This document shows positions 1-64,000 of a DNA stretch of 64,000 bases, piece after piece. Position numbers and translations under genes: made by a program. Under the pieces are notes generated by a model. The model searched no databases, was not told the DNA's origin, and was given only the letters and a program-made list of their open reading frames with translations. Each line of letters opens with the position of its first letter. Position 1 is the stretch's first letter. Where the stretch lies: positions 27,603 through 91,602 of the forward strand of contig JBBACQ010000002.1 of assembly GCA_041656935.1 (NCBI GenBank), in the 5' to 3' direction. Source of the stretch: Patescibacteria group bacterium. GTDB lineage: Bacteria > Patescibacteriota > Patescibacteriia > Patescibacteriales > UBA12465.

Positions 1-414
1 CAATTAAATCAATACTGTATTCAAAAAGAAGAAAATGATAAATTAATTTCCTATTTAAATTGTTTTAATCGAACTGAAGATTCTAGTGCTTGTTTAACGG
101 AAAATAAGATCGATAAAAATAAGATAAGTTCTTGTGTCCAGGCCACTGACAAAGAATATAAAATTACTGAAAGCTATAATGATGCTTCGACTTGGTTAGG
201 TGGCACTTACCCAATATTCCCAGTTTTCCAAGCAGATAATGAAAAATATAGCGTTGAGGGATCACCTACTTTAATCATTAATGGAGAAATGGTTTCAGCT
301 AACCGCGATTCTCAAAGTTTATTAAACTTAGCTTGCTCAGGCTTTGTCTCTCCACCAACTGAATGTCAAACTGAGCTATCTAGTGTTGCCCCCAGTTATG
401 GTTTTGGAGAATAA
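1..414 (+). CDS. DsbA-like thioredoxin-fold protein, C-terminal part (5' end outside window)
   Basis: Frame 1 is open from the window edge to TAA at 412-414. It is absent from the ORF track because no start codon lies in the window. The translation ...YPIFPVFQADNEKYSVEGSPTLIINGEMVSANRD... resembles DsbA-family C-termini, and a hairpin terminator follows. Confidence 0.45.
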   Translation, partial: QLNQYCIQKEENDKLISYLNCFNRTEDSSACLTENKIDKNKISSCVQATDKEYKITESYNDASTWLGGTYPIFPVFQADNEKYSVEGSPTLIINGEMVSANRDSQSLLNLACSGFVSPPTECQTELSSVAPSYGFGE

Positions 415-427
415 TCTAAACTCTAAA

Positions 428-459
428 TAAAAAAACTCCGTCAATTGACGGAGTTTTTT
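428..459. terminator. bidirectional Rho-independent terminator
   Basis: A-run, stem CTCCGTC/GACGGAG with AATT loop (436-453), then T-run. Lies between convergent genes. Confidence 0.6.
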
Positions 460-476
460 GTTATCTCTAAATTAAT

Positions 477-1394
477 TTATTTATTTTTCTGTAAACTAGA
501 AAAGATACTATAACTAGCCACGGCGCCCTCGCTACAAGCGGTTATTACCTGACGGAAGAAAGCAGAATTAGTGGTGATATCACCAGCTGACCAAACACCG
601 GCTACATTGGTTTTCTGCTCTTTATCAACAACGATATAGCCTCTATCGGTTTCTACCCCTAACATTTCAGTTAGAAAAGTATCGGGTTCGGTTCCAATTT
701 CTATAAATAATCCATCTAATTTTAAATCGCTAGAACCAGAAACTTCTTGATCTAAAGTAATTGATTCTAATTTATTTTCTCCATTTAATTTAATAATATT
801 GGTATTAAGCAAAACTTCAATTTTTTTATTAGCCATAATATTGTCCACCCATACCATTTCTCCTTTTAATTTATCACCTCGAGCAATTAAATAAACTTTT
901 TGAGCGATCTCTGATAAATACAAAGAAGCGGTAGTAGCACTATTACCTCCTCCCATAACACCAACAATTTTATCTTTGAAAAACATAGCATCACAAGTAG
1001 CACAGTAGGCCACTCCTTTTCCTAAAAATTTCTTTTCTTCCTCTAAGCCTAATTGGCGATGTTTTGTCCCGGTCGCTAATAAAATATTTTTAGCCGATAA
1101 AACTTTTTGTGATTCAAGGGTTAACTCAAAAACATCATTATTTTTTTCAATTTTAGCCACTTTTTCCATACTCATAATTTGTCCACCTAAATCTTCAACG
1201 TGGCTTTTCATTTTTTCCATTAATTCAAAACCGCTAATTTCTTTGTAAGTTGGGAAATTACAAACATTGTGGGCTTCTGATATTAGACCCCCAGGAATTT
1301 CACCTATTACTAAATGATTAATTTTATAACGGGAAGCATAAATTGATGCTGTTAAACCAGCTGGACCAGCACCGATGATTATTAGGTCATACAT
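477..1394 (-). CDS. trxB: thioredoxin-disulfide reductase
   Basis: 305 aa with FAD motif IIGAGPAGLTA, redox-active CATCD, second dinucleotide motif GGGNSA and C-terminal GD motif. Confidence 0.9.
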   Translation of the reverse strand: MYDLIIIGAGPAGLTASIYASRYKINHLVIGEIPGGLISEAHNVCNFPTYKEISGFELMEKMKSHVEDLGGQIMSMEKVAKIEKNNDVFELTLESQKVLSAKNILLATGTKHRQLGLEEEKKFLGKGVAYCATCDAMFFKDKIVGVMGGGNSATTASLYLSEIAQKVYLIARGDKLKGEMVWVDNIMANKKIEVLLNTNIIKLNGENKLESITLDQEVSGSSDLKLDGLFIEIGTEPDTFLTEMLGVETDRGYIVVDKEQKTNVAGVWSAGDITTNSAFFRQVITACSEGAVASYSIFSSLQKNK

Positions 1395-1417
1395 AAAAAG
1401 AGTTAATTAATTATAAT

Positions 1418-2647
1418 TTATTTAATTCTACCACGAAGTTTTTCCGCTTTAATAATTCGACTTAGAGCTAAAATATAAGCTGAAGTTCGAAGATCAATTT
1501 TTTTATCAAACTCTAAATATTTATTATAAACATTATGAAAAGCTTGCACCATTTTATCTTTAAATAATTTAATTAAATAATCTTCATCTAAAATATTTCC
1601 CGTTCTATTTTGACTCCACTCAAAATAACTTACCAAAACACCTCCCGAATTAGCCAAAATATCAGGCACAACAATTATTCCTTTTTCAAATAAAACTTTA
1701 TCAGCTTCATAACTAACCGGACCATTAGCAATTTCAATGATATATTTAGCTTTTATATTTTTAGCATTTTCTTGAGTGATTTGATTTTCTAGGGCTCCTA
1801 AAATTAAAATATCAACTTCGGCTTCTAATAATTCATCATTAGAAATAGCTTGATAATCGGAAAAAGCGGACACAACACCATACTCCTCTTTAAATTTAAT
1901 TAATTCGGTAATATTTATTCCGGCTTGATTATAGATTCCGCCTTTACTATCATTGACGGCTACGATTTCGAAATCACCCTCATACATCATTTTGGCAATA
2001 TTTAAACCAGCATTACCGAAACCTTGAATAGCCACCGTTAATTTTTTATTTTCTATCTCTAAAGTTTTAATTAATTCTTTAATAACAAAATAAGCTCCTT
2101 TAGCGGTAGCATCACTCCGTAAAGCGATACCTCCCAACTCTACAGGCTTACCAGTAATCATTCCCGGTTGATGTTCGCCAATATTTTTTTCATATTGATC
2201 TAGCATCCAGGACATAATTTGAGAATTGGTATAAACATCGGGCGCCGGAATATCTTTATCTTGACCTAAAACTTGATAAAAAGCATCGATATAGGCTCGA
2301 CTAACTTTTTCTAGAAAAGCTTCATCGTGATCTTTAGGATTGAATTGTACTCCTCCCTTAGCTCCACCGTAAGGTAATTCTAATAAGGAATTTTTTAAAC
2401 TCATCCAAAAAGATAAGGACTTAACTTCATCTTCGTTAACCCCCGGATGAAATCTAATTCCACCTTTTCCCGGTCCTAAAGCTTGATTGGAAATAATTCT
2501 CCAAGCAGGAAATTCTTGACCATCAATTTTTAAATTAGCTGAAGAAACTTTTTGTGGTTCTAAAAGATATTTTATTTCCTCATCTTTTAATTTCATTAAA
2601 CTCTTAAGGTCATCGAAGCGATGAACAATGTTTTGAAAAACTGACAT
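1418..2647 (-). CDS. gdh: Glu/Leu/Phe/Val-family dehydrogenase, most likely glutamate dehydrogenase
   Basis: 409 aa with family signature GPGKGGIRFHP and Rossmann motif GFGNAG. Confidence 0.85.
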   Translation of the reverse strand: MSVFQNIVHRFDDLKSLMKLKDEEIKYLLEPQKVSSANLKIDGQEFPAWRIISNQALGPGKGGIRFHPGVNEDEVKSLSFWMSLKNSLLELPYGGAKGGVQFNPKDHDEAFLEKVSRAYIDAFYQVLGQDKDIPAPDVYTNSQIMSWMLDQYEKNIGEHQPGMITGKPVELGGIALRSDATAKGAYFVIKELIKTLEIENKKLTVAIQGFGNAGLNIAKMMYEGDFEIVAVNDSKGGIYNQAGINITELIKFKEEYGVVSAFSDYQAISNDELLEAEVDILILGALENQITQENAKNIKAKYIIEIANGPVSYEADKVLFEKGIIVVPDILANSGGVLVSYFEWSQNRTGNILDEDYLIKLFKDKMVQAFHNVYNKYLEFDKKIDLRTSAYILALSRIIKAEKLRGRIK

Positions 2648-2662
2648 AGTATTATTATTAAA

Positions 2663-2995
2663 TTAATTTAAGTGAGCGCTAATATCATTTTTTAAGGAAT
2701 CTTTAGATCGCATTCCGATGAAATCAGCCAAAACCTTTCCGTCTTTAAATAATTTCATATTAGGAATGCTTTGGATTTCATATTGAGAAGCTAATTCTTG
2801 GTTAGCAACATCTTCAGTATTAACTTTAACAATTTTTACTTTTCCAGCTAGATCTAAGGCTAATTCATCTAAAATTGGAGCCATCATTTTGCAAGGCATA
2901 CACCAAGGAGCCCAAAAATCAACCAACACCGGTATTTTTGATTCTAGGACTTCTGCAGAAAAATTATCTTTATTAATATCTAGAGCTTTACTCAT
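2663..2995 (-). CDS. trxA: thioredoxin
   Basis: 110 aa with active site WAPWCMPCK (WCxPC). Confidence 0.9.
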   Translation of the reverse strand: MSKALDINKDNFSAEVLESKIPVLVDFWAPWCMPCKMMAPILDELALDLAGKVKIVKVNTEDVANQELASQYEIQSIPNMKLFKDGKVLADFIGMRSKDSLKNDISAHLN

Positions 2996-3065
2996 AAATT
3001 TATTTCCTATTTAAAATATTTTTTATTAATCAATAAAAAAATTATTAAAAATAAGACTTAATTAA

Positions 3066-3308
3066 TTATTTTTTTAAAATTTCTGAAAAGATTTTTTTTA
3101 TTTTCCCTTTATTACTAGGACCTTCTTTTAAAAAGCAAGAATTAAATTCTTCCTCTAAAACTTTGTCCATTAAAGAAGACACACTAGATTTAACGGCTTT
3201 TAATTGGATAACGGAATCAAAACAATTTTTTTCTTTTTGTTTTAACATTTTTTTAATTCCTTCCAACTGGCCTATTATTATATTAATTCTTTGCTCAGTG
3301 TTTCTCAT
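3066..3308 (-). CDS. CsoR/RcnR/FrmR-family metal-sensing transcriptional repressor
   Basis: Core RINIIIGQLEGIKKMLKQKEKNCFDSVIQLKAVKSSVSSL is typical of the DUF156/CsoR family. Start moved to the ATG at 3306-3308 (M25 of the track ORF) because the upstream extension covers the operator-like palindrome. Confidence 0.75.
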   Translation of the reverse strand: MRNTEQRINIIIGQLEGIKKMLKQKEKNCFDSVIQLKAVKSSVSSLMDKVLEEEFNSCFLKEGPSNKGKIKKIFSEILKK

Positions 3309-3361
3309 AATTTTTAATGTTTTAATAATAACATAATTTTTTATATTTCTATAATAGCATA

Positions 3362-3376
3362 TACCCCCTAAGGGTG
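3362..3376. promoter_or_regulatory. candidate CsoR-type operator (TACCC-N5-GGGTG)
   Basis: GC-rich near-palindrome TACCCCCTAAGGGTG in the AT-rich divergent region between the csoR-like gene and purL. Confidence 0.45.
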
Positions 3377-3490
3377 TCAAATGATTTTACCAATTGACTT
3401 TTTATCGCTAATAAGTTAATTTAATATGATTACTTTTTGGTAATTATACGATCTTTAAAAATTAAATTAGACAAAATAAAAGGAGAAATC

Positions 3491-6400
3491 ATGATTAATC
3501 GCTATTATCGCTTGTTAAACCCTCAATTAGAACTATGCTTCAATGTTGAGGTGACCTCTCCGTTATCAGATAACGAAGAGTTGGTCTTATTCTGGTTACT
3601 TGCTGAAACTTTCCAAAAAGAAGATTTCGGAAAAGAATCAATGTTAAAATCAGGGAAAATCTTGGAAATTGGTCCCCGACTAAGTTTCGCCACCCCTTGG
3701 AACACTAATGCTTTAAGCATTCTCAAGGAATGTGGATTAAATAAAGTCGTTCGGATTGAAAAATCAAGGCGCTTATTAAATCCCGTTTCGCAGTCAGAAA
3801 ATTTGACCGATTTATATGATCAAATGACTGAATGTATCTGGGATAAAATCCCGGAAAGCTTCTTATCAATTGAAGAACCAAAACCGGTTCTCCAATTACC
3901 CTTATTAGAAAAAGGAATAGAAGTTTTTTCGGAAATTCCAGATTTTAAAGCCATGGATGATTTTGATCGTCAATTTTACTATGACTATTTTGTAGGTGAA
4001 TTAAATCGTAATCCGACTTTTGTTGAGATTATGGATTTAAACAATGCCAACAGTGAACATTCCCGCCATGGTTATTTCAGGGGTAAGCAAATTATTGATG
4101 GAAAATTGATGCCAGAAACTTTAATGGAGATTGTAAAATCAACTTTAAAAGGAAAAAATGAAAAAGGAAGTTTAGTCGCCTTCAAGGACAATTCCAGCGT
4201 CATTATGGCTTACGATTACATCAAAACTTTGATTCCCCAGAAACCCGGTAAAATTTCCAACTTCGTTTTAAAATCACTCCTGTATCATCTCTCATTTACG
4301 GCTGAAACTCACAACTTCCCTTCCGGGATAGCTCCTTTTCCAGGAGCTGAAACTGGAGGTGGAGGACGAATACGTGATGGTCAAGCTGTCGGAATTGGTG
4401 GATTGATAATAGCCGGAACCGCTGGCTATTGTGTCGGGAATTTAGGTTTACCATTTTGTTTATGGGAAAAGAAGGGAGCAAATCCAAAAAATTTGGCTTC
4501 CCCCTTAGACATATTGATTGGAGCTTCTAATGGAGCTTCCGATTATGGGAATAAATTTGGTGAACCCTTAATCTCTGGCTTTGTCCGAACTAGTGCTCTA
4601 ACCGTTAACAACGAAAGACGGGAATGGTTAAAGCCGATAATGTTTACTGGAGGAATTGGACAAATTGATCGCTGGCATTTAGAAAAAATGACACCGCAAG
4701 AAGGAATGCTAATTATCCAAATTGGTGGACCCGCTTATCGTATCGGCTTTGGAGGTGGAAGTGCCTCTTCTCTCATGCAAGGAGAGAATAAATCTGATTT
4801 AGATTTTAATGCCGTTCAAAGAGGAGATGCTGAAATGGAGCAGAAAATGAATCGTGTTATTCGAGCCTGTGTTGAAATGGGAAAGAACAATCCCATTATC
4901 AGTTTGCATGATCAAGGAGCTGGTGGACCGGCTAATGTCTTAAAGGAATTAGTTGAGAAAACTGGTGGTCGAATTGATATTCGTAAAATTCAAGTTGGTG
5001 ATCCGACTATGTCGGTTTTAGAAATTTGGGTTTGCGAATATCAAGAAAGACTTGGCCTAGTGATTGATCCTTCTGACCTAAAAATTTTCCAAAAAATTTG
5101 TAAAAGAGAAAGGGTTAATTGCGAAGTATTAGGTGAGGTTACGGGAGATGGCTATTTTATTGTAGAAGACAGTCAAGCTGGGGCTCTAAATCCTGAACCA
5201 GTGAGAATGGATTTAGCTAAAGTTTTAGGTGGAATGCCACAAAAAACTTTTTCATCAGAAACGATCGTTCCAGAACTCTATCCTCTAATAATTCCGGAAG
5301 GAATTGTTCTTGGTGAAATATTATCCAGAGTTCTAAAACTCCCTTCGGTTGGAAGTAAAAGATTTTTAACCAACAAGGTTGACCGTAGTGTTACGGGGCT
5401 CGTTGCCCAACAGCAATGTTGTGGTCCTTTCCAATTACCAGTGTCTGATTATGCTATGGTGTCTCAAAGCCATTTTCCAGATGAAAGAGGAAAATATTCT
5501 GGAGCTGTCACCAGCATCGGAGAGCAACCTATAAAAATGTTAGTTGATCCATCAGCTGGTGCTCGTATGGCCGTAGCTGAAGCTTTTACTAATATGATGT
5601 TTGCTCAAATTTGTTGGCCCAATACTATCAAATGCTCAGCTAACTGGATGGGGGCACCAAAATTGCCCGGAGAAGGAGCTAAGATGTATTCAGCCGCTTC
5701 AGCTATGAGAGATCTAATGCTAAAGTTGGGTATGGCAGTTGATGGTGGAAAAGACAGTTTATCAATGGCGACCAAAGTCTTTAATCACGATGAGAATAAG
5801 GAAGAGTTGGTAAAATCACCTTTGCAATTGGTTATTTCAGCTTACGCTCCAACAGCCGATATCACGAAGAAAGTCTCTCCCGATATTAAAGAATCGGGAA
5901 ATCACCTAGTCTTTATTGATTTGGCTAATGGGAAAAAGCGTTTAGGTGGATCGGCCTTAGCTCAGGTTTTTGGACAGATAGGAAATGATTGCCCGGACGT
6001 GGAAGACCCCGAATTACTGGTAAAAACAAAGGAAATTGTTAATATTCTCCTAGAGAATAATTTAATCGTTTCTGGCCATGATATCAGTGATGGTGGGTTG
6101 ATTGTTTCTCTTTTAGAGATGGCTTTTTCTGGGAATTCTGGATTTATTATTCATCTACCTGAAAAAAAAGACGAAATTTTTAGTCGTCTTTTCAGTGAAG
6201 AACTGGGCTTAATAATTGAGATAAGCGAACGAACTTTTGAAATAGCTAAAGCATTTTTTTCTGTCGAAAAGATTCCTTTCATTCCAATCGGTTTTACCGG
6301 ACCAAAAGATGTTTTCATCTTTGGCGGTGACAGTGAACTTGTCTTTTCATCTCATTTACAAAATCTTTTTTCTGACTGGGATACTCCTTCTTATGAATTG

Positions 6401-7312
6401 GAAAAGTTTCAAACCAACCTGAAATGCGTAGAAGAAGAAAGGCAACACATTAATTTTTCTAAATCTGGTATTTCTTACGACTTTCACAAAGTCGAAAAAC
6501 CGGTTTCCAGAGATGACTGTTCTCCTAAAGTAGCAATTCTTCGTTCAGAGGGCAGTAATGGTGATCGTGAGATGACCAGCGCTTTCTATCTGGCTGGATT
6601 TGATCCTTATGATGTTCATTTATCTGATTTGCTCTCGGGCAAAACAGATCTAAGTGATTATCAAGGGATCGCTTTTGTGGGAGGTTTTAGTTATGCTGAT
6701 GTTCTGGATTCGGCTAAGGGTTGGGCTGGTATTATAAAGTTTAATGAACGTTTAAGTAGAATGTTTGCTGATTTTTATAATCGCCCTGATACTTTTTCTT
6801 TTGGTGTTTGTAATGGCTGTCAATTAGCAACTCTTTTGGGTTGGGTTCCCTTTGACGATATCATTGATTCTTATCAACCTCGTTTTATCAAAAATACTAG
6901 CGGGCGGTTTGAATCTCGTTGGTCACGGGTGGCTATTTTTAATAGCCCCTCTATAATGTTAAAGGGGATGGAACACCAAGTATTGGGAGTTTGGTCAGCT
7001 CATGGAGAGGGACGATTTTTTGCCGACAAAGAAGTTCTACAAGAAATTCTTGCTCAAAACTTGGCTCCAATCATGTATGTTGACTGGGAAGGTGCAATTA
7101 CTGAAGAATATCCCTTTAATCCCAATGGTTCAGCCCTGGGAATAGCTGGGATATGTGACCCAACAGGACGTCATTTAGCTATGATGCCTCATCCGGAAAG
7201 ATCTTTCTTGAACTGGCAATGGCCATACAAGAATGGTCTTCCAGAAAATGGAGTGTCTCCTTGGCTAACGATGTTTATCAACGCCAGAGAGTGGTGTGAG
7301 AGAAACAGATAA
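3491..7312 (+). CDS. purL: phosphoribosylformylglycinamidine (FGAM) synthase, single-chain large form
   Basis: About 1270 aa with FGAM synthetase domains and a C-terminal glutaminase (GVCNGCQ nucleophile region, HPER motif). ATG at 3491 is preceded by AAAGGAG; the track start at 3437 is a TTG. Confidence 0.9.
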   Translation: MINRYYRLLNPQLELCFNVEVTSPLSDNEELVLFWLLAETFQKEDFGKESMLKSGKILEIGPRLSFATPWNTNALSILKECGLNKVVRIEKSRRLLNPVSQSENLTDLYDQMTECIWDKIPESFLSIEEPKPVLQLPLLEKGIEVFSEIPDFKAMDDFDRQFYYDYFVGELNRNPTFVEIMDLNNANSEHSRHGYFRGKQIIDGKLMPETLMEIVKSTLKGKNEKGSLVAFKDNSSVIMAYDYIKTLIPQKPGKISNFVLKSLLYHLSFTAETHNFPSGIAPFPGAETGGGGRIRDGQAVGIGGLIIAGTAGYCVGNLGLPFCLWEKKGANPKNLASPLDILIGASNGASDYGNKFGEPLISGFVRTSALTVNNERREWLKPIMFTGGIGQIDRWHLEKMTPQEGMLIIQIGGPAYRIGFGGGSASSLMQGENKSDLDFNAVQRGDAEMEQKMNRVIRACVEMGKNNPIISLHDQGAGGPANVLKELVEKTGGRIDIRKIQVGDPTMSVLEIWVCEYQERLGLVIDPSDLKIFQKICKRERVNCEVLGEVTGDGYFIVEDSQAGALNPEPVRMDLAKVLGGMPQKTFSSETIVPELYPLIIPEGIVLGEILSRVLKLPSVGSKRFLTNKVDRSVTGLVAQQQCCGPFQLPVSDYAMVSQSHFPDERGKYSGAVTSIGEQPIKMLVDPSAGARMAVAEAFTNMMFAQICWPNTIKCSANWMGAPKLPGEGAKMYSAASAMRDLMLKLGMAVDGGKDSLSMATKVFNHDENKEELVKSPLQLVISAYAPTADITKKVSPDIKESGNHLVFIDLANGKKRLGGSALAQVFGQIGNDCPDVEDPELLVKTKEIVNILLENNLIVSGHDISDGGLIVSLLEMAFSGNSGFIIHLPEKKDEIFSRLFSEELGLIIEISERTFEIAKAFFSVEKIPFIPIGFTGPKDVFIFGGDSELVFSSHLQNLFSDWDTPSYELEKFQTNLKCVEEERQHINFSKSGISYDFHKVEKPVSRDDCSPKVAILRSEGSNGDREMTSAFYLAGFDPYDVHLSDLLSGKTDLSDYQGIAFVGGFSYADVLDSAKGWAGIIKFNERLSRMFADFYNRPDTFSFGVCNGCQLATLLGWVPFDDIIDSYQPRFIKNTSGRFESRWSRVAIFNSPSIMLKGMEHQVLGVWSAHGEGRFFADKEVLQEILAQNLAPIMYVDWEGAITEEYPFNPNGSALGIAGICDPTGRHLAMMPHPERSFLNWQWPYKNGLPENGVSPWLTMFINAREWCERNR

Positions 7313-7319
7313 CAACAAT

Positions 7320-7345
7320 AAACCCGATTACGATCGGGTTTTTTT
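7320..7345 (+). terminator. Rho-independent terminator of purL
   Basis: Stem ACCCGAT/ATCGGGT with TACG loop, followed by T7. Confidence 0.7.
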
Positions 7346-7399
7346 AATTGAGGGAATGATGCTTTTAATATTGGAGTTAATATTTGTTTTTAATAAAAA

Positions 7400-8011
7400 T
7401 TATTCAATAATTATTACCTCGCCATCTCGTAAAGTTTTGAAAGAAAAATTATTTTTTTTACAAAATTTTATTTCTTTATCTATATCCGCAGATTCAGGGT
7501 GATCTGATTTGTAATGAGGAAAAATTATATAATCTAAAATACCTAAACCATCCCAAATAACTTCTTTTAATTCTTCATAAGGAAAAATATCTGGTCTATC
7601 AACTTGTTGGAGAACCTTAAGAGTTGGGGCTAAAATGCAAATTCCAGCGCTATAACCACCATAAAAAAAATCATCTCTATTTATACTTTTAATAATATCA
7701 TCGAAGCCACTGAGTTTCATTGCTTGGCGTAAAACAAAGGTATTCCCTCCCCGAACCCAGACGCCATCAAGAAGATCAATTTTTTTCTTTAATTCTTCTT
7801 TTTTTCCAAAATAGTTTTTGAGATCAAGCATTTGAACATCAATTCCTAAATCAACTAGGTCTTTCAAATTTTTAAAATTGCTTTCTCCTCTTGCTTCTGA
7901 TTCAACGTAATCTAAAGCGTTTGGGATATATCCAATTTTCTTATTAAGAGTTAGTTCTTTTAGTTTATCAGTTTTTGGTCCGATTTTGTAGGAGGAGAGA
8001 TAAAATTTCAT
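7400..8011 (-). CDS. peptidase E-like (S51 family) protein
   Basis: 203 aa. ...VWVRGGNTFVLRQAMKLSGFDDII...GGYSAGICILAP... matches the S51 dipeptidase E layout. Confidence 0.7.
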   Translation of the reverse strand: MKFYLSSYKIGPKTDKLKELTLNKKIGYIPNALDYVESEARGESNFKNLKDLVDLGIDVQMLDLKNYFGKKEELKKKIDLLDGVWVRGGNTFVLRQAMKLSGFDDIIKSINRDDFFYGGYSAGICILAPTLKVLQQVDRPDIFPYEELKEVIWDGLGILDYIIFPHYKSDHPESADIDKEIKFCKKNNFSFKTLRDGEVIIIE

Positions 8012-8131
8012 ATTTAATTTTAAGTTTAATAATTTTAATAATAGAAATAGCTTAAATAACGTTTATCTATGTTACTTAAAGATTAGTTAAAGTTTAAAAT
8101 GTTTTTTTAAGATAAGGGCAAAAATGCATTT

Positions 8132-8234
8132 CATATAACGTTCGCTGATATCTGACGTTTTGCCACTTCCTTTAAAAATCAATTTAGTGTGGCAAAATGT
8201 GGCTTTAGCCCTTGCAGATATCAGCTGTTGTGTG
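8132..8234 (-). other. attC-like imperfect-palindrome site, copy 1
   Basis: CATATAAC-GTTC-GCTGATATCTG...CAGATATCAGC-T-GTTGTGTG with inner stem TTTTGCCAC/GTGGCAAAA. Lies directly 3' of the nucleotidyltransferase stop codon. The structured repeat is certain; function as a recombination site is inference. Confidence 0.6.
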
Positions 8235-8287
8235 TCCCGAAGGGTCGGAGCGAAGCGGAGAAGTTGGTTTCTCTGGCGTCGTGATTA

Positions 8288-9058
8288 TTAAGTAGGACTT
8301 TTGATTTTCCAGCCATCAATATTAAATCCTCCCATTTTTTCAAGAACATGATTTGTTGCTATTTTATATTCATTCATCATTTTTGACTTATCTTTTAGGT
8401 TGATGGCTGAGACAATCATTTTAACAAATTTTTCATCTGGGAAATTGCTTACAAGATACTTTTTCTTGTCTTTTTCGTTTACTAGAAAACGTCTTAATTT
8501 ATGAATAGGTATTGAATCAAATTGCAAAAATTTCGCATAAGTTTCAAATAAATCATTCAAACAATTATAGAAAACAAAAAAGAATTCTTCCGACTTTGAA
8601 TCAAAAACTTCTTCTAAATTATCACACATATCCCAAATGTGGTATTTTGCTATTTCAATTTGGATCTTATTTTGCTTCGGATTTTTCTTTTGCAAATACT
8701 TTTTGGAATATTTAACAAGTTCTTTTAATTCGCCTGTTTTATCAAAAAGTATTTTTCCAGTACAGAACATGTGAGCGTTTATCTTTCTTCTTGATTTCAG
8801 ATCTTCTTCCAAGTATTGATGATGTCTTTTTGTTGGATTAGCGAAATATTCGATCAAAATACCATCGATAATTTCATTACCTCTTTCTCTCCAGGAAGTT
8901 TTTGCATCTAAAAGGATATGAATATCAATATCTGAATGATTACTAGGATTTCCAGTGATATAGCTACCGCAAACAATAGCCCCAATTACTTCTTTTTTGT
9001 TTTCCCATTTTTTGAGAAATTTTTGTAGGGCAATTCCCCAGTTTTCTTGTTTTTTCAT
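8288..9058 (-). CDS. nucleotidyltransferase-domain protein (Pol-beta superfamily, KNTase/ANT-like)
   Basis: 256 aa with N-terminal motif GSYITGNPSNHSDIDIHILLD (GS-X-D-X-D) and a helical C-terminal domain. Confidence 0.75.
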   Translation of the reverse strand: MKKQENWGIALQKFLKKWENKKEVIGAIVCGSYITGNPSNHSDIDIHILLDAKTSWRERGNEIIDGILIEYFANPTKRHHQYLEEDLKSRRKINAHMFCTGKILFDKTGELKELVKYSKKYLQKKNPKQNKIQIEIAKYHIWDMCDNLEEVFDSKSEEFFFVFYNCLNDLFETYAKFLQFDSIPIHKLRRFLVNEKDKKKYLVSNFPDEKFVKMIVSAINLKDKSKMMNEYKIATNHVLEKMGGFNIDGWKIKSPT

Positions 9059-9100
9059 AAGTCCTGCTTTTAATAAGATAAAACGTTGTTTTCTATTCTA

Positions 9101-9141
9101 GCCAGAGAAACCAATTACACACAACTGTTTATTATACGAAC
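9101..9141 (-). repeat. 5' boundary of the nucleotidyltransferase module
   Basis: GCCAGAGAAACCAA (9101-9114) is the reverse complement of 8264-8277. CACACAAC (9118-9125) complements GTTGTGTG at 8227-8234. CTGTTTATTATACGAAC (9125-9141) matches 30824-30840 at 16/17 positions. Confidence 0.7.
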
Positions 9142-9238
9142 AATCTCTCCACATTACCCCCCAACCAACCATACCAACCTTACAACAATTCTACCACACC
9201 CCCACAAAAATCTCAACCCCAAAAACCCCTCCCCAATT
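9139..9238. other. 100-nt G-free C/A-rich tract (G-run-rich on the minus strand)
   Basis: No G on the + strand between G9138 and G9239. The minus strand carries GGGG, GGGG, GGGG, GGGGG and GGGGGG runs. Confidence 0.9.
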
Positions 9239-9291
9239 GCCATTTTCAGAAAAATAATATAAACTCTCAACATAAACCTTAACCTAATTTT

Positions 9292-10353
9292 ATGTCATTA
9301 TCAATCGGAATAGTTGGTCTGCCCAACGTCGGAAAATCAACCCTTTTCAATATTCTTACCAAAAAAAAAGTAGATGCCTCTAACTATCCTTTTTGTACCA
9401 TCGACCCTAATGTTGGTGTCGTTAAAGTCCCTGACCAACGCCTAGAAAAAATTGCCGAAATCTCTCAACCCGCTAAAATAATACCCACTTTCATAGAATT
9501 TACCGACATTGCCGGACTAGTAAAAGGAGCTCATGAGGGCGAAGGCTTAGGCAATCAATTCTTAGCCCATATCCGGGAATGTGATGCCATTTGCGAAGTA
9601 ATTCGCGATTTCAAAGACCCCAATGTTATCCATGTTGACGGCGAAATCAACCCAACGAGTGACCAAGAAACCATTAACATGGAATTAATTTTTGCTGATT
9701 TAAAAACAATTGAAAAACGACTAGAGAAAATAAATAAAGAGATAAAAAGTAATGCTAAAGAAGCTATTAAACAAAAAGAGATTTTAGAGAAAATACAAAA
9801 AACATTAGAAAATGGAAAGGCCGTTAGATCATTAGAAGTAAAAGAAGATGACGAATCTTTTGTAAAAAGTTTAAATCTCCTAACTACCAAACCAATAATC
9901 TATGCCTTAAATTCTGACGAAACTGACGGTCCCACCAATTTCAATTGGGATGGAGAAACAATTAGAATAAATATTAAAATGGAAGAAGAAATTGCCTCTC
10001 TTCCCGAAGAAGAACAAGCCGAATATATGAAAGAATTAGGAATAAACAAAAATGGTTTAGAAAAACTAATCGCCTCTTCCTATAAACTACTAGGGTTAGA
10101 AACATTTTTCACTACTGGAAAAGACGAAACCCGAGCTTGGACCATAAAAAAAGGAACTAAGGCCCCGCAAGCCGCCGGAGAAATACATACTGATTTCGAA
10201 AAAGGATTCATTAGAGCCGAAGTTATCCATTGGGAAAAATTTATTCAAGTTGGATCAGAAACCAAGGCTAAAGAGTTAGGCCTAATCAGAACCGAAGGAA
10301 AAGACTATGTCGTTTCTGACGGCGATATTTGTAATTTTTTAATAAATAAATAA
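9292..10353 (+). CDS. ychF: redox-regulated ATPase YchF (Obg-like)
   Basis: 353 aa with P-loop GIVGLPNVGKSTLFN and a C-terminal TGS-like end. Confidence 0.9.
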   Translation: MSLSIGIVGLPNVGKSTLFNILTKKKVDASNYPFCTIDPNVGVVKVPDQRLEKIAEISQPAKIIPTFIEFTDIAGLVKGAHEGEGLGNQFLAHIRECDAICEVIRDFKDPNVIHVDGEINPTSDQETINMELIFADLKTIEKRLEKINKEIKSNAKEAIKQKEILEKIQKTLENGKAVRSLEVKEDDESFVKSLNLLTTKPIIYALNSDETDGPTNFNWDGETIRINIKMEEEIASLPEEEQAEYMKELGINKNGLEKLIASSYKLLGLETFFTTGKDETRAWTIKKGTKAPQAAGEIHTDFEKGFIRAEVIHWEKFIQVGSETKAKELGLIRTEGKDYVVSDGDICNFLINK

Positions 10354-10360
10354 ACCTCTC

Positions 10361-10393
10361 AAAAGTTCAAAAAAAGGCCGCCCTGAGGGCGGC
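10361..10393. terminator. bidirectional terminator
   Basis: AAAAAA-GGCCGCCC-TGAG-GGCGGCC-TTTTATTT between convergent genes. Confidence 0.7.
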
Positions 10394-10415
10394 CTTTTAT
10401 TTAGAGTAATAGATA

Positions 10416-10931
10416 TTAAACTAATTCTTTTTCTCTTTTCATCCTGGCTATAACTTCTTCCTGTCTCTTAATATCAATTAAATTTTGAGCAATCATCTTT
10501 TTTGTGGTTTCATAATGATCATCACCTGATAAAACTTGATCAAATAACTTATGAAGTTTTTCAGTGTTTTCATCAGACCACCCCTCAAAGTTTTTACTAG
10601 TAGCAAATCCTCTAAGGTAGTTCTTTATAAAATCAGCTTCTTCTCGATGACCATATTTATTCCATAAATTTATCATTTTTTCTAAGCCATTATAAAGACC
10701 TTCAAAAGTATTTCGGCCATTATAAGCTTCTTCGGCTAAAGAGTCCATCTGTCCCTTTAATTCCGTTAAACTTATTCCTTCTTCAGCCTCAAAAGCCTTG
10801 TTTTTTAATTCGGCTTCCTGCTCTTCTCTAGAAGTGTCTTTAACAACTTCTTTTTCTGAAATCTCTTCGTTTTTTTTCTCATCACTTTTCCCAGCTAAGT
10901 CAGCTGGAGATTTTTTAAAAAGGTTAAACAT
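10416..10931 (-). CDS. hypothetical acidic protein
   Basis: 171-aa ORF with ATG start; no recognisable motif. Confidence 0.5.
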   Translation of the reverse strand: MFNLFKKSPADLAGKSDEKKNEEISEKEVVKDTSREEQEAELKNKAFEAEEGISLTELKGQMDSLAEEAYNGRNTFEGLYNGLEKMINLWNKYGHREEADFIKNYLRGFATSKNFEGWSDENTEKLHKLFDQVLSGDDHYETTKKMIAQNLIDIKRQEEVIARMKREKELV

Positions 10932-10974
10932 AAGTTTTTAGTTTTAATTTTAATTTATAATTTTTCTATTTAAA

Positions 10975-11265
10975 TTAACGATAATCTTGCTTTCCATTTT
11001 GTATCCCCATAGCTCGTCTTAGAGCTTCTTCGGGAGTTATTTGTTTTTTTCTTAAACTTTCAAGGACTTGTCTTATTTCAAAAGGTTCACTATCATTAGA
11101 CCCAATTTGTTGAACTTCTTGTAGAATAAATCTTATTTTCATTTCGGCTTCTCCTTCGCTTAGGGGTGCTTTATTTAGGTTGCCTTCTGAACTATTATTA
11201 TTCGTTCCAGCTTCAATCCCGTCTGCCGAATTGTTATTTAGTTTACTTTCAAAATAATTATTCAT
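10975..11265 (-). CDS. hypothetical protein
   Basis: 96-aa ORF, co-oriented with the previous gene. Confidence 0.45.
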   Translation of the reverse strand: MNNYFESKLNNNSADGIEAGTNNNSSEGNLNKAPLSEGEAEMKIRFILQEVQQIGSNDSEPFEIRQVLESLRKKQITPEEALRRAMGIQNGKQDYR

Positions 11266-11552
11266 ATTTTTAAATTAATTTTAGATATTACCGTTTAAAC
11301 TAACATCTATATTATATCATATTTACAAAAAAAAGTCAATAGCTACCATTTACCCCTAATAATAAAGGGTTTTTATTAATAATTAATTACGCTAAAAAGG
11401 TATTTTAGCCTAAATAATCTAAAAAATAGAAAAATAAAACTTTAGTCTATTTTATTAAGTTTTATGTCTATTATTATAGCAAAAAAAAGTAATTAACAAA
11501 ATAGATTACAAAAAAAATAGAGAATTACCTCTATTTTCTTCTTATTATATTG

Positions 11553-11624
11553 TGACCCCTGGGGGAATCGAACCCCCGTTGTCAGGATGAAAACCTGGTG
11601 TCCTAACCACTAGACGAAGGGGCC
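11553..11624 (-). tRNA. tRNA-Glu (anticodon TTC)
   Basis: Cloverleaf read by eye: acceptor GGCCCCT/AGGGGTC, anticodon loop TTTTCAT, T-arm GGGGG-TTCGATT-CCCCC. No encoded CCA. Confidence 0.85.
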
Positions 11625-11628
11625 TTTA

Positions 11629-11664
11629 TTCAATGTTCAATTATCAATTATCAATTTTCAATTA
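11629..11664. repeat. tandem heptamer array (TCAATKW x5)
   Basis: TTCAATGTTCAATTATCAATTATCAATTTTCAATTA lies directly 5' of tRNA-Glu. An inverted relative is at 16981-17017. Confidence 0.8.
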
Positions 11665-11839
11665 TTTTTAATCAAAAGTTAATTATTGCTAAAATTACCC
11701 TAACTCTGAACAAGACCTTTTAAACTAAAACACTTTTAGCCCTTCACTAAAAGTGTTTTTATTTTATATTTATTTTGGTTAATTGTCAATACAATTAATA
11801 CCTTGCTCAAAAACAAAACTTCAGCTAAACTATAAACAT

Positions 11840-12886
11840 ATGTATATATTAGGACTAGAGAGCAGTTGCGACGAAAGCGCTGCTTCTATTATTAAATTCA
11901 ATCCCCAGGGAGAATTCCAAGTTTTATCAGAAGTAATATCTTCTCAAATAACCATCCATAAAAAATATGGTGGTGTGGTTCCAGAAATCGCAGCCCGTGA
12001 ACATGTCTTAAAAATAATCCCAACCATCGATAAATGTTTAGAAAAAGCTAAAATAAAACCACAAGATATTTCAGCCATCGCCTTAACTTCGGGACCGGGA
12101 CTAATAACCTCTCTTCTTTCTGCCAGCGAAACCGCTAAGGCCTTAGCTTTAATTTGGCAAAAACCAATAATTCCAATAAATCATATTGAGGGCCATATCT
12201 ATTCCGCTTTCATTGAAAACCAGAAAAAAATAAAACTTCCAACCTTAATCTTAACAGTTTCCGGTGGACATAATATTTTAGCCTTAATGGAGAAAAAATT
12301 AAAATACAAAATAATTGGCCAAACCTTAGATGACGCTGCCGGTGAAGCCTTTGATAAAGGAAGCAAAATGATGGGCTTAGGCTATCCTGGGGGACCAATT
12401 ATCTCTAAACTAGCTCAAAAATATATCTCTACAACCAAAAATATCGTTGAAATAGATCTGCCTCGGCCCATGATTTATTCCTCTAATTTAAATTTTTCTT
12501 TCTCCGGTTTAAAAACCGCTTTGCTCTATAAACTAAAAAATGATAAGAACTGGAAAAATAAAATCCCTCAATACTGCTATTCTTTTCAAAAAGCGATTAT
12601 TGATACTTTAGTATATAAAACTATTAAAGCCGTTAAAAAATATCCTATTAAAACAATTATGTTGGTCGGCGGAGTTTCAGCTAACACCGAATTAAAAAAA
12701 GAACTCTCCCAAAAAATAAAACACGATCTAAAAAACATTAATTTTGTTTATCCCTCTCTCAAACACACTGGAGATAATGCCACCATGATTGCTTTAGCCG
12801 GAATTCACCATTTTTTATATAATAAAAAAAACGTTAAAAATTATCGAAAAATAAAAATAAATTCTAACTTAAGTTTAGGCGGTTAA
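11840..12886 (+). CDS. tsaD: tRNA N6-adenosine threonylcarbamoyltransferase
   Basis: GLESSCDESAA N-terminus and HIEGH metal motif. ATG at 11840 chosen because the track start at 11783 is a TTG. Confidence 0.9.
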   Translation: MYILGLESSCDESAASIIKFNPQGEFQVLSEVISSQITIHKKYGGVVPEIAAREHVLKIIPTIDKCLEKAKIKPQDISAIALTSGPGLITSLLSASETAKALALIWQKPIIPINHIEGHIYSAFIENQKKIKLPTLILTVSGGHNILALMEKKLKYKIIGQTLDDAAGEAFDKGSKMMGLGYPGGPIISKLAQKYISTTKNIVEIDLPRPMIYSSNLNFSFSGLKTALLYKLKNDKNWKNKIPQYCYSFQKAIIDTLVYKTIKAVKKYPIKTIMLVGGVSANTELKKELSQKIKHDLKNINFVYPSLKHTGDNATMIALAGIHHFLYNKKNVKNYRKIKINSNLSLGG

Positions 12887-12927
12887 CAAAAAACCCCATA
12901 AATAAGGGCTTTTAGAGAAAAAATGTC

Positions 12928-12970
12928 TGTGGATAAAACTATTGACATTTTTTTATTTATATGCTACAAT
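12928..12970 (+). promoter_or_regulatory. consensus sigma70-type promoter with adjacent perfect DnaA box
   Basis: TGTGGATAA (12928-12936), TTGACA (12942-12947), 17-nt spacer, TACAAT (12965-12970). Confidence 0.7.
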
Positions 12971-12976
12971 CACAAG

Positions 12977-13117
12977 TTATGTTTTAAAAATTAAAAAACC
13001 GATTAGAACGGGCCAGGCACGACAAGCATGGGATTTTCTTTCAGGGTTTGTAAGGCATTTGCTTTAAAATTCCTAAAAGAAATTTTCTTGCCTATCCCGT
13101 TCAAGTCGGTTTTTTTT
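12977..13117 (+). ncRNA. candidate small structured RNA (rod-like hairpin), function unknown
   Basis: Has its own promoter. 5' AACCGATTAGAACGGG pairs with 3' CCCGTTCAAGTCGGTT followed by T8; further pairs include AGGCA/TGCCT and TTCTTT/AAAGAA. No ORF; lies between tsaD and a convergent gene. Confidence 0.45.
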
Positions 13118-13129
13118 ATTTGCAAAAAA

Positions 13130-14233
13130 CTAGTCTTTTATACAACGGACTGAAAAGCCAATAACATTACTGAATTCAATTCCAGCAACCAAAGCATGTG
13201 TCTGACTAAAATAGCGCCCCCAAGAAGAACCGGAACCACCACTTGAAGATGACCAAAAATAAGAAACAAGAGTAAGATCAACAAGCAATCCACCGGTACT
13301 ACGACCACCAGCTGGCAAAGCTGTAAATCCGGAAGAATTATTAGAAGGTTGATCGTTCCCAACCCGACAACTTGTTCCATACGAAGTCCAACCAGAAGAA
13401 CTGGCTAAGGCTTTTGCTATCCAAGTAGAAGTCCCTCCACACCAATACTGGCTATTAGCACTTAAATAAGTAGTTAAGGTGATCCATTCGGTAACAGTTG
13501 GCACATGCCAACCAGAAGGACAAATTCCTTGGTTCACCGAAGTAGTATATTGCATCATCTCATTCCATTGATATAATCCCCCATAAACATCACAATTACT
13601 TTCCAAATCATTATTACAATACTTTTCTAAAACAGAATTATTAGTTTGATCACTTGCTCCAGCTATTCTGGTACCAACGTTTAAATTTTTAGCTGTCCAA
13701 CATTGAGTTCCAATCTCAACTGTCGGATAAGATTCTCCAGCATAAGAAAAGGAGTCTCCACAGGAAAAAGCAATTTCTTCTTCCTCCTCTTCTTCGCTAG
13801 AAACACCAACTATACCAAATGGACTAGCTTCTTTAACACCAGAACTTAAACTAGCCACCGAACCGCCCAAACAAAAAGTGATAACATAAGAACCATTATC
13901 TTCCCCAGCTTCCGTATAAACATATTGATTATTTTCTTCAGTACAATCACCATCAGGTGGAGTGGGGGCATCAGGATATATTTCCATATAAACCTTAGCT
14001 CCGGAATTAATAGAACTAGTTACTGAGGTTGAAGCTGGATATTCACCATTATCATTAAAAAATAATTCTAGGGCAGTTTGAATTTGTTTAATATCAGCTA
14101 TTCTTTTAGCATCTCGAGTATTTTTTCTAGCATTTTGCAAAGACACTATCGCCAAAGTGGCTAACACACCAATAATAGCGATCACTACCAATAATTCTAC
14201 TAGAGTAAAAGCTTTTTTATTGGTTTTATACAT
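13130..14233 (-). CDS. type IV pilin-like protein fused to a FISUMP (Fibrobacter succinogenes major paralogous) domain
   Basis: Prepilin N-terminus KAFTLVELLVVIAIIGVLA and poly-Glu linker. The C-terminus CWTAKNLN...GGLYQW...CPSGWHVPT...YFWSSS...GFSVRCIKD is typical of FISUMP. Confidence 0.8.
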   Translation of the reverse strand: MYKTNKKAFTLVELLVVIAIIGVLATLAIVSLQNARKNTRDAKRIADIKQIQTALELFFNDNGEYPASTSVTSSINSGAKVYMEIYPDAPTPPDGDCTEENNQYVYTEAGEDNGSYVITFCLGGSVASLSSGVKEASPFGIVGVSSEEEEEEEIAFSCGDSFSYAGESYPTVEIGTQCWTAKNLNVGTRIAGASDQTNNSVLEKYCNNDLESNCDVYGGLYQWNEMMQYTTSVNQGICPSGWHVPTVTEWITLTTYLSANSQYWCGGTSTWIAKALASSSGWTSYGTSCRVGNDQPSNNSSGFTALPAGGRSTGGLLVDLTLVSYFWSSSSGGSGSSWGRYFSQTHALVAGIEFSNVIGFSVRCIKD

Positions 14234-14254
14234 AAGTTTTTGTAATTATTGAAA

Positions 14255-16141
14255 CTAATTCCCCTCACTCTCCCCCGCAACCTCTTCTTCCGTCCCCGCT
14301 TCTTCTTCGGCTTTCGGTTCTACTCCCACCAAACAGACCTCTCGCCAAGGAACATATTTAGAATAAATTCTCTGTTCTATTTTATTTTCATTTTCCAATT
14401 GATAATTATAAATCACCGTATAGTCAAAATAAGCTTCAGCTCCCGAATGAGCTCTCTCAGTACATTTCTTTTCCCCGGGGGCCAAATCAGTTGTTTCAAT
14501 AATTTGTGTTGGTCCTGGCTGAACAATATTATAAATCACTGGATAAGTTGTAGTAGCCATTCTTCCATCGGACTCCCCCCAAAAATCAAAATAAATATCA
14601 TTACTACCTTCAAACCGAGCTTGAATTAAAATATTATTTCCCGTATCATTTTTAAATTTTAAATCTGGTCGGGGACTATAAATAGTAGCATCAGTTCCAG
14701 CGGGTTCATAATAAGAAACCCGGTAAGAATGATTACGCCTTTCAGTTATTGGCAATCCAACAGCTAAAGCCGATCTAAACATAGTAGTAGCAATCTGGCA
14801 AAGACCGCCCCCATACTCCGGAACAGTTTTATTTCCCTTAATAACCAACTCTGGCAAATAACCAGCTTCTTTAGTTGTTTCCCCTAAGGCCTTAACTAAA
14901 GAAAACTCTTCATCTGGTTTTATTATTAAACCGTGAAGTTTACTGGCGCCGACTTTTATATTATGTCGTCGATTAACTGGAGAACCAGCAAAATTAGAAT
15001 GGCCTGTTCCAATTATTTCTTTTATCCCTAAATCATTAATACCATCAACCTTTTCTATTTCTTCCACCTCAACTTCTAGAAAAATATCGGCCATATTTCT
15101 CTTCTCAAAGGCCTCCGTCAAATTAGAAAAACTATTTTCATAATTTAATTTCAGACCATCGGCTCCGGGAACAAAAGAAACTACTCGTCCATCTTTAAAT
15201 TCAAAATTAGGTAAAACTGGGTCAACATTAATCTCTGGTTTAATAAACTCATCTAAAAAAGCACTAAATTTAGAAAAATCCAAACCTAAGGCCCCGCCCT
15301 TCGTTTTTCCATTTACTATATTAGGCGTTAAAATTATCCAAGAAGAAAAATCTGAAACACTAACAGCAAAATTTTTACTATCAGCTTGATAAATTAGATT
15401 AAAGGGAGCTAAATCAGATAGAATCTCAGCTTCGCTATCTAAACCGATAACATCATTCTCCGTTAATAAAGGTTGATCATCAACTAACTTTAAAAAGATA
15501 TCGTTATTTTTTAATAAACTAATATTTTCTTCAAATTCCAACAAAAAATCTTCTCGATCTATTTTATAACCAAAACTTTCCGGTTCAATAAAAAAATCTA
15601 ATTCTTCCGTTTCGCCCTCTTCGGTTTTTTTGTGGAAAGATAATTTAGCCTCCTGCGCTGGATTTTCTAAATCAGAAAAATTGTCCTCTAAAATTAACAA
15701 AAGTTGATTTTTATCAACATTAAATACTAACGGAACTTCCGTTTTAAAAAATAAAGATTTTATTTTCACAAAAAAATCTTTAAGCTCTCCTTCTCGACCA
15801 ACATAATAAATATTTTCCACTGTTTTATCAACATCAAAAACTACTGGCTGAAAGGAAAGGTCGGGATCAAAAGAGGAAACCGAATTATGCCAGGTAATTT
15901 CCCTTTCTGAGAGTTTTATCTTAAACCCTTGAAAGTCAAACTTCTCTATTCTTTGTTTTAATAAATTTTTAGCCTCTTCCTCATCTAACCCAGAAAAATT
16001 AATACCAGCTGAATAAACGTTAAGATAGACACAATTATCAAAAACTTTAGAAAAAATTAGATAGGTTAAAGATAAAAAAAGAATTAAAAATAAAAAAACA
16101 TCTAAACTTATAAAAATAATTTTTTTAAATTTAATCTTCAT
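14255..16141 (-). CDS. VanW-family protein, N-terminally membrane anchored
   Basis: 628 aa with N-terminal TM helix and VanW core GGGLCQIATTMFRSALAVGLPITERRNHSYRVSYYEP. Confidence 0.8.
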   Translation of the reverse strand: MKIKFKKIIFISLDVFLFLILFLSLTYLIFSKVFDNCVYLNVYSAGINFSGLDEEEAKNLLKQRIEKFDFQGFKIKLSEREITWHNSVSSFDPDLSFQPVVFDVDKTVENIYYVGREGELKDFFVKIKSLFFKTEVPLVFNVDKNQLLLILEDNFSDLENPAQEAKLSFHKKTEEGETEELDFFIEPESFGYKIDREDFLLEFEENISLLKNNDIFLKLVDDQPLLTENDVIGLDSEAEILSDLAPFNLIYQADSKNFAVSVSDFSSWIILTPNIVNGKTKGGALGLDFSKFSAFLDEFIKPEINVDPVLPNFEFKDGRVVSFVPGADGLKLNYENSFSNLTEAFEKRNMADIFLEVEVEEIEKVDGINDLGIKEIIGTGHSNFAGSPVNRRHNIKVGASKLHGLIIKPDEEFSLVKALGETTKEAGYLPELVIKGNKTVPEYGGGLCQIATTMFRSALAVGLPITERRNHSYRVSYYEPAGTDATIYSPRPDLKFKNDTGNNILIQARFEGSNDIYFDFWGESDGRMATTTYPVIYNIVQPGPTQIIETTDLAPGEKKCTERAHSGAEAYFDYTVIYNYQLENENKIEQRIYSKYVPWREVCLVGVEPKAEEEAGTEEEVAGESEGN

Positions 16142-16168
16142 AATTTAAACCTTATTATTATCAAAATA

Positions 16169-16378
16169 CTAACCTAATAACTCATTAAGAATATCCTTGG
16201 CAGATTGTTTTCTCTTTTCTAAATCAATACTATTTAAAGAAATTAAAAAATTTAACTTATCACCGATTTTAACATCTTTTGGGAGATTTTTTTGAGGCCA
16301 AACCACATCAAACCCCTGTTCACTTCGTAAAACAGCCTGATCATTTTTAAATTCTACCAAAGACAAACTTATTTCCAT
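16169..16378 (-). CDS. small DUF3006-like protein
   Basis: 69 aa. The pattern ...AVLRSEQGFDVVWPQKNLPKDVKIGDKL... resembles DUF3006. Confidence 0.4.
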   Translation of the reverse strand: MEISLSLVEFKNDQAVLRSEQGFDVVWPQKNLPKDVKIGDKLNFLISLNSIDLEKRKQSAKDILNELLG

Positions 16379-16385
16379 ATTAAAA

Positions 16386-16817
16386 TTAAGATTTAATTTT
16401 AACTTTAACCTGTTGATCTTTATAAATCTTACTCAAAGTAACATTTAGAACGCCATTTTCCAAAAAGGCTTCTATTTTTTTACTATCAACCTCTTCAGGC
16501 AAAATTATGGTGCGCGAAAAAGATCCCCAATAACATTCTTGCAATAAACAATTCTCTTCACTAACATTTTTTTCTATTTCTCTTTTTCCTTTAATAGTCA
16601 AAATGTCTCGATTAAGAGAAATAAATAAATTTTCTGGCTTAACCCCAGCAATGGTTGATTTTATTATTATGTTATCAGGTGTCTGATAAACATCAACCAA
16701 TAATTGTCCTTCGGACAACTCACTTTCCTCCCAATCAAAAGAAGGTCCCGGATCATTATTGAAATTGGAGATTTGATAAGAATTTATTCTGTTGTTGTTT
16801 TTAAATAAATTTAACAT
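16386..16817 (-). CDS. Hsp20/alpha-crystallin family small heat-shock protein
   Basis: 143 aa with alpha-crystallin domain ...GSFSRTIILPEEVDSKKIEAFLENGVLNVTLSK. Confidence 0.85.
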   Translation of the reverse strand: MLNLFKNNNRINSYQISNFNNDPGPSFDWEESELSEGQLLVDVYQTPDNIIIKSTIAGVKPENLFISLNRDILTIKGKREIEKNVSEENCLLQECYWGSFSRTIILPEEVDSKKIEAFLENGVLNVTLSKIYKDQQVKVKIKS

Positions 16818-16821
16818 ATTG

Positions 16822-16894
16822 TGGGCATAGATGGATTTGAACCATCGACCCCCGCCTTATAAGGGCGGTGCTCTAACCACTGAGCCATATGCCC
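16822..16894 (-). tRNA. tRNA-Ile (anticodon TAT)
   Basis: Acceptor GGGCATA/TATGCCC, anticodon stem CCGCC/GGCGG, loop CTTATAA, T-arm GATGG-TTCAAAT-CCATC. Confidence 0.8.
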
Positions 16895-16980
16895 AAACCT
16901 ATAATCAATAATTATCGCGATTTCATAAACCACCTACCTGCAAAACATGACACGGAGCGCACATGGTCTACATGACTAAA

Positions 16981-17017
16981 TAATTGAAATTGATAATTGA
17001 AAATTGAACATTGAATT
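16981..17017. repeat. heptamer array, inverted relative of 11629-11664
   Basis: The reverse complement AATTCAATGTTCAATTTTCAATTATCAATTTCAATTA shares TTCAATGTTCAATT plus TCAATT units. Lies between tRNA-Val and tRNA-Ile. Confidence 0.8.
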
Positions 17018-17021
17018 AACG

Positions 17022-17095
17022 TGGGTATATCCCGACTCGAACGGGAGACCTCTACGATGTCAACGTAGCGCTCTAACCAACTGAGCTATATACCC
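17022..17095 (-). tRNA. tRNA-Val (anticodon GAC)
   Basis: Acceptor GGGTATA/TATACCC, anticodon stem CTACG/CGTAG, loop TTGACAT, T-arm TCCCG-TTCGAGT-CGGGA. Confidence 0.85.
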
Positions 17096-17175
17096 GGTGG
17101 TTTCTTGCTACATCTAAAAAACAAAAGCAAACCAACTGCTCTGGTTATAAATTATCTAATAAAAGATTACCATTA

Positions 17176-18426
17176 TTAAAAAATTTTTTCAAGACGAGCT
17201 TTAACATCACTAATAACTTCTCTCTCTATTTCCTTAATCGGTCTTCGACTAGAAGCTTGGGCCATTTTTTTTGTTCCTTCGGGGTTCATTTTTTTTATTA
17301 GTTCTAAAGAATTAATATTCTTTACCGAATAAACCAAAATATTGGTTTTAAAAATATCCCCGGAATTATTATTATGAACCACGATAGTTTTTTCGGCAAA
17401 ATCTTTTTTGTCTTGTTCGTTTATATAATGATCATCTAAAACAGACATTTCTGATAAGGAATAGAAAATAATAATAACCTTGGCGGTTGGAATACTGATA
17501 ATTAATTCATCAACCACGTCTTGTAAATTTTCTTCACTAGAGTTAGAAATCTGAAAATCATTTCTAAATAAAGTTGCCCAAACAATATTACTATCATCTG
17601 AAGTAGATAAATTATTCAAAACTCGGCCCCATAATTTTAAAGTGTTTAAACTCCGAGAGCGATAAAGATTAGCAACGATCTCTTCTCGTCGACCACCTAA
17701 TTCAATTAATTTAGAAGTGATATTTAAGGTTTGCGGTGTTAAATTAGGCGTTTTAAAACTTTTAGTTTTAAAAATAATTCCAGCCAATAGACAAGTAGCA
17801 ATATCTTCGTCTATAAAATTTAAATTATATTCAGAAAATAAACTAAAAATAATCTCAGTAACTGAAACCGTATTTAAATCAATCAGATTTAATTGACCAA
17901 ATTCTTCATTCTCGGGACTATGATCAATATTTATAATAGTTGTCTTATAAAAAAAATCCACATTACTATCATAAATTCGACCTAAAGATTCTAAGTCATG
18001 ACAATTAACGGTAATAATTAAATCATATTTAAAACCAGACATGCTTGACCTAATATCTTCGCTAGTAAAAAAACCATCCTGCGGAGAAATTATAAAATTC
18101 AAATGATTATCCTCAATAGTATATTTTATTTGATTGACCTTAGTATTTTTTAAATCAACCGAAACAACAAATTTCATTAAATTTTCTAAAGAACTTTTAA
18201 TCTCAAAAAACTTGGGTAAAAACTTAAAAGATTCCGCTGGGGTTTTGAAGTTTCCATTATTATTCATTTTTTCGGCCCCAATTTCTACATTTTTACCCAT
18301 TTTCTTTAAAAACAAAAATAAAGCCAAAGAAGCCGAAATAGCATCTCCGTTCCAATCAATCGAAAAAGTTATTAAAATATTGTTCGATTTTTGTATTAAA
18401 TTGAAAAATTGTTGATTTAATTGCAT
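17176..18426 (-). CDS. DHH-family phosphoesterase (NrnA-like)
   Basis: 416 aa with N-terminal DGDAISASLAL, an IDHS (DHH-like) motif and a DHHA1-like C-terminal half. Confidence 0.7.
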   Translation of the reverse strand: MQLNQQFFNLIQKSNNILITFSIDWNGDAISASLALFLFLKKMGKNVEIGAEKMNNNGNFKTPAESFKFLPKFFEIKSSLENLMKFVVSVDLKNTKVNQIKYTIEDNHLNFIISPQDGFFTSEDIRSSMSGFKYDLIITVNCHDLESLGRIYDSNVDFFYKTTIINIDHSPENEEFGQLNLIDLNTVSVTEIIFSLFSEYNLNFIDEDIATCLLAGIIFKTKSFKTPNLTPQTLNITSKLIELGGRREEIVANLYRSRSLNTLKLWGRVLNNLSTSDDSNIVWATLFRNDFQISNSSEENLQDVVDELIISIPTAKVIIIFYSLSEMSVLDDHYINEQDKKDFAEKTIVVHNNNSGDIFKTNILVYSVKNINSLELIKKMNPEGTKKMAQASSRRPIKEIEREVISDVKARLEKIF

Positions 18427-18506
18427 TTTTTCTATTAAAACATTAACTAAATACTATATATTTTTTTTGGAAAATAGTCAATAAAAATAAGCCCAAAAAG
18501 CATCTA

Positions 18507-18535
18507 TTGACAATTTATGCCAAAAAAGGTATAAT
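18507..18535 (+). promoter_or_regulatory. perfect consensus sigma70-type promoter
   Basis: TTGACA (18507-18512), 17-nt spacer, TATAAT (18530-18535). Confidence 0.75.
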
Positions 18536-18562
18536 AAATAAATAATAATTAAAAACAAAAAA

Positions 18563-18700
18563 ATGAGAGAAGAAGAATTAGTGATTTTAGCCCAAAAAAT
18601 AAAAGAAGGAAGTGCCTCTAAAGAAGAACTTCTTACCTTTCAAAGAGAAATTAAAAATCTTTTATCTGACACTAAGGACTTATTAAATGATGAAGAATAA
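18563..18700 (+). CDS. small hypothetical protein (45 aa)
   Basis: ATG..TAA ORF MREEELVILAQKIKEGSASKEELLTFQREIKNLLSDTKDLLNDEE directly downstream of the consensus promoter. Below the ORF-track size cutoff. Confidence 0.35.
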   Translation: MREEELVILAQKIKEGSASKEELLTFQREIKNLLSDTKDLLNDEE

Positions 18701-18765
18701 ATAATAATTAAATACTTTTTATTGTGATTAAGCTTAATCTTAATCGCGATACAGAGAATAAAAAT

Positions 18766-19257
18766 ATGGAGAAATTTACTATTGAACAAACCCCTAAAAT
18801 TAACCAAGACTCAACCACCAAAAAACTAACAAAAGATTTTGAATCTTCTGAAATAAAGAAAGACGCTTTAAGTCCAGAAGAGGCCAAAGAAATCTCGACA
18901 AACATGGAAGAAGCCCAACAGTTTGTTAATGAAATTAAGACTAAATTAGAATCAACTACTGGAGCAGAGATACAAGAGATGAAACCCGAAAAAAAGAAAA
19001 AACTATTAGGAAACTTTTCAACCTTAACTAAGGTTTTAACAATTATTGGAGCCACCGCTGTAACTGCTGGAGTAATTGCTTCTCACAATTATGGCTTTAG
19101 TGAAACCGCTTCTTTATTCGATATTAGTGAAAAAGGAGAATTCACCAGGGAAAGTATGATTGCTGGAATTTCAACTATCACAACCCTTCTTTTAATTCTT
19201 GGAACTTATGTAAATCATAAATTTGTTGAACCCTATAATCGAGGAGAAATTAATTAA
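18766..19257 (+). CDS. hypothetical membrane protein
   Basis: ATG at 18766 (the track start at 18724 is a GTG). Two C-terminal hydrophobic helices. Confidence 0.55.
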   Translation: MEKFTIEQTPKINQDSTTKKLTKDFESSEIKKDALSPEEAKEISTNMEEAQQFVNEIKTKLESTTGAEIQEMKPEKKKKLLGNFSTLTKVLTIIGATAVTAGVIASHNYGFSETASLFDISEKGEFTRESMIAGISTITTLLLILGTYVNHKFVEPYNRGEIN

Positions 19258-19270
19258 AAATATCAATACA

Positions 19271-19305
19271 AAAAAATCCGTTTTAAACCAAAAACGGATT
19301 TTTTT
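19271..19305 (+). terminator. Rho-independent terminator
   Basis: Stem ATCCGTTTT/AAAACGGAT followed by a T-run. Confidence 0.7.
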
Positions 19306-19320
19306 ATTGGCTAAAATTAA

Positions 19321-19360
19321 TTGACTAGAAAACTTAATAATGATAATATAATGCTATAAT
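19321..19360 (+). promoter_or_regulatory. valS promoter region
   Basis: TTGACT (19321-19326), 17-nt spacer, TAATAT; also an extended -10 TGCTATAAT at 19352-19360. Confidence 0.5.
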
Positions 19361-19385
19361 TTATTGAGCAAAAAGAAAATTAAAT

Positions 19386-22001
19386 ATGGATAAAGAGATA
19401 GAAAAAAACTATAATCCCGCTCAATGGGAAGATAAAATTTACGAAAAATGGGAAAAATCAGGTTATTTTAATCCTGATAATTTAAATTTACCAGAAAATA
19501 GCCCTAATTATACTATAATTTTACCACCACCCAATATTACCGCCAAACTTCACATTGGCCATGCCTCAACTATTGCCATTGAAGATTTATTCGTTAGATA
19601 CCATCGAATGAACGGCTACCGAACCTTATGGTTACCGGGAACCGATCACGCTGCTATTGCCACCCAAAACGTAGTTGAAAAAAAGATCTTAGCCGAAGAA
19701 AAGAAAACCAGACATGATTTAGGAAAAGAAAAATTTCTAGAAAAAGTTTGGAAATTTTTATACGAAACTCAAGCCACTATCTTAAACCAAACTCGAAAAA
19801 TGGGAGCATCTATTGACTGGAGTCGCCAAGCTTTTACTCTCGATGACGAAAGAAAAAAAGCCGTAACCAAAATGTTTGTTGATATGTATAATGAGAAGAT
19901 TATTTATCGCGGAGAAAGAGTTATTAATTGGTGCCCCCGCTGTAAATCTACCTTAGCTGATGATGAAATTGAATATCAAGAACAAAAAACTATCTTATAC
20001 ACCTTTAAATACGACGAAAACTTTCCTATAGCCATAGCTACCACTAGGCCCGAAACTAAATTAGGTGATACTGCTATCGCTGTTAATCCCAAAGATGAAA
20101 GATATAAAAAATATATCGGTCAAGAATTACCAGCCGATTTCTGCGGTCAGAAATTAAAAATAAAAGTAATCGCCGATATTAATGTTGATATGAATTTTGG
20201 AACTGGAGCTCTAGGCGTAACTCCAGCTCATTCCATAATCGATTCCGCCATGGCCCAAAAAAATAATTTAGAAAAGATTAAGGTTATTGATGAAAACGGA
20301 AATATAAAAGAAAATTTTGGAAAATTTTCTGGACAAAATGTTTCTCAAGCCCGACAAATGATAATAGCTATCTTGAAAGAGAAAAAATTAATCCTAAAAG
20401 AAGAAGAAATTGAAAATAATTTATCAACTTGCTATCGCTGTGGAACGGCCATCGAACCACTTCCTTCTAAACAATGGTTTGTCAGCGTTGATACTAAAAT
20501 TCCTCGTCTAGGGAATAAATCATTAAAAGAAAAAGCTATTTCCGCCGGAGAAAAAAAACAAATTGAATTTATTCCCGATAGATTTACTAAAAGATATTTA
20601 GATTGGATGACCAACTTACACGATTGGTGCATTAGCCGTCAAATTTGGTTTGGTCATGAAATTCCAGTTTGGTATAAAGGAGAAGAAATTTATGTTGGCG
20701 AAAAATCTCCAGTAGGAGATGGCTGGCAAAAAGACCCTGATACTCTGGATACTTGGTTTTCGTCTGGTATGTGGACATTTTCAACCTTAGGCTGGCCCGA
20801 TAATTTTAAAAATGGAGAAAAAACCGGTGACTTAAAAAAATTTCATCCTAACCAAATATTGGAAACTGGCTATGAAATTATTACCCTATGGGTTTCTCGT
20901 ATGATCATGATGTCTTTTTTTGCTCTAGACGAAATCCCCTTTGAAAAGGTTTATCTTCATGGCATGATTGTGGATAAAGACGGTAAAAAAATGAGCAAAT
21001 CTAAAGGAAATGGTATTGATCCCCTAGATATGATAGAAAAATTTGGCACTGATTCTTTACGTTTATCATTATTATTAGGAAACACTCCCGGAAACGATTT
21101 AAGAATAAACGAAGAAAAAATTGCAAGTTACCGAAACTTTGTTAACAAACTTTGGAACATTAGTCGCTTTATAATTTCCAACACCACTGAGTTTAGAGAT
21201 GATTTCGAAATGAAAAATTTAACTTTAGCCGACAAATGGATATTAAATAAATTAAATAAAATTGTTTCTAACTCAACCCAAGATTTAAAGGACTATAAAT
21301 TTGCCTCCAACGGCGAAGAGCTACGAGAATTCACTTGGAACGACTTAGCTGACTGGTATTTAGAAGCTAAAAAATTTGAAAAAGATGAAAATAAAAATAA
21401 AATTTTAATTTTTGTTCTAAAAACCATATTAAAATTATGGCATCCCTTCATTCCCTTTATAACCGAAACCATCTGGCAACAATTAGGAGAAAAATCAATA
21501 CTAATGACCTCTTCTTGGCCTCAAAAACAAAATTTTAACTTTTCCGAAGAAGAAAAAAATTTCAATTTAATTGAGGAAATTATCATCTCCATCCGAAATG
21601 CCCGGTCAGATAATAAAATAGAACCAAGCCGAAAAATTAAAGCTGTGATTTTAGCTGGCTCCGAACAAAAACTATTAACCGAACAAGCTCACCTGATAAA
21701 AAGCTTAAAAACCGGAATTGAAGAAATAATTTTTATCGCCAATAAAGACGAATTAAAAGAAGATAGCTTTATCTTAGTGACAACCGCCCAGATAGAAATA
21801 TATTTAATCGGAGCAATTGATGAAGAAAAAGAAAAAATCCGTCGACAAAAAGAAACCGAGAAATTAGACCAAGCTATAAAAATACTAGAAGAAAAATTAG
21901 CCAATAAAGAATTTTTAGCCAAAGCTCCCGCAATTTTGGTAGCCAAAGAAAAAGAAAAACTAGCTGATTACAAAATTGAAAAAAAGAAAATAAAAAATTA
22001 A
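19386..22001 (+). CDS. valS: valine--tRNA ligase
   Basis: 871 aa with HIGH-type motif KLHIGHA, KMSKS, and a C-terminal coiled coil. Confidence 0.95.
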   Translation: MDKEIEKNYNPAQWEDKIYEKWEKSGYFNPDNLNLPENSPNYTIILPPPNITAKLHIGHASTIAIEDLFVRYHRMNGYRTLWLPGTDHAAIATQNVVEKKILAEEKKTRHDLGKEKFLEKVWKFLYETQATILNQTRKMGASIDWSRQAFTLDDERKKAVTKMFVDMYNEKIIYRGERVINWCPRCKSTLADDEIEYQEQKTILYTFKYDENFPIAIATTRPETKLGDTAIAVNPKDERYKKYIGQELPADFCGQKLKIKVIADINVDMNFGTGALGVTPAHSIIDSAMAQKNNLEKIKVIDENGNIKENFGKFSGQNVSQARQMIIAILKEKKLILKEEEIENNLSTCYRCGTAIEPLPSKQWFVSVDTKIPRLGNKSLKEKAISAGEKKQIEFIPDRFTKRYLDWMTNLHDWCISRQIWFGHEIPVWYKGEEIYVGEKSPVGDGWQKDPDTLDTWFSSGMWTFSTLGWPDNFKNGEKTGDLKKFHPNQILETGYEIITLWVSRMIMMSFFALDEIPFEKVYLHGMIVDKDGKKMSKSKGNGIDPLDMIEKFGTDSLRLSLLLGNTPGNDLRINEEKIASYRNFVNKLWNISRFIISNTTEFRDDFEMKNLTLADKWILNKLNKIVSNSTQDLKDYKFASNGEELREFTWNDLADWYLEAKKFEKDENKNKILIFVLKTILKLWHPFIPFITETIWQQLGEKSILMTSSWPQKQNFNFSEEEKNFNLIEEIIISIRNARSDNKIEPSRKIKAVILAGSEQKLLTEQAHLIKSLKTGIEEIIFIANKDELKEDSFILVTTAQIEIYLIGAIDEEKEKIRRQKETEKLDQAIKILEEKLANKEFLAKAPAILVAKEKEKLADYKIEKKKIKN

Positions 22002-22011
22002 TTCCAAAATT

Positions 22012-22386
22012 ATGACTCTAAAAAAATACTTCTTCTCAATTGGACTATTAACCTTATTTTTATGGGCCCTGTTTATCTTTTTAGCCCTAATTATTAACCC
22101 TGAAACTAGCGATTGGGTTGGCTTTGTATTTTTTTATTCCTCTTTATTCCTAGCCTTAAGTGGAACAATAATTATTATTGGCTTTAATATTAGAAAAAAA
22201 CAACTTCAAAAAAACCTAGCTTTCTATTTAGTAAAAACCTCTTTCCGCCAAGCCTTTCTTTTTTCTCTATTAATCACGGCCACCCTATTTATGTTAGCAG
22301 AAAATTTGTTTTCCTGGTTAAATATTTTAATTTTAATATTAATTCTATCTATAACTGAATATATTTTAATTAATAATACTAAATAA
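22012..22386 (+). CDS. hypothetical integral membrane protein
   Basis: 124 aa with four hydrophobic segments. Confidence 0.55.
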   Translation: MTLKKYFFSIGLLTLFLWALFIFLALIINPETSDWVGFVFFYSSLFLALSGTIIIIGFNIRKKQLQKNLAFYLVKTSFRQAFLFSLLITATLFMLAENLFSWLNILILILILSITEYILINNTK

Positions 22387-22390
22387 AAAT

Positions 22391-23416
22391 ATGAAAAATA
22401 AATTATTAAAAATTAAAGAGGGAATTTTAAAAAAAGTAAAAGAGATTAAGAACTCTGATGAATTGCAAAAAATAGAAGAGCAGTATTTGGGCAGAAAAAG
22501 TGAGTTTAATGCTATTTTAAAAAATATTAAAGAGTTAAGCCCGGAAATTAAAAAAGAAATCGGGGCCTTAGCTAATTCCATAAAAGAGGAATTAATTAAC
22601 GAAATAAATGAATTAAAAGGCAAAATAAATGTTTCAACTAAAAAAGAATTTATTGACCCCAGTTTACCGGGAGAAAGAACCGAGAAAGGGCATCTCCACC
22701 CTATTACCGTCGTTCAGGAAGAAATAGAAGAATTATTTTCTTCTATGGGTTTTAAAATTCTCGATGGTCCTGAGCTAGAGAGTGATTATTATAATTTTAC
22801 TGCCTTAAATTTCTCCAAGCATCATCCCGCCAGAGAGATGCAAGACACTTTTTTTATTGATATGAAAAATGAAGATGGTGAAAATGATATTTTAATGAGA
22901 ACTCATACCTCTCCTATGCAAATTAGAGCCATGAAAAAATATGGAGCCCCCCTTAAAGCGCTTATCCCTGGAAAATGTTTTAGAAATGAGGCGACTGATG
23001 CTCGGCACGAACATACCTTCTATCATGTTGAGGGTATAATGATTGATAAAAATATAAATTTCTCGAATCTTAAAGGAGTTTTAGAAATGATAGGAAAAAA
23101 ATTATACGGTCCTAAAACCAAATTAAGAATGCGACCAAAACACTATCCTTTTGTTGAACCTGGCAGTAACGGCGAATATACTTGTTTTCTTTGCCAAGGA
23201 AAAGGCTGTCGAGTTTGCAAAAACAGTGGCTGGTTAGAAATACTCGGTTGCGGAATGATACATCCCGAAGTCTTAAGAAAAGGCGGAATCGATCCGAATG
23301 AATATTCAGGCTTCGCCTTCGGTCTTGGTTTGGACAGACTAGTAATGTTAAAATATAATATTAATGATGTCAGACTTTTTAATAGTGGCGACTTACAATT
23401 TTTAAATCAATTTTAA
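22391..23416 (+). CDS. pheS: phenylalanine--tRNA ligase alpha subunit
   Basis: 341 aa with class II core ...FRNEATDARHEHTFYHVEG...GFAFGLGLDRL. Confidence 0.95.
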   Translation: MKNKLLKIKEGILKKVKEIKNSDELQKIEEQYLGRKSEFNAILKNIKELSPEIKKEIGALANSIKEELINEINELKGKINVSTKKEFIDPSLPGERTEKGHLHPITVVQEEIEELFSSMGFKILDGPELESDYYNFTALNFSKHHPAREMQDTFFIDMKNEDGENDILMRTHTSPMQIRAMKKYGAPLKALIPGKCFRNEATDARHEHTFYHVEGIMIDKNINFSNLKGVLEMIGKKLYGPKTKLRMRPKHYPFVEPGSNGEYTCFLCQGKGCRVCKNSGWLEILGCGMIHPEVLRKGGIDPNEYSGFAFGLGLDRLVMLKYNINDVRLFNSGDLQFLNQF

Positions 23417-23461
23417 TTATGTAACTTATCTATATTAACTTACATAATTAATCTAAATAAT

Positions 23462-25918
23462 ATGAATATATCATTAAATTGGCTAAAGGAGTTTGTTAGT
23501 TTATCAAATATTAGCTCCGAAGAAATAAAAGACCGACTAACGGCCCATACTGTTGAAGTAGAAAAAATTATAAAACAAAAAGAACAATATCAAAATATTG
23601 TAGTAGCTGAAATTTTAGAAATAAAAAAACATCCGCAAGCTGATAAATTACAATTAGTTCTAGTTGATGCTGGAGAAAAGGAAAATTTAAAGGTTGTTTG
23701 CGGAGCTTTTAACATTTCTTGCGGACAATTAGTCCCTTTGGCTAAAATTGGAGCAATCTTACCAAATGGTTTAGAAATAAAAAAGGCTGAAATTAGAGGA
23801 GAAGAGTCAAATGGAATGCTCTGTGCTGAAGATGAACTAGGACTAGGATCTAACCATGATGGGATAATGATTTTATCCTCCCAAGCCAAAAAGGGAGAAC
23901 TTTTAGCTGATTATCTAGAATTAAACGAAGTTGTCTTAGAAATAGACAATAAATCAATCTCTAATCGCCCTGATCTTTGGTCTCACTATGGAATTGCTCG
24001 AGAATTGGCCATCTTATTTAATAAAAAATTAGATGATTATTCAACCAAAGAAATTAAAATAAAAAAAGACAATAAAAAAGAGAAAACAAAACTAGAAGTA
24101 AAAATAGAAGTTAAAAATCTTTGTCAAAAATATTTAGCTCTAAAAATAGAAAATATAAAAATTGAAGATTCACCGAAATGGCTAAAAAACAGATTAACCT
24201 CTTTAGGAGTTAAACCAATAAATAATATTGTTGATATTACAAATTATATTATGTTTGAAACCGGACAACCACTTCATGCCTTTGATGGCGAAAATATTAA
24301 AAAAATAATAATTAAGAAAGCTACTAAGAACGAAAAAATCATGGGGCTAGATGAAGGAGAAAAAAAATTAGAAGAAGATGACTTGGTTATTAGTAGCGAC
24401 AAAGAAACCATTGCTATCGCTGGAGTTATTGGTGCTAAAAATAGTCAAATAAATAACACCACTTCAACTATTATTATAGAGTCGGCTAATTTTGATGCTG
24501 TTTCAGTTAGAAAAACAGCTCAAAGACTAAACACTAGAACTGATGCCGCGATGCGCTTTGAGAAAGGGCTAGATCCAAACTTATGTAAAATAGCTATTAA
24601 TAAAGCTGGGGAAATGATAAAAAAAATCTCTCCCTCGGCTAATTTTAATCATGAGATAATAGAAACCGGAGATTTTGTGGAAGAAAACAAGATCATAACT
24701 TTAGATTTAGATTGGGCCGATAAACTTATTGGTCAAAAAATTGATAGAAAGGAAATTAAAAAAATCCTAGAAAGCTTAGGACTAAAAATAGAAAAAAATA
24801 AAAACCTGAAAAAAAATGAAGACAAATCTTGGGCTGAAGAATGGGATATTAAAATTCCATCTTGGAGAACAAAAGACTTATCAATTAAAGAAGATCTTAT
24901 TGAAGAAATAATAAGAATCTACGGCTATGATAATATTAAATCAAGCTCCCCTAAGGGTGAAATAATCCCTCCCGAAAAAGATAAAGAATTGGAATTAATT
25001 AAAAAAATAAAAAAAATCTTAGCTTTAAGCTACAAAATGAACGAAGTTTATAATTATTCCTTTGTAAGCGAAGAACAATTATTAAAACTAAATTTAGATC
25101 CTAAAACATACCTTCAACTATTAAATCCTTTATCAACTCAACATACTCTCTTGAGACAAACCATGACCACTCATTTACTATCTAATGTTAAAACCAACCA
25201 AGCCAAATATAATAAAATAGCTTTATTTGAAATTGGTAATGTTTTCTTGAATATCAGTGGAGACTTAAATAAAGACGAAACTCTATTGAATAATTTACCT
25301 TATCAAGAGAAAAAAATAGGATTAATCCTAGCCGAAAATACAAACGAAAAATTTAAAAATTTAAAAAATATAATATTTAATGCCATCGAAGAAATTAGCG
25401 AAGGAGCAGAATTAAAATTTTTACCAACCGAATCAATAATAGATTGGGCCGACCAAAATGAAAAATGCTTATTAATGTTGAATGACAAAGAAATTGGATT
25501 TTTAGCTACTATCAGTAAAGAAGTTTTAAATAAAAACGGAATTAAAAAAGAGGTTTCAGCCCTAGAAATCAGTCTTAAGTCGTTATTATCAGCTCTATCT
25601 AATCTAGAAACCAAACAATATCAAGAAATCCCTAAATTTCCCCCAATCAATCGAGATCTAGCCTTTGTAATTGATGAAAAAATATTTTATAATGATATTA
25701 GACAAGAAATCAAAGATTTTAATCCTTTAATAAAAAGAGTTGATTTGTTTGATGTTTATTCGGGCAAAAATCTAGAAGCTAATAAAAAGAGTTTGGCCTT
25801 CCATGTAATTTATCAATCTGGAGAAAAAACTTTAACCAATGAAAGTGTCGATAAAATTGAAGCTGAATTAATAAAATTATTAGAAAGTAAATTTAATGCT
25901 CAAATTAGGAACTTTTAA
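23462..25918 (+). CDS. pheT: phenylalanine--tRNA ligase beta subunit
   Basis: 818 aa with N-terminal tRNA-binding domain, B3/4 and B5 domains, and a C-terminal anticodon-binding fold. Confidence 0.95.
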   Translation: MNISLNWLKEFVSLSNISSEEIKDRLTAHTVEVEKIIKQKEQYQNIVVAEILEIKKHPQADKLQLVLVDAGEKENLKVVCGAFNISCGQLVPLAKIGAILPNGLEIKKAEIRGEESNGMLCAEDELGLGSNHDGIMILSSQAKKGELLADYLELNEVVLEIDNKSISNRPDLWSHYGIARELAILFNKKLDDYSTKEIKIKKDNKKEKTKLEVKIEVKNLCQKYLALKIENIKIEDSPKWLKNRLTSLGVKPINNIVDITNYIMFETGQPLHAFDGENIKKIIIKKATKNEKIMGLDEGEKKLEEDDLVISSDKETIAIAGVIGAKNSQINNTTSTIIIESANFDAVSVRKTAQRLNTRTDAAMRFEKGLDPNLCKIAINKAGEMIKKISPSANFNHEIIETGDFVEENKIITLDLDWADKLIGQKIDRKEIKKILESLGLKIEKNKNLKKNEDKSWAEEWDIKIPSWRTKDLSIKEDLIEEIIRIYGYDNIKSSSPKGEIIPPEKDKELELIKKIKKILALSYKMNEVYNYSFVSEEQLLKLNLDPKTYLQLLNPLSTQHTLLRQTMTTHLLSNVKTNQAKYNKIALFEIGNVFLNISGDLNKDETLLNNLPYQEKKIGLILAENTNEKFKNLKNIIFNAIEEISEGAELKFLPTESIIDWADQNEKCLLMLNDKEIGFLATISKEVLNKNGIKKEVSALEISLKSLLSALSNLETKQYQEIPKFPPINRDLAFVIDEKIFYNDIRQEIKDFNPLIKRVDLFDVYSGKNLEANKKSLAFHVIYQSGEKTLTNESVDKIEAELIKLLESKFNAQIRNF

Positions 25919-25955
25919 AAATTAAAAATAAATTAATAAATTAAACTTTAAAATT

Positions 25956-26255
25956 ATGTTAGAAACAAGCCGAGATATTTTAAACTTATCAATCGCCGTG
26001 GCCGTTATAGCTTTAGCTATTTTTCTTTGTTGGACCTTATACTATTTTATTTCTAATCTAAAGCGATTAAACCGAATCAGTAGCAAAATAGAGAAAGGAG
26101 TAGTCAAGGTTGACGGGCTAATAGATTTGATAAAAGATAAAGTCAAAAGAAGTAGTTCTTATTTATTCCTTTTTTCTAAACTAGCTGATCGGGCTATCGA
26201 TTATTTTAGCCGAAAGAATGAAGAAAAAAAAGAGAACAAAAAGAGCAAAAAATAA
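25956..26255 (+). CDS. hypothetical membrane-anchored protein
   Basis: 99 aa with one TM helix and a Lys-rich tail. Confidence 0.5.
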   Translation: MLETSRDILNLSIAVAVIALAIFLCWTLYYFISNLKRLNRISSKIEKGVVKVDGLIDLIKDKVKRSSSYLFLFSKLADRAIDYFSRKNEEKKENKKSKK

Positions 26256-26273
26256 TTTTTTAATCTAAAGAAA

Positions 26274-27272
26274 ATGAAAAAAACAATTCTTACCGGCGAT
26301 CGTCCTACCGGACAATTACATATCGGTCATTTATTTGGCTCCCTGCTTAATCGAGTTAAATTACAAAAAGAATACCAAACCTATATTATGTTAGCCGATG
26401 TTCAGGCCTTAACTGATAATTTTAATAACCCGGAAAAGGTTAGAACTAATGTTATGGAAGTAGCTATGGATAATTTAGCGGTTGGAATCGACCCTAAACA
26501 TTCAACTATTTTTATTCAATCTCTTATACCGGAAATTGCCGAACTAACTGTATTTTATTCTAATTTAGTAACAATTGCTCGTTTGCAAAGAAATCCAACG
26601 GTTAAAGAAGAAGTCGGCCAAAAACCGGAGCTCTTTAAAGATAGTGTAACCTTTGGATTCTTAGGTTATCCAGTTAGCCAAGCCGCCGATATTACTGCTT
26701 TTGAAGCTGATTTAGTGCCTGTCGGCGAAGACCAATTACCAGTGATAGAACAGACCCGAGAGATTGTTAAAAAATTTAATAATATTTATGGCCAAACCTT
26801 AGTTCTCCCCACAGCTTTAGTCAGCGATTTTGGTCGTGTTAAAGGGTTGGATGGAAATACCAAAATGGGCAAAAGCTTAGATAATGCTATTTTTATAGCC
26901 GACACCCCAGAAATAATTAGAACTAAAGTTAATAAAGCCTTAACTGATTCTCAGAAAGTAAAATTAAATGATAAGGGACGACCAGAAATTTGTACTGTTT
27001 TTTCTTATCATAAAATTTTCAGCCAAACTAATCTAACAACCATTAAACAAGAATGTCAAAATGGAACTCGAGGTTGTTCTCAATGTAAAAAAGAATTAGC
27101 CGAAAATATTATAGAATTTTTAAAACCAATTCAGGAAAAGAGAAAATATTATGAGAAAAGACCGAAGTTGGTGGAGAAAATATTGAAAGATGGAACTAAA
27201 AGAGCCAAAAAGAAAGCCGAAGAAACTTTAAAGAAGGTAAAGAAGAAGATGAAATTAGATTATTTTAAATAG
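26274..27272 (+). CDS. trpS: tryptophan--tRNA ligase
   Basis: 332 aa with GQLHIGHL and KMGKS motifs. Confidence 0.95.
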   Translation: MKKTILTGDRPTGQLHIGHLFGSLLNRVKLQKEYQTYIMLADVQALTDNFNNPEKVRTNVMEVAMDNLAVGIDPKHSTIFIQSLIPEIAELTVFYSNLVTIARLQRNPTVKEEVGQKPELFKDSVTFGFLGYPVSQAADITAFEADLVPVGEDQLPVIEQTREIVKKFNNIYGQTLVLPTALVSDFGRVKGLDGNTKMGKSLDNAIFIADTPEIIRTKVNKALTDSQKVKLNDKGRPEICTVFSYHKIFSQTNLTTIKQECQNGTRGCSQCKKELAENIIEFLKPIQEKRKYYEKRPKLVEKILKDGTKRAKKKAEETLKKVKKKMKLDYFK

Positions 27273-27280
27273 AAAATAAT

Positions 27281-27311
27281 AAAAAATAGAGGTCTAAGGC
27301 CTCTATTTTTT
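27281..27311. terminator. bidirectional terminator
   Basis: AAAAAATAGAGG-TCTAAGG-CCTCTATTTTTT between convergent trpS and the 93-aa gene. Confidence 0.65.
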
Positions 27312-27339
27312 ATTTAAACGAAATTATTTTAATAATAAT

Positions 27340-27621
27340 TTAAGATCTTCTTTCTTCTTGATAGGCCTTATATCTCCTAACGAATTCATCAATATCGTCT
27401 TTGTGGATTTTAACATCACAATAATTTCCTGGGTTTCCTAGAATACGAAGGCCATCGCCCAAATTTGGACAATCACAACTCTCATCACCGAAAGCATAGG
27501 CAACACCATATTGACCTTGTTTTTTTAATATCTGTCTTGAGACATCTCCAAAATTAACAAAACCGTCTTTATCTGCCTCAAATGAAGGTTTTTGTTCAAA
27601 CGATGATTCTTTGGGTCCCAT
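27340..27621 (-). CDS. hypothetical Cys-containing small protein
   Basis: 93-aa ORF with ATG start; no recognised motif. Confidence 0.5.
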   Translation of the reverse strand: MGPKESSFEQKPSFEADKDGFVNFGDVSRQILKKQGQYGVAYAFGDESCDCPNLGDGLRILGNPGNYCDVKIHKDDIDEFVRRYKAYQEERRS

Positions 27622-27714
27622 AGTTTTTAAATTAAATTTAAATTATATAATAAGTATTTTTTATTTTTTTACAAACTTCTTTTTTATCTATGAGTTAAAA
27701 ACTATTAAATATTT

Positions 27715-27802
27715 CACATAACGTTCGTTGATATCTGACGTTCTCCGTAGCGATAGCAGAGGAGAATGTGGCGAAGCCCTTGCAGATATCAGCTGTTATG
27801 TG
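27715..27802 (-). other. attC-like imperfect-palindrome site, copy 2
   Basis: CACATAAC-GTTC-GTTGATATCTG...CAGATATCAGC-T-GTTATGTG with inner stem TTCTCC/GGAGAA. Lies directly 3' of the HD gene stop codon. Confidence 0.6.
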
Positions 27803-27838
27803 CCCCAAAGGGTCGGAGCGATAGCGGAGATGTAAATC

Positions 27839-28423
27839 TTAAACTCCTTTTATTTTTCGTTGGTACTCATCCCAATCGTTTTTCATCTGTTCAAGCTTGG
27901 GTTTACCTAAACGTCGGCTAATATCAAAATTCAACAAATCAAATTTACCAAGCTTCCGTTGAATTTCATCCGTAAGTCCGTTTTTAAAAACCCACTCGAT
28001 CCAGAGCATATACAGTTTTTTATCAAAATACAAAGCGACCGCGTCTGCATCTTTTACAATTTTCATTTCGGTTGAATCACTACTATATGAAATAATATCA
28101 CGAACATGTTTTAATTCATCAATGTCTAGACCAAGACTGTTCAAGAATTCTTGAGATACGGATAAGTTAAAACTTTCGTGGTTTTTATGGAGCGTTTCCG
28201 GATCAGCATGATGGGTCTTGCCAATATCGTGTAGTAATGCACCAATCGCGGCTACGGTTTTATTACACTCAACTTCTTCAGATATTTTCATCACCAGCTC
28301 TTGGACTGTAACGCTATGGTTGTACATAACCGACCAATGATTAAAACTAAAATGCGGGTTCTTTTGAAAAGAACGTTTTACAAATTCTTTTGTTTTTTCA
28401 ACTAAATCGTGTTTATATTCCAT
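27839..28423 (-). CDS. HD-domain phosphohydrolase
   Basis: 194 aa with metal-binding ...GALLHDIGK... HD motif. Confidence 0.75.
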   Translation of the reverse strand: MEYKHDLVEKTKEFVKRSFQKNPHFSFNHWSVMYNHSVTVQELVMKISEEVECNKTVAAIGALLHDIGKTHHADPETLHKNHESFNLSVSQEFLNSLGLDIDELKHVRDIISYSSDSTEMKIVKDADAVALYFDKKLYMLWIEWVFKNGLTDEIQRKLGKFDLLNFDISRRLGKPKLEQMKNDWDEYQRKIKGV

Positions 28424-28450
28424 AAAAATAAAAGGGGTTTAAGATTTATT

Positions 28451-28547
28451 GCACATAACGTTTGCGGATATGAGAAGTTGCGACCGTAGGGAGCAATTTG
28501 GGTGAGCCCCGAGCCGAGGGGCGAACCTCATATCCGCTGTTATACGC
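28451..28547 (-). other. attC-like imperfect-palindrome site, copy 3
   Basis: GCACATAAC-GTTT-GCGGATATGAG...CTCATATCCGC-T-GTTATACGC. The 11-bp stem differs from copies 1 and 2 at three positions, all compensated on the other arm. Confidence 0.6.
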
Positions 28548-28601
28548 CCCGACGACTGAAAGGAGGAGAGCGCAGCGTGGCACGGAGCGAAGCGGAGTGA
28601 G

Positions 28602-28694
28602 TTCAAAAAATATTTTTCGTTCTCATTAATTATGATAGGCTTTCCTCAATTCTTATAAATTTGATTTTTTCCGTTTTGAAAAATGAAAGAGGGG
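28602..28694. repeat. left arm of a long imperfect inverted repeat flanking the rSAM-methyltransferase pair
   Basis: Collinear identical blocks versus the reverse complement of 30727-30813: 17 nt (28602-28618), 13 nt (28632-28644), 14 nt (28657-28670) and 7 nt (28688-28694). Confidence 0.8.
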
Positions 28695-28728
28695 TTAGGG
28701 GTGAATTTCATTTTTCAAATTCATTAAT

Positions 28729-29838
28729 TTAAGGATGTAAATGTTCTACGCAACCTTTATTTCTTGGAATGTGTTTTGCTAAATATTTTGTAGCTTCACA
28801 AAACTCTTTAACTATCCCTAAAAAATTTCCAGTTGAATAATAAGCCAAGCCCGCACAACCTCCACCACAATTTGATCTTATTTCGCAATTTTTGCATTCA
28901 TCAATAAATTTTGTATTTCTTTGCCTTATTCTTGTCATCTTTTCAGGATAATATATAATTTCATTTTTTTCTTTATCATATTTTCCAAAGATAAATTCTG
29001 AAAGTTGCGTTTTTCCTGAATATGCTAAATCACATCCAGAAACATAACCATCAGCAGTAAGTTGAGGCATTGGGATACAAGAACGACACGCGTAATTACA
29101 AGGTTCATCAAAATTTACTGTGAAAAAATTACCATAGTGCATTCCAATTTTTTCAGCATGTTTGTATGCTTTAACAAAATGTTCAGCAAATTCCTTTAAG
29201 TTTATAGGTGTAATTTGTTTTACTCCTGCTTTACCTTCTTGTTTGACGCTTTCAAAAACAGGTTCGGCATAAACCCATTTTATCCCTATTGAATTAAAAT
29301 AATCCAATATTTCAATTTGCTTATTTATGTCTTGGGGCAAGATTGTTGCTCTTGCACCAACAAAAACTCCTTCTTTTTGTAAAAATTTTACATTTCTGAC
29401 GATGGTGTCAGAAGTTTCTTGACCTCCTCTCGCAGGTCTGTTTCTATTTTGAATATAACTTGGTCCATCAATCGAAATCCATACTTCAGCAACATTTTTT
29501 GCAATCCATTTTGCCGTATCTTCTGAAAAAAATCCATTTGTTTGCAATTCTACAAACAAATCTTTTCCTTTAATTTTTTTAGCATATTCTGTAATTGCTT
29601 TTACTAAATCCATTCTTGTGGTTGGTTCTCCAACTCCATAAAATCTAATCATATTATTGCCAACACCAAAAAAGTCTGTTTTATCCCTGAAAAAATCATC
29701 CATACCTTTTTTGGCAAAATCCAAATCAATTGCTTTTTCCTCTCCAACATGTCTTGTGTCATTAACACAATAAACGCAGTTTAGATTGCATTTAGATGTT
29801 ATGAAAAAAGTTATTGTTCTTTTTCTTTCGTGAGCCAT
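28729..29838 (-). CDS. radical SAM enzyme with C-terminal SPASM-type Cys cluster
   Basis: 369 aa with CNLNCVYC (CxxxCxxC), GVGEPT and QTNG motifs, and C-terminal CKNCEIRSNCGGGCAG. Confidence 0.8.
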   Translation of the reverse strand: MAHERKRTITFFITSKCNLNCVYCVNDTRHVGEEKAIDLDFAKKGMDDFFRDKTDFFGVGNNMIRFYGVGEPTTRMDLVKAITEYAKKIKGKDLFVELQTNGFFSEDTAKWIAKNVAEVWISIDGPSYIQNRNRPARGGQETSDTIVRNVKFLQKEGVFVGARATILPQDINKQIEILDYFNSIGIKWVYAEPVFESVKQEGKAGVKQITPINLKEFAEHFVKAYKHAEKIGMHYGNFFTVNFDEPCNYACRSCIPMPQLTADGYVSGCDLAYSGKTQLSEFIFGKYDKEKNEIIYYPEKMTRIRQRNTKFIDECKNCEIRSNCGGGCAGLAYYSTGNFLGIVKEFCEATKYLAKHIPRNKGCVEHLHP

Positions 29839-29839
29839 A

Positions 29840-30649
29840 TTATTTCCTCGCAGTTAAAAAATAATAACCGACATTAGTATAATTTATTTTTTTATTATTT
29901 CCACGCATTAATTCAGGTTTTATATTTTTGAAATTAGAATTTTTTAATTGTTCTAAGATTATTGGTAGGCAAACTTTTAATTCTTCAATTCTCAAAATAT
30001 CCATAAAAGCTGTTTTGATTTGATCAATCACGTCTGCCTCTTGAGGTTTTGGCATTGATAAAATTTGTGCAGAAGCATATTTTAAAATATTTTCAATAAA
30101 TTGTACTTTATTTTTTGGGTTAAAATTTTTATCAAATTCATAATCTGGAATAAATACTTCAGCAACAATTAAAGTACCTCCAACTTTTAGATTATTATAG
30201 ATATTTTTTATTGCTTTTGGTTTGTCAAAAAGATGATGATAAGTAGCTGTTAAAATTACTATATCAAAATAATTTTCTTTCTGAAAAATTTCAGCTGTCC
30301 CATTTAGGATTTTCGCCTTACCTTTTGTTTCTTTGTTTGTCATATCTCTAAAAACTTTTTCAGGTTCAACAACGACATACTCTTGAATATTTTTATTATT
30401 GATAATTTTGCCAGCTAAAATACCTGGTCCAGAGCCATATTCCAAAATTTTGACAGGTCTTTTTTGTTGGTTGATAATTTTTTCAATTCTATCAAACCAC
30501 TCTAAATATAATGGATATTGTTTAACTTGTTCTAAGTATTGTTTTCTTATGGTTGTTGGGTCTGTCACTGAATATCCTTTTTGCAAAGATTCCCCTAATT
30601 CATTTATTGATTTCCAGATTTGGTTTGAATTTTTTTTAATCATATTCAT
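29840..30649 (-). CDS. class I SAM-dependent methyltransferase
   Basis: 269 aa with motif I ILEYGSGPGILA. Its stop codon lies 1 nt from the rSAM start, so the two are probably co-transcribed. Confidence 0.75.
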   Translation of the reverse strand: MNMIKKNSNQIWKSINELGESLQKGYSVTDPTTIRKQYLEQVKQYPLYLEWFDRIEKIINQQKRPVKILEYGSGPGILAGKIINNKNIQEYVVVEPEKVFRDMTNKETKGKAKILNGTAEIFQKENYFDIVILTATYHHLFDKPKAIKNIYNNLKVGGTLIVAEVFIPDYEFDKNFNPKNKVQFIENILKYASAQILSMPKPQEADVIDQIKTAFMDILRIEELKVCLPIILEQLKNSNFKNIKPELMRGNNKKINYTNVGYYFLTARK

Positions 30650-30726
30650 TAAGTATAGTTAAGAATTTAAAAAGTCTTCTAATATAAATCGTTTTCGGAA
30701 CGAAGTGGAGAAAACACCATATTATC

Positions 30727-30813
30727 CCCCTCTATAAATAAAGAAAAAATCAAATTTATTCCCCTTTGAAAGCCTATCATTTCTTATTCTCCGTTAGAAA
30801 AATATTTTTTGAA
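30727..30813. repeat. right arm of the long imperfect inverted repeat
   Basis: Blocks at 30797-30813, 30768-30780, 30744-30757 and 30727-30733 are reverse complements of the left-arm blocks. Confidence 0.8.
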
Positions 30814-30815
30814 TT

Positions 30816-30840
30816 GCATATAACTGGTTATTATACGAAC
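30816..30840 (-). repeat. 5' boundary of the rSAM-methyltransferase module
   Basis: GCATATAAC (30816-30824) complements GTTATACGC at 28539-28547 at 8/9 positions. CTGGTTATTATACGAAC (30824-30840) matches 9125-9141 at 16/17. Confidence 0.7.
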
Positions 30841-30949
30841 TTATTACTTAATAATTCCAAAAATCTTCAAATTATGCGAATAAAAAAATTATTTTTTATT
30901 AAAACCATTATTATTATAACAAGAAATATAACCAAAATCAATTTAAACC

Positions 30950-33160
30950 CTACCCACACTCCTTGTTCGAGCACTTCGGTCCATTTTTATCTTCTATCAT
31001 CAAAGCTCCACATTTATCACATTTCTCCCCTGTCGGTCTAGCAAAATAAGCATTTTTACACTTCGGATAAGCACTACAGGCGTAAAAAACACCCCGACGA
31101 GAAAACTTTTTTACTATTTTTCCCTTGCCACAAAGTGGGCAATCAACCTCTTTTTCAGTCTCGCCATTTTTACTAATATTTTTAAGATTTTTACATTTTG
31201 GATAAGCACTACATCCCAAAAACGGACCAAACTTTCCCACTCTAACTATCATGTCAGCTCCACATTTATCACACTTATCTTTCTTATGTTTTTCTTTCAA
31301 CTCTATCATCTCCGGACTATCTTCTCTTTTCTCCGGTTCACCTTCTTTTTTCAAAGATTTAATATTACGACACTCCGGATAAGCACTACAAGCCAAAAAT
31401 TTTCCGTAACGACCAGTTTTAATAATCATTTTAGCTCCACATTTATCACAAATCTCGTCAGTCTCTTCTTCCGGAACAATATCTTTCCTATCTAACTCTT
31501 CATATTTCTTGGCTAAGTTAGCACTAAAGGGATCCCAAAAACTCTTTATTACTGGAGGCCAATCTTTTTTACCAAGTGAAATCTGATCTAAATCATTCTC
31601 CATATCAGCCGTAAACTTATAATCGATAATTTCTGGAAAATGTTCTACTAACAGATCAACTACTACGAAAGCAATGTCCGTCGGAAATAATTTTTTCTTA
31701 TCATCACGATTAACATAATTTCTATCAATAATAGTTGAAATGGTTGGAGCGTAGGTAGAGGGTCGACCAATACCATTTTTTTCCATTTCTTTAACCAAGC
31801 CAGCATCAGAATATCTAGCCGGTGGCTGAGTAAAATGCTGATCTTTATCTAACTTCACTAAATCCAAGCTATCTTTTGTTTTTAATTCTGGTAATTCATT
31901 TTCGCTAACCACCTCCGGATATATTTCTAAATATCCCTTAAATTTAACTGTTTGACCATTGGCCCTAAACAAAAACTCATTTTTTTGTCCAGCTAAAATA
32001 TCAACCGACACCGTGTCTAAAATAGCCCCGTTCATCTGAGAGGCTAATGCTCTTTGCCAAATTAATTGATAAAGTTTAAATTGATTTTTATCTAATTTGT
32101 TTAAAAATTTTTCTGGCTCCGAAGAAGCTAAAGTTGGTCGAATAGCCTCATGAGCTTCTTGAGCATTTTTACTCTTACCCTTAAAAACTCGGCCACCAGA
32201 CAACAAATACTTTTCACCTAATTTATTTTTAATATAGTTACCAGCTTCATCTCTAAATTTCTGAGCTAAGTTAATTGAATCAGTTCTCATATAAGTAATA
32301 TGCCCCATTTCATATAACTTTTGAGCGACCATCATAGTTTGTTTAGCACTAAAACCTAAACGACGATTAGCTGTTTGTTGCAAAGAGGAAGTAATAAAAG
32401 GTGGCAATGGACTTTTAGTAGTTTCTTTACTTTCAATTTTATCTACCGTCCAATTACTTTTAACCAAAGAATCTAAAATTTCCTGAGCATCATCTTCGGT
32501 TTTAAAGTAAAATTTATCAATTGATTTATTATCAATTTTTAACAATCTAGCTGAAAAATTATTACTATTCTTAGCTAAAATAGCATTTATATCCCAGTAT
32601 TCCTGAGCCACAAAGGCCTTTATCTCTCTTTCCCTCTCTACTATCAATCGGACAGCTACACTTTGAACACGACCAGCTGATAAGCCCTTAGCTACCTTTT
32701 TCCATAAAAAGGGGGACAATTTATAACCAACCAGCCTATCTAAAATTCGGCGAGCCTGCTGAGCGTCAACCATTTTTTGATCAATTTTCCTAGGATTATT
32801 TAAAGCTGATAAAATAGCCTCTTTGGTAATCTCATGAAAGGCAATTCTCTGGGAATTACTATCATTTAGAGACAAAGCTTCAGACAAATGCCAGGCAATG
32901 GCCTCTCCTTCGCGATCTTCATCAGACGCTAAAATAACATTGGTAGCGCTTTTAGCTAACTTTTTTAAATCAGTTACTCTTTTTTTAGCCGTACTGGAAA
33001 CAACATATTTAGGCGCAAAATTATCTTCCAAATCAACTCCTAACTCACTTTTAGGCAAATCTCGAATATGACCAAAAGATGATTCCACTTTATACTCACT
33101 ACCTAAAAACTTAGCGATGGTCTTGGCCTTAGTAGGAGATTCCACTATTATTAAATTCAT
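30950..33160 (-). CDS. topA: DNA topoisomerase I
   Basis: 736 aa with Toprim N-terminus LIIVESPTKAKTI, active-site region ITYMRTDS, and four C-terminal C4 zinc ribbons. Confidence 0.95.
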   Translation of the reverse strand: MNLIIVESPTKAKTIAKFLGSEYKVESSFGHIRDLPKSELGVDLEDNFAPKYVVSSTAKKRVTDLKKLAKSATNVILASDEDREGEAIAWHLSEALSLNDSNSQRIAFHEITKEAILSALNNPRKIDQKMVDAQQARRILDRLVGYKLSPFLWKKVAKGLSAGRVQSVAVRLIVEREREIKAFVAQEYWDINAILAKNSNNFSARLLKIDNKSIDKFYFKTEDDAQEILDSLVKSNWTVDKIESKETTKSPLPPFITSSLQQTANRRLGFSAKQTMMVAQKLYEMGHITYMRTDSINLAQKFRDEAGNYIKNKLGEKYLLSGGRVFKGKSKNAQEAHEAIRPTLASSEPEKFLNKLDKNQFKLYQLIWQRALASQMNGAILDTVSVDILAGQKNEFLFRANGQTVKFKGYLEIYPEVVSENELPELKTKDSLDLVKLDKDQHFTQPPARYSDAGLVKEMEKNGIGRPSTYAPTISTIIDRNYVNRDDKKKLFPTDIAFVVVDLLVEHFPEIIDYKFTADMENDLDQISLGKKDWPPVIKSFWDPFSANLAKKYEELDRKDIVPEEETDEICDKCGAKMIIKTGRYGKFLACSAYPECRNIKSLKKEGEPEKREDSPEMIELKEKHKKDKCDKCGADMIVRVGKFGPFLGCSAYPKCKNLKNISKNGETEKEVDCPLCGKGKIVKKFSRRGVFYACSAYPKCKNAYFARPTGEKCDKCGALMIEDKNGPKCSNKECG

Positions 33161-33253
33161 AGACTATTTTATCATTAACTACAATAATATTAATATAATC
33201 AATGACCTTATTTTTATAAAACAATTATAATATTAAAATTAAAAAAACACAAA

Positions 33254-34354
33254 TCAAGCCAGTTCATAGTTTTTCCCACCAATATCGCGGACAATTCCTT
33301 TTATCTCTAAAACCGCTAGAGAAGAGCTAATTTCTGAAAAATTATAGGGCAAAACACTAGAAAACTCATCAATATGAAGAGGTTTGTTCTTCAAAAAAGC
33401 TAAAATCTCTCTTTCTAAATCATTTTCTCCCTGATAGACCCTCTCAGAAACCCTATTATTCGAAAAAGGCAAAACATTAAAAAAATCTAAAATATTATCA
33501 ACATTTAAAACAACTCCCGCCCCGCTTTTTATTAAATTATTATTACCACAAAAATTATCATCATAAATACTCCCAGGAAGACTTAAGACTTCTCGCCCCT
33601 CCTCTAAAGCATATTTAGCCGTTATTAATGATCCTGATTTTTCTCCGGCCTCAGCTACTAAAACAGCTCGAGACAAACCAGCAATAATTCTGTTTCTTTG
33701 AGGAAAATTAAAAGAAATCGGCTCTGTTCCTAAGGGAAATTCTGACAAAACCAAGCCCTCTTTCTGGAGAATCTCTTCAACCATTTTTCGATTAGCTCGG
33801 GGATAAATACTCCAATAATCTAAGCCCGACCCTAAAACAGCAATGGTCTTCCCATTATTATCTAAAACAGCTTGATGGGCTAAAGAATCAATCCCAATAG
33901 CTAAACCACTAATGATACTAAGACCGGCCCTGGTTAGTTTAGGGATAAAATCTTTAATAATTTTTTCTCCGTAATAGGTGAACTTTCTTGATCCGACTAC
34001 TGACAGGGAATTATTCCAATCAATATTAATGTTTCCTTTATAATATAAAATGGGTGGTGGGCTATAAATATTGGCTAATAAGAACGGATAGTCCTTATCG
34101 CTAATCACCAAAATTTTTATTTTTTCTTCCTTGATTTTTTCCAAAATTTCATCTAAATTAATTTTTTTCCTCTTAGCGACAAAATCAAAAACCAGCTCCG
34201 GTTTTAATCCCGCCCTTATTAAATCTTTAGCCGAGCTATAAAAAGCTCTTTCCAAAGTTTTGAAATTTTGGATTAATAATTTATATTTTTTAAAAGTAAA
34301 ATTTAATAAATAATTAAAAGCCACAAAAAATTTTTTATCATTATTTAGATCCAT
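33254..34354 (-). CDS. dprA: DNA-processing protein DprA
   Basis: 366 aa with ...VVGSRKFTYYG...GLAIGIDSLAHQ... and a C-terminal winged-helix-like end. Confidence 0.85.
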   Translation of the reverse strand: MDLNNDKKFFVAFNYLLNFTFKKYKLLIQNFKTLERAFYSSAKDLIRAGLKPELVFDFVAKRKKINLDEILEKIKEEKIKILVISDKDYPFLLANIYSPPPILYYKGNINIDWNNSLSVVGSRKFTYYGEKIIKDFIPKLTRAGLSIISGLAIGIDSLAHQAVLDNNGKTIAVLGSGLDYWSIYPRANRKMVEEILQKEGLVLSEFPLGTEPISFNFPQRNRIIAGLSRAVLVAEAGEKSGSLITAKYALEEGREVLSLPGSIYDDNFCGNNNLIKSGAGVVLNVDNILDFFNVLPFSNNRVSERVYQGENDLEREILAFLKNKPLHIDEFSSVLPYNFSEISSSLAVLEIKGIVRDIGGKNYELA

Positions 34355-34510
34355 TAACCAATAATACCAAAACTAAGGTAAAATTAATCTAAAATGTTTT
34401 TATCTACTAAATAAAAAAGCTAATTACTATTAAATTAAAAAACTATAAAAAACCTTGAAAACCAAGAAAAATTGGCTAATATTAAACAATTTTTTCAATA
34501 AAAATTAAAC

Positions 34511-34536
34511 AAAAAAAGAGATGTTTATCTCTTTTT
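34511..34536. terminator. terminator downstream of pth
   Basis: A-run, stem AGAGAT/ATCTCT with GTTT loop, then T-run. Confidence 0.55.
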
Positions 34537-34561
34537 CCGTCCTATCTATTTTATTTAAAAA

Positions 34562-35098
34562 TTACACTTCAACTTTAGCAAAAATATCATTTATTTTATC
34601 AAATTCATCCTTAGAAAAACTCTGCAAAACAAATTTTTCTCCCGAAACGTTATTTTTGTACTCATTATTCACCCCGAAGCGGATTCTTTTAAAATTTTTT
34701 GTTTTTAAATTACCAAAAATTGATTCCACTCCATTATGACCAGCACTACCAGCTCCAACTGACATTTTACAAAAACCAAAATTAATATCTAAATCATCAT
34801 GAACTACAGTTAAAACTCCGCTTAGATCACTATTTTTATTACTGAACAACCCAAATTTTTTAGGAATCAACTTATAATAATCCAAGATAGCTCGAACGGA
34901 CATTCCCGAATTATTCATAAAAGTTTGAGGCTTCACTAAAATATCACTTCCTTTTTCAAAAATAAAGGCATTAAACTTTTTATTAAATTTCCAACCAGTC
35001 GAATCTCCAGCTAAAAAATCTAAAAACATAAAACCAACATTATGCCTAGTTTTTTGATATTTTTCACCCGGATTTCCTAAACCAACAATTATTTTCAT
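34562..35098 (-). CDS. pth: peptidyl-tRNA hydrolase
   Basis: 178 aa starting MKIIVGLGNPGEKYQKTRHNVGF. Confidence 0.9.
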   Translation of the reverse strand: MKIIVGLGNPGEKYQKTRHNVGFMFLDFLAGDSTGWKFNKKFNAFIFEKGSDILVKPQTFMNNSGMSVRAILDYYKLIPKKFGLFSNKNSDLSGVLTVVHDDLDINFGFCKMSVGAGSAGHNGVESIFGNLKTKNFKRIRFGVNNEYKNNVSGEKFVLQSFSKDEFDKINDIFAKVEV

Positions 35099-35109
35099 AT
35101 AGGTAGAAC

Positions 35110-38100
35110 CTATTTATAGATTTCTCTCTTTTTCTTGCCTCGATACCCTGTTCCAGCTGGGATTAAGCAACCAATGATAACATTTTCTTTTAGTCCCTCT
35201 AAGTAATCAATTTTACCGCTTAAGGCCGCATCGATTAAAACTCTAGGAGTTTCTTGAAAAGAGGCCGCCGATAAAAATGAGTCAGTAGTCAAAGATGTTT
35301 TAGTAATTCCCAATAATAATCTTTCTCCCTTAGCCTTATCTTTAAAGTCTTTATTAGCTTGAAATAGAACCTCTTCCTCGATAGTTTCACCTGGCAACAA
35401 ATTAGTCTCTCCGGTAGATCTAATTAAATAACGAGAGAACATCTGTCGAGCAATAATTTCAATATGCTTGTCATTTAAAGGCTGACCTTGAGAAGAATAA
35501 ACGTATTGAATTTCTCTAATAATATATTTTTGAGTTTCTAATCTTCCTCTCAAACGAAATAACTCTTTCAAATCAAAGCTTCCTTCAGTCAAACGATCAC
35601 CAGCTTTTACAGAATCACCATCCTTAACCCATAACATTAATCCTTTAGGAATAGTGAATTCTTGGATTTTATCAACTTCTGTTAAAATATCAATCGACTT
35701 CTCACCAACCTTCACCACTCCAGCTGAAACTGCCTTAACTGTTTTATCTAAAACCGAATATAATTCTGTCCCCTTGGTGACAACATCTCCATTATTAACT
35801 TTAATAATAGGTTCTAGCTCTTTTTTAGTGTGTTTAGTGGAAGATAATTTTAGTTCATTTATTATCTCTTTAAAATAATACTTATCAACATCTTTACCTT
35901 TATAAATTATCCTTAACATTTTTTCTTGCGGATTATTAACTAAAATCTCCTTGCCCTCTTTGTCTTTAATTATTTTCTGACCAAACTCAACTTTGATTTT
36001 ACCATCAACTTCCGACATTAAGGCCTTTTTCTTAGGGCTTCTATTTTCGAAAATTTCTTCTACCCTAGGCAAACCTTGAGTTATATCTTCCGCACTGGCT
36101 ACTCCTCCAGTATGGAAGGTTCTCATAGTCAACTGCGTTCCGGGTTCACCAATAGATTGAGCGGCGATAATTCCAACCGTTGTTCCAAGTTTAACTTCCT
36201 TACTATAAGCTAAATCAAGGCCATAGCATTTAGCACAAATTCCTTTATGTAACTTACAATTTAAGACCGATCTAATAGTAGCTGATTCGATATCCTTGTT
36301 TTTTATTTCTTTAATTACCTCTTCCGATAAAAGCTCACCGGCTGGAAGTAAAACTTTACCCTTTTTATCAACCAAATCTTTAGCTAAATATCTTCCAGTA
36401 ATTTTTCTGAAGAAATCATCATTTTCTTTTTCAACCTCAGCTCGATCTATGAAAAGACCCTCCTTATCTTTACAATCTTCTTCTGAAACAATCACGTCCT
36501 GAGCAACATCAACTAATCTTCTAGTTAAATATCCAGCATTAGCAGTTCTCAAAGCGGTATCAGATAAACCTTTTCTAGTAGCATGAGTAGCGATAAAGTA
36601 TTCTAAAACTGAGAAACCTTTTTTCAAATTACCTTTAACTGGTAATTCAATAATAGCTCCTGACGGTGAAGTTACTAATCCTTTCATACCAATAATTTGA
36701 ACTGGCTGAGCCCAAGAACCTCTAGCTCCAGAGTCAATCATAGAATAAACCGGCAAAGAGCTCTTTAAACTTTCCTTACAAATATCGGCAATTTTTTCTT
36801 TAGTAGTTGTCCAGGTCTCAATAACCTTACTATATCTTTCACTTTCAGTTAAAAGTCCTTCTTCAAACTGTTCTTTAATTTGATCTACTTGCAAGTTGGC
36901 TGATTCTATCAATTTATCTTTTTCTGGAAGCTCTGGTAAATCACCAAAACTCCAAGATAAACCACTCTTAGTTATAAAATCAAAACTCAAATTTTTTAAA
37001 TCATCAATAAATTTAACTGTAGTTTCTTCTCCATAAATATTTAAGCATTCTTTAATTAAAATTTTTATTTTACTTTTTCCTAAAACCTCGTTAACGTATT
37101 TAAGTTTTTCTGGTAATATTTGGTTAAAAATTACTCGGCCAACGGTGGTTCTAATTATTTCTTTTTTCATTCTAACTCTAATAACCTGATGAAGTTTTAT
37201 TAATTTACTATCATAAGCTAATAAAGCTTCTTGTTCTTCTGAAAAGACATTTAAATTTTCCTCTTCAACTTTATCTGAGCTTTCTAAGGTTAAGTAATAA
37301 GATCCCCAAACGATATCTTGATTAGGGGCCACAATCGGCTCGCCAGTAGCTGGTTTCAAAAGATTATGTGAGGAAAGCATAATGTCTCTCGCCTCAGCCA
37401 CAGCTTCTTTAGTTAGAGGAACATGAACGGCCATTTGGTCTCCATCAAAGTCAGCATTGAAAGCAGTACAAACCAAAGGATGAATTTGGATAGCCTTTCC
37501 TTCTATTAAAACTGGTTTAAAAGCTTGAATTCCTAAACGATGTAAGGTTGGAGCTCGATTTAACAGAACATAAGCTTCATCAATTATTTTTTCTAAAATA
37601 TCCCAAACCTCATCATTACCAGTCTCAATATAGCGAGAAGCGCTTCTAACATTATGAACAACCTCTCTTTTAATAAGTTCAGCGATAACAAAAGGTTTAA
37701 ATAATTCCAAGGCCATTATTTTAGGTAAACCGCATTGATCTAAATTCAATTTAGGATTAACCACAATTACACTACGACCAGAATAATCAACTCTTTTACC
37801 TAATAAATTTTGTCTAAATCGACCCTGTTTTCCTTTTAAAGCATCAGCTAAAGATTTTAACTGTCTTTTCTGCCCAGTAGAAGCTACTACCATTTTGCTA
37901 TTACGAGCTGAGTTGTCTATTAAAGAATCCACCGCTTCTTGTAGCATTCTCTTTTCGTTACGACAAATAACTTCAGGAGCATTTAATTCCACTAATTGCT
38001 TTAAACGATTATTACGATTTATAACTCGACGATAAAGATCATTTAAATCTGATGAGGCAAAGCGTCCACCATCAAGGGCCACCATCGGACGAAGATCTGG

Positions 38101-39114
38101 TGGAATTACTGGAACAACATCCATAATCATCCACTCCGGTCTAATATTGTTTCGATGTAAATTATTTAATAATTTTAATCTCTTAATAATTTTGTCTTTT
38201 TTGGTCTCAATAACTACTTCTAGTTTCTCCCCTAATTTTTTAATAGTTTTTTCTAAATTAATTCTTTTTAGAAGATTCTGTATAGCGACGGCTCCAATTC
38301 CAGCCTCAAATAAATGACCAAATTTTAAACTTAAGTTTTGATATTCCTGTTCCGATAATATTAAAAGGGGATTTAAGTCTTTAAGTTCCTTTTTAACAAT
38401 ATCAAAATCAGAGTCTAATCTAGCTAAACGCTCTTCTTTTTCTTTGGTTAACTGAGTTATTGTTACCTTTTTATCAGCCTTTTCATCTTTAGATTTAATT
38501 TCAACAACCTCTTTTTTAGTTTTATCTTTTACCTCTACATTTTTAACAGCCGTTGGTTTCTTTTTAGCTTGAGCCTCGTCCTCTTTAGCCTGATCCATTT
38601 TTCTTCCAAAATCAATTTCGATATTTTTTCTTTTATTCTTATATTCCTTTTTAATAATTTCTAATGTTTCAGCTTTTAGTTTTTCATCAACATCGGTTAC
38701 TATAAAATTAGCGAAGTAAATAACTTTTTCTAAAGATTGAACGCTAATATTTAATATTAAACCAATCTTTGAAGATAAGCCTTTTAAAAACCAAATGTGA
38801 GAACAAGGAACTTGCAATTTAATATGGCCCATCCTTTCCCGACGAACTACACTTCTAGTAACTTCCACTCCACACTTATCGCAAATAACTCCCTTATACC
38901 TAATTTTCTTGTATTTACCGCAAGAACACTCCCAGTCTTTAACCGGACCAAATATTTTTTCACAAAACAAACCGTCTTTTTCTGGTTTTTGCGTTCGATA
39001 ATTAATGGTTTCCGGCCTAATTATTTCCCCCTTAGACCATGACAAAATATCGCTTGGTGAGGCTAAGGTTAATTTAATAGCGTCGAAGTCGCTTGTTTTT
39101 ATGGGATTTAACAT
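35110..39114 (-). CDS. rpoC: DNA-directed RNA polymerase subunit beta'
   Basis: 1334 aa with zinc ribbon CSCGKY...CDKCG, catalytic NADFDGDQM, and a Lys/Glu-rich lineage-specific insertion near residues 150-240. Confidence 0.97.
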   Translation of the reverse strand: MLNPIKTSDFDAIKLTLASPSDILSWSKGEIIRPETINYRTQKPEKDGLFCEKIFGPVKDWECSCGKYKKIRYKGVICDKCGVEVTRSVVRRERMGHIKLQVPCSHIWFLKGLSSKIGLILNISVQSLEKVIYFANFIVTDVDEKLKAETLEIIKKEYKNKRKNIEIDFGRKMDQAKEDEAQAKKKPTAVKNVEVKDKTKKEVVEIKSKDEKADKKVTITQLTKEKEERLARLDSDFDIVKKELKDLNPLLILSEQEYQNLSLKFGHLFEAGIGAVAIQNLLKRINLEKTIKKLGEKLEVVIETKKDKIIKRLKLLNNLHRNNIRPEWMIMDVVPVIPPDLRPMVALDGGRFASSDLNDLYRRVINRNNRLKQLVELNAPEVICRNEKRMLQEAVDSLIDNSARNSKMVVASTGQKRQLKSLADALKGKQGRFRQNLLGKRVDYSGRSVIVVNPKLNLDQCGLPKIMALELFKPFVIAELIKREVVHNVRSASRYIETGNDEVWDILEKIIDEAYVLLNRAPTLHRLGIQAFKPVLIEGKAIQIHPLVCTAFNADFDGDQMAVHVPLTKEAVAEARDIMLSSHNLLKPATGEPIVAPNQDIVWGSYYLTLESSDKVEEENLNVFSEEQEALLAYDSKLIKLHQVIRVRMKKEIIRTTVGRVIFNQILPEKLKYVNEVLGKSKIKILIKECLNIYGEETTVKFIDDLKNLSFDFITKSGLSWSFGDLPELPEKDKLIESANLQVDQIKEQFEEGLLTESERYSKVIETWTTTKEKIADICKESLKSSLPVYSMIDSGARGSWAQPVQIIGMKGLVTSPSGAIIELPVKGNLKKGFSVLEYFIATHATRKGLSDTALRTANAGYLTRRLVDVAQDVIVSEEDCKDKEGLFIDRAEVEKENDDFFRKITGRYLAKDLVDKKGKVLLPAGELLSEEVIKEIKNKDIESATIRSVLNCKLHKGICAKCYGLDLAYSKEVKLGTTVGIIAAQSIGEPGTQLTMRTFHTGGVASAEDITQGLPRVEEIFENRSPKKKALMSEVDGKIKVEFGQKIIKDKEGKEILVNNPQEKMLRIIYKGKDVDKYYFKEIINELKLSSTKHTKKELEPIIKVNNGDVVTKGTELYSVLDKTVKAVSAGVVKVGEKSIDILTEVDKIQEFTIPKGLMLWVKDGDSVKAGDRLTEGSFDLKELFRLRGRLETQKYIIREIQYVYSSQGQPLNDKHIEIIARQMFSRYLIRSTGETNLLPGETIEEEVLFQANKDFKDKAKGERLLLGITKTSLTTDSFLSAASFQETPRVLIDAALSGKIDYLEGLKENVIIGCLIPAGTGYRGKKKREIYK

Positions 39115-39159
39115 ATAAGTTTATATAATTATAATAAATAAATAAATCGAATAAAGAGA

Positions 39160-42100
39160 TTATTCTTCTAATGGAGTTGTTTTTTTATGATTACTATCAT
39201 CAACTTCATTTATTTTTTCTGTTTCTTTATTAAATCCCTCTTCTTCCTCTTCTTCTAGTCTCTCTGGAGTGCCACCCAATAAGTCAACATTAAGACCTAG
39301 TCCTTTTAATTCTCTAATTAAAACGTTAAAGGATTCTGGAACATTAAGTTTTTGGATTTCTTCACCTTTAATAATGGCTTCGTAAGCTTTACTTCTACCA
39401 GGAACATCATCTGATTTAATTGTTAAAATTTCTTGTAAAGTATGAGCCGCGCCATAACCCTCTAAAGCCCAAACTTCCATCTCACCAAATCTTTGTCCAC
39501 CAAATTGAGCTTTTCCGCCTAAAGGTTGTTGAGTAATTAAAGAATAAGGACCAATCGATCTTTGGTGAATTTTATCTTCTACCATGTGATTTAGTTTCAA
39601 AACATATTTATAACCAACTGTTACTCTATTTTCATATTCTTCTCCGGTCTTACCGTCATACAAGGTCACTTTTCCATCTTCCGCAAAACCAGCTTTTATT
39701 AATTCTTCTCTAATTTGTTCCTCGGTAATTCCATTTAAAACTGGAGTGGCTACCCGATATCCAAGTTTCTGAGCGGCTAATCCCATATGAGTTTCTAATA
39801 ATTGTCCGAAGTTCATACGAGAAATAATACCTAAAGGAGACAAAATTATATCTATCGGGGTACCATCTTCCATATAAGGCATATCTTCAGCTGGCACAAC
39901 TTTAGAAATTACTCCTTTATTTCCATGACGACCCGACATTTTATCACCAACTTGAATCTTTCTTAAATTAGCAATAGATACTTGAACTGATTTTAAAACT
40001 CCAGCTTCTAATTTATCACCATCTTCTCGAGAAAATATTTTAATATCAATAACTTTACCGTGTTCTCCGTGTTCTAAATATAATGAAGAGTCACGAACGT
40101 CTTTAGCTTTATCACCAAAAATAGCTCGAAGTAATCTTTCCTCGGCACTAAGTTTTGATTCTCCCTTAGGAGTGATTTTACCAACTAAAATATCTCCGCT
40201 GGAGACTTCTGCTCCCACGCGAATAATTCCGTCTTCATCTAAATTTTTTAATTTCTCTTCTGAGATATTAGGAATATCATTAGTAATAACTTCCGGTCCT
40301 AATTTTGTATCACGAACATCAATAGTATAATTTTCTATTTGAATAGAAGTATAAACATCTTCTTTCACTAATCTTTCTGAAATAATAACCGCATCTTCAT
40401 AATTATAACCCTCCCAAGTCATAAAGGCCACCAAAACATTTTTACCTAAAGACAATTCTCCTTCAGAAATAGCCGGGCCATCAGTTAAAACTTGCCCCTT
40501 CTTTATTTTTTCACCTAAATCAATAATCGGTTTCTGATTTATACAGGTTAAAAAGTTAGATCTTAAAAATTTAGTTAAACTATATTTTTTAACCTTATCT
40601 TTACTATTAGTAATTTCTATATTTAAAGCATCAACCTTAGTAACAACTCCATCTTCCTCGGCAATAATAATATGACCCGAATCTCTAGCAACGACAGCCT
40701 CAACTCCAGTACCAACAATTGGTGGTTCCGTTTTTACCAACGGCACAGCTTGACGTTGCATGTTTGTTCCCATTAAAGATCTTTGTCCATCATTGTGTTC
40801 CATGAAAGGAATAAGTGATGTCGCGATAGAAACAATTTGGTTAGAAGCAACTCCAACAAAGTCTATTTCTGAAGATTCAACTGTCTCCGGCTTGCCACCT
40901 CTTCTAGCTGGATATTTTTCTACTAAAAAACTTCCATTATTATCTAAAGGAATAGTGGCATCGGTTACTACATATTTTTCTTCTTCCGAAGCATCTAAAT
41001 AAACAATTTCATTACTGACCTTACTTTTATTTTTTTCTTTAATAACTTTTCGATAAGGAGCTTCTAAAAAACCATAATTATTTAATCTAGCATAACTAGC
41101 TAAGTGTCCAACTAACCCGATATTTGGTCCTTCTGGAGTAGCAATCGGACAAATACGACCATAGTGAGTAGTGTGCACATCACGAACATCGAAACCAGCT
41201 CTTTCTCTGGTCAAACCACCTGGTCCCATAGCTGACAATCTTCTTTTATGCTCTAATTCAGCCAAAGGATTGGTTTGATCCATAAATTGAGAAAGCTGAG
41301 AAGACATAAAAAATTCTCTGATAATAGCGATAACTGGTCGAGCATTTACTAATTTATTAGGACTTAAAACGTTAATATCAACTATACTCATTTTATCTTT
41401 AATTATTCTCTCCATTCTGGCTAGCCCAACTCTTAAACGATTTTGTACTAAACCACCGATAGCTCTAATTCTTCTATTTCCTAAATGATCAATATCGTCT
41501 TCTGGCTCTTTAGTAATATTTAAACGAATAACTTCTTTAACGATATTTACTAAATCTTCTTTTCTCAAGATTCTATTATCTTTATTTATAGTTAAGTTTT
41601 CGCCAAATCTTCTATTCAATTTATAACGACCAACTCGACCGAAGTCATAACGATCAAAACGAAAAAACATGTTTTCAATCATTTGCTTAACATTTTTATC
41701 ATCAGCCATATCTCCTGGTCTAATACGGCGGTAAACCTCTTGTAATCCTTCTATTTGATTTTTTGATAAATCTTTATTAATAGTGGCATCGATATAAGTT
41801 TTCTCTTCATTATTTTTTATAAGGTCAACCTCTTTAAAAAGGTCTTTTAATTCTACATCACTTTCGTAACCAAAAGCTCGAAGTAATGAGGTTACTGCTA
41901 CTTTTCTTTTTCGATCTATTCGAACCCAAATTACTTTATTAACATCAGTTTCTATCTCTAACCAAGCTCCTCTATTAGGGATTATCTTGGCTCCATAATA
42001 TTTCTTTCCTCGAATATATTCAGAGGTAAATATTACTCCGGCGCTTCTAATTAGCTGAGAAACAACTACTCTTTCAATTCCGTTAATAATGAAGGTTCCA

Positions 42101-42468
42101 TTTTTTGTCATTAGAGGAAAGTCACCCAAATAAACCTCTTGCGTTATTTCCTGCGAGGTTTTTTTATTTTTCAAAATAACCTTAATTCTAAGTGGAGCTT
42201 CGTAGGTTATATTTTTTTCACGACTTTCTACTTCATCAAATTTTGGCTTATCTAAATAATAATCACCAAAATATAATTCTAATTCACGATTGTTGAAATC
42301 AACGATAGGAGAAATTTCGTCAAACAATTCGGCCAAACCTTCTTTCAAGAACCATTTATAAGAATCTTTTTGTAATTCTATTAAATCAGGAACCGGAATT
42401 ACTTCGATAGAATTATTGAAACATTTGCGTTGACTATTTTTAATGCAAACTTTTGAAGTATTGGACAT
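39160..42468 (-). CDS. rpoB: DNA-directed RNA polymerase subunit beta
   Basis: Conserved blocks such as GPGGLTRERAGFDVRDVH and NMQRQAVP. ATG at 42466-42468 (M35) is preferred; the upstream extension is hydrophobic and low-complexity. Confidence 0.95.
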   Translation of the reverse strand: MSNTSKVCIKNSQRKCFNNSIEVIPVPDLIELQKDSYKWFLKEGLAELFDEISPIVDFNNRELELYFGDYYLDKPKFDEVESREKNITYEAPLRIKVILKNKKTSQEITQEVYLGDFPLMTKNGTFIINGIERVVVSQLIRSAGVIFTSEYIRGKKYYGAKIIPNRGAWLEIETDVNKVIWVRIDRKRKVAVTSLLRAFGYESDVELKDLFKEVDLIKNNEEKTYIDATINKDLSKNQIEGLQEVYRRIRPGDMADDKNVKQMIENMFFRFDRYDFGRVGRYKLNRRFGENLTINKDNRILRKEDLVNIVKEVIRLNITKEPEDDIDHLGNRRIRAIGGLVQNRLRVGLARMERIIKDKMSIVDINVLSPNKLVNARPVIAIIREFFMSSQLSQFMDQTNPLAELEHKRRLSAMGPGGLTRERAGFDVRDVHTTHYGRICPIATPEGPNIGLVGHLASYARLNNYGFLEAPYRKVIKEKNKSKVSNEIVYLDASEEEKYVVTDATIPLDNNGSFLVEKYPARRGGKPETVESSEIDFVGVASNQIVSIATSLIPFMEHNDGQRSLMGTNMQRQAVPLVKTEPPIVGTGVEAVVARDSGHIIIAEEDGVVTKVDALNIEITNSKDKVKKYSLTKFLRSNFLTCINQKPIIDLGEKIKKGQVLTDGPAISEGELSLGKNVLVAFMTWEGYNYEDAVIISERLVKEDVYTSIQIENYTIDVRDTKLGPEVITNDIPNISEEKLKNLDEDGIIRVGAEVSSGDILVGKITPKGESKLSAEERLLRAIFGDKAKDVRDSSLYLEHGEHGKVIDIKIFSREDGDKLEAGVLKSVQVSIANLRKIQVGDKMSGRHGNKGVISKVVPAEDMPYMEDGTPIDIILSPLGIISRMNFGQLLETHMGLAAQKLGYRVATPVLNGITEEQIREELIKAGFAEDGKVTLYDGKTGEEYENRVTVGYKYVLKLNHMVEDKIHQRSIGPYSLITQQPLGGKAQFGGQRFGEMEVWALEGYGAAHTLQEILTIKSDDVPGRSKAYEAIIKGEEIQKLNVPESFNVLIRELKGLGLNVDLLGGTPERLEEEEEEGFNKETEKINEVDDSNHKKTTPLEE

Positions 42469-42652
42469 AAAATTATAAAACAAGTTTGGCTTGTTTATGT
42501 AGATTAATTTATAATATATAGTTAATACTCGATATAGCAAAAAAACCAGCAACAAAAAATCCAATACCATGGCTGGCTTGGTTGTTAAGCTGTTAAAAGT
42601 TTATTTAATATAAACAATCACTTTTATATTAAGATTAAGATTTTATGTCTAT

Positions 42653-42709
42653 ATAATATAACAATAAATAATACTTGTCAATCCACAGTTTATCCCTATA
42701 TTATCCACA
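42653..42709 (-). promoter_or_regulatory. rpoB promoter overlapped by a cluster of DnaA-box-like 9-mers
   Basis: On the minus strand: TTGACA (42676-42681), 17-nt spacer, TATTAT (42653-42658). On the + strand: TTATCCACA perfect at 42701-42709, TTATCCCTA at 42690-42698 and CAATCCACA at 42679-42687. Confidence 0.5.
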
Positions 42710-42787
42710 TAATTTAGAGGAGAAATCCTTTTAATTTATCTCTCGGCCAGTCCAAAAAGGGGCTAAAACCCTAATAAAAACAACTAT

Positions 42788-45103
42788 TTAGCGACTTTCC
42801 TTGTAATTGAAGACTGGACCAACCGAAAAAGCAGGTTTTTCTCCCTTATTTGATATTAAGACCATTAATTTAGGTTTACTAATATCATAGTTCAAAGTTT
42901 TCTTGTTAAATCCTTCTATTTTTAAGATTTTGTTTTCAGTTTGTTCTAATTTCATCTCTAAACTAAATAAAGAAATAAATTTATAATCGTCTTTACTTAA
43001 ATTTTCCGAACTTAATTCCTTCATCATTATTTCTTTAACTCTGGCTAAATTATTTTTCAAATCTTCTAAATTAACTAAAACCGAATGAAGCTCATCAGTC
43101 ACCTTTAATAATTTAAACATCTCTAAAATCATATTAACATTAGCTATCTGCTCGTTTATTAAATCTAAATTCGGTTCTATATAATTATTTTCGACAAAAA
43201 GAGCTTCGTCCGGAACAAAAGACTGAGGTTGATTTTTTTGATAAATTTTTAATTTGTCCATTGGTAACTGCAGATCTACCCAAGACCCAACAGCTGTATA
43301 TAATTCCTGCCGTCGCCAATCTGAATTTTTAGTAAAAAAGGGTCTTTCATTTTTATCGCTTTTTAAATATTCTTTTATGATATTTAAAGTTTTCCAGAAA
43401 TTATTATAATGCCAAATATTAGGAATTTGATTTATCTGGTCTTTTAAAAAATTGATTTGACTTTGATAATTTTTATAATTAGAATTTTGGAAATAATAAT
43501 CATTCCCAAGTAAGCTTTTTTCATTAACTAAGGCTACAATATCTAGAGAAAATCCATTACACCTAATATTGCTCGCCTGATTTTTTATACTACAAGAAGT
43601 TATGTTATTTTTGGTTAAAGACGCCCCCTGATATTCTAAAACTTGCGGGTAAGATAATTGATTAAAGATATAATCATTTGGCCAATAAAAATCAGTTAAC
43701 ATTTTTACTCCTAAAGATGGCCTTTTTTCTAAATTATTTTTATCAAAACCACCCTCAATTCCCAAAAAACTATATTCTTTAATTTTTTCTATAAATTTAG
43801 CTAAATTATTTATAGCCTCGGGATTATTATCACCAAAAACCACTTCAATCTCGTAACCTTCACCAAATAAATTTAATAAGGCATCACGATAATGAACATA
43901 AGTCAGGTCTCCCCGAAGTCCTTTAAAAAAAGCCAGGGTTTTATAAATTCTAGCCCATTTGTTTTTTAGTTGGTAACTGTCGAAAATATCTTTGGCGATA
44001 AAAGTTGAGGTTATTATATTAATTCTCCAATCATCAAAATCCAAAGAGCATTGCGGACAGTCCGCACTTTGATAATATAAGGGAAAATTAGATGATAGCC
44101 ATTTGGTAGTAAGATAAAAATTATTTAATTTAGCATTGCTCTTATATTCACTAGGGATTAGAAAATCTTTGTAATTTCTGACATACAATAAAACTGGAGA
44201 TTTGGCAGAAGCCTGTGCCTTTCTAATTAAATCAACTTCTTTTTTAACATCAACCTCTAAATATTCGGGCAAACTAAAAGAATAACTTTCAGCTTCAAAA
44301 GATGTAAATAAAGATTTATTACTTATATCATTTTTTTTATTTATCTGGCTATCTACTGGTTTTAATAATTCTAAAGAAGTAGCAAAATAGGCAGCAGCTA
44401 ATCTCTGAGCCTCTAAAATTCTGTCGTTCACATTACCTTTCGCTTCTAAACTGCCCTCATATCTAATTTTAGCTTTTTCGTATAAAAACCTGTTTATCTC
44501 CCACAAATTAGCATAAAAAAGATTTTCCTCAACATCTTTAAATACTTTTTTTAGATTATACTGGTAATAATAAATTAAGAAATCAGAAGTTATCAGAGCG
44601 GGAATTTGTTTTTTGTATAATTCATCGTAAATATCGTAGAAATTATCTGAATCTAAAGAATTTTCCAGAACAGCAAAACCATTATTATTTAAGGAATCAA
44701 TATGGCTATCCAAATTTAATTTACGAGAAATATCATAATAATTAGAGATCTCGGTTTTTACATTAAAAGGTAAGCTGGGGCTAGAAATATTTGCTTGGAA
44801 ATTGTCTTCTATTTTTTCATAAAAATCTAAAAAAGAAATATATTCGATTAAAGCATTGGTTTCATCACCTTGAAAATTAATGCCAATTTTTTTATCGCTA
44901 GTCGGCAAACCTCCAATTAAGCGCGAAGCATCAATCAAATTTTCAATATCACTCTTAACTTCAGTTGATTTATTCTCCACCACTGGGACATCAACCACGA
45001 CTGGGGCGGGTTTTTTCTTTTTAAAAATAAAAAATAAGGGCAAGCCGACAACCAAAATTAAAAAGACAAAAATAACCAAACCCTTCTTTAAATCCTCATT
45101 CAT
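42788..45103 (-). CDS. large N-terminally anchored hypothetical protein (possibly DUF3160-like)
   Basis: 771 aa with one N-terminal TM helix. The family assignment is from memory only and is unverified. Confidence 0.55.
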   Translation of the reverse strand: MNEDLKKGLVIFVFLILVVGLPLFFIFKKKKPAPVVVDVPVVENKSTEVKSDIENLIDASRLIGGLPTSDKKIGINFQGDETNALIEYISFLDFYEKIEDNFQANISSPSLPFNVKTEISNYYDISRKLNLDSHIDSLNNNGFAVLENSLDSDNFYDIYDELYKKQIPALITSDFLIYYYQYNLKKVFKDVEENLFYANLWEINRFLYEKAKIRYEGSLEAKGNVNDRILEAQRLAAAYFATSLELLKPVDSQINKKNDISNKSLFTSFEAESYSFSLPEYLEVDVKKEVDLIRKAQASAKSPVLLYVRNYKDFLIPSEYKSNAKLNNFYLTTKWLSSNFPLYYQSADCPQCSLDFDDWRINIITSTFIAKDIFDSYQLKNKWARIYKTLAFFKGLRGDLTYVHYRDALLNLFGEGYEIEVVFGDNNPEAINNLAKFIEKIKEYSFLGIEGGFDKNNLEKRPSLGVKMLTDFYWPNDYIFNQLSYPQVLEYQGASLTKNNITSCSIKNQASNIRCNGFSLDIVALVNEKSLLGNDYYFQNSNYKNYQSQINFLKDQINQIPNIWHYNNFWKTLNIIKEYLKSDKNERPFFTKNSDWRRQELYTAVGSWVDLQLPMDKLKIYQKNQPQSFVPDEALFVENNYIEPNLDLINEQIANVNMILEMFKLLKVTDELHSVLVNLEDLKNNLARVKEIMMKELSSENLSKDDYKFISLFSLEMKLEQTENKILKIEGFNKKTLNYDISKPKLMVLISNKGEKPAFSVGPVFNYKESR

Positions 45104-45119
45104 AAAAAATATTTATAAG

Positions 45120-46214
45120 TTATTTTATATACTTATTTTTATTATCAAGATGCTCCTGATAGGTTTCACTAAAAACAGTTTCTCCAGTTTGAGAATTGGT
45201 TAAGAAATAATTAAAGTCGGTATATTCTGGATAAATAACTGCTTCAATTGCTCTTATCCCGGGATTAGCAATTGGACCAGATGGCAAACCTCTATTAATA
45301 TAGGTATTATATGACGAATCAATTCTGGTATCTTCATAGGAATATTGAGCCTTATTAACTCCTAAAATATAAGCTAAAGTCGCGCAAGATTCTAGGGCCT
45401 GTTTATTCTTTATTCTGTCCCAAAAAATTCCGGCAACTATTTTCATATCCTTCTCACTCTGAACTTCTTTCTCAACAACTGAAGCCATGGTTATAATTTC
45501 ATAAATTGTTTTTTCTTGTTTAGCGATATCCTCTCTCATTTTAAGGGTTAATTTTTTATCAAAATTAGACAACATTTTTCTAATAACCTCATCAACACTA
45601 GCCGAAAGATAGAAATTATAAGTATCTGGGAATAAATACCCTTCCAGACTAGCCCCTTTAGGTTTATCTAATAAAAAAGAGAAGTCCTCGGAATAATCAT
45701 AGAAAGATTCTTTCGCTAAATTATTTTTATAACTACTTAAAGGTTCTCCGGTTAGTCCAAAAAAGTCTTTGCTACTGGCTAAATTATTTTTTTCTAATAA
45801 TTTGGCGTAATCTCGTAAATTCCAACCCTCAATAAAAGTTAATTTTGTTTCTGGTTTTAAAATTGTTCTAGGGGTAAGTTCAATTATAATTTCCTTAACA
45901 TCCATTTTAGAATTTAATTGGTAAACGCCCTCTTTGAAAGAACTTTGTTTGCCTAGTAATAAGACATTAATTTTAAACTTGAATTTTGATCTAATAATTT
46001 TTTCCTTTTTCAGATTATGGGCAATAATATCAACGCTTTGGCCTTTCTCGACTTCAAAATTAAAAATTTTTGTCTTCTTAAAAGAAATTGTTTTATTACT
46101 AGAAATAAAACCAAAAACTAAAACCAAAATAAAAGCTAATAATACTAAACAAGCATTATTTACTTTTCTTCTCTGGTCTCTTTTTCTCTTTTTTTGAAAC
46201 CTGTTTAAAAGCAT
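45120..46214 (-). CDS. mltG: endolytic murein transglycosylase MltG (YceG-like)
   Basis: 364 aa with N-terminal TM helix and YceG blocks ...FIEGWNLRD...LEGYLFPDTYNF...ASVVEKE...YNTYINRGLPSGPIANPG. Confidence 0.85.
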   Translation of the reverse strand: MLLNRFQKKRKRDQRRKVNNACLVLLAFILVLVFGFISSNKTISFKKTKIFNFEVEKGQSVDIIAHNLKKEKIIRSKFKFKINVLLLGKQSSFKEGVYQLNSKMDVKEIIIELTPRTILKPETKLTFIEGWNLRDYAKLLEKNNLASSKDFFGLTGEPLSSYKNNLAKESFYDYSEDFSFLLDKPKGASLEGYLFPDTYNFYLSASVDEVIRKMLSNFDKKLTLKMREDIAKQEKTIYEIITMASVVEKEVQSEKDMKIVAGIFWDRIKNKQALESCATLAYILGVNKAQYSYEDTRIDSSYNTYINRGLPSGPIANPGIRAIEAVIYPEYTDFNYFLTNSQTGETVFSETYQEHLDNKNKYIK

Positions 46215-46644
46215 CTTTTATTAAGATTGAGCTGGATTTGATTTTCTTTCCCAATCCATCAACCATTTTAATATTTAATTTTTGACAAATATTATATTCT
46301 GGAACATCGTTTAAATTTTTTCTGTCTCCACCATTAGCAAAAATATTTGGTTTTATTTTGGTTAATGATTTGCAAACAGTTTTATCTTTATCAATAGATA
46401 AAAAAACCTCATCAACGTTTTTTAAAGATTCCGCTATTTTAATTCGATCTTTTTGGTTCATGAAGGGGACGCTTCCTTTTAGGGCCACCTGATAATCATT
46501 ATTAACTATAACTACTAAATAATCGCCTAATTTCTTAGATTTTTCAATCATTTCTAAATGTCCAACGTGCAGGGGGTTAAAATAACCACTAACCGCCACT
46601 ACTACTCTGTTTTTATTTTTTGTTTTACCGCCTGATCTCGCCAT
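46156..46644 (-). CDS. cytidylyltransferase-like nucleotidyltransferase
   Basis: VAVSGYFNPLHVGHLEM (HxGH motif). ATG at 46642-46644 (M25) preferred. The 3' end overlaps the mltG start by 59 nt. Confidence 0.7.
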   Translation of the reverse strand: MARSGGKTKNKNRVVVAVSGYFNPLHVGHLEMIEKSKKLGDYLVVIVNNDYQVALKGSVPFMNQKDRIKIAESLKNVDEVFLSIDKDKTVCKSLTKIKPNIFANGGDRKNLNDVPEYNICQKLNIKMVDGLGKKIKSSSILIKDAFKQVSKKEKKRPEKKSK

Positions 46645-46742
46645 GTATTTGTTGATATTATTATTTCTTTTCTTATTATACCATAATTTTAAAAAATATA
46701 AAAAAATAGTTTTCATTTAAACTATTAAAAATAAAAAACCCT

Positions 46743-46768
46743 TCTCCGGAGAAAAGGGTAAAAGTTAA
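46743..46768 (-). terminator. Rho-independent terminator of paralog A
   Basis: Minus strand CCCTTTTCTCCGGAGAAGGG followed by T6. Near-identical copy at 47809-47834. Confidence 0.7.
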
Positions 46769-46780
46769 AAGTAACAAGGG

Positions 46781-47554
46781 TCAAGAAACTACTTCACGGG
46801 AACGCAAACCATAATCAGAAAAGCCAGGACTACACCGCCCGACACCGAGCCCGCCACCGCTAGAACACCAACGAACACGGGGAACATAGCCATCAGAATA
46901 GCGCGAACCAGTACACAGCGTCCGATTACTGATGTCTAAATGCTTTTTGGTTCTATCAAAATACAGAATTTCTAATAACAATCTTTCCATCAAGGTAATT
47001 CCCTTGTGGTTCATAACCTTCAATTGATCAGCTGGAAAATCTTTGAATTCCTCATCAGCTTCAATGTTTCGGTTAAACAAAACAATATAGTCACCATTTT
47101 TAGCATCTCTATCATTGTGATTCACAGAGGTGTCTAGGTCTTCTTTATGCAAAGAAACCTTAAACTTCAGCCTCATCTCAGCTACAATCTGATTCTTCGT
47201 AAGTCCTTGAGCGACAATGACCGCAAAGTGCTTTCTGGGGTCATAGTGTTCTGGAACCTGCAAATCAGAAAAATCTTTCTCTAGACCGAACCATTTTTTG
47301 TAGATCCTCTGCCAAGTGGATTTAATTTGACGACTATTTTTGTTGTCGTCAAACAAACACTCAGCAAAAGCCTCAATAGCGGGATCTTTTTTACGACCAC
47401 TTTTTATAACCTCAGCTACCTTCTTCGCCAGAATAGGATCAGATCTCAACAAAGAAAGATCGCTCAAAATGATCCCCTGATCTTGCAGAGCTTTTAAGGT
47501 TGCTCCAACCTCGCCATAACTGGCGTTCCATAAACCAGAATTGTCTTTTTTCAT
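46781..47554 (-). CDS. hypothetical protein, paralog A
   Basis: ATG at 47552-47554 preceded by GGAGG. Central 170 aa are near-identical to paralog B; N-terminus and C-terminal tail are divergent. Confidence 0.7.
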   Translation of the reverse strand: MKKDNSGLWNASYGEVGATLKALQDQGIILSDLSLLRSDPILAKKVAEVIKSGRKKDPAIEAFAECLFDDNKNSRQIKSTWQRIYKKWFGLEKDFSDLQVPEHYDPRKHFAVIVAQGLTKNQIVAEMRLKFKVSLHKEDLDTSVNHNDRDAKNGDYIVLFNRNIEADEEFKDFPADQLKVMNHKGITLMERLLLEILYFDRTKKHLDISNRTLCTGSRYSDGYVPRVRWCSSGGGLGVGRCSPGFSDYGLRSREVVS

Positions 47555-47638
47555 GACTTTTCCTCCACATTTTATGCCTTGTCTGATATAAATTACAGAC
47601 TTTGGCGGGTTAATAATAATTTCAAAGAACATATCTCT

Positions 47639-47667
47639 ATTACAACATAGTAATTAGAAAAAGTCAA
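47639..47667 (-). promoter_or_regulatory. promoter of paralog A
   Basis: On the minus strand: TTGACT, 17-nt spacer, TGTAAT. The -35 region lies in a 25-nt block (47651-47675) that is 24/25 identical to 57001-57025. Confidence 0.55.
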
Positions 47668-47808
47668 GGGTAAATAATTGTAGTACTTTGCTACAATTAA
47701 CAAAAAATTATGCAACAATTAATTTTAATTAAATTATGCAATCAAAATAAATCAAAGAATTATTTATAGAACAGCTTAAATTTTCATTAAATAATTATTT
47801 CCAAAAAT

Positions 47809-47834
47809 AAAAAACCCTTCTCCGAAGAAAAGGG
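47809..47834 (-). terminator. Rho-independent terminator of paralog B
   Basis: Duplicate of the 46743-46768 hairpin with one substitution in the loop. Confidence 0.7.
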
Positions 47835-47856
47835 TAAAAGTTAAAAGTAACAAGGG

Positions 47857-48603
47857 TTAGGAAGAAACTACTGCGCGGGAACGCAAAAAGTCACTAGAAC
47901 GGTCAGGATACGACCAAATAACACAAAGCAAGCCATCGCTAGAATTCCAACCGACATCGGGAACACAGCCATCAGAATCGCGCGACCCAGTACACAGCGT
48001 CCAATTACTGATATCCAAATGCTTTTTGGTTCTATCAAAATACAGAATTTCTAATAGCAATCTTTCCAGCAAGGTAATCCCCTTGTGTTCTATCGCCTTT
48101 AGCTGGTTAGCTGAGTAATTTTTGAACTCTTCATCAGCTTCAACATTTTTGTTGAACACAACGATATAGTCGCCATTTTCGGCCTTTCTATCATTGTGAT
48201 TCACAGAGGTGTCTAGGTCTTCTTTATGCAAAGAAACCTTAAACTTCAGCCTCATCTCAGCTACAATCTGATTCTTCGTAAGTCCTTGAGCGACAATGAC
48301 CGCAAAGTGTTTGCGCGGGTCATAATTTTCCGGAACCTGCAGGTCAGAAAAATTTTTCTCTAGACCGAACCATTTCTTGTAGATCCTCTGCCAAGTGGAT
48401 TTAATTTGACGACTGTTTTTGTTGTCGTCAAATTTCTTAGCAAAAATTGTTCCGACCAAATCATAAATCGGATCGGGATTATTAATCAGGTTGCTAACCT
48501 GCCCCGATGAGGGGTTGGCCTTATTAAGGGCTAATTCTATAATTCGCAATAGCTCCATACCTTGTTTGAAGCTTGCTGGACTTTGGAAACTCTTGTTTTC
48601 CAT
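47857..48603 (-). CDS. hypothetical protein, paralog B
   Basis: ATG at 48601-48603 preceded by GGAGG. Shares the core ...DDNKNSRQIKSTWQRIYKKWFGLEK...LCTGSR... with paralog A. Confidence 0.7.
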   Translation of the reverse strand: MENKSFQSPASFKQGMELLRIIELALNKANPSSGQVSNLINNPDPIYDLVGTIFAKKFDDNKNSRQIKSTWQRIYKKWFGLEKNFSDLQVPENYDPRKHFAVIVAQGLTKNQIVAEMRLKFKVSLHKEDLDTSVNHNDRKAENGDYIVVFNKNVEADEEFKNYSANQLKAIEHKGITLLERLLLEILYFDRTKKHLDISNWTLCTGSRDSDGCVPDVGWNSSDGLLCVIWSYPDRSSDFLRSRAVVSS

Positions 48604-48733
48604 TTTTACCTCCATTTTTAAAGGGTTTATAAAAAGAACAAATTTATAAAAAATATTATCATATTTAAATTAATTTGTCAATATAGCATTTTTTTATAAT
48701 CTATACTATTATACTTTTATACCGAGAAAATCT

Positions 48734-48807
48734 GGTCCGATGGTGAAGTGGTTTAACACTACAGTTTGCAAAACTGTCACTCGTGGGTTCGAATCCCACT
48801 CGGACCT
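48734..48807 (+). tRNA. tRNA-Cys (anticodon GCA)
   Basis: Acceptor GGTCCGA/TCGGACC, anticodon stem ACAGT/ACTGT, loop TTGCAAA, T-arm GTGGG-TTCGAAT-CCCAC. Confidence 0.85.
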
Positions 48808-49284
48808 CTGAAAAAAACAACCCAAACTGCTTTGGGTTGTTTTTTTTATATGACAAAAGAGTGGGATGAGAAAGCCGGAGCCCATGTGCACGAAGTGCAC
48901 GGGCGAGGCCGGGTCGGGGCGCTTGTTTTTATCAAGCCGAAGGCGCAGAGAAAAACTTAGCGACCGTGACCGAATCCCACTCGGACCTCTGAAAAAAACA
49001 ACCCAAACTGCTTTGGGTTGTTTTTTTTATAAGACAAGAGAGTGGGATTCGAAAGCCGGAGCCCATGTGCACGAAGTGCACGGGCGAGGCCGGGTCGGGG
49101 CGCTTGTTTTTATCAAGCCGAAGGCGCAGAGAAAAACTTAGCGACCGTGACCGAATCCCACTCGGACCTCTGAAACATAAGAAGCTAACCTGCGTTAGCT
49201 TCTTATGTTTTATATGACAAAAGAGTGGGATTCGAAAGCCCTCCTTCGCCATATTTCATATGGCTTCGGCGGGCAAGCCGGAGC
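48790..49284 (+). repeat. tandem repeat seeded on the tRNA-Cys 3' end (period 181 bp; two full units plus a variant third)
   Basis: CGAATCCCACTCGGACCTCTGAAA occurs at 48790, 48971 and 49152. Units 1 and 2 are near-identical. Unit 3 keeps the ends but has a different terminator hairpin and interior. Confidence 0.9.
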
Positions 49285-49301
49285 AGAAATTATTTTAATA
49301 A

Positions 49302-49616
49302 TTATTTTTTACGAATAGATTCTAAATTAGCTTTTAAATTAACATAAAAATCTGGAGCCTTTATCTTCATCCCTAAGGCGTCAGCTATTCTAGCTAAGAA
49401 ACTCAAACTGGGCAAATCCAAGCCCCTCTCCAATCTAGATATGCTCGATTGTTTAGTGAAAAGTCGCTTAGCTAATTCTTCTTGAGTTAAACCCATCATT
49501 AACCTAGCTTTAATAATGTTTTCCGAAACCTCAAAAACTAAATTAGAATTGTCATAATAATATTTTTTGAAGTCTTCATTTTTAAATAATTCTTTTTTTA
49601 TATTTTTTAAACTCAT
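49302..49616 (-). CDS. XRE-family HTH protein, HigA-like antitoxin
   Basis: 104 aa with HTH ...MGLTQEELAKRLFTKQSSISRLERG... Lies directly downstream of the toxin-like gene. Confidence 0.7.
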   Translation of the reverse strand: MSLKNIKKELFKNEDFKKYYYDNSNLVFEVSENIIKARLMMGLTQEELAKRLFTKQSSISRLERGLDLPSLSFLARIADALGMKIKAPDFYVNLKANLESIRKK

Positions 49617-49633
49617 AATTTTATTTTAATTAA

Positions 49634-49996
49634 TTAAAAATTTAATTCTAGTTCTTTTTTTCTTTTCTCAGCTAACTCAATTTCGTCAACTGGGGTTTTC
49701 TTTTTTTTCTTGTAAAAAATATTGGTTAAATAAAAATTACCATTAATAATCGAGAAAAATATCCTATAATTAGCCTTCTTCCAATTAATTATTAATTCAA
49801 AAATATTTTTTCTACCTTTTATCTTCTTAACTAATTTAATTCTTAATAAAAGATCTAAATTATTTTCTTCTAATCTTTCCAATGTTTTCAAAATCTTTTT
49901 AGCATGATCAACTCTCCCTTTCAAAAACAAGTCATTTATATATAACGAAATTAATAAATCACCTCGAGAATTAAAATATTGTCTGATATTATTCAT
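49634..49996 (-). CDS. RelE/HigB (Gp49-like) family toxin
   Basis: ...NIFELIINWKKANYRIFFSIINGNFYLTNIFYKKKKKTPVDEIELAEKR... fits the HigB/Gp49 pattern. ATG at 49994-49996; the track start is a TTG. Confidence 0.6.
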   Translation of the reverse strand: MNNIRQYFNSRGDLLISLYINDLFLKGRVDHAKKILKTLERLEENNLDLLLRIKLVKKIKGRKNIFELIINWKKANYRIFFSIINGNFYLTNIFYKKKKKTPVDEIELAEKRKKELELNF

Positions 49997-50014
49997 TATA
50001 ATAAATAATATCAA

Positions 50015-50032
50015 TATAACAATATTGTTATA
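50015..50032. promoter_or_regulatory. perfect 18-bp palindrome, candidate TA operator
   Basis: TATAACAATATTGTTATA lies immediately upstream of the toxin gene, and a partial repeat AATATTGT follows. Confidence 0.5.
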
Positions 50033-50116
50033 CTAATATTGTAATTTAAAAAAATATATAAGTCAATAATATAATTTTCCCAATAAAAACAAGTTAAATC
50101 TTTGATAAAATAAAAA

Positions 50117-50151
50117 TAAAAAAACAATCTGAATTTTAGATTGTTTTTTTT
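50117..50151. terminator. bidirectional terminator downstream of atpC
   Basis: A7, stem ACAATCT/AGATTGT with 7-nt loop, then T7. Confidence 0.7.
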
Positions 50152-50175
50152 ATATAATCTATTTTTTCTAAAAAC

Positions 50176-50613
50176 CTACCTCCCCTTCAAACTACGCCAT
50201 CTTTTAACCGATCTGGTTCTAGCCAATTCCTTTTCAATCATGGCCGATATATTAGCAAACTGAGTCGCATCAATATTACGAATATTTTTTAGGGACTCTT
50301 CAGCTCTCTTTCTGGCTTCCTCCGCCCGATCTAAATTAATCTCCTCTGCTCGCTCAGCGGTATCAGCTAAAATAATAATTTTATTTAATAAAACTTCTAC
50401 AAAACCACCGGAAACTGAAATAATTTCAATTGAACCATCATCTTTTTTCAATTCTAAAACACCTGGCTTCAAAATTGAAACCAAGGGAGAATGCTTAGGC
50501 AGAATAGTTATTTCTCCTTCCACGGTTGGAACAGTTACTTGAAAAACTTCTTCCTTCACAACAACTCTTTCCGGAGTAACTATCTCAAATTTTATTGTTT
50601 TTTTATCAGACAT
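50176..50613 (-). CDS. atpC: F1 ATP synthase epsilon subunit
   Basis: 145 aa; N-terminal beta-sandwich sequence ...FEIVTPERVV...; last gene of the atp operon. Confidence 0.9.
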   Translation of the reverse strand: MSDKKTIKFEIVTPERVVVKEEVFQVTVPTVEGEITILPKHSPLVSILKPGVLELKKDDGSIEIISVSGGFVEVLLNKIIILADTAERAEEINLDRAEEARKRAEESLKNIRNIDATQFANISAMIEKELARTRSVKRWRSLKGR

Positions 50614-50646
50614 AATTTTTATAAAATCCTTACTATCTTAAAAATC

Positions 50647-52041
<1,395 letters not shown>

Positions 52042-52078
52042 TTAATTTATTTTTAAATTAATAATAATCCTAATAGTT

Positions 52079-53032
52079 TTATCTCTTAAGGGCGTTCGCT
52101 CCAGCACTAATTTCCGCAATTTCCGAAGTAATGGCCGATTGTCGAGCCTTATTATAAAATAACACTAACTCCTTAGCTAAATCATCAGCTGCCTCAGTGG
52201 CCTGATGCATAGCTGTCATCCTAACACTGTGCTCCGAAGCATTTGATTCTAACAAAGCTTGAAATAATTGGACCTCGATTAATCTAGGCAACATCTGATT
52301 TAAAACCTCTTCTGACCCGGGCTCATAAGTAAAAATATATTTATGACCATTGTCTCTTAAATACTTAGACTCTTTCTCGGCAATATATTTTTTATCACTA
52401 CCAACTCTATCGTCTTTTCCAACTACTCCTAAATATTCATCTTCGGCACTAATATCAACTGGTAAAACTTGTTTAATGCGCGGGACTTGCTTAGAATTAT
52501 TAACAAAATCAGTATAAGCCACAAAAACCTTATCATACTTTTCCGCTAAAAATTCATCGATAAGTAATTTGGCTATCGGAGTTATCTCTTTTATCTGAGA
52601 AATAAAATCTGTTTTTTGAAACTCAGCCTCAATCTTATATTTAAATCTACTATTTACCGCTAACCCCTTTTTACCAATTATAATAAAATCAGTATCAATA
52701 TTCCCATGCTTTTTTATAGAATCAACCGCTTTATTTATAATATTAGAATTAAAACTTCCACATAAACCTCTATTAGATGAAATTAAAAAAATTGCCACCT
52801 TTTTAATTTTCGATCTAACATTAAGTAAAGGATGCAAATTTTTGCCAGAATCAGAAGCTCCAGCAATATTTAAAACCGTTACCCAAGCTAAGTTAGCATA
52901 AGTTCTAGTTTTAAGTACGGCTTCAACTGATTTTCTCATTTTAGAGGCCGCCACCATCTCCATGGCTTTGGTTATCTTTTTAGTATTATTAACCGACTTG
53001 ATTCGACGTTGTATTTCTTTTGTTTTGGCCAT
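52079..53032 (-). CDS. atpG: F1 ATP synthase gamma subunit
   Basis: 317 aa with N-terminus IQRRIKSVNNTKKITKAMEMVAASK and C-terminus ITSEIAEISAGANAL. Confidence 0.95.
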   Translation of the reverse strand: MAKTKEIQRRIKSVNNTKKITKAMEMVAASKMRKSVEAVLKTRTYANLAWVTVLNIAGASDSGKNLHPLLNVRSKIKKVAIFLISSNRGLCGSFNSNIINKAVDSIKKHGNIDTDFIIIGKKGLAVNSRFKYKIEAEFQKTDFISQIKEITPIAKLLIDEFLAEKYDKVFVAYTDFVNNSKQVPRIKQVLPVDISAEDEYLGVVGKDDRVGSDKKYIAEKESKYLRDNGHKYIFTYEPGSEEVLNQMLPRLIEVQLFQALLESNASEHSVRMTAMHQATEAADDLAKELVLFYNKARQSAITSEIAEISAGANALKR

Positions 53033-53063
53033 ATTAATTTTCTCTTGCTATTAAAAAATAAAA

Positions 53064-54596
53064 TTAATCTTTAATTAAATAATCTAAAGTGTCTTTATAA
53101 TCATTAATTAATTTAATTATTTTTTCCTCATCTTTTTCTTCTAAAATTTTTAGTTCTTTAATATTTTTTAAAACATCACCAGCGTTATCTCTAATATAAG
53201 AGATACTATTAATTTCAAATTCTTTAATTTTTTCTACCGGAATGTTATCCATTAATCCTGATATTAGGGAGAAGAAAACAATAACCTGTTCCGCTACCGA
53301 CATCGGTTCATATTGCCCTTGTTTTAAAATTTCCATTAAACGTTTACCTCTTTCTAATTTATTTTTAGTTTCTTCATCTAAATCAGAACCAAATTGAGCA
53401 AAGGCTGCTAACTCTCGATACTGAGCTGCCTCTAATCTCATTTTACCCGCTACTTTTTTCATGGCTTTAATCTGGGCATTACTACCAACACGAGAAACCG
53501 ATAAACCGGCATTAATCGCTGGTCGGCTTCCTTGATAAAAAAGATCCGGTTCTAAATAAATCTGTCCATCAGTAATAGAAATAACATTTGTTGGGATATA
53601 AGCCGATACATCTCCGGCCTGGGTTTCAATAATCGGCAAAGCGGTAATTGACCCGCCACCAAAATCTTTATTCAACTTACAAGCTCTTTCTAATAATCTA
53701 GAATGTAAATAAAAAACATCTCCCGGATAAGCTTCTCTGCCCGGTGGTCTTTTTAATAAAAGAGATATTTCGCGATAAGCAACCGCGTGTTTAGATAAAT
53801 CATCATAAATAATTAAAACATCTTCACCTTTATCTAAAAAATATTCAGCCATAGCACAACCAGAATATGGAGCAATATATAGAAGAGAGGCAGGATCGCT
53901 GGCTCCGGCTACTACAACAGTAGTATAATCCATGGCACCCGCTGATTTTAATTTAGCCACAATACTAGCCACCTTAGATTCTTTTTGCCCAATAGCTACA
54001 TAAATACACTTCATATTTTGGTCTTTCTGATTGATAATAGTATCAATGGCAATAGCGGTTTTACCGATTTGTCGATCGCCAATAATAAGTTCTCGTTGTC
54101 CGCGACCAATTGGAATCATAGCATCAATCGCCTTGATACCAGTTTGTACTGGTTCGTTAACTGATTCACGAGTAATTACACCAGGAGCAATTTTTTCAAT
54201 TGGATAAAATTTTTCAGCTTTAATTTTCTCTTTTCCGTCTATTGGAGCACCTAATGGGTTCAAAACTCGACCAATAATATTATCTCCTACTGGCACCTCT
54301 AAAATTTTTCTTAAAGCCAACACCTCATCACCCTCTTTAATACCGCTAAAATCACCTAAAACAACCACACCAATACTATCTTCTTCTAAATTTAAAACTA
54401 CTCCATAAACTGAGCCATTTTGGGTCTTGAATTGAACCATTTCTGACATCATCGCCTCTGATAAACCAGAAACCTTAGCAATACCATCGTTTATTTCGAT
54501 GACCTTACCAAAGTTTTGCTCTTTAATTTCAGCTTTAAAATCAGAAATTCTACCTCTAATTTGATCGATTATAAAATCTTTTGCATTGTTTTTCAT
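53064..54596 (-). CDS. atpA: F1 ATP synthase alpha subunit
   Basis: 510 aa with Walker A GDRQIGKT. Confidence 0.97.
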
Positions 54597-54600
54597 ATTT

Positions 54601-55002
54601 TTATTGTCTTAAACTATTTTTAAATAAATTAATTCTATTTTTTATACTAGCATCAAATATTTTATCATTATATTTTAAAATAAAACCACCAATAATATTT
54701 TTATCTTCTTTTTCACTCACCTCAATCTTCTCCGACTTAGAAATCTTTTTTAAAAATTTAATTATTTCCTCTTTAGGTTCTATTTCTAATTTTCTAGAGC
54801 TGGTAATTTCGGCTTGAACCACAGAATGTTCTTTCTGCCAAAAAACCTCAAAGTAAGAAATAATTTTTTCAATTTGAGATAGGCAATTATCATTTTTTAA
54901 AACCTCTAAAAAATTAAAAATAATTTTCGAAGTTTCTTCTGGGGTTCTATCCTCTAATTCTCGGAACAGAGCTTGAGCGTATTGTTTAGCCGTTACTTTC
55001 AT
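54601..55002 (-). CDS. atpH: F1 ATP synthase delta (OSCP) subunit, short form
   Basis: 133 aa. Called from its position between atpF and atpA and the N-terminus AKQYAQALF. Confidence 0.75.
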
Positions 55003-55007
55003 ATTAA

Positions 55008-55493
55008 TTATTTTAATAATTCTTTAATAATTTTCTTGTCTTTAGCGGTATCAATTTTTTCATCTATAACCTTCTCTACTGCTAAAATTACTAATTCTGA
55101 TAAATTGTTCTTCATTTCCTTAAAAGCATCAATCTTTTCTTGATTAAATTTTTCTTTTTCTTCTAAAATAACCTTGGAAGCTTCTTCTCGGGCTTTTTTA
55201 ATAAGCTCATTACCCCTTTTTTCAGCATTATCCTTAGCTTCGTCTATAATATTCAAAGCTTCTTTCTTGGCTTTAATTATAACCTGTTTTTCTTTTTCTT
55301 CTATTTCAACTAGTTTTTGTATGGCTACTTCTGAATTTTTTACTCCTTCTTCTATCTTTTTCCGACGATCATCTAAAAATTTTAATATTGGTTTATAGGC
55401 AAAACGCCACAAAACAAAAACCAAAACAGCAAAATTAATAAATTGAGCTAATAATATTTTTCCATTTATACCTAAGGCCTTAAGTAATTCCAT
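55008..55493 (-). CDS. atpF: Fo ATP synthase subunit b
   Basis: ATG at 55491-55493 (the track start is a TTG). One TM helix followed by a long charged helix. Confidence 0.85.
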   Translation of the reverse strand: MELLKALGINGKILLAQFINFAVLVFVLWRFAYKPILKFLDDRRKKIEEGVKNSEVAIQKLVEIEEKEKQVIIKAKKEALNIIDEAKDNAEKRGNELIKKAREEASKVILEEKEKFNQEKIDAFKEMKNNLSELVILAVEKVIDEKIDTAKDKKIIKELLK

Positions 55494-55562
55494 ATATCTA
55501 ATTTTAATTTTAAAAATAATTGTTAGGGTCTCTTTACGAAACCCCAAAGATCATCTCAAAAA

Positions 55563-55799
<237 letters not shown>

Positions 55800-55869
55800 T
55801 TACCTATTAAATAACCAAATTATTTAATAAGTAAGTTAATTAATTCTAATATTATTTAAAAAAATAAAT

Positions 55870-56613
55870 TTAATTACTAGCTTCAGCTTCAGCCTCGGAA
55901 GCCATTGATACAAACACCAAAGTTAACACGGCAAAAACAAAAGCCTGCACTACCGCCGTCAAAAGTCCTAAAAACATAAAAGGCAAAGGCACAAAAAACG
56001 GTGCTAAAAACAACATCACCATTCCCAAAACTTCACCAGCAAAAATATTACCAAATAAACGAAATGATAAAGATACTATTTTGGCAATTTCTCCGACTAA
56101 ATCCATTAAACCCAGAAAAAAACTCATCGGATTACGGAAATTGAAGAATTTACCAATATATTTGAAAGGTCCACTAACAGCAATCGCTACAATTTGAGTA
56201 GTAATAACGGCAATCAAGGTCATCACCAGAACCAAGCCGTAATCAGACATAACAGCCCGAAAAATAGATAAAGTTCCACCATCTCTGTTTATACTAATAG
56301 CTGATTGTCCAGGAATAAAAACGGCTAAATTTGAAACCAATACGAAAATAAACATCGTAGCAACTAAAGGAAAAATTCTTTGGGCTTTTTTGCCCGGTCC
56401 AATAACTGATTCAACAAAAGAATAACTAGCTTCTACTAAAAGTTCAATAAAATTTTGTAGCTTAGAAGGAATATCCTTCATTCTCTGACCTACAAAAACA
56501 AAAATAATTATTAAAAATAGAGAAACAATAATTGACCAAAAAAAAGTATTGGTCACCGGGAAGGAACCAATATAAAAAAGAATATCGGGTGATAGAGATA
56601 TATTTAACTCCAT
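55870..56613 (-). CDS. atpB: Fo ATP synthase subunit a
   Basis: 247 aa, polytopic, with the conserved Arg region SLSFRLFGNIFAGE. Confidence 0.95.
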   Translation of the reverse strand: MELNISLSPDILFYIGSFPVTNTFFWSIIVSLFLIIIFVFVGQRMKDIPSKLQNFIELLVEASYSFVESVIGPGKKAQRIFPLVATMFIFVLVSNLAVFIPGQSAISINRDGGTLSIFRAVMSDYGLVLVMTLIAVITTQIVAIAVSGPFKYIGKFFNFRNPMSFFLGLMDLVGEIAKIVSLSFRLFGNIFAGEVLGMVMLFLAPFFVPLPFMFLGLLTAVVQAFVFAVLTLVFVSMASEAEAEASN

Positions 56614-56615
56614 AT

Positions 56616-56933
56616 TTATTTATTAGAAGGGGAAATCGGCCACTCATCTTCTTCATCATCATAAGAATTTTTTTTCTCTTCTGAGAGAGATGTTTTTGGA
56701 CTATTTTTTTCTATTTCTTTATTTATTTTTTTTAATTTCTTAAACATTAAAACATTAGAAACAATAAAAGCGACTAAGATAGATAAAATTAAAATGAAAT
56801 GAGTATTAAATAATCTATCAATTAAATATCCAATTCCACCGATAACCAACAAAGGCCCTAAAACCGAAAAACTTATATATAAAAACATAGCTCGAGCTAT
56901 TTCTTTATTGTTTTTAAAATACTCTTTCATCAT
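56616..56933 (-). CDS. AtpZ/AtpI-like small membrane protein
   Basis: Two TM helices; first gene of the atp operon. ATG at 56931-56933 (the track start is a GTG). Confidence 0.6.
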   Translation of the reverse strand: MMKEYFKNNKEIARAMFLYISFSVLGPLLVIGGIGYLIDRLFNTHFILILSILVAFIVSNVLMFKKLKKINKEIEKNSPKTSLSEEKKNSYDDEEDEWPISPSNK

Positions 56934-56988
56934 AGCTAAAATCACTTAAAAATTAAACAAAAAAACACTTATAAACACTAGTGCTTTA

Positions 56989-57017
56989 ATTATCGAATAT
57001 TAATTATAAAAAGTCAA
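56989..57017 (-). promoter_or_regulatory. atp operon promoter
   Basis: On the minus strand: TTGACT (57012-57017), 17-nt spacer, GATAAT (56989-56994). Confidence 0.55.
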
Positions 57018-57057
57018 GGGTAAATTTAGATTAAAATTATTGGTTTATAATCATAAT

Positions 57058-57924
57058 CTAGTCCTCTTGGAGATCGTTTATATTAAAAAAATTCAATGAA
57101 TTATGGAAAACAGCTCTCTCCACCTCTTCTAAACTAATTTTCTTAATTTCAGCTATCTTTTGGGCTACCTTTTTCACATATAATGGCTCATTTCTTTGAC
57201 CACGATAAGGGACTGGCGTTAAATATGGAGAATCAGTTTCTATCATTATTTTTTCCAACGGAGCTTTCTCAATAACATCATCCCATTGTCGATTAAAAGT
57301 TATTAACCCAGTAAAAGAAATTTTTAAATTAATCGCAAAATATTTTTGGGCCATCTCATAATCGCCAGAAAAACAATGAATAACTCCCCAATCTTTAGAA
57401 AAATTATTTTCATTATAGAAGTCTTTTAAAATTCTATATAAATCATCATGCGCTTCGCGACAATGAATAATCACTGGTAAATTATTTTTAAAAGCCAACT
57501 TTAATTGTTTTAGAAAAACAATGGCCTGCTCTTTTTTAATTTTGTCCTCCTCCTCTTTATTTTCGGAATTAATATGATAATAGTCTAAACCAATTTCCCC
57601 GATGGCAACTACTTTTTTACTCTTGTCTATTAATTTCTGATAATTATCTTCAATAAACTTTTCACCTCGACTTTTAAATTCATACTTGCCATTTTCATTA
57701 TCATTTTTAACTAAATAATCTTGTAAATGAATCGGATGTAAGCCCACGGCCGAATAAAGACCAGACTTAAAACTGTCAGCTAACTCTACCGCCCGACTAG
57801 AAGTATTTAATTCCGCCCCAACAACTATCATCGAAACATTTTCCGCTAAAGCTCGATTAGCAACCAATGAATAATCTTCTTTGAAATCTTTAAAATTTAA
57901 ATGACAATGAGTATCTATATACAT
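57058..57924 (-). CDS. tatD: TatD-family metal-dependent hydrolase
   Basis: 288 aa starting MYIDTHCHL, with ...GEIGLDYY...IHCR.... Confidence 0.85.
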   Translation of the reverse strand: MYIDTHCHLNFKDFKEDYSLVANRALAENVSMIVVGAELNTSSRAVELADSFKSGLYSAVGLHPIHLQDYLVKNDNENGKYEFKSRGEKFIEDNYQKLIDKSKKVVAIGEIGLDYYHINSENKEEEDKIKKEQAIVFLKQLKLAFKNNLPVIIHCREAHDDLYRILKDFYNENNFSKDWGVIHCFSGDYEMAQKYFAINLKISFTGLITFNRQWDDVIEKAPLEKIMIETDSPYLTPVPYRGQRNEPLYVKKVAQKIAEIKKISLEEVERAVFHNSLNFFNINDLQED

Positions 57925-57927
57925 ATT

Positions 57928-59010
57928 TTATAATTCAATTTCTTCTAATTTTGTTCTATCTTTTTTAGATAAACTTTTAGGAATATTCACCATAACTTCA
58001 ACAAAGTGATCGCCGTTTCCGCCACCTCTAAGTTTAGGCACTCCCTTATTTTTTATTTTAAAAACAGTTCCCGATTGAGTTCCTTCTGGTATCTTCAAAA
58101 CCACATCTCCGTGGACTGTTTTTATTTTTATTTTATCTCCTAAAATTGCCTGCTTAAAGTTGATAGTAGTTTTATCATAAATATCATACATTTTTCTTCT
58201 AAAATTTTTATCCGGATTGATTTTTATTATTAAAATTAAATCTCCGGCTGAAGAATTTTTAATTCCACTATTTCCTCGACCTGATAATCTAAGAGATTCG
58301 CCTTCGTTAATGCCAGCTGGTATTTTTACTTTCATTTTTTCTTGTCCTTTATAAATTCCATTGCCATTACATTTGCTACATTTTTTAGAATAAGTTTTTC
58401 CTTCACCATCACAATTCTGACAAACACTCTCCGCCTGAAAAGAACCGAAAATAGTTCTTTGCATTTTAAAAACACGCCCACTTCCTTTACAATCAGGGCA
58501 AGTCTCAACTTTAGCCCCTGGCTCAGCTCCGCTACCATTACATTTTTCGCATTTTATATTTTTATTTAACAATATTTCTTTTTCAGCTCCAAAAATTGCT
58601 TCCCTAAAATCGATTGTTAAAATTGCTTCAATATTTGACCCTTCTCTATTAGCTCTTCTTTGTTTCCCCGAACGAGATGAAAAGCCAAACATATCTCCAA
58701 TCCCACCAAAAAGATCTCCCATATCATCAAAATCCATATTAACACCCGAAAAGTTACCATTTTGAAAGCCAGAAAAATCAAAACCAGCCCCACCCATATT
58801 ATTAAAATTAGAGCCAAATTGATCATATTGCTTTCTTTTTTGTTCATTACCTAAAACCTGATAAGCTTCATTCAGCTCCTTAAATTTATTAGGGTCACCG
58901 CCCTTATCAGGATGATGTTGGTGCGCTAACTTTCTAAAAGCAATTTTAATTTCTGCTTGATTAGCTCCTTTAGAAACTCCTAAAATGTTATAATAATCTT
59001 TATTTGCCAT
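57928..59010 (-). CDS. dnaJ: molecular chaperone DnaJ
   Basis: 360 aa with J domain (HPD in HQHHPDKGG), a G/F region and four CxxCxGxG repeats. Confidence 0.95.
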   Translation of the reverse strand: MANKDYYNILGVSKGANQAEIKIAFRKLAHQHHPDKGGDPNKFKELNEAYQVLGNEQKRKQYDQFGSNFNNMGGAGFDFSGFQNGNFSGVNMDFDDMGDLFGGIGDMFGFSSRSGKQRRANREGSNIEAILTIDFREAIFGAEKEILLNKNIKCEKCNGSGAEPGAKVETCPDCKGSGRVFKMQRTIFGSFQAESVCQNCDGEGKTYSKKCSKCNGNGIYKGQEKMKVKIPAGINEGESLRLSGRGNSGIKNSSAGDLILIIKINPDKNFRRKMYDIYDKTTINFKQAILGDKIKIKTVHGDVVLKIPEGTQSGTVFKIKNKGVPKLRGGGNGDHFVEVMVNIPKSLSKKDRTKLEEIEL

Positions 59011-59172
59011 TGTTAAAATAAGATTTTTATAATCCTTGTTAACTCACCTAGATCTGACTAGTCCATTTTTAGTTTTTACAAAAAGAAAAAGTTAGTTTAA
59101 CTGGGTGAAAAGATTTTTATTATCTTTAATATATTATTTTATTTTCTATCGCTCTCCAATTCTATCTTCCGA

Positions 59173-61107
59173 TTAACTATTTTCAACTTCGCCTTCAACA
59201 ACATTGTCGTCAGATTTAGTTGAGCCATCAGAAGAGGAGTTTTCTGGATTATTTTCACCAGAAGGAGCTCCCGAATTATTATCAGTTGAGCTAGCTGATT
59301 CTGAACTTTGACTTTGATACATAGCTGTCCCAATTTTTTGAGCTATTTCATTTAACTCTTCCATTTTTTTCTTCATATCATCATAATCTTCTCCGTCTTT
59401 TATTTTCTTCAACTCTTCTAATTTATTCTCTAGCTCTTTTTTGTCCTCTTCTTTCATTTTTTCACCCGATTCTTTTATTAATTTCTCCGTAGTGAAAACA
59501 ACGGCTTCGGCTTGATTTTTAATTTCAATATTATCCTTCTTTTTCTTATCTTCCTCGGCATGAATTTCAGCTTCTTTTTGCATTCTCTCTATTTCTTCTT
59601 TACTTAAACCAGAGGAAGCTGTAATTGTTATTTTCTGCTCTTTATTAGTGGCCTTATCTTTGGCAATTACATTTAATATTCCATTAGCATCAATATCAAA
59701 GGTAACTTCAACTTGAGGGATGCCTCGAGGGGCTGGTGGAATGCCATCTAGAATAAAGCGCCCTAAAGTTTTATTATCACTGGCCATGGGTCTCTCACCT
59801 TGAACCACATGAATTTCTACGCTCGGTTGATTATCGGCGGCAGTAGAAAACACTTGAGATTTAGAAGTTGGAACAGTAGTATTTCTTTCAATTAAAGGAG
59901 TAGCCACCCCACCTAAAGTTTCAATTCCTAAAGTTAAAGGGGTAACATCTAATAACAAAACGTCTTTAACATCACCTTGTAAAACACCAGCTTGAACAGC
60001 TGCTCCAACAGCCACCACTTCATCTGGGTTTACACTTAAATTTGGCTCTTTACCAAAAAATTCTTTTACCTTTTTTTGTACTAACGGCATTCTAGTCATT
60101 CCTCCAACTAAAATAATTTCCTCAATATCTGAAATTTTGAAATTAGCATCAGCTAAAGCTTTTTTGCAAGGCTCAATAGTTCTATCAACTAAATCAGAAA
60201 TTAATTCCTCTAATTTCGACCGAGTTAATTTCATAACTAAATGTTTTGGCCCACCGGAATCAGTAGTAATAAAAGGTTGATTAATTTCAGTTTCCATGGC
60301 AGTCGATAATTCTATTTTAGCTTTTTCGGCTGATTCTTTTATTCTTTGAGTAGCCAAAGGATCATTAGACAAATCTATTCCCTGATCTTTTTTAAATTCA
60401 GTAACAATCCAATCAATAATTCTTTGATCAAAATCTTCTCCACCTAAATGGGTGTCTCCATTAGTAGCTTTAACTTCAACAGTATCAGCAGAAATGTCTA
60501 AGATAGAGACATCAAAAGTTCCTCCACCTAAATCATAAACTACCACTTGTTGACCTTTCTTTTTATCAAAACCATAGGCCAAGGCGGCGGCGGTTGGCTC
60601 ATTAATAATTCTCTTTACTTCTAGTCCCGCAATTTTACCCGCATCTTTAGTAGCCTGTCTTTGAGCATCATTAAAATAAGCTGGAACGGTAATAACTGCT
60701 TCAGTAATTTTCTCTCCAATTTTAGCTTCAGCATCGGCTTTTAATTTAGATAAAATCATAGCTGAAATCTCCTGGGGAGTATATTCCTTGTCATTCATTT
60801 TTACTTTTACGCCCTCACCAGCTTTTACAATCTCATAAGGTACCATTTTGGCATCTTTCTTAACCTCATCGTCATTAAATTTCCGGCCAATCAAACGTTT
60901 AACGGAATAAACTGTCCCTTTAGGGTTAGTAACCGCTTGTCTCTTAGCTGATTGTCCGACTAGTCTTTCTCCACTCTTAGAAATAGCTACGACCGAAGGA
61001 GTGGTTCTGTTTCCTTCTGAATTTTCTAATATTTTTGGCTGGCCACCCTCAATAATTGCCATGGCTGAATTGGTTGTTCCTAAATCAATTCCTAAAATTT
61101 TTCCCAT
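59173..61107 (-). CDS. dnaK: molecular chaperone DnaK
   Basis: 644 aa with GIDLGTTNS and DLGGGTFD signatures. Confidence 0.97.
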
Positions 61108-61230
61108 ATTATTTTTTTCGATAAATTTAAATAGTTTTTTTTATTTAAATTTATAATTAATTATATTTTATTAATATTTATTTTCTAGTTACCAAAAAAT
61201 GATAACTAGAGATAAATATCAATTTTAATT

Positions 61231-61665
61231 TTATTTATTTTTTGTTTTAATTTTTATCGATTTTGGTTTAACTTCTGAGGCTTTCGGTATAGATATCTTT
61301 AAAATTCCACCTTCAGCTACCGCTGAAGCATTATCACCCAAAACTCTAGCTGGTAAAGGAATAGACCGATAAAATCCACCCCGACGAATTTCCTTGCGAT
61401 AATAATTCTTTTCCTCTACCTCAGTTTTTTTCTCGCCTTCGCCCTTTATACACAAGACATCATTTTCAATTGAAATATCAATTTTTTCTGGGTCGATACC
61501 CGCCAATTGGGTCTCAACTATAACATTATCTTTGTCTTCGTACATATCAATCGCCGGCATAAAACCGCTATTATTACGGACTGCCGGTAAAAAATCTGAC
61601 ATCATTTTATCCATTTCTTCAAAATAATTGTCGCTTAGAAATGGACTCCATTTAATAAGAGACAT
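61231..61665 (-). CDS. Hsp20/alpha-crystallin family protein (second copy)
   Basis: 144 aa with ...GGFYRSIPLPARV...AEGGILKISIPK. Inserted between grpE and dnaK. Confidence 0.85.
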   Translation of the reverse strand: MSLIKWSPFLSDNYFEEMDKMMSDFLPAVRNNSGFMPAIDMYEDKDNVIVETQLAGIDPEKIDISIENDVLCIKGEGEKKTEVEEKNYYRKEIRRGGFYRSIPLPARVLGDNASAVAEGGILKISIPKASEVKPKSIKIKTKNK

Positions 61666-61725
61666 ATCTTCTAAAATTCTTTTTTCAAAATAATTTATAA
61701 ATTATAGATGAAAAAAGAAAAAAAA

Positions 61726-62304
61726 TTATTTATTTTCTTCGGTGGTTTTATCCTCTTTTGGAAAAAGAACTACCTTAGCTGGTATAATAACCTTATTATT
61801 TAAAATATAACCTGAACGAAGCTCCTTTTTTACGATATCGCTATCGCCCTTAACGGCTTCCATTTTATTATAATCAAATTTTTCTCCAACTGTTTTTATT
61901 TCTTCTACTCCATTATCTCTAAATATCTCGCTAAACTGTTTAATTACATACTTTATACCATCAACCCAAGGGCTATTTTGTTCCTTTTCATCTAAAGTAT
62001 TTATAGCCATCTTAAGATTGTCATAAACTGGTAAAATTTCTAATAAAAACTTCTCTAAAGAATATTTAAAAAATTCAACTTTCTGCTCCGATGATTTTTT
62101 TAATAAATTCTGATAATCAGCTAAAGCCCTTTTAAATTTACCCTCCAAATCGACATTTTCCTCTTTTAAGCCTTCTATAATCTTTTCACAATCTTCGCAT
62201 TCGCAGGAAGATAAATTTAAATCATTTTTTTTACCGTCCTCTAAATTATTATTATCTATATTTTTATTTTTTAGATTTTTCATATTTTTTTTAGGATTTA
62301 TCAC
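61726..62304 (-). CDS. grpE: nucleotide exchange factor GrpE
   Basis: 192 aa with ...FKRALADYQNLLKKSSEQ... coiled coil and a C-terminal beta domain. Overlaps the hrcA stop by 14 nt. Confidence 0.85.
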   Translation of the reverse strand: MINPKKNMKNLKNKNIDNNNLEDGKKNDLNLSSCECEDCEKIIEGLKEENVDLEGKFKRALADYQNLLKKSSEQKVEFFKYSLEKFLLEILPVYDNLKMAINTLDEKEQNSPWVDGIKYVIKQFSEIFRDNGVEEIKTVGEKFDYNKMEAVKGDSDIVKKELRSGYILNNKVIIPAKVVLFPKEDKTTEENK

Positions 62305-62986
62305 CTAACTTATTTTTTAAATAATAAATTAAACTTAAATTTTTTTCATAGTCCATTCTCATGGGGCCTAATAATCCTACTACTCCTCTTTGATTATCTT
62401 TTTCATACTTAAGCAAAACTGTACTTAAAAAACCACCAAAAGGATTTTTTTCTCCAATAAAAATTTTTTCTCCTAAATTTAACTGATCAAATATCTCCCC
62501 AATAATTTCCTCCATTCTATCAATAATCGAAGAAACATTGCAAACTAAATCATTTTGACGAAATTCCGGCTGAATAAATAAATTTGATATCCCGGTATAA
62601 TATAAATTATTTTTATGAAAGGCCCAGAAAACTGCATTTTTAGAAAAATCGGCCATTAACTTGGCTACCTTTTTAAAACCTTCTTCTGAAAAATCAAAAA
62701 CTTCTTCCAACTCTTTTAAATCATCTTTTTTTATTTTCTGCTCTTCTAAATCATTCTCAATATAATAATTATAAGCTTTCTCGGTTGGTATTCTACCAGA
62801 AGAAGTATGCGGTTGATAGATATAACCAAGTTCTTCTAACTCGGCCATTTCATTTCTAGCAGTCGCTGAAGAAATCCCCAATTTATATTTTTCTACCAAA
62901 AAACCAGAGCTTACCGGTTGAGCTGTTTTTATATATTCCTTAACTAACACTAATAAAATAAGTTCTTTTCTTGAGTCAATTTTCAT
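62291..62986 (-). CDS. hrcA: heat-inducible repressor HrcA, compact form
   Basis: 231 aa with N-terminal winged helix ...PVSSGFLVEKYKLGISSATARNEMAELEELGYIYQPHTSSGRIPT and C-terminal LLGPMRMDY. A CIRCE operator lies upstream. Confidence 0.85.
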   Translation of the reverse strand: MKIDSRKELILLVLVKEYIKTAQPVSSGFLVEKYKLGISSATARNEMAELEELGYIYQPHTSSGRIPTEKAYNYYIENDLEEQKIKKDDLKELEEVFDFSEEGFKKVAKLMADFSKNAVFWAFHKNNLYYTGISNLFIQPEFRQNDLVCNVSSIIDRMEEIIGEIFDQLNLGEKIFIGEKNPFGGFLSTVLLKYEKDNQRGVVGLLGPMRMDYEKNLSLIYYLKNKLGDKS

Positions 62987-63008
62987 ATAAAATATTAGAG
63001 ATAGTCTT

Positions 63009-63046
63009 ATTATACAAAATTAGCACTCCTGTGTCAAGAGTGCTAA
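63009..63046 (-). promoter_or_regulatory. perfect CIRCE operator with a consensus promoter nested in it
   Basis: TTAGCACTC-N9-GAGTGCTAA at 63020-63046. On the minus strand TTGACA (63032-63037) lies in the N9 spacer, followed by 17 nt and TATAAT (63009-63014). Confidence 0.9.
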
Positions 63047-63088
63047 TTTAAAGATATTTAAAAGGTGAAAATAAATTTTACTAAAGAA

Positions 63089-64000
63089 TTATTTTTTGAT
63101 TTTATTTCTCAAAAAGGCCGGAACATCTAGATCCTCTTCTTTGGGAGTTTCATCAATCTTCTTTTTATTTCGGATAAAGGCGGGGGTATCTAAATCATCT
63201 TCCTCATTTAGATCCGACGTCTTTATTTTTTCCTTATTAAAAATATTCTTAGAATTAAAATTAAAAATTGATTTTTTGTTTTCCTCTTTTCTATCCGAAA
63301 AAGAATCTTTTATTTTTTCAGAATCACTATCAATGCTATCCATAATACTATAATCTTTTTTGGAAAAATTAAAATAATCATTACTAGCAGTATTTTTCTT
63401 TTCTGGCTCTTTTTTTATAATCGGACGTTGATTCTTATCATTAAAACCAGTAGCTACTATAGTAATCTTTAATTCTTCGCCTAAGTTTTCATCAATAACT
63501 GCTCCAAAAATGATTTTAGCATCTTTGTCGGCTAAAGAATTAATCATCTTAGCAGCATCACTTACTTCGGACATACTTAATTCGCTTCCTCCAGTAATAG
63601 TAAAGACTATACCCCTAGCTCCATCAATTGAGGTTTCTAATAAAGCCGAATTTATCGCTGCCTTTACGGCATCAATTGCTCTGTTTTCACCAGAAGCTTG
63701 TCCGACTCCCATTAGAGCTGTTCCCGTTCCCGACATAATGGTTCTAACATCAGCGAAGTCAGCATTAACAATACCAGGCACAGTTATAATTTCAGAAATA
63801 CCTTGGACTCCTTGACGCAGAATATTATCAGCCATCTTAAAAGAATCAATAAAGGTTGTTCTCTTATCGATAATTTCTAATAATTTTTCATTAGAAACGG
63901 TAATAATGGTATCTACCTTTTCAGCTAAAAGAGAATAACCTTCTTCGGCTACTCTTTGTCTTACCCCGCCTTCAAAATGAAAAGGTTTAGTAACAACAGC
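63089..64000 (-). CDS. ftsZ: cell division protein FtsZ (5' end outside window)
   Basis: The frame stays open upstream of the track ORF to the window edge (...VVTKPFHFEGGVRQRVAEEG...). It has a GTPase/C-terminal domain, a long linker and two DLDxPAFxRNK peptides. Confidence 0.9.
   Translation of the reverse strand, partial: AVVTKPFHFEGGVRQRVAEEGYSLLAEKVDTIITVSNEKLLEIIDKRTTFIDSFKMADNILRQGVQGISEIITVPGIVNADFADVRTIMSGTGTALMGVGQASGENRAIDAVKAAINSALLETSIDGARGIVFTITGGSELSMSEVSDAAKMINSLADKDAKIIFGAVIDENLGEELKITIVATGFNDKNQRPIIKKEPEKKNTASNDYFNFSKKDYSIMDSIDSDSEKIKDSFSDRKEENKKSIFNFNSKNIFNKEKIKTSDLNEEDDLDTPAFIRNKKKIDETPKEEDLDVPAFLRNKIKK

Follow-up and report, generated by a model that had tools for sequence, protein, structure and literature searches.

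Two integrase-less loci in a Patescibacteria genome probably carry small integron-type cassette arrays

Results

Gene modules at two loci of a 64-kb window

The window, a 64-kb stretch of DNA analysed at full length, carries purL, an S51 peptidase gene (pepE-like), a Pol-beta-type nucleotidyltransferase gene, ychF, tsaD, valS, pheS, pheT, trpS, genes for an HD protein, a radical SAM enzyme and a methyltransferase, and topA. All of these were confirmed with Pfam, in agreement with the identities given in the original prediction. The window YchF is identical to NCBI MFA5644113.1 from a Patescibacteria group bacterium, consistent with the CPR-type genome proposed earlier. Modules with accessory cargo lie at two loci, A (ending at 9143) and B (starting at 27706), which are 18.56 kb apart, as estimated before (about 18.5 kb; Table 1). 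The loci had been described as lying among translation genes; tsaD, valS, pheST and trpS do separate them, but so do a pilin-like gene, VanW, HSP20, DHH and three tRNAs. The region originally singled out, 8062 to 30840, ends exactly where simple site B ends and starts inside the mini-site at locus A.

As had also been predicted, the 64 kb contain no tyrosine recombinase, serine recombinase or transposase detectable with Pfam (covering every ORF from 80 aa upwards, or from 60 aa upwards within the first half), and tblastn of three array-linked integrases from other genomes against the window gave a best E of 0.35.

Table 1. Features of loci A and B in window coordinates; (s), read from sequence
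Feature	Position	Strand	Details
S51 peptidase (pepE-like) ORF	7400..8011	-	PF03575, 3e-18; flank distal to last attC of locus A
Hairpin-less mini-site (s)	8058..8080	+	ATAACGTTTATCTATGTTAC; R''-like and R'-like boxes, without L stem
S1, attC-like	8123..8261	+	core 8123-8239 plus tail; 96.9 bits, E 3e-23; DNA fold -24.3 kcal/mol, z -4.1
Cassette 1 (nucleotidyltransferase, S1)	8139..9124	-	predicted crossovers at ATAA/C on + strand
Cassette 1 outer inverted repeat, 3' arm (s)	8265..8278	+	TTGGTTTCTCTGGC vs GCCAGAGAAACCAA; partner 9101-9114
Pol-beta-type nucleotidyltransferase ORF, cargo	8288..9058	-	PF18765, PF01909
Cassette 1 outer inverted repeat, 5' arm	9101..9114	+	partner of 8265-8278
attI-like simple site A	9115..9143	+	cassette-derived part to 9124; platform half C-TGTTTATTATACGAAC (9125-9141)
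Promoter-like site into cassette 1 (weak)	9188..9216	-	TTGAGA-17-TAGAAT with TG; regional count not above shuffles
93-aa ORF	27340..27621	-	no Pfam match; flank distal to last attC of locus B
S2, attC-like (HD cassette)	27706..27830	+	core 27706-27807 plus tail; 74.8 bits, E 2e-17; DNA fold -23.4 kcal/mol, z -4.65
Cassette 2 (HD protein, S2)	27722..28458	-	circular-junction fold
Cassette 2 outer inverted repeat	27833..27857	+	pairs with 28424-28448; blastn, 25 nt at 96%, inverted
HD/HDIG-domain ORF, cargo	27839..28423	-	PF01966, 1e-11; TIGR00277
Cassette 2 outer inverted repeat, partner arm	28424..28448	+	blastn
S3, attC-like (two-gene cassette)	28443..28597	+	core 28443-28551 plus long tail; 107.7 bits
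Cassette 3 (methyltransferase, radical SAM/SPASM enzyme, S3)	28459..30823	-	circular-junction fold
Cassette 3 outer inverted-repeat module, 3' side	28602..28671	+	two perfect 17-nt inverted matches to 30743-30813
Radical SAM/SPASM ORF, cargo	28729..29838	-	PF04055
Class I SAM methyltransferase ORF, cargo	29840..30649	-	PF13489, PF08241
Cassette 3 outer inverted-repeat module, 5' side	30743..30813	+	inverted matches to 28602-28671
attI-like simple site B	30813..30843	+	cassette-derived part to 30823; platform half C-TGGTTATTATACGAAC (30824-30840)
Second TTATGCGAAT box, possible accessory binding site (s)	30871..30880	+	
Promoter-like site into cassettes, between topA stop and attI-like site (weak)	30913..30941	-	TTGATT-17-TATAAT with TG; count not above shuffles

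Structured attC-like sites belong to a widespread family

Three copies of a structured repeat of about 110-150 nt (S1, S2 and S3) lie in the window, all on the + strand. Using a covariance model built from family members, with filters off, we found them at 74.8-107.7 bits (recorded E range 3e-23 to 5e-26, with 2e-17 listed for S2), whereas nothing else in the window matched above 17 bits. Each is predicted to fold as single-stranded DNA (z = -3.3 to -4.7), S1 corresponding to the bottom strand, in folded form, of the nucleotidyltransferase cassette, and a strand preference is suggested by modest folding-energy differences and one conserved G-T pair. Rfam gave no match for the hairpin sites. 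A further, weak covariance-model match (8044-8083, 9.3 bits) covers the mini-site, which has a counterpart at a cassette boundary in a related locus (L024, 718-752). The two cassette loci proposed originally stand, with locus A refined to one full attC plus this mini-site.

A 25-nt pattern from the 5' arm matched 27 genome contigs from bacterial and archaeal phyla, and near-identical copies of S3 occur on contigs of Moraniibacteriota, Gammaproteobacteria, Omnitrophota, Methanolobus and Halobacteriota. On the matched contigs the covariance model reveals arrays whose sites share one strand, such as the 7 sites of L017 and the 9 or more of L020. Sites are spaced by 150-2600 nt, a unit typically has a single short ORF, and 41 of 50 ORFs are encoded opposite to the modelled strand. 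Across 78 aligned sites, 96.4% of cells are paired, and 10 of 16 pairs have changed on both sides (220 compensatory cells); 0 of 500 shuffles reach the observed covariation, and slid controls pair at 30-49%. The earlier suggestion that the sites are attC-like is upheld. The R boxes fit RYYYAAC and GTTRRRY, some copies reading GCCTAAC and GTTAGGC. From genome to genome, the same inner hairpin has unrelated sequence attached at either side, which a single crossover point does not account for.

Cassette ends are predicted to pair on circularisation and abut simple sites

Joining the ends of each cassette as in a circle extends the predicted folds. For cassette 1, the circular junction restores a 9-bp stem (ACACACAAC with GTTGTGTGT); for cassette 2, it brings back the pairing of GCACATAAC with GTTATGTGC and an outer stem of 25 bp, the fold reaching -42.7 kcal/mol (z -8.4) vs -27.6 in the array context; and for cassette 3, it reaches -63.6 kcal/mol (z -6.2) vs -42.6 (z -1.9). 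Such complementarity between cassette ends is general, with 58% of 31 cassettes above the control 95th percentile. Both outer modules of cassette 3 are conserved beyond the window, the 3' one beside sites in L001, L017 and L022 and the 5' one upstream of sites in L002, L014 and L020.

The right end of both loci carries the same 19-nt motif, AACTGKTTATTATACGAAC (9123-9141 and 30822-30840; two matches vs 0.01 expected). The two attI-like simple sites are directly oriented at a distance of 21 kb, and neither has an enzyme gene. Site B scores 14.1 bits with the covariance model and is homologous to L111 11526-11686. In about 20 other loci the motif is found 60-130 nt upstream of integrase genes, often with a second TATACGAA box about 45 nt nearer the integrase. 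The loci had been likened to CALINs; they are indeed attC clusters without an integrase, but they are not bare, each having an attI-like half-site.

The cargo had also been described as defence-style, a label that PADLOC and NCBIfam, with their weak, domain-level matches, do not uphold. The best NCBIfam match of the radical SAM/SPASM ORF is PapB-like (113 bits, under that model's cutoff).

Arrays elsewhere adjoin a XerA-like recombinase

In three genome loci (L013, L018 and L024), a tyrosine recombinase gene lies 60-130 nt past the simple site at the array end. A metagenome scan with an alignment of these three recombinases returned 80 loci. There, 35 of 41 model matches, spread over 19 of the 80 loci, precede the integrase on the same strand. 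Of the 15 best-matching loci whose upstream sequence spans 1.5 kb or more, 12 have such sites. Integrase and arrays are linked by position, with fixed polarity.

The array-linked recombinases are 270-290 aa long. They score 217-241 bits against NF040815 (XerA), two of the three passing the equivalog cutoff, but 208-215 bits against TIGR02249 (IntI), below its 265-bit cutoff and in two pieces. Among PDB structures, archaeal (P. abyssi) XerA (4a8e) matches the enzyme over its full length, whereas at the IntI-specific region the enzyme places 28 residues opposite 70 of IntI4 (2a3v) and is about 42 residues short. Its closest 120 homologues are all 221-295 aa. By these comparisons the recombinase linked to the site family is XerA-like and lacks the IntI-specific I2 insertion, in keeping with the original suggestion that a different enzyme family might service the sites. 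No canonical IntI was present in the roughly 120 loci fetched.

The sites lack the extrahelical bases that I2 binds, matching an enzyme without I2.

One cassette recurs in another array, and both loci vary among relatives

Window positions 8137-9131 are 94.7% identical over 995 nt to L119 7929-8920, where the nucleotidyltransferase cassette is flanked by AAA_33 and isochorismatase cassettes, beside an integrase. On both sides, the homology ends at an AACG/TT junction, the predicted G/TT crossover (the slash marks the crossover point). The proposal that the modules are cassettes is borne out, and the cassette boundaries are exact. The L119 integrase (6229-7041) is 54.6% identical to the L018 enzyme and has two in-frame TGA codons, being intact only if its host reads TGA as sense; with code 25, three further pairs of genes on this contig likewise become fused. 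The 90%-identity cluster of the nucleotidyltransferase has 20 members, mostly on 1-3 kb contigs.

Content at both loci also differs among relatives. The original prediction had named an absence of polymorphism there as a sign of ancient, immobile relics, and this outcome favours its reading. The trpS-topA interval of the window contains the 93-aa ORF and two cassettes, HD and radical SAM-methyltransferase. In L111 the interval holds a single Pterin_4a cassette, complete with attC, together with the same attI-like site; L110 carries attCs there alongside other ORFs; and L109, with flanks at 96% nucleotide identity, has a single unrelated ORF and no sites. Locus A is empty in L114, where CsoR adjoins ychF, and holds a restriction-modification system in L113. 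The absence of the locus A half-site from relatives counts against the integron-type reading, which does not account for how an attI-like half arose there.

Discussion

Together, these findings make it probable that loci A and B are small integron-type arrays, of one and two cassettes, on integrase-less attI-like platforms. On the minus strand, a cassette would read 5'-TTRT, ORF(s), tail, R'' box (RYRCAYAAC), 11-nt L stem, two small hairpins, L stem, (R)AACG-3'. By analogy with integrons, the + (bottom) strand would fold into a three-way-junction hairpin, and a tyrosine recombinase would cleave this folded strand at 5'-ATAA/CGTT and exchange it with an attI-like double-stranded site (...ATAA/C-TGKTTATTATACGAAC), the single exchange being resolved by replication. 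Because the window lacks the enzyme gene, its cassettes would either depend on a copy encoded elsewhere in the genome and acting in trans, which we consider probable and under which they may be active today, or have been frozen since the gene was lost.

Like integrons, this system has arrays of same-orientation, mostly single-ORF cassettes, a cassette-end imperfect palindrome conserved in structure rather than sequence, AAC...GTT boxes with a crossover at G/TT, a tyrosine recombinase gene transcribed divergently from the array with a simple attI-like site next to it, pairing of the cassette ends on circularisation, and clusters without an integrase. In contrast to integrons, the linked recombinase lacks the roughly 40-residue I2 region; the sites, without extrahelical bases, have a 3-4 nt bulge on one side in place of the symmetric, roughly 5x5 unpaired spacer of a canonical attC, and their 11-bp L stem is uninterrupted; the inner three-way junction hardly differs across phyla and domains; cassette ends are complementary for 14 to about 50 bp past the R box; and the window has attI-like half-sites with no integrase gene. 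The pdif modules of Acinetobacter plasmids are likewise small accessory-gene modules in varied contexts, bounded by XerC/D-like sites that Xer-type recombinases use, but their sites are 28-bp, double-stranded and in inverted pairs, without a long hairpin, array polarity or a dedicated adjacent recombinase.

Several other readings were weighed. The loci could be ordinary CALINs of canonical integrons, serviced by an I2-bearing IntI elsewhere, with the XerA-like neighbours as bystanders. The R-box consensus and the G/TT crossover fit this, as do reports that IntI1 recombines very diverse attCs, archaeal ones included, that near-identical attCs occur across domains, and that CALINs far outnumber IntI genes in MAGs (PMC9668308). 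We nevertheless consider it unlikely, given the absence of canonical IntI from the fetched loci, the non-canonical site geometry, and the short recombinase that in 3 genome loci, 19 metagenome loci and L119 recurs at array ends with fixed polarity, next to a simple site that is conserved. Less likely still is that the simple site is the dimer-resolution site of a single-recombinase Xer system, as in XerS/difSL, and the hairpin cassettes are single-stranded passengers hijacking it, as does CTX phage, whose folded single-stranded hairpin is integrated by XerC/D. The simple site, which may resemble a dif site, reads as a short imperfect palindrome (..CATATAAC-TG-GTTAT..), and the enzyme shares the lack of I2 with the Xer family (XerC/D, XerA, XerS, XerH), P. 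abyssi XerA being its closest solved structure by sequence and two of three enzymes counting as XerA equivalogs; some single-recombinase systems also have their gene adjacent to the site. It is known that a folded hairpin may recombine with a short, palindromic duplex site. For an I2-less Xer enzyme there is precedent for the integration of such a hairpin (PMC7790495). Yet one chromosome here has two direct-oriented simple sites with the enzyme gene at neither, cumulative GC skew does not reverse at either locus, there is no sign of a terminus location, and relatives lack the site at locus A. Arrays reach at least 7-9 short, promoterless units of one ORF each, which all point the same way, diverge from the recombinase gene and have no phage or plasmid functions; this is the layout of integrons rather than of IMEX.

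That the hairpins are relics that no longer move, or serve a role other than recombination, as terminators, 3'-UTR structures or REP-like or MITE-like repeats, seems very improbable. Each of S1-S3 closely follows an ORF and would fold into a stable hairpin, the window has no enzyme, and inverted repeats end each module in MITE fashion; but Rfam has no match, the better-folding strand is antisense to the ORFs, and the inverted repeats vary by module, so no single transposase could recognise them. The tie to a recombinase with fixed polarity and the L119 cassette with its exact G/TT boundaries already largely refute this reading, and the varying content in relatives also opposes it. An assembly or binning artefact, in which repeated attCs stitched foreign cassettes into a CPR contig, can be set aside almost entirely. 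Near-identical sites across phyla do break assemblies, and many matches lie at contig ends; L028 ends inside S3 and L116 inside S1. Even so, independent assemblies from other samples repeat trpS-93aa-S2-HD-S3 (L028) and pepE...S1 (L116), and members of this site family also occur between trpS and topA in relatives, on contigs of 62 kb and 901 kb.

Two flanking ORFs also vary. We do not claim cassette status for the pepE-like ORF, which is missing in L114 and replaced in L113. The 93-aa ORF, missing from L109 and L111, has a homologue in the same position beside a site in a Moraniibacteriota contig (L012).

Structured sites and hairpin-less sites at two loci

Three structured elements mark two loci in the window: S1 at locus A, which adjoins ychF and has purL/pepE on its other side, and S2 and S3 at locus B, between trpS and topA. 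All three share one layout: ATTKCAYATAAC and a bulge of 3-4 nt (GTTY) come first, then an 11-nt stem whose two complementary arms enclose a pair of small hairpins, and then (C)T-GTTRYRY and a G+C-rich tail with GCGAAGC-like motifs. The 11-nt stem of S3 differs from those of S1 and S2 in both arms, with changes that compensate each other. In fold computations on single-stranded DNA, the + strand of these sites, which is antisense to the ORFs, reaches -23 to -28 kcal/mol (z -3.3 to -4.7) and folds 2.4-5 kcal/mol better than the opposite strand. Each of the three sites follows closely downstream of a minus-strand ORF.

Each locus is closed by a short attI-like simple site. The 19-mer common to the two simple sites occurs twice against 0.01 occurrences expected; they lie in direct orientation 21 kb apart, and cumulative GC skew shows no reversal at either. 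Between these boundaries we recognize one cassette unit at locus A, encoding a nucleotidyltransferase (NTase), and two at locus B, encoding an HD protein and a two-gene radical SAM (rSAM)-methyltransferase module. Set beside IntegronFinder's operational definition of a CALIN (at least two attC within 4 kb and no intI nearby), locus B carries a pair of sites separated by 0.6 kb and lacks an integrase, and locus A has one full site and a mini-site.

Structured and simple sites in the window
Feature	Position	Strand	Description	Basis
S1	8123-8261	+	structured element	repeat finding and direct reading
S2	27706-27830	+	structured element	repeat finding and direct reading
S3	28443-28597	+	structured element	repeat finding and direct reading
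attI-like simple site A	9115-9143		AATTACACACAAC-TG-TTTATTATACGAAC; right end of locus A, without hairpin	
attI-like simple site B	30813-30843		AATTGCATATAAC-TG-GTTATTATACGAAC; right end of locus B, without hairpin	

A covariance model built from 18 sites found no further sites in the window, and Rfam, run over the whole window at gathering thresholds, returned only four tRNAs, the sites corresponding to no curated RNA family. The original prediction had held that the window encodes no recombinase or transposase. Pfam searches of the ORFs bear this out, as does tblastn with array-linked integrases as queries, which found no integrase remnant; the gene names that had been assigned were likewise all recovered by Pfam. 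For the description of the cargo as defence-style, PADLOC and NCBIfam annotation gives matches that are weak and at the level of domains only.

Several smaller features accompany these sites. A hairpin with the conserved loop GAGGGGTTAGGGGTGAA and different but compensating stems occurs at window 28664-28707, at about 13430-13480 of the relative L110 and on contig L023; it lies between cassette ORF and attC tail and is apparently another structured motif that these cassettes conserve. Modules of ~70-110 nt flank the attC core (window 28587-28700 and 30740-30813; also L001, L017, L022, L002, L014 and L020); the two are inverted copies of each other and are conserved in Omnitrophota, Gammaproteobacteria, Methanolobus, Peribacteria and this CPR genome, where the cassette ORFs are unrelated. 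Between the attI-like site of locus A and the ychF promoter region, window 9144-9235 is a G-free, C- and A-rich tract (CCACATTACCCCCCAACCAACC...CCCCTCCCC) partly common to the relative L113.

A family of covarying sites in tandem arrays

We searched GTDB representative genomes with a 25-nt pattern from the 5′ arm of the sites, for which about two chance matches were estimated, and obtained matches on 27 contigs. The bacterial ones include Omnitrophota, Gammaproteobacteria, Actinomycetota, Bacteroidota, Spirochaetia, Atribacterota and several CPR lineages, and the archaeal ones are from Altiarchaeales (on a 1.39-Mb contig), Halobacteriota, Methanolobus and ANME-1. Full hairpins near-identical to S1 or S3 make up most of the matches, and many matches lie at contig ends, as is typical of repeats. 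Viral contigs yielded two matches to the pattern, both spurious.

On other contigs the 18-site covariance model revealed same-strand arrays, with seven sites in L017, at least nine in L020 and four each in L026 and L011. Successive sites are spaced by 150-2600 nt, mostly with one ORF per gap, and 41 of 50 ORFs are antisense to the modelled strand. Across 78 aligned sites, 96.4% of cells are paired, both sides change in 10 of 16 pairs and 220 cells are compensatory; none of 500 shuffles paired as highly, and slid registers pair at 30-49%. TAAC...GTTA is invariant or nearly so, the 11-bp L stem is continuous (96% paired) with no extrahelical bases, and the 3-4 nt bulge (GTTY) of the 5′ arm faces 0-1 nt, leaving no symmetric unpaired spacer. 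The sites thus follow the logic of integron attC, with structure conserved, sequence free and the AAC/GTT boxes fixed. An all-against-all comparison of ORFs in the first 27 loci yielded a single notable recurrent family, the recombinase described below.

Cassette boundaries and movement

We place the crossover at ATAA|CGTT on the + strand, which reads AACG|TT on the ORF strand. When each window cassette is closed on itself at these points, a 9-bp R stem is restored, with full pairing in the NTase cassette (ACACACAAC/GTTGTGTGT) and in the HD cassette (GCACATAAC/GTTATGTGC) and pairing at 8/9 positions in the rSAM-methyltransferase cassette. The predicted circular junction of the HD cassette reads ...GATTTATTGCACATAA|CGTTCGTTGATATC... 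and folds to -42.7 kcal/mol (z -8.4), compared with -27.6 in array context; the corresponding values for the rSAM-methyltransferase cassette are -63.6 (z -6.2) and -42.6 kcal/mol (z -1.9). Joining the ends also brings together inverted repeats that are specific to each module; on the modelled folds, we explain these as an outer stem that the cassette forms when circular. Complementarity of cassette ends is general in the site family, exceeding the 95th percentile of mismatched controls in 58% of 31 cassettes.

Direct evidence for the movement of one of these cassettes comes from a second contig. The 90%-identity cluster of the NTase protein has 20 members, one of them on contig L119, which matches window 8137-9131 with 94.7% identity across 995 nt. 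Homology is bounded by AACG|TT at either end. The cassette occupies the second position of the L119 array, with an AAA_33 cassette ahead of it and an isochorismatase cassette behind; next to the array are an attI-like site and a divergently oriented recombinase gene whose product shares 54.6% identity with the enzyme of L018.

Two TGA codons lie in frame in the L119 recombinase gene (6229-7041), one of them where the KGxKDR motif has its conserved Gly. Under code 25, three further gene pairs of this contig fuse as well, so TGA may be a sense codon in the host; otherwise the gene is in decay. L119 may represent a CPR lineage that recodes TGA, though its 94.7% identical cassette is shared with the code-11 window.

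Turnover at both loci

The closest homologues of the window's TrpS and YchF are from Patescibacteria, and an identical YchF is found on a 123-kb NCBI MAG contig. Relatives keep the order of genes around the two loci, but the content differs. The trpS-topA interval of the window holds a 93-aa ORF and the HD and rSAM-methyltransferase cassettes. The same interval on a 901-kb contig (L111/L112) holds one Pterin_4a cassette with its own attC, its own outer repeat, the same attI-like site and a second box; in L110 it holds other small ORFs with attCs and then a restriction/SNF2 island, and in L109, with flanks of 96% nucleotide identity, a single unrelated 216-aa ORF and no site. The CsoR-ychF interval at locus A is only 130 nt long in L114 and carries a DCD gene and an HpaII restriction-modification system in L113, with no sites in either relative, and both lack the simple site of locus A. 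Such differing content at conserved positions identifies both loci as hot spots. At locus B in particular, the genomes share an attI-like platform that has no integrase nearby, and the cassettes on it differ.

The window's purL (1291 aa) and pepE-like gene (3437-8011) have a GC content of about 0.40 in surroundings of about 0.30 and belong to the variable segment. Both genes are missing from L114, where CsoR abuts ychF, and in L113 their place is taken by the DCD gene and the HpaII system; a lone purL is odd for a CPR genome, and the segment looks like a foreign island. In L111, a degenerate ~25-nt copy of the topA 3′ end flanks a 1.3-kb KilA-N insertion (11660-11686 and 13008-13035), which suggests that the topA 3′ end is the target of another element.

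A XerA-like recombinase linked to the arrays

In three related loci (L013, L018 and L024), a tyrosine recombinase of 272-286 aa begins 60-130 nt past the simple site at the array end and is transcribed away from the array. Two of the three enzymes score 240.6 and 240.4 bits against the XerA profile NF040815, above its 220-bit cutoff (NCBIfam), and the third falls just under it. Against the integron-integrase profile TIGR02249 the linked enzymes score 208-215 bits for a cutoff of 265, with the match in two pieces. The best PDB match is Pyrococcus abyssi XerA (4a8e), aligned end to end. Relative to Vibrio cholerae IntI4, residues 186-213 of the enzyme (28 residues) face IntI4 175-244, leaving about 42 residues missing, in the region where IntI carries its specific I2 region (PMC4889954, PMC7790495).

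A metagenome scan with an alignment of the three linked recombinases returned 80 loci. The site model gave 41 matches in these; 35 lie upstream of the recombinase and on the same strand, spread over 19 loci. When only loci with 1.5 kb or more of upstream sequence are considered, such sites occur in 12 of the 15 that match best. A conserved simple site, ATTTCnnnTAAC-TnGTT-TATA-CGAA, precedes the recombinase gene in about 20 loci, frequently with a second TATACGAA box closer to the gene. The 120 closest homologues of the linked enzyme (221-295 aa) are mostly from Patescibacteria, and are often annotated 'site-specific tyrosine recombinase/integron integrase' and often found on 1-3 kb contigs.

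Palindromes of the form TATACGAAG-N4-5-TTCGTATA adjoin the simple site in several loci. At about 3940-3955 of L013, the attI-proximal box TATACGAAGTTAT appears identical to the 13-nt arm of loxP.

Relation to integrons and other mobile systems

The system appears to work like an integron and shows most of its structural characteristics. The site family has R''/R' boxes (AAC/GTT) and conserves structure over sequence; related loci hold tandem arrays of ORF and attC in one orientation, with up to 7-9 sites on a single strand; and cassettes move with a crossover at G|TT of the R' box, as seen in the NTase cassette of L119 and in the restored R stems. An attI adjoining a divergent integrase gene is likewise present in related loci, whereas the window has attI-like half-sites without the gene. 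In contrast to integrons, the linked enzymes stop short of the TIGR02249 cutoff and lack the I2 region of IntI, and the sites lack the extrahelical L-box bases and the ~5-nt unpaired spacer in both arms that define attC fine structure. Because the IntI-specific domain and canonical attC fine structure are both defining for integrons, we do not file the system as a canonical one. The two absences fit each other, an enzyme without I2 being paired with sites that carry a one-sided bulge instead of extrahelical bases. With the Xer/dif-IMEX systems the linked recombinase shares the character of an I2-less Xer-family enzyme, but the single terminus dif site of those systems is absent here, where there are two simple sites and no GC-skew reversal, and the nature of their passengers differs from that of these cassettes.

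Other explanations fit less well. We reject a riboswitch, small-RNA or terminator reading of the sites: their better-folding strand is antisense to the ORFs and they form the exact boundaries of mobile units. The module-specific inverted repeats prompted us to consider a MITE or a transposon with terminal inverted repeats, which we reject because the repeats vary from module to module. For IS200/IS605, REP/RAYT, retrons, group II introns and CRISPR, the enzymes or RNAs are absent and the anatomy does not fit. That the hairpin is an independent insert in a palindromic simple site is not needed for the window and accounts in part for S1-type hairpins with differing flanks: in S1, L016, L024 and L026, unrelated sequence occurs both right after GCTG|TT and before the inner hairpin, an exchange on both sides that a single crossover point does not explain.

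The identification of the window elements as integron-type cassettes holds, as do the observation of cassette-like modules at two loci with no recombinase in 64 kb and the main inference drawn from it. Lacking an integrase, the window yet retains the integrase-proximal half of attI at both loci. By analogy with integrons, the most likely route of recombination is integron-like: the bottom strand would fold and be cleaved at AA|C, and a single strand would be exchanged with the attI-like site, the product being resolved by replication. The better fold of the + strand lends indirect support to recombination through the bottom strand. The catalyst is likely a XerA-like, I2-less recombinase acting in trans.

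Integron surveys have judged recombinases near attC that lack the IntI C-terminal signature not to be integron integrases (PMC4889954). The I2 helix is held to have enabled recombination of folded single-stranded attC, and I2-less recombinases near attC have been dismissed as integron integrases (PMC4889954, PMC7790495). Archaeal integrons whose IntI is canonical have been described, along with many CALINs and with attCs that share 95-100% identity between domains (PMC9668308), and a 'Xer-like ancestor hijacked by single-stranded elements' has been proposed as a stage in integron origins (PMC7790495). An incomplete literature search found no paper describing the enzyme-array pairing in CPR, and nothing relevant on integrons or attC in Patescibacteria/CPR or on attC-like sites with Xer.

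A tentative reading, to which we give a little less than an even chance, is that these loci are part of an integron lineage, widespread but not yet described, that occurs in CPR bacteria, several further bacterial phyla and archaea. Its Xer-like integrase would never have gained, or would have lost, I2, and its attC would be a bulged three-way-junction hairpin without extrahelical bases. Such a lineage would be a living counterpart of the Xer-like-ancestor stage and explain part of the excess of CALINs over IntI in MAGs; cassette turnover at attI-like platforms without an adjacent integrase would then imply action in trans. Arrays with every other integron hallmark repeatedly adjoin an I2-less XerA-like enzyme, and their sites lack the feature that I2 reads. 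If the enzyme works, the system would offer a testable model for the origin of integrons from Xer systems, an additional structure-specific pair of recombinase and site for engineering, and a route for near-identical cassettes among CPR bacteria, Proteobacteria and archaea. A reduced CPR chromosome here keeps cassette-exchange hot spots between core genes.

Other features of the window

A 33-nt inverted repeat (11625-11657 and 16987-17019; 94% complementary, TTCAATGTTCAATTATCAATT...) abuts tRNA-Glu and tRNA-Val and brackets a 5.3-kb segment with tsaD, a pilin-like gene, VanW, HSP20 and tRNA-Ile (16821-16894, anticodon TAT, ARAGORN); similar sequence occurs in L111 near a tRNA region. Between tsaD and the pilin-like gene, another inverted repeat (12982-13126; 44-nt arms, 57-nt spacer, no Rfam match) may be a structured RNA or a bidirectional terminator. 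A duplicated module at 46727-48161 comprises a 61-nt stretch (46727-46787 and 47803-47863, 95% identical) and a 300-nt stretch (79% identical) and heads the paralogous ORFs 46781-47632 and 47857-48615. At 48734-50014, tRNA-Cys precedes tandem copies of a 181-nt repeat (48790-49151; a third, partial copy runs to about 49240), all with the palindrome AAAAAAACAACCCAAACTGCTTTGGGTTGTTTTTTT. A Gp49/HigB-like gene and an HTH_3 gene come next and are likely a toxin-antitoxin pair; an element once integrated at the tRNA may have left this region as its scar.

Follow-up and report, generated by a model that had tools for sequence, protein, structure and literature searches.

Layout of the two arrays

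The window analysed here, a stretch of 64 kb from the chromosome of a Falkowbacteria-like Patescibacterium, contains exactly three hairpin sites of ~90 nt, all on the minus strand and all with boxes of the form ...AAC / GTT.... The sites belong to two small arrays, the first holding one cassette (with a nucleotidyltransferase gene) and the second holding two (one with a methyltransferase and a radical-SAM enzyme, the other with an HD hydrolase). Scanning the window with a covariance model of the site (R1) returned these three at 85.2, 69.5 and 65.2 bits, with the next best hit at 17 bits, and placed no attC between the two genes of the larger cassette. In the order in which they are read, the elements are as follows.

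Array 1
9188-9216, minus strand: promoter-like TTGAGA-17-TG-TAGAAT reading into array 1 (10/12 matches; count not above shuffles)
9125-9141, minus strand: attI-like head box GTTCGTATAATAAACAG, crossover placed after the G at 9125
8139-9124, minus strand: cassette A, 986 nt (leader, nucleotidyltransferase gene, trailer, attC)
8288-9058, minus strand: cargo ORF of cassette A, 256 aa, Pol-beta-type nucleotidyltransferase (Pfam PF18765, E 8e-8; PF01909)
8139-8234, minus strand: attC E1, with R'' box CACACAAC (8227-8234), 11-bp stem GCTGATATCTG/CAGATATCAGC, branched variable tip, GAAC, G
8128-8138, minus strand: R' extension TTATATGAAAT past the last attC, fitting the family consensus GTTAKRYGAAAT

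Array 2
30913-30941, minus strand: promoter-like TTGATT-17-TG-TATAAT reading into array 2 (10/12 matches; count not above shuffles; suggestive only)
30871-30881, minus strand: further copy of the left-arm box, ATTCGCATAAT, upstream of the first and in direct orientation
30824-30840, minus strand: attI-like head box GTTCGTATAATAACCAG
28459-30823, minus strand: cassette rSAM+MT, 2365 nt, two genes
30679-30823, minus strand: conserved leader of rSAM+MT, ~145 nt, one half of a 'chassis', with three blocks complementary to the trailer
29840-30649, minus strand: cargo ORF, 269 aa, class I SAM methyltransferase (Pfam PF13489, PF08241)
28729-29838, minus strand: cargo ORF, 369 aa, radical SAM/SPASM peptide-maturase-like (Pfam PF04055)
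28548-28728, minus strand: conserved trailer of rSAM+MT, ~180 nt, second half of the chassis and containing insert X; in the fold of the joined ends it pairs with the leader
28459-28547, minus strand: attC E3 (R1 85.2 bits, E 4e-18), box GCGTATAAC at 28539-28547
27722-28458, minus strand: cassette HD, 737 nt, between E3 and E2
27839-28423, minus strand: cargo ORF of HD, 194 aa, HD-domain phosphohydrolase (Pfam PF01966, E 1e-11)
27722-27803, minus strand: attC E2 (R1 65.2 bits, E 2.5e-13), box GCACATAAC at 27795-27803
27711-27721, minus strand: TTATGTGAAAT past the last attC, for comparison with the consensus GTTAKRYGAAAT

Site E1 (69.5 bits, E 2e-14) folds as DNA with z = -3.9 on the top strand and -4.7 on the bottom strand. 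Rfam, applied to the window at gathering thresholds, recognised four tRNAs only and no family for the hairpins, and the 369-aa radical SAM protein scored 113 bits against the PapB-like NCBIfam model, under its cut-off. No tyrosine recombinase is encoded in the 64 kb. Array 2, with two attC close together and no recombinase in the window, is a CALIN in the IntegronFinder sense and array 1 a single site, such that standard software would most likely label the pair as CALIN / single orphan attC.

Both arrays begin at a conserved attI-like box, GTTCGTATAATAA(A/C)CAG|TT, that of array 1 matching the box at 30828-30840 in 13/13 bases. The two head boxes lie 21.7 kb apart in direct orientation and flank essential genes, and neither adjoins an integrase. 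The second left-arm box of array 2 has similar tandem counterparts ~41 nt upstream in two relatives (L041, L038), and the extension TTATATGAAAT at the far end of array 1 (8128-8138) is probably the original right arm of that array's attI-like site. Promoter-like sites with an extended TG occur 50-70 nt upstream of both head boxes, in counts not above those of shuffled sequence; the region carrying the one before array 1 is conserved upstream of ychF in L122 and L124.

Complementarity between the two ends of a cassette

The initial annotation had proposed that the first bases of each module complement the hairpin box at the module's own distant 3' end, and fit the box that abuts them in the linear DNA less well. 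Every sequence on which it relied lies where it was placed and is unique within the 64 kb. The elements that bear on the proposal are these.

9118-9124, minus strand: 5' end TTGTGTG of cassette A, pairing with its own box CACACAAC
9101-9114, minus strand: 5' arm TTGGTTTCTCTGGC (gene sense) of the outer stem of A, single-copy in the window and present in L011 and L024
8264-8277, minus strand: 3' arm GCCAGAGAAACCAA of the outer stem of A in the joined-junction fold
8235-8263, minus strand: insert X of A, separating the R'' box from the outer stem, carrying CTCCGCTTCGCTCCG (8246-8260) and CCCTTCGGG
30816-30823, minus strand: 5' end TTATATGC of rSAM+MT, pairing with its own box GCGTATAAC
28451-28458, minus strand: 5' end TTATGTGC of HD, pairing with its own box GCACATAAC
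28437-28447, minus strand: 5' arm AAATCTTAAAC of the outer stem of HD, which in the joined fold lengthens the stem to ~20 bp
27834-27844, minus strand: 3' arm GTTTAAGATTT of the outer stem of HD, overlapping the HD stop codon

Pairing with the own box is perfect for A and HD and has one mismatch for rSAM+MT, whereas against the abutting box A shows two mismatches, both transitions, and rSAM+MT likewise two; in HD the own end matches at 6/6 positions versus 5/6 for the adjacent box. Since three modules make for weak statistics, we examined the rule in related sequence, using 62 cassettes bounded by two sites from 41 related loci. There the 5' end matched its own box at 4.79/6 positions, as against 3.11/6 for the abutting box and 3.18/6 for random pairs, which puts the abutting box at chance level. 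Cassette by cassette, the own box won over the adjacent one in 45, lost in 7 and tied in 10.

The 14-bp outer stem that had been described for cassette A, formed only if the two ends are joined, also held, its arms (9101-9114 and 8264-8277) pairing in the fold of the joined junction. The outer stem of HD and several colinear blocks in rSAM+MT had been overlooked in that first description. Across the family, complementarity between a cassette's own leader and trailer exceeded the 95th percentile of non-own controls in 43/62 cassettes, and the joined junction folded better than the linear neighbours in 50/57 (Wilcoxon p ~1e-9), with a gain of 10-12 kcal/mol. For the three cassettes of the window, the bottom-strand energies of the joined and linear forms were -47.6 versus -34.2 kcal/mol (A), -37.9 versus -27.6 (HD) and -78.4 versus -55.2 (rSAM+MT). 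Taken at the level of the family, the own-end, outer-stem and joined-fold tests exclude chance as the source of this complementarity.

The motif of insert X recurs at 28583-28597, 27814-27829 and 30696-30710. It is strand-specific throughout the family, with GCTNCGC found 72 times on the top strand and its reverse form 0 times, such that GCGNAGC motifs lie on the bottom strand only (72 vs 0).

Sites, cassettes and recombinase in related genomes

The attC family to which the three hairpins belong comprises 108 sites at 41 loci, on a single strand per locus and with up to 9 sites per 8 kb. The sites are 49-188 nt long (median 91), their R' box is most often GTTAGGC, and the R boxes as a pair (GCCTAAC...GTTAGGC) are canonical for integrons. 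Compensatory changes in 9/11 pairs of the hairpin stem indicate that the structure is conserved, and so is an asymmetric spacer of 1 nt (A) versus 4 nt (RAAC). In predicted folds the bottom strand fares better than the top; extrahelical bases of the kind typical of attC (the L box) were not identified in these sites. Conservation extends beyond structure to the sequence itself, which is 90-99% conserved across phyla. Site E3 is 94.6% identical to one on an Altiarchaeales scaffold (L032), and contigs assigned to Treponema or to archaeal MAGs carry attC of the same types, although such taxonomic labels often come from MAG bins, in which short cassette contigs are prone to mis-binning.

Whole cassettes recur in other contexts as well. 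Homologues of cassette A are found in two Peribacteria MAG contigs (L011, 92%; L024, 94%), each time in different surroundings, and the homology breaks exactly at 9124/9125 and 8138/8139 (|TTGTGTG ... AACG|), the breakpoints that had been predicted, so that cassette A behaves as a discrete mobile unit with both ends at G|TT. For rSAM+MT, where the same comparison had been proposed, leader homology in other loci begins at 30823/30824 and homology of the trailer with its attC ends at 28454-28457, 2-5 nt from 28458/28459. Its leader is 79-94% identical in L035, L070, L042, L056 and L041, of which L041 and L070 clearly carry other cargo.

Upstream of ychF, the relatives L122, L124 and L126 have neither head box nor cassette. 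An empty attI site in that interval was considered and rejected, as neither attI nor attC was found there; this makes array 1 an insertion. In these relatives the interval is a hot spot of variation, with a restriction-modification system in L124 and unrelated genes in L126.

In related genomes a divergent gene for a ~275-aa IntI/XerA-like tyrosine recombinase has the same attI-like box 60-120 nt upstream (60-110 nt in L019 and L030), and this layout of recombinase, attI-like box and array is repeated in Falkowbacteria. At 80 metagenome loci with relatives of the recombinase, 61/61 attC matches were upstream of its gene and on the opposite strand, and of the 34 loci whose upstream sequence covers 1 kb or more, 24 had at least one attC. 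To locate the head box we used the spaced pattern TTCGNATA-N7-GTT, which was specific, whereas a 13-mer search with two mismatches was too noisy. The consensus nTTCG[TCG]ATA-N7-G|TT occurs ~100-125 nt upstream of the aligned recombinase start in 28/76 loci, and it also stands at the head of 7 arrays in the attC loci.

The recombinase ORFs of 79 loci cluster around a length of ~270 aa. Aligned to VchIntIA, the compact proteins have ~20 aa in place of residues 182-244 and are without the ~43-aa IntI-specific domain by which the intI of a complete integron is recognised. Integron integrases are taken to be defined by this domain and to depend on it, and it is the feature that standard detection software looks for. 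A requirement of the domain for IntI activity has been reported (Messier and Roy 2001, cited in PMC9668308). By adjacency and orientation, the compact recombinase is nonetheless the best candidate enzyme for these cassettes, presumably acting in trans. If a widespread domain-less clade in the integron position is real, many arrays labelled CALIN would have an unrecognised integrase, and the clade would offer a concrete candidate for the Xer-to-IntI transition.

Integron cassettes, alternatives and known systems

The integron-type reading of the initial annotation is supported by the structure of the sites, their arrays, the own-end rule, the breakpoints, and the arrangement of recombinase, attI and array in relatives. 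We put at roughly 80% the probability that the window carries, in a Patescibacteria chromosome, a pair of small cassette arrays of integron type, with the domain-less enzyme as the candidate acting in trans. Points against it include the lack of a recombinase in the window, the integrase-less state of its attI boxes and the absence of the IntI-specific domain from the candidate enzyme; the reading also does not account for the arrival of box and cassette together upstream of ychF.

By analogy with known integrons, the tyrosine recombinase would cut and exchange one strand at G|TT, with a pair of folded attC sites, or an attI and an attC, as the partners. Excision would release a circle that links the cassette's 3' G to its own 5' TT, with which the folding of the joined ends is consistent, and in this circle the R'' and R' boxes together with an outer stem of 11-60 bp would form a single long palindrome. 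The bottom strand of this palindrome may then fold and recombine with a double-stranded attI by a single crossover. Closure of one palindrome in the circle, followed by single-crossover insertion, would explain why the first bases of a cassette complement its own far box and not the abutting one. The predicted circle junctions are ...ATCAGCGAACG|TTGTGTGTAATTGG..., ...ATCAACGAACG|TTATGTGCAATAAA... and ...ATCCGCAAACG|TTATATGCAATTC..., also written as ...GAACG|TTGTGTG..., ...CGAACG|TTATGTGC... and ...CAAACG|TTATATGC..., and the predicted empty sites are GTTCGTATAATAAACAG|TTATATGAAAT for array 1 and GTTCGTATAATAACCAG|TTATGTGAAAT for array 2.

Alternatively, these could be ordinary CALIN or orphan cassettes built and moved by a canonical IntI located elsewhere or in other organisms, with the compact recombinase a bystander or a degenerate relative. 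The canonical R boxes and the presence of the same attC types in Treponema-binned and archaeal-MAG contigs would fit such an origin; moreover, CALINs are generally commoner than complete integrons (PMC9668308, PMC9024848), and archaeal integrons as well as a sister Spirochaetota IntI clade, both with the extra domain, have been described (PMC9668308). We consider this unlikely, however, as the only recombinases within 4 kb of the 41 attC loci are the two compact ones, no canonical IntI was seen adjoining this attC family, and the upstream, divergent placement of all 61 attC matches at the 80 recombinase genes, together with the constant spacing of an attI-like box, is not what a bystander would show.

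A second alternative draws on Xer-exploiting (IMEX-like) elements: CPR bacteria would have this recombinase as their single housekeeping Xer, with the head box as its dif (as in XerS/difSL and XerH/difH) and the hairpins as mimics of dif like the folded CTX phage genome. The architecture of the protein is indeed Xer-like, without the IntI extra domain, and its best NCBIfam model is XerA_Arch (240.6 bits, cut-off 220), the IntI model TIGR02249 remaining at 208 and 215 bits, below its cut-off of 265. The family is also very abundant in Patescibacteria (6963 proteins at E<1e-30). With its right arm, GTTCGTATAAT-AAMCAG-TTATRTGAAAT, the head box resembles a dif with two inverted arms when compared with E. 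coli dif. As with dif and the elements that exploit it (CTX folded attP, IMEX, XerS/difSL, XerH/difH, archaeal XerA), a dif-like core site lies beside the recombinase gene, and a folded single-strand hairpin is the presumed recombination partner.

Several observations nevertheless make a housekeeping Xer very improbable. Among ~12 loci with ~10 kb on each side, none has the plus-to-minus GC-skew switch of a terminus, and several have none at all or the opposite one. In the window itself neither head box coincides with a switch, the skew being negative all the way from ~8 kb to 64 kb, and two such boxes lie in direct orientation 21.7 kb apart in one chromosome, flanking essential genes. The best PDB match of the protein is VchIntIA (155.8 bits) and not XerA (141 bits), and long multi-cassette arrays with own-end covariation, in which cassettes carry no replication or phage functions, are integron behaviour. 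The pdif modules of Acinetobacter plasmids are likewise small gene modules bounded by Xer-like sites, but they are flanked by inverted double-stranded XerC/D sites, with no hairpin attC or own-end rule.

That the hairpins are immobile intergenic repeats (REP/MITE-like, or terminators) whose ends match by chance in AT-rich flanks has a negligible probability, for although the sites are in 3' intergenic positions and three modules give weak complementarity statistics, the family-level tests exclude chance, cassette A occurs in three contexts with exact breakpoints, no T-run terminator was found at the sites, and these are tied to cassettes, arrays and, tightly, to a recombinase, whereas REP/MITE repeats have no linked cargo or recombinase. 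Single-strand DNA transposon ends (IS200/IS605) and group II introns were rejected: no Y1 transposase and no reverse transcriptase, respectively, was found, and the boundaries fall at G|TT, with the sites in arrays.

What is known biology here is the integron cassette. As in class 1 and sedentary chromosomal integrons, cargo is joined to an attC that is an imperfect palindrome bearing AAC and GTT boxes, crossover takes place within GTT and thereby makes a cassette's first bases part of its own attC, arrays run on the same strand, structure is conserved through covariation, and the attI core has two inverted arms and, in relatives, a divergent tyrosine recombinase gene beside it. The own-end rule is thus classical integron biology, and alone only adds Patescibacteria as a cassette host. 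What is unusual is a candidate integrase of ~275 aa without the IntI-specific domain; a palindrome that straddles the crossover, reaching 11-60 bp past the R box and often holding a 29-68-nt insert with bottom-strand GCGNAGC; a leader, trailer and attC that form a conserved chassis of ~420 nt, reused with different cargo; sites near-identical across phyla, their sequence conserved beyond structure; and orphan attI-like boxes at several chromosomal places with no adjacent integrase.

Two described groups come close. CALINs and single orphan attC (IntegronFinder; Cury 2016, Néron 2022) have the same composition as array 2 (two attC) and array 1 (one), with no nearby integrase, but the orphan arrays here are still headed by an attI-like box and a non-canonical recombinase clade is tied to their site family. 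Archaeal integrons (Ghaly et al. 2022, PMC9668308) likewise come from MAGs of uncultured anaerobes and are mostly CALINs, their attI is semi-conserved across phyla, and they imply cassette sharing across domains; an attC of the E3 type lies on the Altiarchaeales scaffold. Their IntIs, however, are reported with the IntI-specific domain, which the recombinases beside the present attC family are without. The Altiarchaeales and Methanolobus records that we matched are not listed in the supplements of Ghaly et al.

It is possible, though we advance this only tentatively, that the window belongs to a large and perhaps undescribed CPR-centred integron lineage, with cassettes common to Ignavibacteriota, Bacteroidota, Spirochaetes and archaea, and distinguished in four ways: a compact ~275-aa IntI/XerA-like integrase without the IntI domain, possibly a Xer-IntI intermediate; sites that are the core of a 150-430-nt palindromic chassis extending across the crossover; a chassis that bears bottom-strand GNA mini-hairpins and is reused for different cargo; and several integrase-less attI landing pads per chromosome. 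In the literature that we covered, which is incomplete, we found no report of integrons in CPR bacteria or of a domain-less integron integrase. Subject to binning, the presence of sites with 90-99% identity in distant phyla, and of one on an archaeal scaffold, would point to an active cassette pool shared among uncultured anaerobes.

How a gene comes to be joined to an attC site is a long-standing question, and the ~420-nt chassis (trailer, attC, leader), conserved around varied cargo, provides a defined object for the study of cassette origin. In the syntenic relative L041, the counterpart of the array 2 head box lies downstream of topA (GTTCGCATAATAACCAG) and is followed by the same leader and trailer, with a short-chain dehydrogenase as the cargo.

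Cassette ends, attC hairpins and outer stems

The initial annotation had read three gene modules as integron-type cassettes, and every sequence it quoted was found at the coordinates claimed, each unique within the window. The three attC hairpins share one layout in gene sense, in which the first box ends in AAC and is followed by a single A and by an 11-bp stem with a branched, variable tip, and the stem's return arm leads into RAAC and GTT:

8139-8234, minus strand, attC hairpin site of cassette A (nucleotidyltransferase cargo; array 1)
27722-27803, minus strand, attC hairpin site of the HD cassette (array 2)
28459-28547, minus strand, attC hairpin site of the rSAM+MT cassette (array 2)

Folded as single-stranded DNA, all three beat their shuffles (z-scores -2.4 to -4.7), and the best-folding strand is each time the window's plus strand, bottom relative to the genes. 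A gapped pattern derived from these sites retrieved 41 loci from a species-representative genome collection, and a structure-anchored scan was followed by a covariance model trained on 38 distinct sites, whose E-values are only rough. The model detects exactly three sites in the window (85, 69.5 and 65 bits; the runner-up reaches 17 bits) and 108 sites in the 41 loci, always on a single strand within a locus and frequently in arrays of up to nine sites per 8 kb. Compensatory double changes occur in 9 of the 11 stem pairs among related sites. A weak match (TAACATAGATAAACGTTATTT; 14.8 bits, E 0.3; 8052-8079, minus strand), 60 nt downstream of the attC of cassette A, may be what is left of a collapsed attC, or a chance hit.

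According to the annotation, the 5' end of each cassette complements the box at its own distant 3' end and fits the abutting box of its neighbour less well; both statements hold, with perfect pairing for A and HD and one mismatch for rSAM+MT. Because three modules alone cannot separate such a rule from chance, we gathered related cassettes and compared the six variable 5'-box bases per site in 62 cassettes flanked by two sites. The cassette's own 5' end (the bases after the previous site's GTT) matched at 4.79 of six positions, versus 3.11 for the abutting box (the bases after the site's own GTT) and 3.18 for random pairs, and the own end won in 45 cassettes, lost in 7 and tied in 10 (sign test on wins and losses, p ~1e-7 by hand calculation). 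The covariance model was set up with the abutting box as pairing partner of the 5' box, so that any model bias opposes this result.

The 14-bp outer stem claimed for cassette A is likewise real, and it is not unique. The HD cassette can pair AAATCTTAAAC (28437-28447) with GTTTAAGATTT (27834-27844), and the leader and trailer of rSAM+MT, the non-coding parts at its 5' end and before its attC, are complementary in at least three colinear blocks. For the 62 cassettes as a group, the best local leader/trailer complementarity had a median score of 14 within cassettes versus 8 for pairs across cassettes, with the own score above the control's 95th percentile in 43. When trailer and attC were folded with either the own leader or the linear neighbour, the joined form was favoured in 50 of 57 cassettes, and joining lowered the energy by an average of 10.2 kcal/mol (top strand) or 12.0 kcal/mol (bottom strand).

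Outer stems fall into two classes, one in which the trailer arm directly abuts the 5' box and one in which a 29-68-nt insert with CTCCGCTTCGCTCCG-like motifs lies between them. The insert motif GCTNCGC was counted 72 times on the top strand, against zero for the reverse complement, and CTTCG outnumbers CGAAG by 103 to 6. Read on the bottom strand the motif is GCGNAGC, the form taken by the GNA-loop mini-hairpin, a very stable DNA fold; this strand bias would fit a substrate acting as folded bottom-strand DNA.

Cassettes and array heads in other contexts

Cassette A recurs in two loci binned as Peribacteria, L011 (92% over 1019 nt, within a nine-site array) and L024 (94% over 1001 nt). Identity opens exactly at |TTGTGTGTAATTGG, preceded by unrelated sequence (...aaacag in the window, ...gaaacg in L011, ...gccgccg in L024), and ends at ...AACG|, after which every contig continues differently. 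For rSAM+MT, the ~145-nt leader is present in many loci with homology beginning at 30823/30824, and homology of the trailer and attC stops within 2-5 nt of 28458/28459. The breakpoint comparison that the annotation had called for thus places the bounds of cassette A exactly where predicted, as it does the rSAM+MT leader start, with the trailer end close by. The attC of cassette A in L011 (4519-4620) matches that of the window (8139-8234) in its outer parts and differs wholly in its variable tip; since the same cassette carries different tips, the tip appears, from these two copies, to be exchangeable as a module.

The syntenic relative L041 (gene order rpoC, pth, dprA, topA) carries, downstream of topA, the same type of head box, leader, trailer and attC as the window, around a short-chain dehydrogenase in place of the window's methyltransferase and radical-SAM enzyme. 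A KilA-N-domain gene (4891-5727 in L041), absent there in the window, separates topA from the attI-like box. Very short cassettes, with 147-340 nt between sites (L029 1594-1949, L017 1148-1583, L011 7104-7559), seem to be made up of leader and trailer stems only, and may be "empty chassis" of relevance to cassette origin.

Both window arrays open with an attI-like box, GTTCGTATAATAA(A/C)CAG|TT (9125-9141 and 30824-30840). The box occurs eight times in the attC loci and the window together, seven times at an array head, and five of these seven heads (two in the window, and those of L041, L004 and L038) have no integrase in the stretch examined. Promoter predictions at the arrays showed no excess over background.

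Taxonomic labels come from the submitters of the metagenome-assembled genomes, and short cassette contigs are easily mis-binned; most of the weight of the cross-phylum claim is carried by the Ignavibacteriota chromosome CP053447.1 (L008; 3.7 Mb) and the Altiarchaeales scaffold MCBF01000001.1 (L032; 1.39 Mb). On the latter (IMC4), a lone attC of the rSAM+MT type, 94.6% identical to the window's, lies at 5186-5310, 3' of a 601-aa ORF; downstream of it is a palindrome, G|TTATGCGAAC-TTTTT-GTTCGCATAA, with the arm sequence as in the attI box. This occurrence on a long archaeal scaffold suggests that the window's site family also extends across domains.

A compact recombinase and a proposed route of insertion

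No tyrosine recombinase is encoded in the 64-kb window by motif scan or by profile search in all six frames. Two attC loci, L019 and L030, encode a divergent tyrosine recombinase of ~275 aa that starts 60-110 nt from a box of this type (CTTCGTATATAAGGAG|TTAGGCGAAAT in L019, CTTCGGATATGAACGAG|TTGTGCGAAAT in L030), followed beyond the box by cassettes obeying the own-end rule. The L019 protein scores 240.6 bits against NCBIfam XerA_Arch, above the cut-off of 220, and 208 bits against the IntI model TIGR02249, under the cut-off of 265 and in a two-piece match; for the L030 protein the same two models give 216.9 and 215.5 bits. Among solved structures the L019 protein best matches VchIntIA (155.8 bits), with XerA at 141 bits in a gapless alignment, and IntI residues 182-244, the IntI-specific domain of VchIntIA, are replaced by ~20 residues.

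A metagenome scan for relatives gave 80 loci at 41-52% identity, except for L042, identical to the L019 protein, with ORFs mostly of ~270 aa. By the covariance model these loci contain 61 attC sites, every one upstream of the recombinase and on the opposite strand; of the 34 loci with 1 kb or more of sequence upstream, 24 have at least one site. The box TTCG[N]ATA-N7-G|TT stands at a fixed distance from the gene in 28 of 76 loci, often with an inverted copy of the arm 5' of it. Members of the family abound in Patescibacteria, under annotations that range over XerD, tyrosine recombinase and "site-specific tyrosine recombinase/integron integrase", and in Falkowbacteria, the window's own clade, a full platform adjoins smpB and infC.

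An integron mechanism is the best-supported reading. Single-strand exchange at G|TT between two folded attC sites would release a cassette circle, joining the 3' G to the 5' TT so that 5' box, 3' box and outer stem form one long palindrome, and the folded strand would then recombine with double-stranded attI; in the window's genome the recombinase would have to act in trans. Because the long palindrome exists solely in the excised circle, it may plausibly favour hairpin extrusion for insertion.

That a canonical IntI acting from elsewhere moves the cassettes is improbable, as none was seen adjoining this attC family. Less likely again is a housekeeping system in which the recombinase is Xer and the box dif: the protein architecture is Xer-like and the box looks dif-like, but neither the recombinase loci nor the window has a terminus-type GC-skew switch, and two direct-repeat boxes bracket essential genes at a spacing of 21.7 kb. 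The own-end statistics, the recombinase association and the several contexts of cassette A rule out both inert repeats and chance.

The cassette logic of the integron reading is itself textbook integron biology. Archaeal integrons have been published, with many CALINs, a semi-conserved attI and IntIs reported to carry the extra domain (PMC9668308); neither integrons in CPR bacteria nor an integron-position integrase lacking this domain turned up in the literature searched, whose coverage was incomplete.

Genomic setting of the window

The window has a G+C content of ~32% and carries core genes (rpoB/C, ATP synthase, dnaK/J, grpE, several aminoacyl-tRNA synthetases, topA, dprA) as well as pilin-like proteins. 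Its YchF is 84-86% identical to proteins on long contigs of relatives, one from Candidatus Falkowbacteria. Within this lineage, the interval from a csoR-like gene to ychF (3380-9290) is a hot spot of variation: in the window it contains cassette A along with purL and an S51 peptidase, in the related locus L124 an HpaII-type restriction-modification pair and a dCTP deaminase, in L126 and L127 unrelated genes, and in L122 almost nothing. Within this interval, attC and attI sites were found in the window and in none of these four relatives, and the G-rich promoter-like region 5' of ychF is retained in relatives without box or attC there. By this comparison, array 1 is an insertion specific to the window's lineage.

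Elsewhere, tRNA-Cys (48734-48808) is followed by ~3 tandem copies of a 181-nt unit (48790, 48971 and 49152; whole region 48734-49330), each opening with 24 nt identical to the tRNA-Cys 3' end; the repeat region is adjoined by genes for an Xre-like HTH protein (49302-49616) and a small protein (49634-50014), and the repeats could be attachment sites from a tRNA-integrated element. Two paralogous genes of unassigned function (46781-47632 and 47857-48615; region 46727-48615) share ~79% nucleotide identity over 300 nt, and 3' of each lies a 61-nt hairpin-containing stretch, 95% identical between them; the first has no match in Pfam. At 16821-16894 ARAGORN predicts a tRNA-Ile whose TAT anticodon represents an uncommon means of reading AUA in bacteria.

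Follow-up and report, generated by a model that had tools for sequence, protein, structure and literature searches.

In the window, the 64-kb (64,000-nt) stretch of Patescibacteria DNA that we analysed, two loci of the core chromosome have split flanks and are probably orphan attI-type sites at which an integron-like system docks its gene cassettes. What sets this system apart from an integron is its enzyme and the fact that its docking sites are several and dispersed. Insertion at the window sites is genuinely site-specific and is the work of an integron variant.

Split core sites and their cassettes

The right flank of each locus is formed by a 17-mer, CTGKTTATTATACGAAC, which occurs in the window only in these two copies (CTGTTTATTATACGAAC at 9125–9141 and CTGGTTATTATACGAAC at 30824–30840, matching at 16 of 17 positions) and beyond which the flanks of the two loci diverge immediately. 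A search of the window at up to three mismatches returned two other matches, both weak (0.38 expected by chance), and a degenerate attI pattern returned the same two sites and a partial match within an ORF at 44477–44494. The left end of each locus is ATTTCAYATAA, and further to the left there are two shared blocks, TTTATCTATG (8062–8071 and 27683–27692) and AGTTAAA (8085–8091 and 27693–27699); the first-pass annotation had these blocks and their coordinates right at both loci. By itself, ATTTCAYATAAC is not rare (28 matches at two mismatches versus 29 expected); it represents the consensus R box of this family of cassettes, and related loci have it at many of their cassette junctions. In 431 kb of sequence (the window plus related loci), TTTATCTATG is otherwise found only in same-strain contigs, so the left flanks have more than the R box in common. 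Specifically, the shared blocks sit in the leader of the terminal gene of locus 1, and the small-ORF gene that terminates locus 2 is a true cassette with a homologous leader in two other loci (L069 and L070). Of the left blocks that had been assigned to the target, the R-box part stands, while TTTATCTATG and AGTTAAA are not part of the target and belong to the leader of a cassette-type gene.

In gene sense, the rejoined core reads GTTCGTATAAT-AAMCAG-TTATRTGAAAT (~28 bp), with two inverted arms and a 6-nt centre, the 11-6-11 geometry of Xer/dif sites. This joined 28-mer is as the first-pass annotation gave it, but the hairpin that was to make it a landing pad is thermodynamically marginal, at −1.1 and −3.2 kcal/mol for the gene-sense strand (z = −1.1 and −2.1) and 0 kcal/mol for the other strand. 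The split flanks are better read as the two inverted, putatively recombinase-binding arms of a double-stranded attI/dif-like core. Near the core of locus 2, ATTATGCGAA resembles the TTGTATATTATNCGAA repeats located 35–50 nt from the core in other loci and may, with low confidence, be an accessory repeat of the attI region. The right-hand neighbour of locus 1 is YchF (start at 9292), and the core site of locus 2 sits downstream of topA (30950–33160). There is no recombinase gene anywhere in the 64-kb window, hence none adjoins either core site.

The inserted modules are minus-strand gene cassettes of the integron type, comprising one or more ORFs and an attC-like imperfect palindrome, with junctions at AA|C (Table 1). 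Cassette 1 is 94.3% identical over all 986 bp to positions 709–1695 of L010, an array of a Peribacteria MAG, where other cassettes lie on either side and the homology ends at AA|C at both ends. These exact boundaries support the earlier proposal that one conserved target was interrupted at the same position by site-specific insertion. The last gene of each array has no attC: the locus 1 unit ends in a bidirectional terminator (7320–7341), and the locus 2 gene is followed by a terminator at 27278–27314. Such attC-less last genes are not predicted by the simple cassette model.

Table 1. Features of the two loci, in window positions; a bar marks the crossover point and CM R1 is the covariance model of attC.
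Feature	Positions	Strand	Details
Locus 1 terminal gene and leader	7400–8127	−	peptidase S51 (7400–8011); leader 8012–8127
Locus 1 R-arm half, distal array end	8128–8138	−	gene sense |TTATATGAAAT
attC of cassette 1	8128–8238	+	CM R1 82.8 bits, E = 3e-18; bottom-strand orientation; order R box (8131–8139), GTTC bulge, L box, three-way variable part, L', R'
Cassette 1	8139–9124	−	nucleotidyltransferase ORF (8288–9058) and attC; boundaries AA|C
One-sided GC-rich bulge of cassette 1, R' to outer stem	8236–8263	+	CCCGAAGGGTCGGAGCGAAGCGGAGAAG
Outer-stem arms of cassette 1	8264–8276 with 9102–9114		pairing upon circularisation
Locus 1 attI-type core site, L arm and central region	9125–9141	−	gene sense GTTCGTATAATAAACAG|
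Locus 2 terminal cassette-like gene and leader	27340–27710	−	93-aa ORF (27340–27621)
Locus 2 R-arm half, distal array end	27711–27721	−	gene sense |TTATGTGAAAT
attC of cassette 2a	27711–27806	+	CM R1 82.9 bits, E = 3e-18
Cassette 2a	27722–28458	−	HD-domain ORF (27839–28423) and attC; outer arms 27833–27852 and 28430–28449
attC of cassette 2b	28448–28550	+	CM R1 91 bits, E = 2e-20; followed by long GC-rich bulge (28548–28600)
Cassette 2b	28459–30823	−	methyltransferase (29840–30649), radical-SAM protein (28729–29838) and attC; outer arms 28602–28618 and 28632–28644 versus 30797–30813 and 30768–30780
Conserved cassette-leader motif with hairpin	30684–30760	−	common to cassettes in L007, L072, L062 and L070; no match in Rfam
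Locus 2 attI-type core site, L arm and central region	30824–30840	−	gene sense GTTCGTATAATAACCAG|
Possible accessory repeat of attI region	30871–30880	−	ATTATGCGAA; BLAST to attI regions of L047 and L035

When circularised, each of the three window cassettes folds at its junction into a long hairpin. With a covariance model derived from 17 attC sites, the window yields exactly three attCs (E ≤ 3e-18), and related loci yield arrays of three to seven. In particular, all 11 pairs of the L box covary (98.9% of cells paired), AAC and GTT are invariant in 17/17 sites, and the R' consensus GTTRYRY is one position away from the canonical GTTRRRY. An outer stem is found in 39/46 cassettes. No base is bulged out of the L stem of the folded attC, the asymmetry residing instead in the spacer (GTTC versus T) and in the large one-sided bulge.

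Recombinase-linked sites and cassette turnover

The rejoined sequence predicted by the first-pass annotation, ATTTCAYATAACTGGTTATTATACGAAC, is contiguous in five related loci (L047, L052, L059, L071 and L072), in four of which it lies ~100 nt upstream of a divergent gene for a ~270-aa tyrosine recombinase. The same 17-mer as in the window adjoins recombinase genes in L037, L047, L052, L071 and L072. More broadly, the 17-mer or a close variant is positioned 70–140 nt upstream of a divergent recombinase gene, with the cassette array opposite, in at least 10 related loci (L007, L037, L047, L052/L046/L027, L064, L071, L072, L073, L075/L076 and L077), several of which also have accessory direct repeats. 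In integrons, attI adjoins intI and is divergent from the cassette array; a corresponding arrangement is seen in at least 10 related loci and, putatively, on another contig of the window's own MAG, and the two window loci have the site without the recombinase gene. No provably empty site was found, the contiguous 28-mers of L047 and L072 retaining cassettes on their left.

Further interrupted copies, which the earlier annotation had anticipated, adjoin many different cassettes in ~25 metagenome contigs, and a cassette-type R box almost always lies directly beside the 17-mer. At least 10 contexts elsewhere in metagenomes are orphan, having the site and no adjacent recombinase gene. The right flanks of orphan sites L043/L036 and L062 are identical at 94/94 positions and carry different cassettes, as do the identical right flanks of L025 and L048. 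Cassettes also vary at identical flanks of recombinase-linked sites (L027, L046 and L052; L075 versus L076), and the same cassette is found beside different flanks (L020 versus L043). This turnover at fixed flanks indicates that the orphan sites are active.

The recombinases of the array-linked loci (~270 aa) score best against TIGR02249, the integron integrase family, with 217–222 bits in two stretches, under the cut-off of 265. The XerA model of NCBIfam gives 213.6–225.4 bits against a cut-off of 220, which one copy attains, and the best solved relative is Pyrococcus XerA. A phmmer alignment to VchIntIA (2a3v) pairs query residues 3–178 with 4–182 and 196–269 with 243–316, so that ~43 residues are missing relative to VchIntIA 183–242 and the IntI-specific I2 insertion is absent. 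The alignment of nine array-linked recombinases spans 273 columns with no insertion, and the catalytic residues R, K, HxxR, H and Y are invariant in 9/9 copies, pointing to an intact enzyme. No I2-containing IntI was seen beside any array examined. The family is very large in CPR bacteria, with 66–80% identity across CPR classes; the CPR Xer-related recombinases were grouped as 'Cand' by Smyshlyaev 2021 (PMC8138268). One of the four recombinases next to the contiguous 28-mer, P0023 (MFA5643976.1), has an NCBI accession adjacent to that of the small ORF of the window (MFA5644130.1), and both derive from one Logan sample; on this basis, P0023 appears to be encoded on another contig of the MAG to which the window belongs. 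The enzyme for the window sites is most likely such a ~270-aa Xer/IntI-like recombinase, which would act in trans, although the genome may also encode a second, canonical IntI outside the window.

Proposed mechanism and alternative readings

By analogy with attC × attI recombination, we propose the following reaction scheme, including its single-strand mechanism and choice of strand. Cassettes, each comprising promoterless ORFs followed by an attC-like imperfect palindrome, would be excised as circles, and one attC strand would fold into a long hairpin that mimics the core, consisting of an R box, a spacer that is unpaired and asymmetric, an L box and a variable three-way tip. At AA|C (G|TT in gene sense), the hairpin and the double-stranded site would swap a single strand through the action of the tyrosine recombinase, which is probably encoded elsewhere in the genome and would serve both orphan sites in trans; replication would then resolve the junction. 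Every insertion would split the site, leaving the L arm to the right of the array and shifting the original R arm to the far left end. Cassette excision never mobilises the L arm in this scheme, which does not account for a 17–28-bp site at several unrelated positions of the chromosome. The I2 insertion is considered necessary for integron integrases to recombine folded attC (PMC4792948), and the action of an I2-less recombinase on folded attC is proposed here by the same analogy.

An unlikely alternative is that the loci are true or ectopic dif sites and the modules are IMEX-like elements (compare CTX phage) integrated by a housekeeping CPR Xer dimer resolvase. The rejoined site does resemble E. 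coli dif, GGTGCGCATAA-TGTATA-TTATGTTAAAT (PMC3025954), at 10/11 positions of the XerD arm and, with a one-base shift, at 8/11 of the XerC arm; the recombinase is I2-less, closest among solved structures to Pyrococcus XerA and in one copy at the XerA cut-off, and its huge family with high identity across CPR classes is as expected of a housekeeping gene. However, one genome has three sites or more, including two in direct orientation separated by 21.7 kb. GC skew is monotonic across the window, and neither the window sites nor the recombinase-linked ones of L072 and L073 coincide with a switch, indicating that these sites are not at the terminus. Furthermore, ordered arrays of single-gene cassettes with their own hairpin sites and a divergent recombinase gene have the layout of an integron, unlike known IMEXs. 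The dif and integron readings are not exclusive, in that the same enzyme might also resolve dimers. It is very unlikely that the loci are an ordinary CALIN and SALIN, in which a canonical IntI put classical cassettes into attG-like sites and the likeness of the flanks reflects target preference. Two attCs at locus 2 and one at locus 1, neither locus having an integrase nearby, agree with the formal CALIN/SALIN definitions (10.1101/2022.09.11.507474), and insertion of attC-bearing cassettes outside attI does occur in E. coli; but these definitions are descriptive and leave the conserved attI half unexplained. In particular, attG sites have only GWT in common, whereas the sites here share 17 nt (16/17) and an 11-nt R arm, the same 17-mer is the site beside the recombinase gene in many genomes, and the arrays examined are without an adjacent I2-containing IntI.

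That a site and its leader were duplicated once as a segment, giving rise to both loci without independent targeting, is highly improbable: the left flanks do share TTTATCTATG and AGTTAAA beyond the R box, but homology with the small-ORF cassette leader explains these blocks, the cassettes of the two loci are completely different, the right flanks part directly after the 17-mer, and other genomes have the same 17-mer in over 10 contexts that are unrelated. The first-pass annotation had itself raised a generic promoter or UTR motif lying upstream of many genes and unrelated to insertion, a reading that is now barely credible. The 17-mer includes TATAAT, so that GTTCGTATAAT contains a perfect −10 hexamer pointing to the cassettes, and promoter-like sites face both arrays (9216→9188 and 30941→30913), yet such sites are no more numerous than in shuffled sequences, the 17-mer has only two copies in 64 kb, each against a cassette, and metagenome copies nearly always abut a cassette-type R box. 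Under the preferred reading of an attI-type docking site, the −10 box is compatible with a role like that of a cassette promoter (Pc).

It may be, although we put this forward tentatively, that Patescibacteria, and perhaps DPANN and other archaea, have a very large unrecognised class of integron-like platforms, in which an I2-less Xer-type recombinase serves several dif-like attI sites scattered in the core chromosome, one beside the recombinase gene and the others orphan, with extended attC hairpins. If so, the class would represent an extant intermediate stage between Xer/dif recombination and classical integrons, and would account for cassette clusters without a recognisable IntI in these lineages. 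Current integron finders, which key on the I2 domain, would call all these loci integrase-less clusters. Arrays with clear cassette turnover beside an I2-less recombinase offer a natural system for directly testing whether integrons originated from Xer-like enzymes, and several conserved docking sites per genome among housekeeping genes would mean distributed expression sites in place of one platform per integrase. To our knowledge, few other ways of acquiring genes are known for Patescibacteria, which are tiny symbionts with reduced genomes. A non-exhaustive search of the literature found no paper on integrons of Patescibacteria.

Comparison with known systems

The system is reminiscent of sedentary chromosomal integrons, such as that of Vibrio cholerae with VchIntIA, in its co-oriented arrays of mostly single-gene cassettes, in cassette ends with an R''/L''-L'/R' imperfect palindrome and a crossover at AA|C (G|TT), in the recombinase gene divergent from the array with attI within ~100 nt (related loci), in an attI with L and R boxes and accessory direct repeats, and in the mutual similarity of the attCs of one genome. 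Unlike in those integrons, whose integrase carries I2 around patch III and whose folded attC bottom strand has extrahelical bases that set the choice of strand, the recombinase is without I2 and under the TIGR02249 cut-off, the attC L stem has no extrahelical bases, the hairpin continues past the R box as a long outer stem, frequently bearing a conserved GC-rich bulge on one side, and the attI core is conserved across classes and present in several copies per genome without an adjacent integrase gene.

With Xer/dif and IMEXs such as CTX phage, the system shares a 28-bp 11-6-11 site with dif-like arms, an I2-less Xer-like recombinase and, as we infer here, a folded single-stranded hairpin that mimics a double-stranded site, exchanges one strand and is resolved by replication. 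dif is a single 28-bp site per replicon at the replication terminus, where GC skew switches, and its two ~11-bp inverted arms surround a centre of 6–8 bp and are bound by XerC/D or by a single Xer; here a chromosome has several sites, and none coincides with a skew switch. An IMEX is one element, whereas here there are ordered multi-cassette arrays with a site for each cassette. The pdif modules of Acinetobacter plasmids are likewise small gene modules associated with Xer-type sites, but they are bounded by paired double-stranded XerC/XerD sites in alternating orientation, whereas each module here has one hairpin-forming palindrome and one crossover triplet.

Archaeal integrons and CALINs (Ghaly et al. 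2022, PMC9668308) also occur in uncultured lineages, mostly as integrase-less attC clusters, and the presence of the attC family described here in Nanoarchaeota and Methanosarcinales MAGs fits cross-domain cassette pools. Unlike the recombinase here, the archaeal IntIs of that study have the additional IntI domain, and several conserved attI sites are not described there. Insertion into attG sites, giving SALINs (Loot et al., 10.1101/2022.09.11.507474), likewise places chromosomal cassettes away from intI with a double-stranded genomic partner described as dif-like in geometry; unlike attG, with its GWT only and no attI-like L box, the 17–28-nt site here is conserved and identical to the recombinase-linked attI.

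Cassettes and their attC hairpins

The two loci are best read as sites of integron-like cassette capture at attI-type sites. Both lie in core chromosome of an AT-rich bacterium (aminoacyl-tRNA synthetases, ATP synthase, TopA, DprA, FtsZ, YchF), locus 1 between peptidase S51 and ychF and locus 2 between a 93-aa ORF and the topA 3′ end. All elements listed in the first-pass annotation were recovered where it had placed them. The right-hand 17-mer, CTGKTTATTATACGAAC, has only two copies in the window, with two weak additional matches at up to three mismatches (0.38 expected), and ATTTCAYATAA stands on the left-hand side of both loci. A third candidate site (44477-44494, minus strand) lies within a DUF3160 ORF and lacks an R box, and is therefore taken as a chance match.

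Each inserted module comprises one or two minus-strand ORFs followed by an imperfect palindrome of ~90-110 nt, and has the plus-strand junction sequence ATTnCAYAYAAC. In gene sense all junctions read G|TTRYRTG, the crossover triplet of integron attC/attI sites, in agreement with the G|TT crossover proposed earlier. When the cassettes were cut at AA|C and circularised in silico, each of the three junctions folded into one long hairpin. From the outside inwards, the hairpin consists of a perfectly complementary outer stem particular to each cassette, a 9-10-bp R box, an asymmetric spacer (GTTC opposite T), an 11-12-bp L box and a branched variable tip.

When species-representative genomes were scanned with the 3′ portion of the palindrome, hairpins of this architecture turned up in a range of MAGs (Patescibacteria, Peribacteria, Nanoarchaeota, Methanosarcinales and others); two hits, L009 and L015 (handles L001-L077 denote related loci or contigs), seem to be chance matches or a different repeat. 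AAC and GTT are invariant in 17 well-aligned attC sites, and the L box shows compensatory changes in 11 of 11 pairs, with 98.9% of cells paired; the sites were chosen partly by pairing, which biases the latter figure but not the covariation. A first rule-based hairpin finder missed attC 2b and gave false matches (e.g. window 24037-24217), and a covariance model built from the 17 sites was used instead. The model gives exactly three matches in the window and co-oriented arrays of 3-7 sites each in related loci. The outer stem extends beyond the R box in 39 of 46 cassettes in the loci (median perfect run 14 nt, versus 7 in non-cognate controls), and the ORF lies between its two arms.

Coordinates of cassettes, sites and associated motifs
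Feature	Coordinates	Strand	Content or remark
Cassette 1	window 8139-9124	-	nucleotidyltransferase ORF
Cassette 2a	window 27722-28458	-	HD protein ORF
Cassette 2b	window 28459-30823	-	methyltransferase and radical-SAM protein ORFs
17-mer	window 9125-9141, 30824-30840		right-hand half-site
ATTTCAYATAA	window 8128-8138, 27711-27721		left-hand side
Outer-stem arms, cassette 1	8264-8276 / 9102-9114
Outer-stem arms, cassette 2a	27833-27852 / 28430-28449
Outer-stem arms, cassette 2b	28602-28644 / 30768-30813
GC-rich one-sided bulge	window 8236-8263, 27804-27832, 28548-28600; also L004-L017		CCCGAAGGGTCGGAGCGAAGCGGAG
Cassette-leader motif	window 30684-30760; L007 6520-6600 and 1066-1204; L072 7750-7830; L062 158-229; L070 333-404
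93-aa gene	window 27340-27621; L066 7001-7267; L069 1391-1672
L064 sites	4192-4210 and 1170-1190		variant attI and distal canonical 17-mer
L064 split attC halves	3575-3530 and 2850-2820
L-arm motif direct repeats	L047 1796-1810; L058 1229-1237; L014 1915-1933; L075 4375-4395; L077 6930-6945; window 30871-30880 (possible copy)		TTGTATATTATNCGAA

The insertion point is defined by a relative of cassette 1 in L010, a Peribacteria MAG array, which is 94.3% identical across the full 986 bp (L010 709-1695) and is flanked by different cassettes on both sides. The homology begins at C and stops at AA of the AAC triplets; the limits of cassette 1 are thus the same AA|C in both genomes, confirming that the interruption point does not vary.

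Several further motifs accompany the cassettes. The GC-rich bulge adjoins R′ in a subset of attCs from bacterial and archaeal MAGs, and GATGTA takes its place in others. A conserved cassette-leader motif of ~70 nt (…AAATTTGATTTTTT…AAAAGGGGRAATAAGGTGTTTTCTCC-loop-GAAAACGATTTAT) forms a hairpin that covaries in L072 and has no Rfam match. At gathering thresholds Rfam reports tRNAs alone in the window, and over locus 2 it gives nothing at E ≤ 1. Promoter-like sites point at both arrays, in counts not above shuffles. Directly right of the locus 1 site, a C/A-rich, nearly G-free tract (9142-9260) places G runs on the cassette-sense strand, and a promoter-like site (9216->9188) faces the array. In L072, a Falkowbacteria contig, a 3.1-kb first cassette beside the recombinase-linked site (4860-7886) encodes a trypsin-like protease in addition to a DNA methyltransferase and a restriction enzyme of ApaLI type.

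On the left, both loci have the TTTATCTATG and AGTTAAA blocks, and TTTATCTATG has no further copy in 431 kb of window and related sequence. The first-pass annotation had listed these blocks among the shared flanks. The 93-aa ORF is a true cassette with attCs on either side in L069/L070, and another relative has it in an array next to the recombinase. The leader of the ORF in L069 (TTGTGTGAAATAAAAATAATTTAAAATTTTTTTAACTATAAATAT) shows homology with the left flank in the window. The blocks are shared as claimed, but TTTATCTATG and AGTTAAA are thus part of the leader of a terminal cassette-like gene rather than target sequence. The terminal genes of locus 2 (93-aa ORF) and locus 1 (peptidase S51) both lack an attC and end at a terminator, an arrangement for which the simple model does not account. 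The 93-aa gene occurs in three forms, ordinary chromosomal (L066), true cassette between two attCs (L069/L070) and, in the window, attC-less terminal beside an array, which may bear on cassette birth or fixation.

attI-type sites and their putative recombinase

GCGTATAAC|AAGTCATATACGAAC comes after a series of seven attCs in the Patescibacteria MAG L007, and a divergent tyrosine recombinase gene starts 70 nt beyond it. A metagenome scan with AACTGNTTATTATACGAAC returned 48 contigs, ~25 of them genuine, in which the invariant 17-mer is directly adjoined by a cassette-type R box of variable sequence; twelve matches share one recurrent, unrelated context (AAATTAACTGTTTATTATACGAACAGTATATCGTG), and a number of others, in which N = A or C, seem to be chance matches. 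Right of the 17-mer, the sites fall into two classes. Recombinase-linked sites adjoin a divergent gene for a 269-273-aa recombinase, found by the metagenome scan (L037, L047, L052/L046/L027) or via protein look-ups (L064, L071, L072, L073, L075/76, L077), while orphan sites adjoin a housekeeping gene and no recombinase (RecJ, PRPP synthetase, nucleoside phosphorylase, BipA and others). The exact 28-mer predicted by the first-pass annotation is contiguous in L047, L052, L059, L071 and L072. L047 is not an empty site, having an attC half and an ORF on the left; L059, where an ORF occurs together with a partial 5′ half of an attC that a direct repeat bounds, is therefore probably occupied; L052 offers only 24 nt on the left.

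Unrelated cassettes occur to the left of right flanks that are identical over 94 to ~300 nt. L043/L036 versus L062 show this for an orphan site; L027, L046 and L052, as well as L075 versus L076 (with the same recombinase protein), show it for linked sites. For L025 versus L048 the common right flank is limited to the first ~50 nt (104/222 ungapped overall). One cassette is found at two different right flanks (L020 versus L043). Because unrelated cassettes occupy identical flanks and one cassette occupies two, the docking sites are in use.

L064 has a variant attI by its recombinase (AACTGGTTTTTATGCAAAC), the canonical 17-mer at the distal end of its array, and split attC halves. At several loci the L-arm motif recurs as direct repeats at a distance of 35-50 nt from the core, towards the recombinase, much as the accessory DR sites do in attI1.

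No tyrosine recombinase was found among 30 window ORFs scanned, including all of integrase-like length (280-420 aa). L071 and contigs of the window's strain come from the same sequencing run, and the L071 recombinase (MFA5643976.1) and the 93-aa ORF of the window (MFA5644130.1) are 154 accession numbers apart; we therefore infer that the window's genome holds a recombinase-linked copy on another contig in addition to the two orphan copies. Exact-protein look-ups gave no record for window YchF and TopA, and for S51 and the 93-aa ORF gave same-strain contigs only, broken inside attC repeats; one source lists the locus tag prefix WC928 for 'MAG: Patescibacteria group bacterium'. Independent same-strain assemblies break in or beside attC/attI repeats (position 1 of L001, L002, L071 and L074), so that cassette loci of this lineage should be under-represented in MAGs.

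The linked recombinases score highest against TIGR02249 (integron integrase), in two stretches and below the cut-off; their scores for the archaeal XerA model are about the same. Nine array-linked recombinases align without indels, with the catalytic R, K, HxxR, H and Y invariant. Segment 183-242 of VchIntIA, which includes the IntI-specific insertion I2 (PMC4792948), the 'additional domain' of PMC9668308, is replaced by 17 residues in the linked recombinase. Judged on its defining feature, the enzyme thus falls outside the classical integron integrases. At E < 1e-30 the family runs to more than 5,000 clusters. Among the best-scoring 120 members listed, almost all have a length of 269-273 aa, with 66-80% identity across Falkow-, Portnoy-, Moran- and Gracilibacteria. 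The family probably corresponds to the Xer-related recombinases that Smyshlyaev et al. (PMC8138268) term 'Cand'.

Likeness to dif

The rejoined site, GTTCGTATAAT-AAMCAG-TTATRTGAAAT, has an 11-6-11 geometry and matches E. coli dif, whose sequence was checked in the literature, at 10/11 positions of the XerD arm. A role as the dimer-resolution site is unlikely, because one genome has at least three copies (the third inferred), of which two form direct repeats at a spacing of 21.7 kb, and because GC skew shows no switch at either window site or at the linked sites in L072 and L073; the reading of the linked site as a dif at the terminus was rejected for want of a skew switch in these two contigs. 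The inverted repeat behind the proposed hairpin landing pad is present, but the hairpin is only marginally stable on folding. The repeat is best read as a pair of putative binding arms in a double-stranded site.

Proposed mechanism and comparison with known systems

In the proposed cassette capture, AA|C would be the point of recombination between the folded attC strand and the double-stranded attI-type site. An I2-less Xer/IntI-like recombinase would catalyse the reaction and would act in trans on orphan sites; enzyme and substrate are linked by association. The genome, known from MAG data, may also encode a canonical IntI elsewhere. The literature searched, of incomplete coverage, contains no description of such a system. 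In attG insertion the sites share a GWT motif only, unlike the conserved site here. The present system differs from classical integrons in its I2-less enzyme, in an L stem free of extrahelical bases, in long outer stems, often with a conserved GC-rich one-sided bulge, and in several conserved attI copies per genome.
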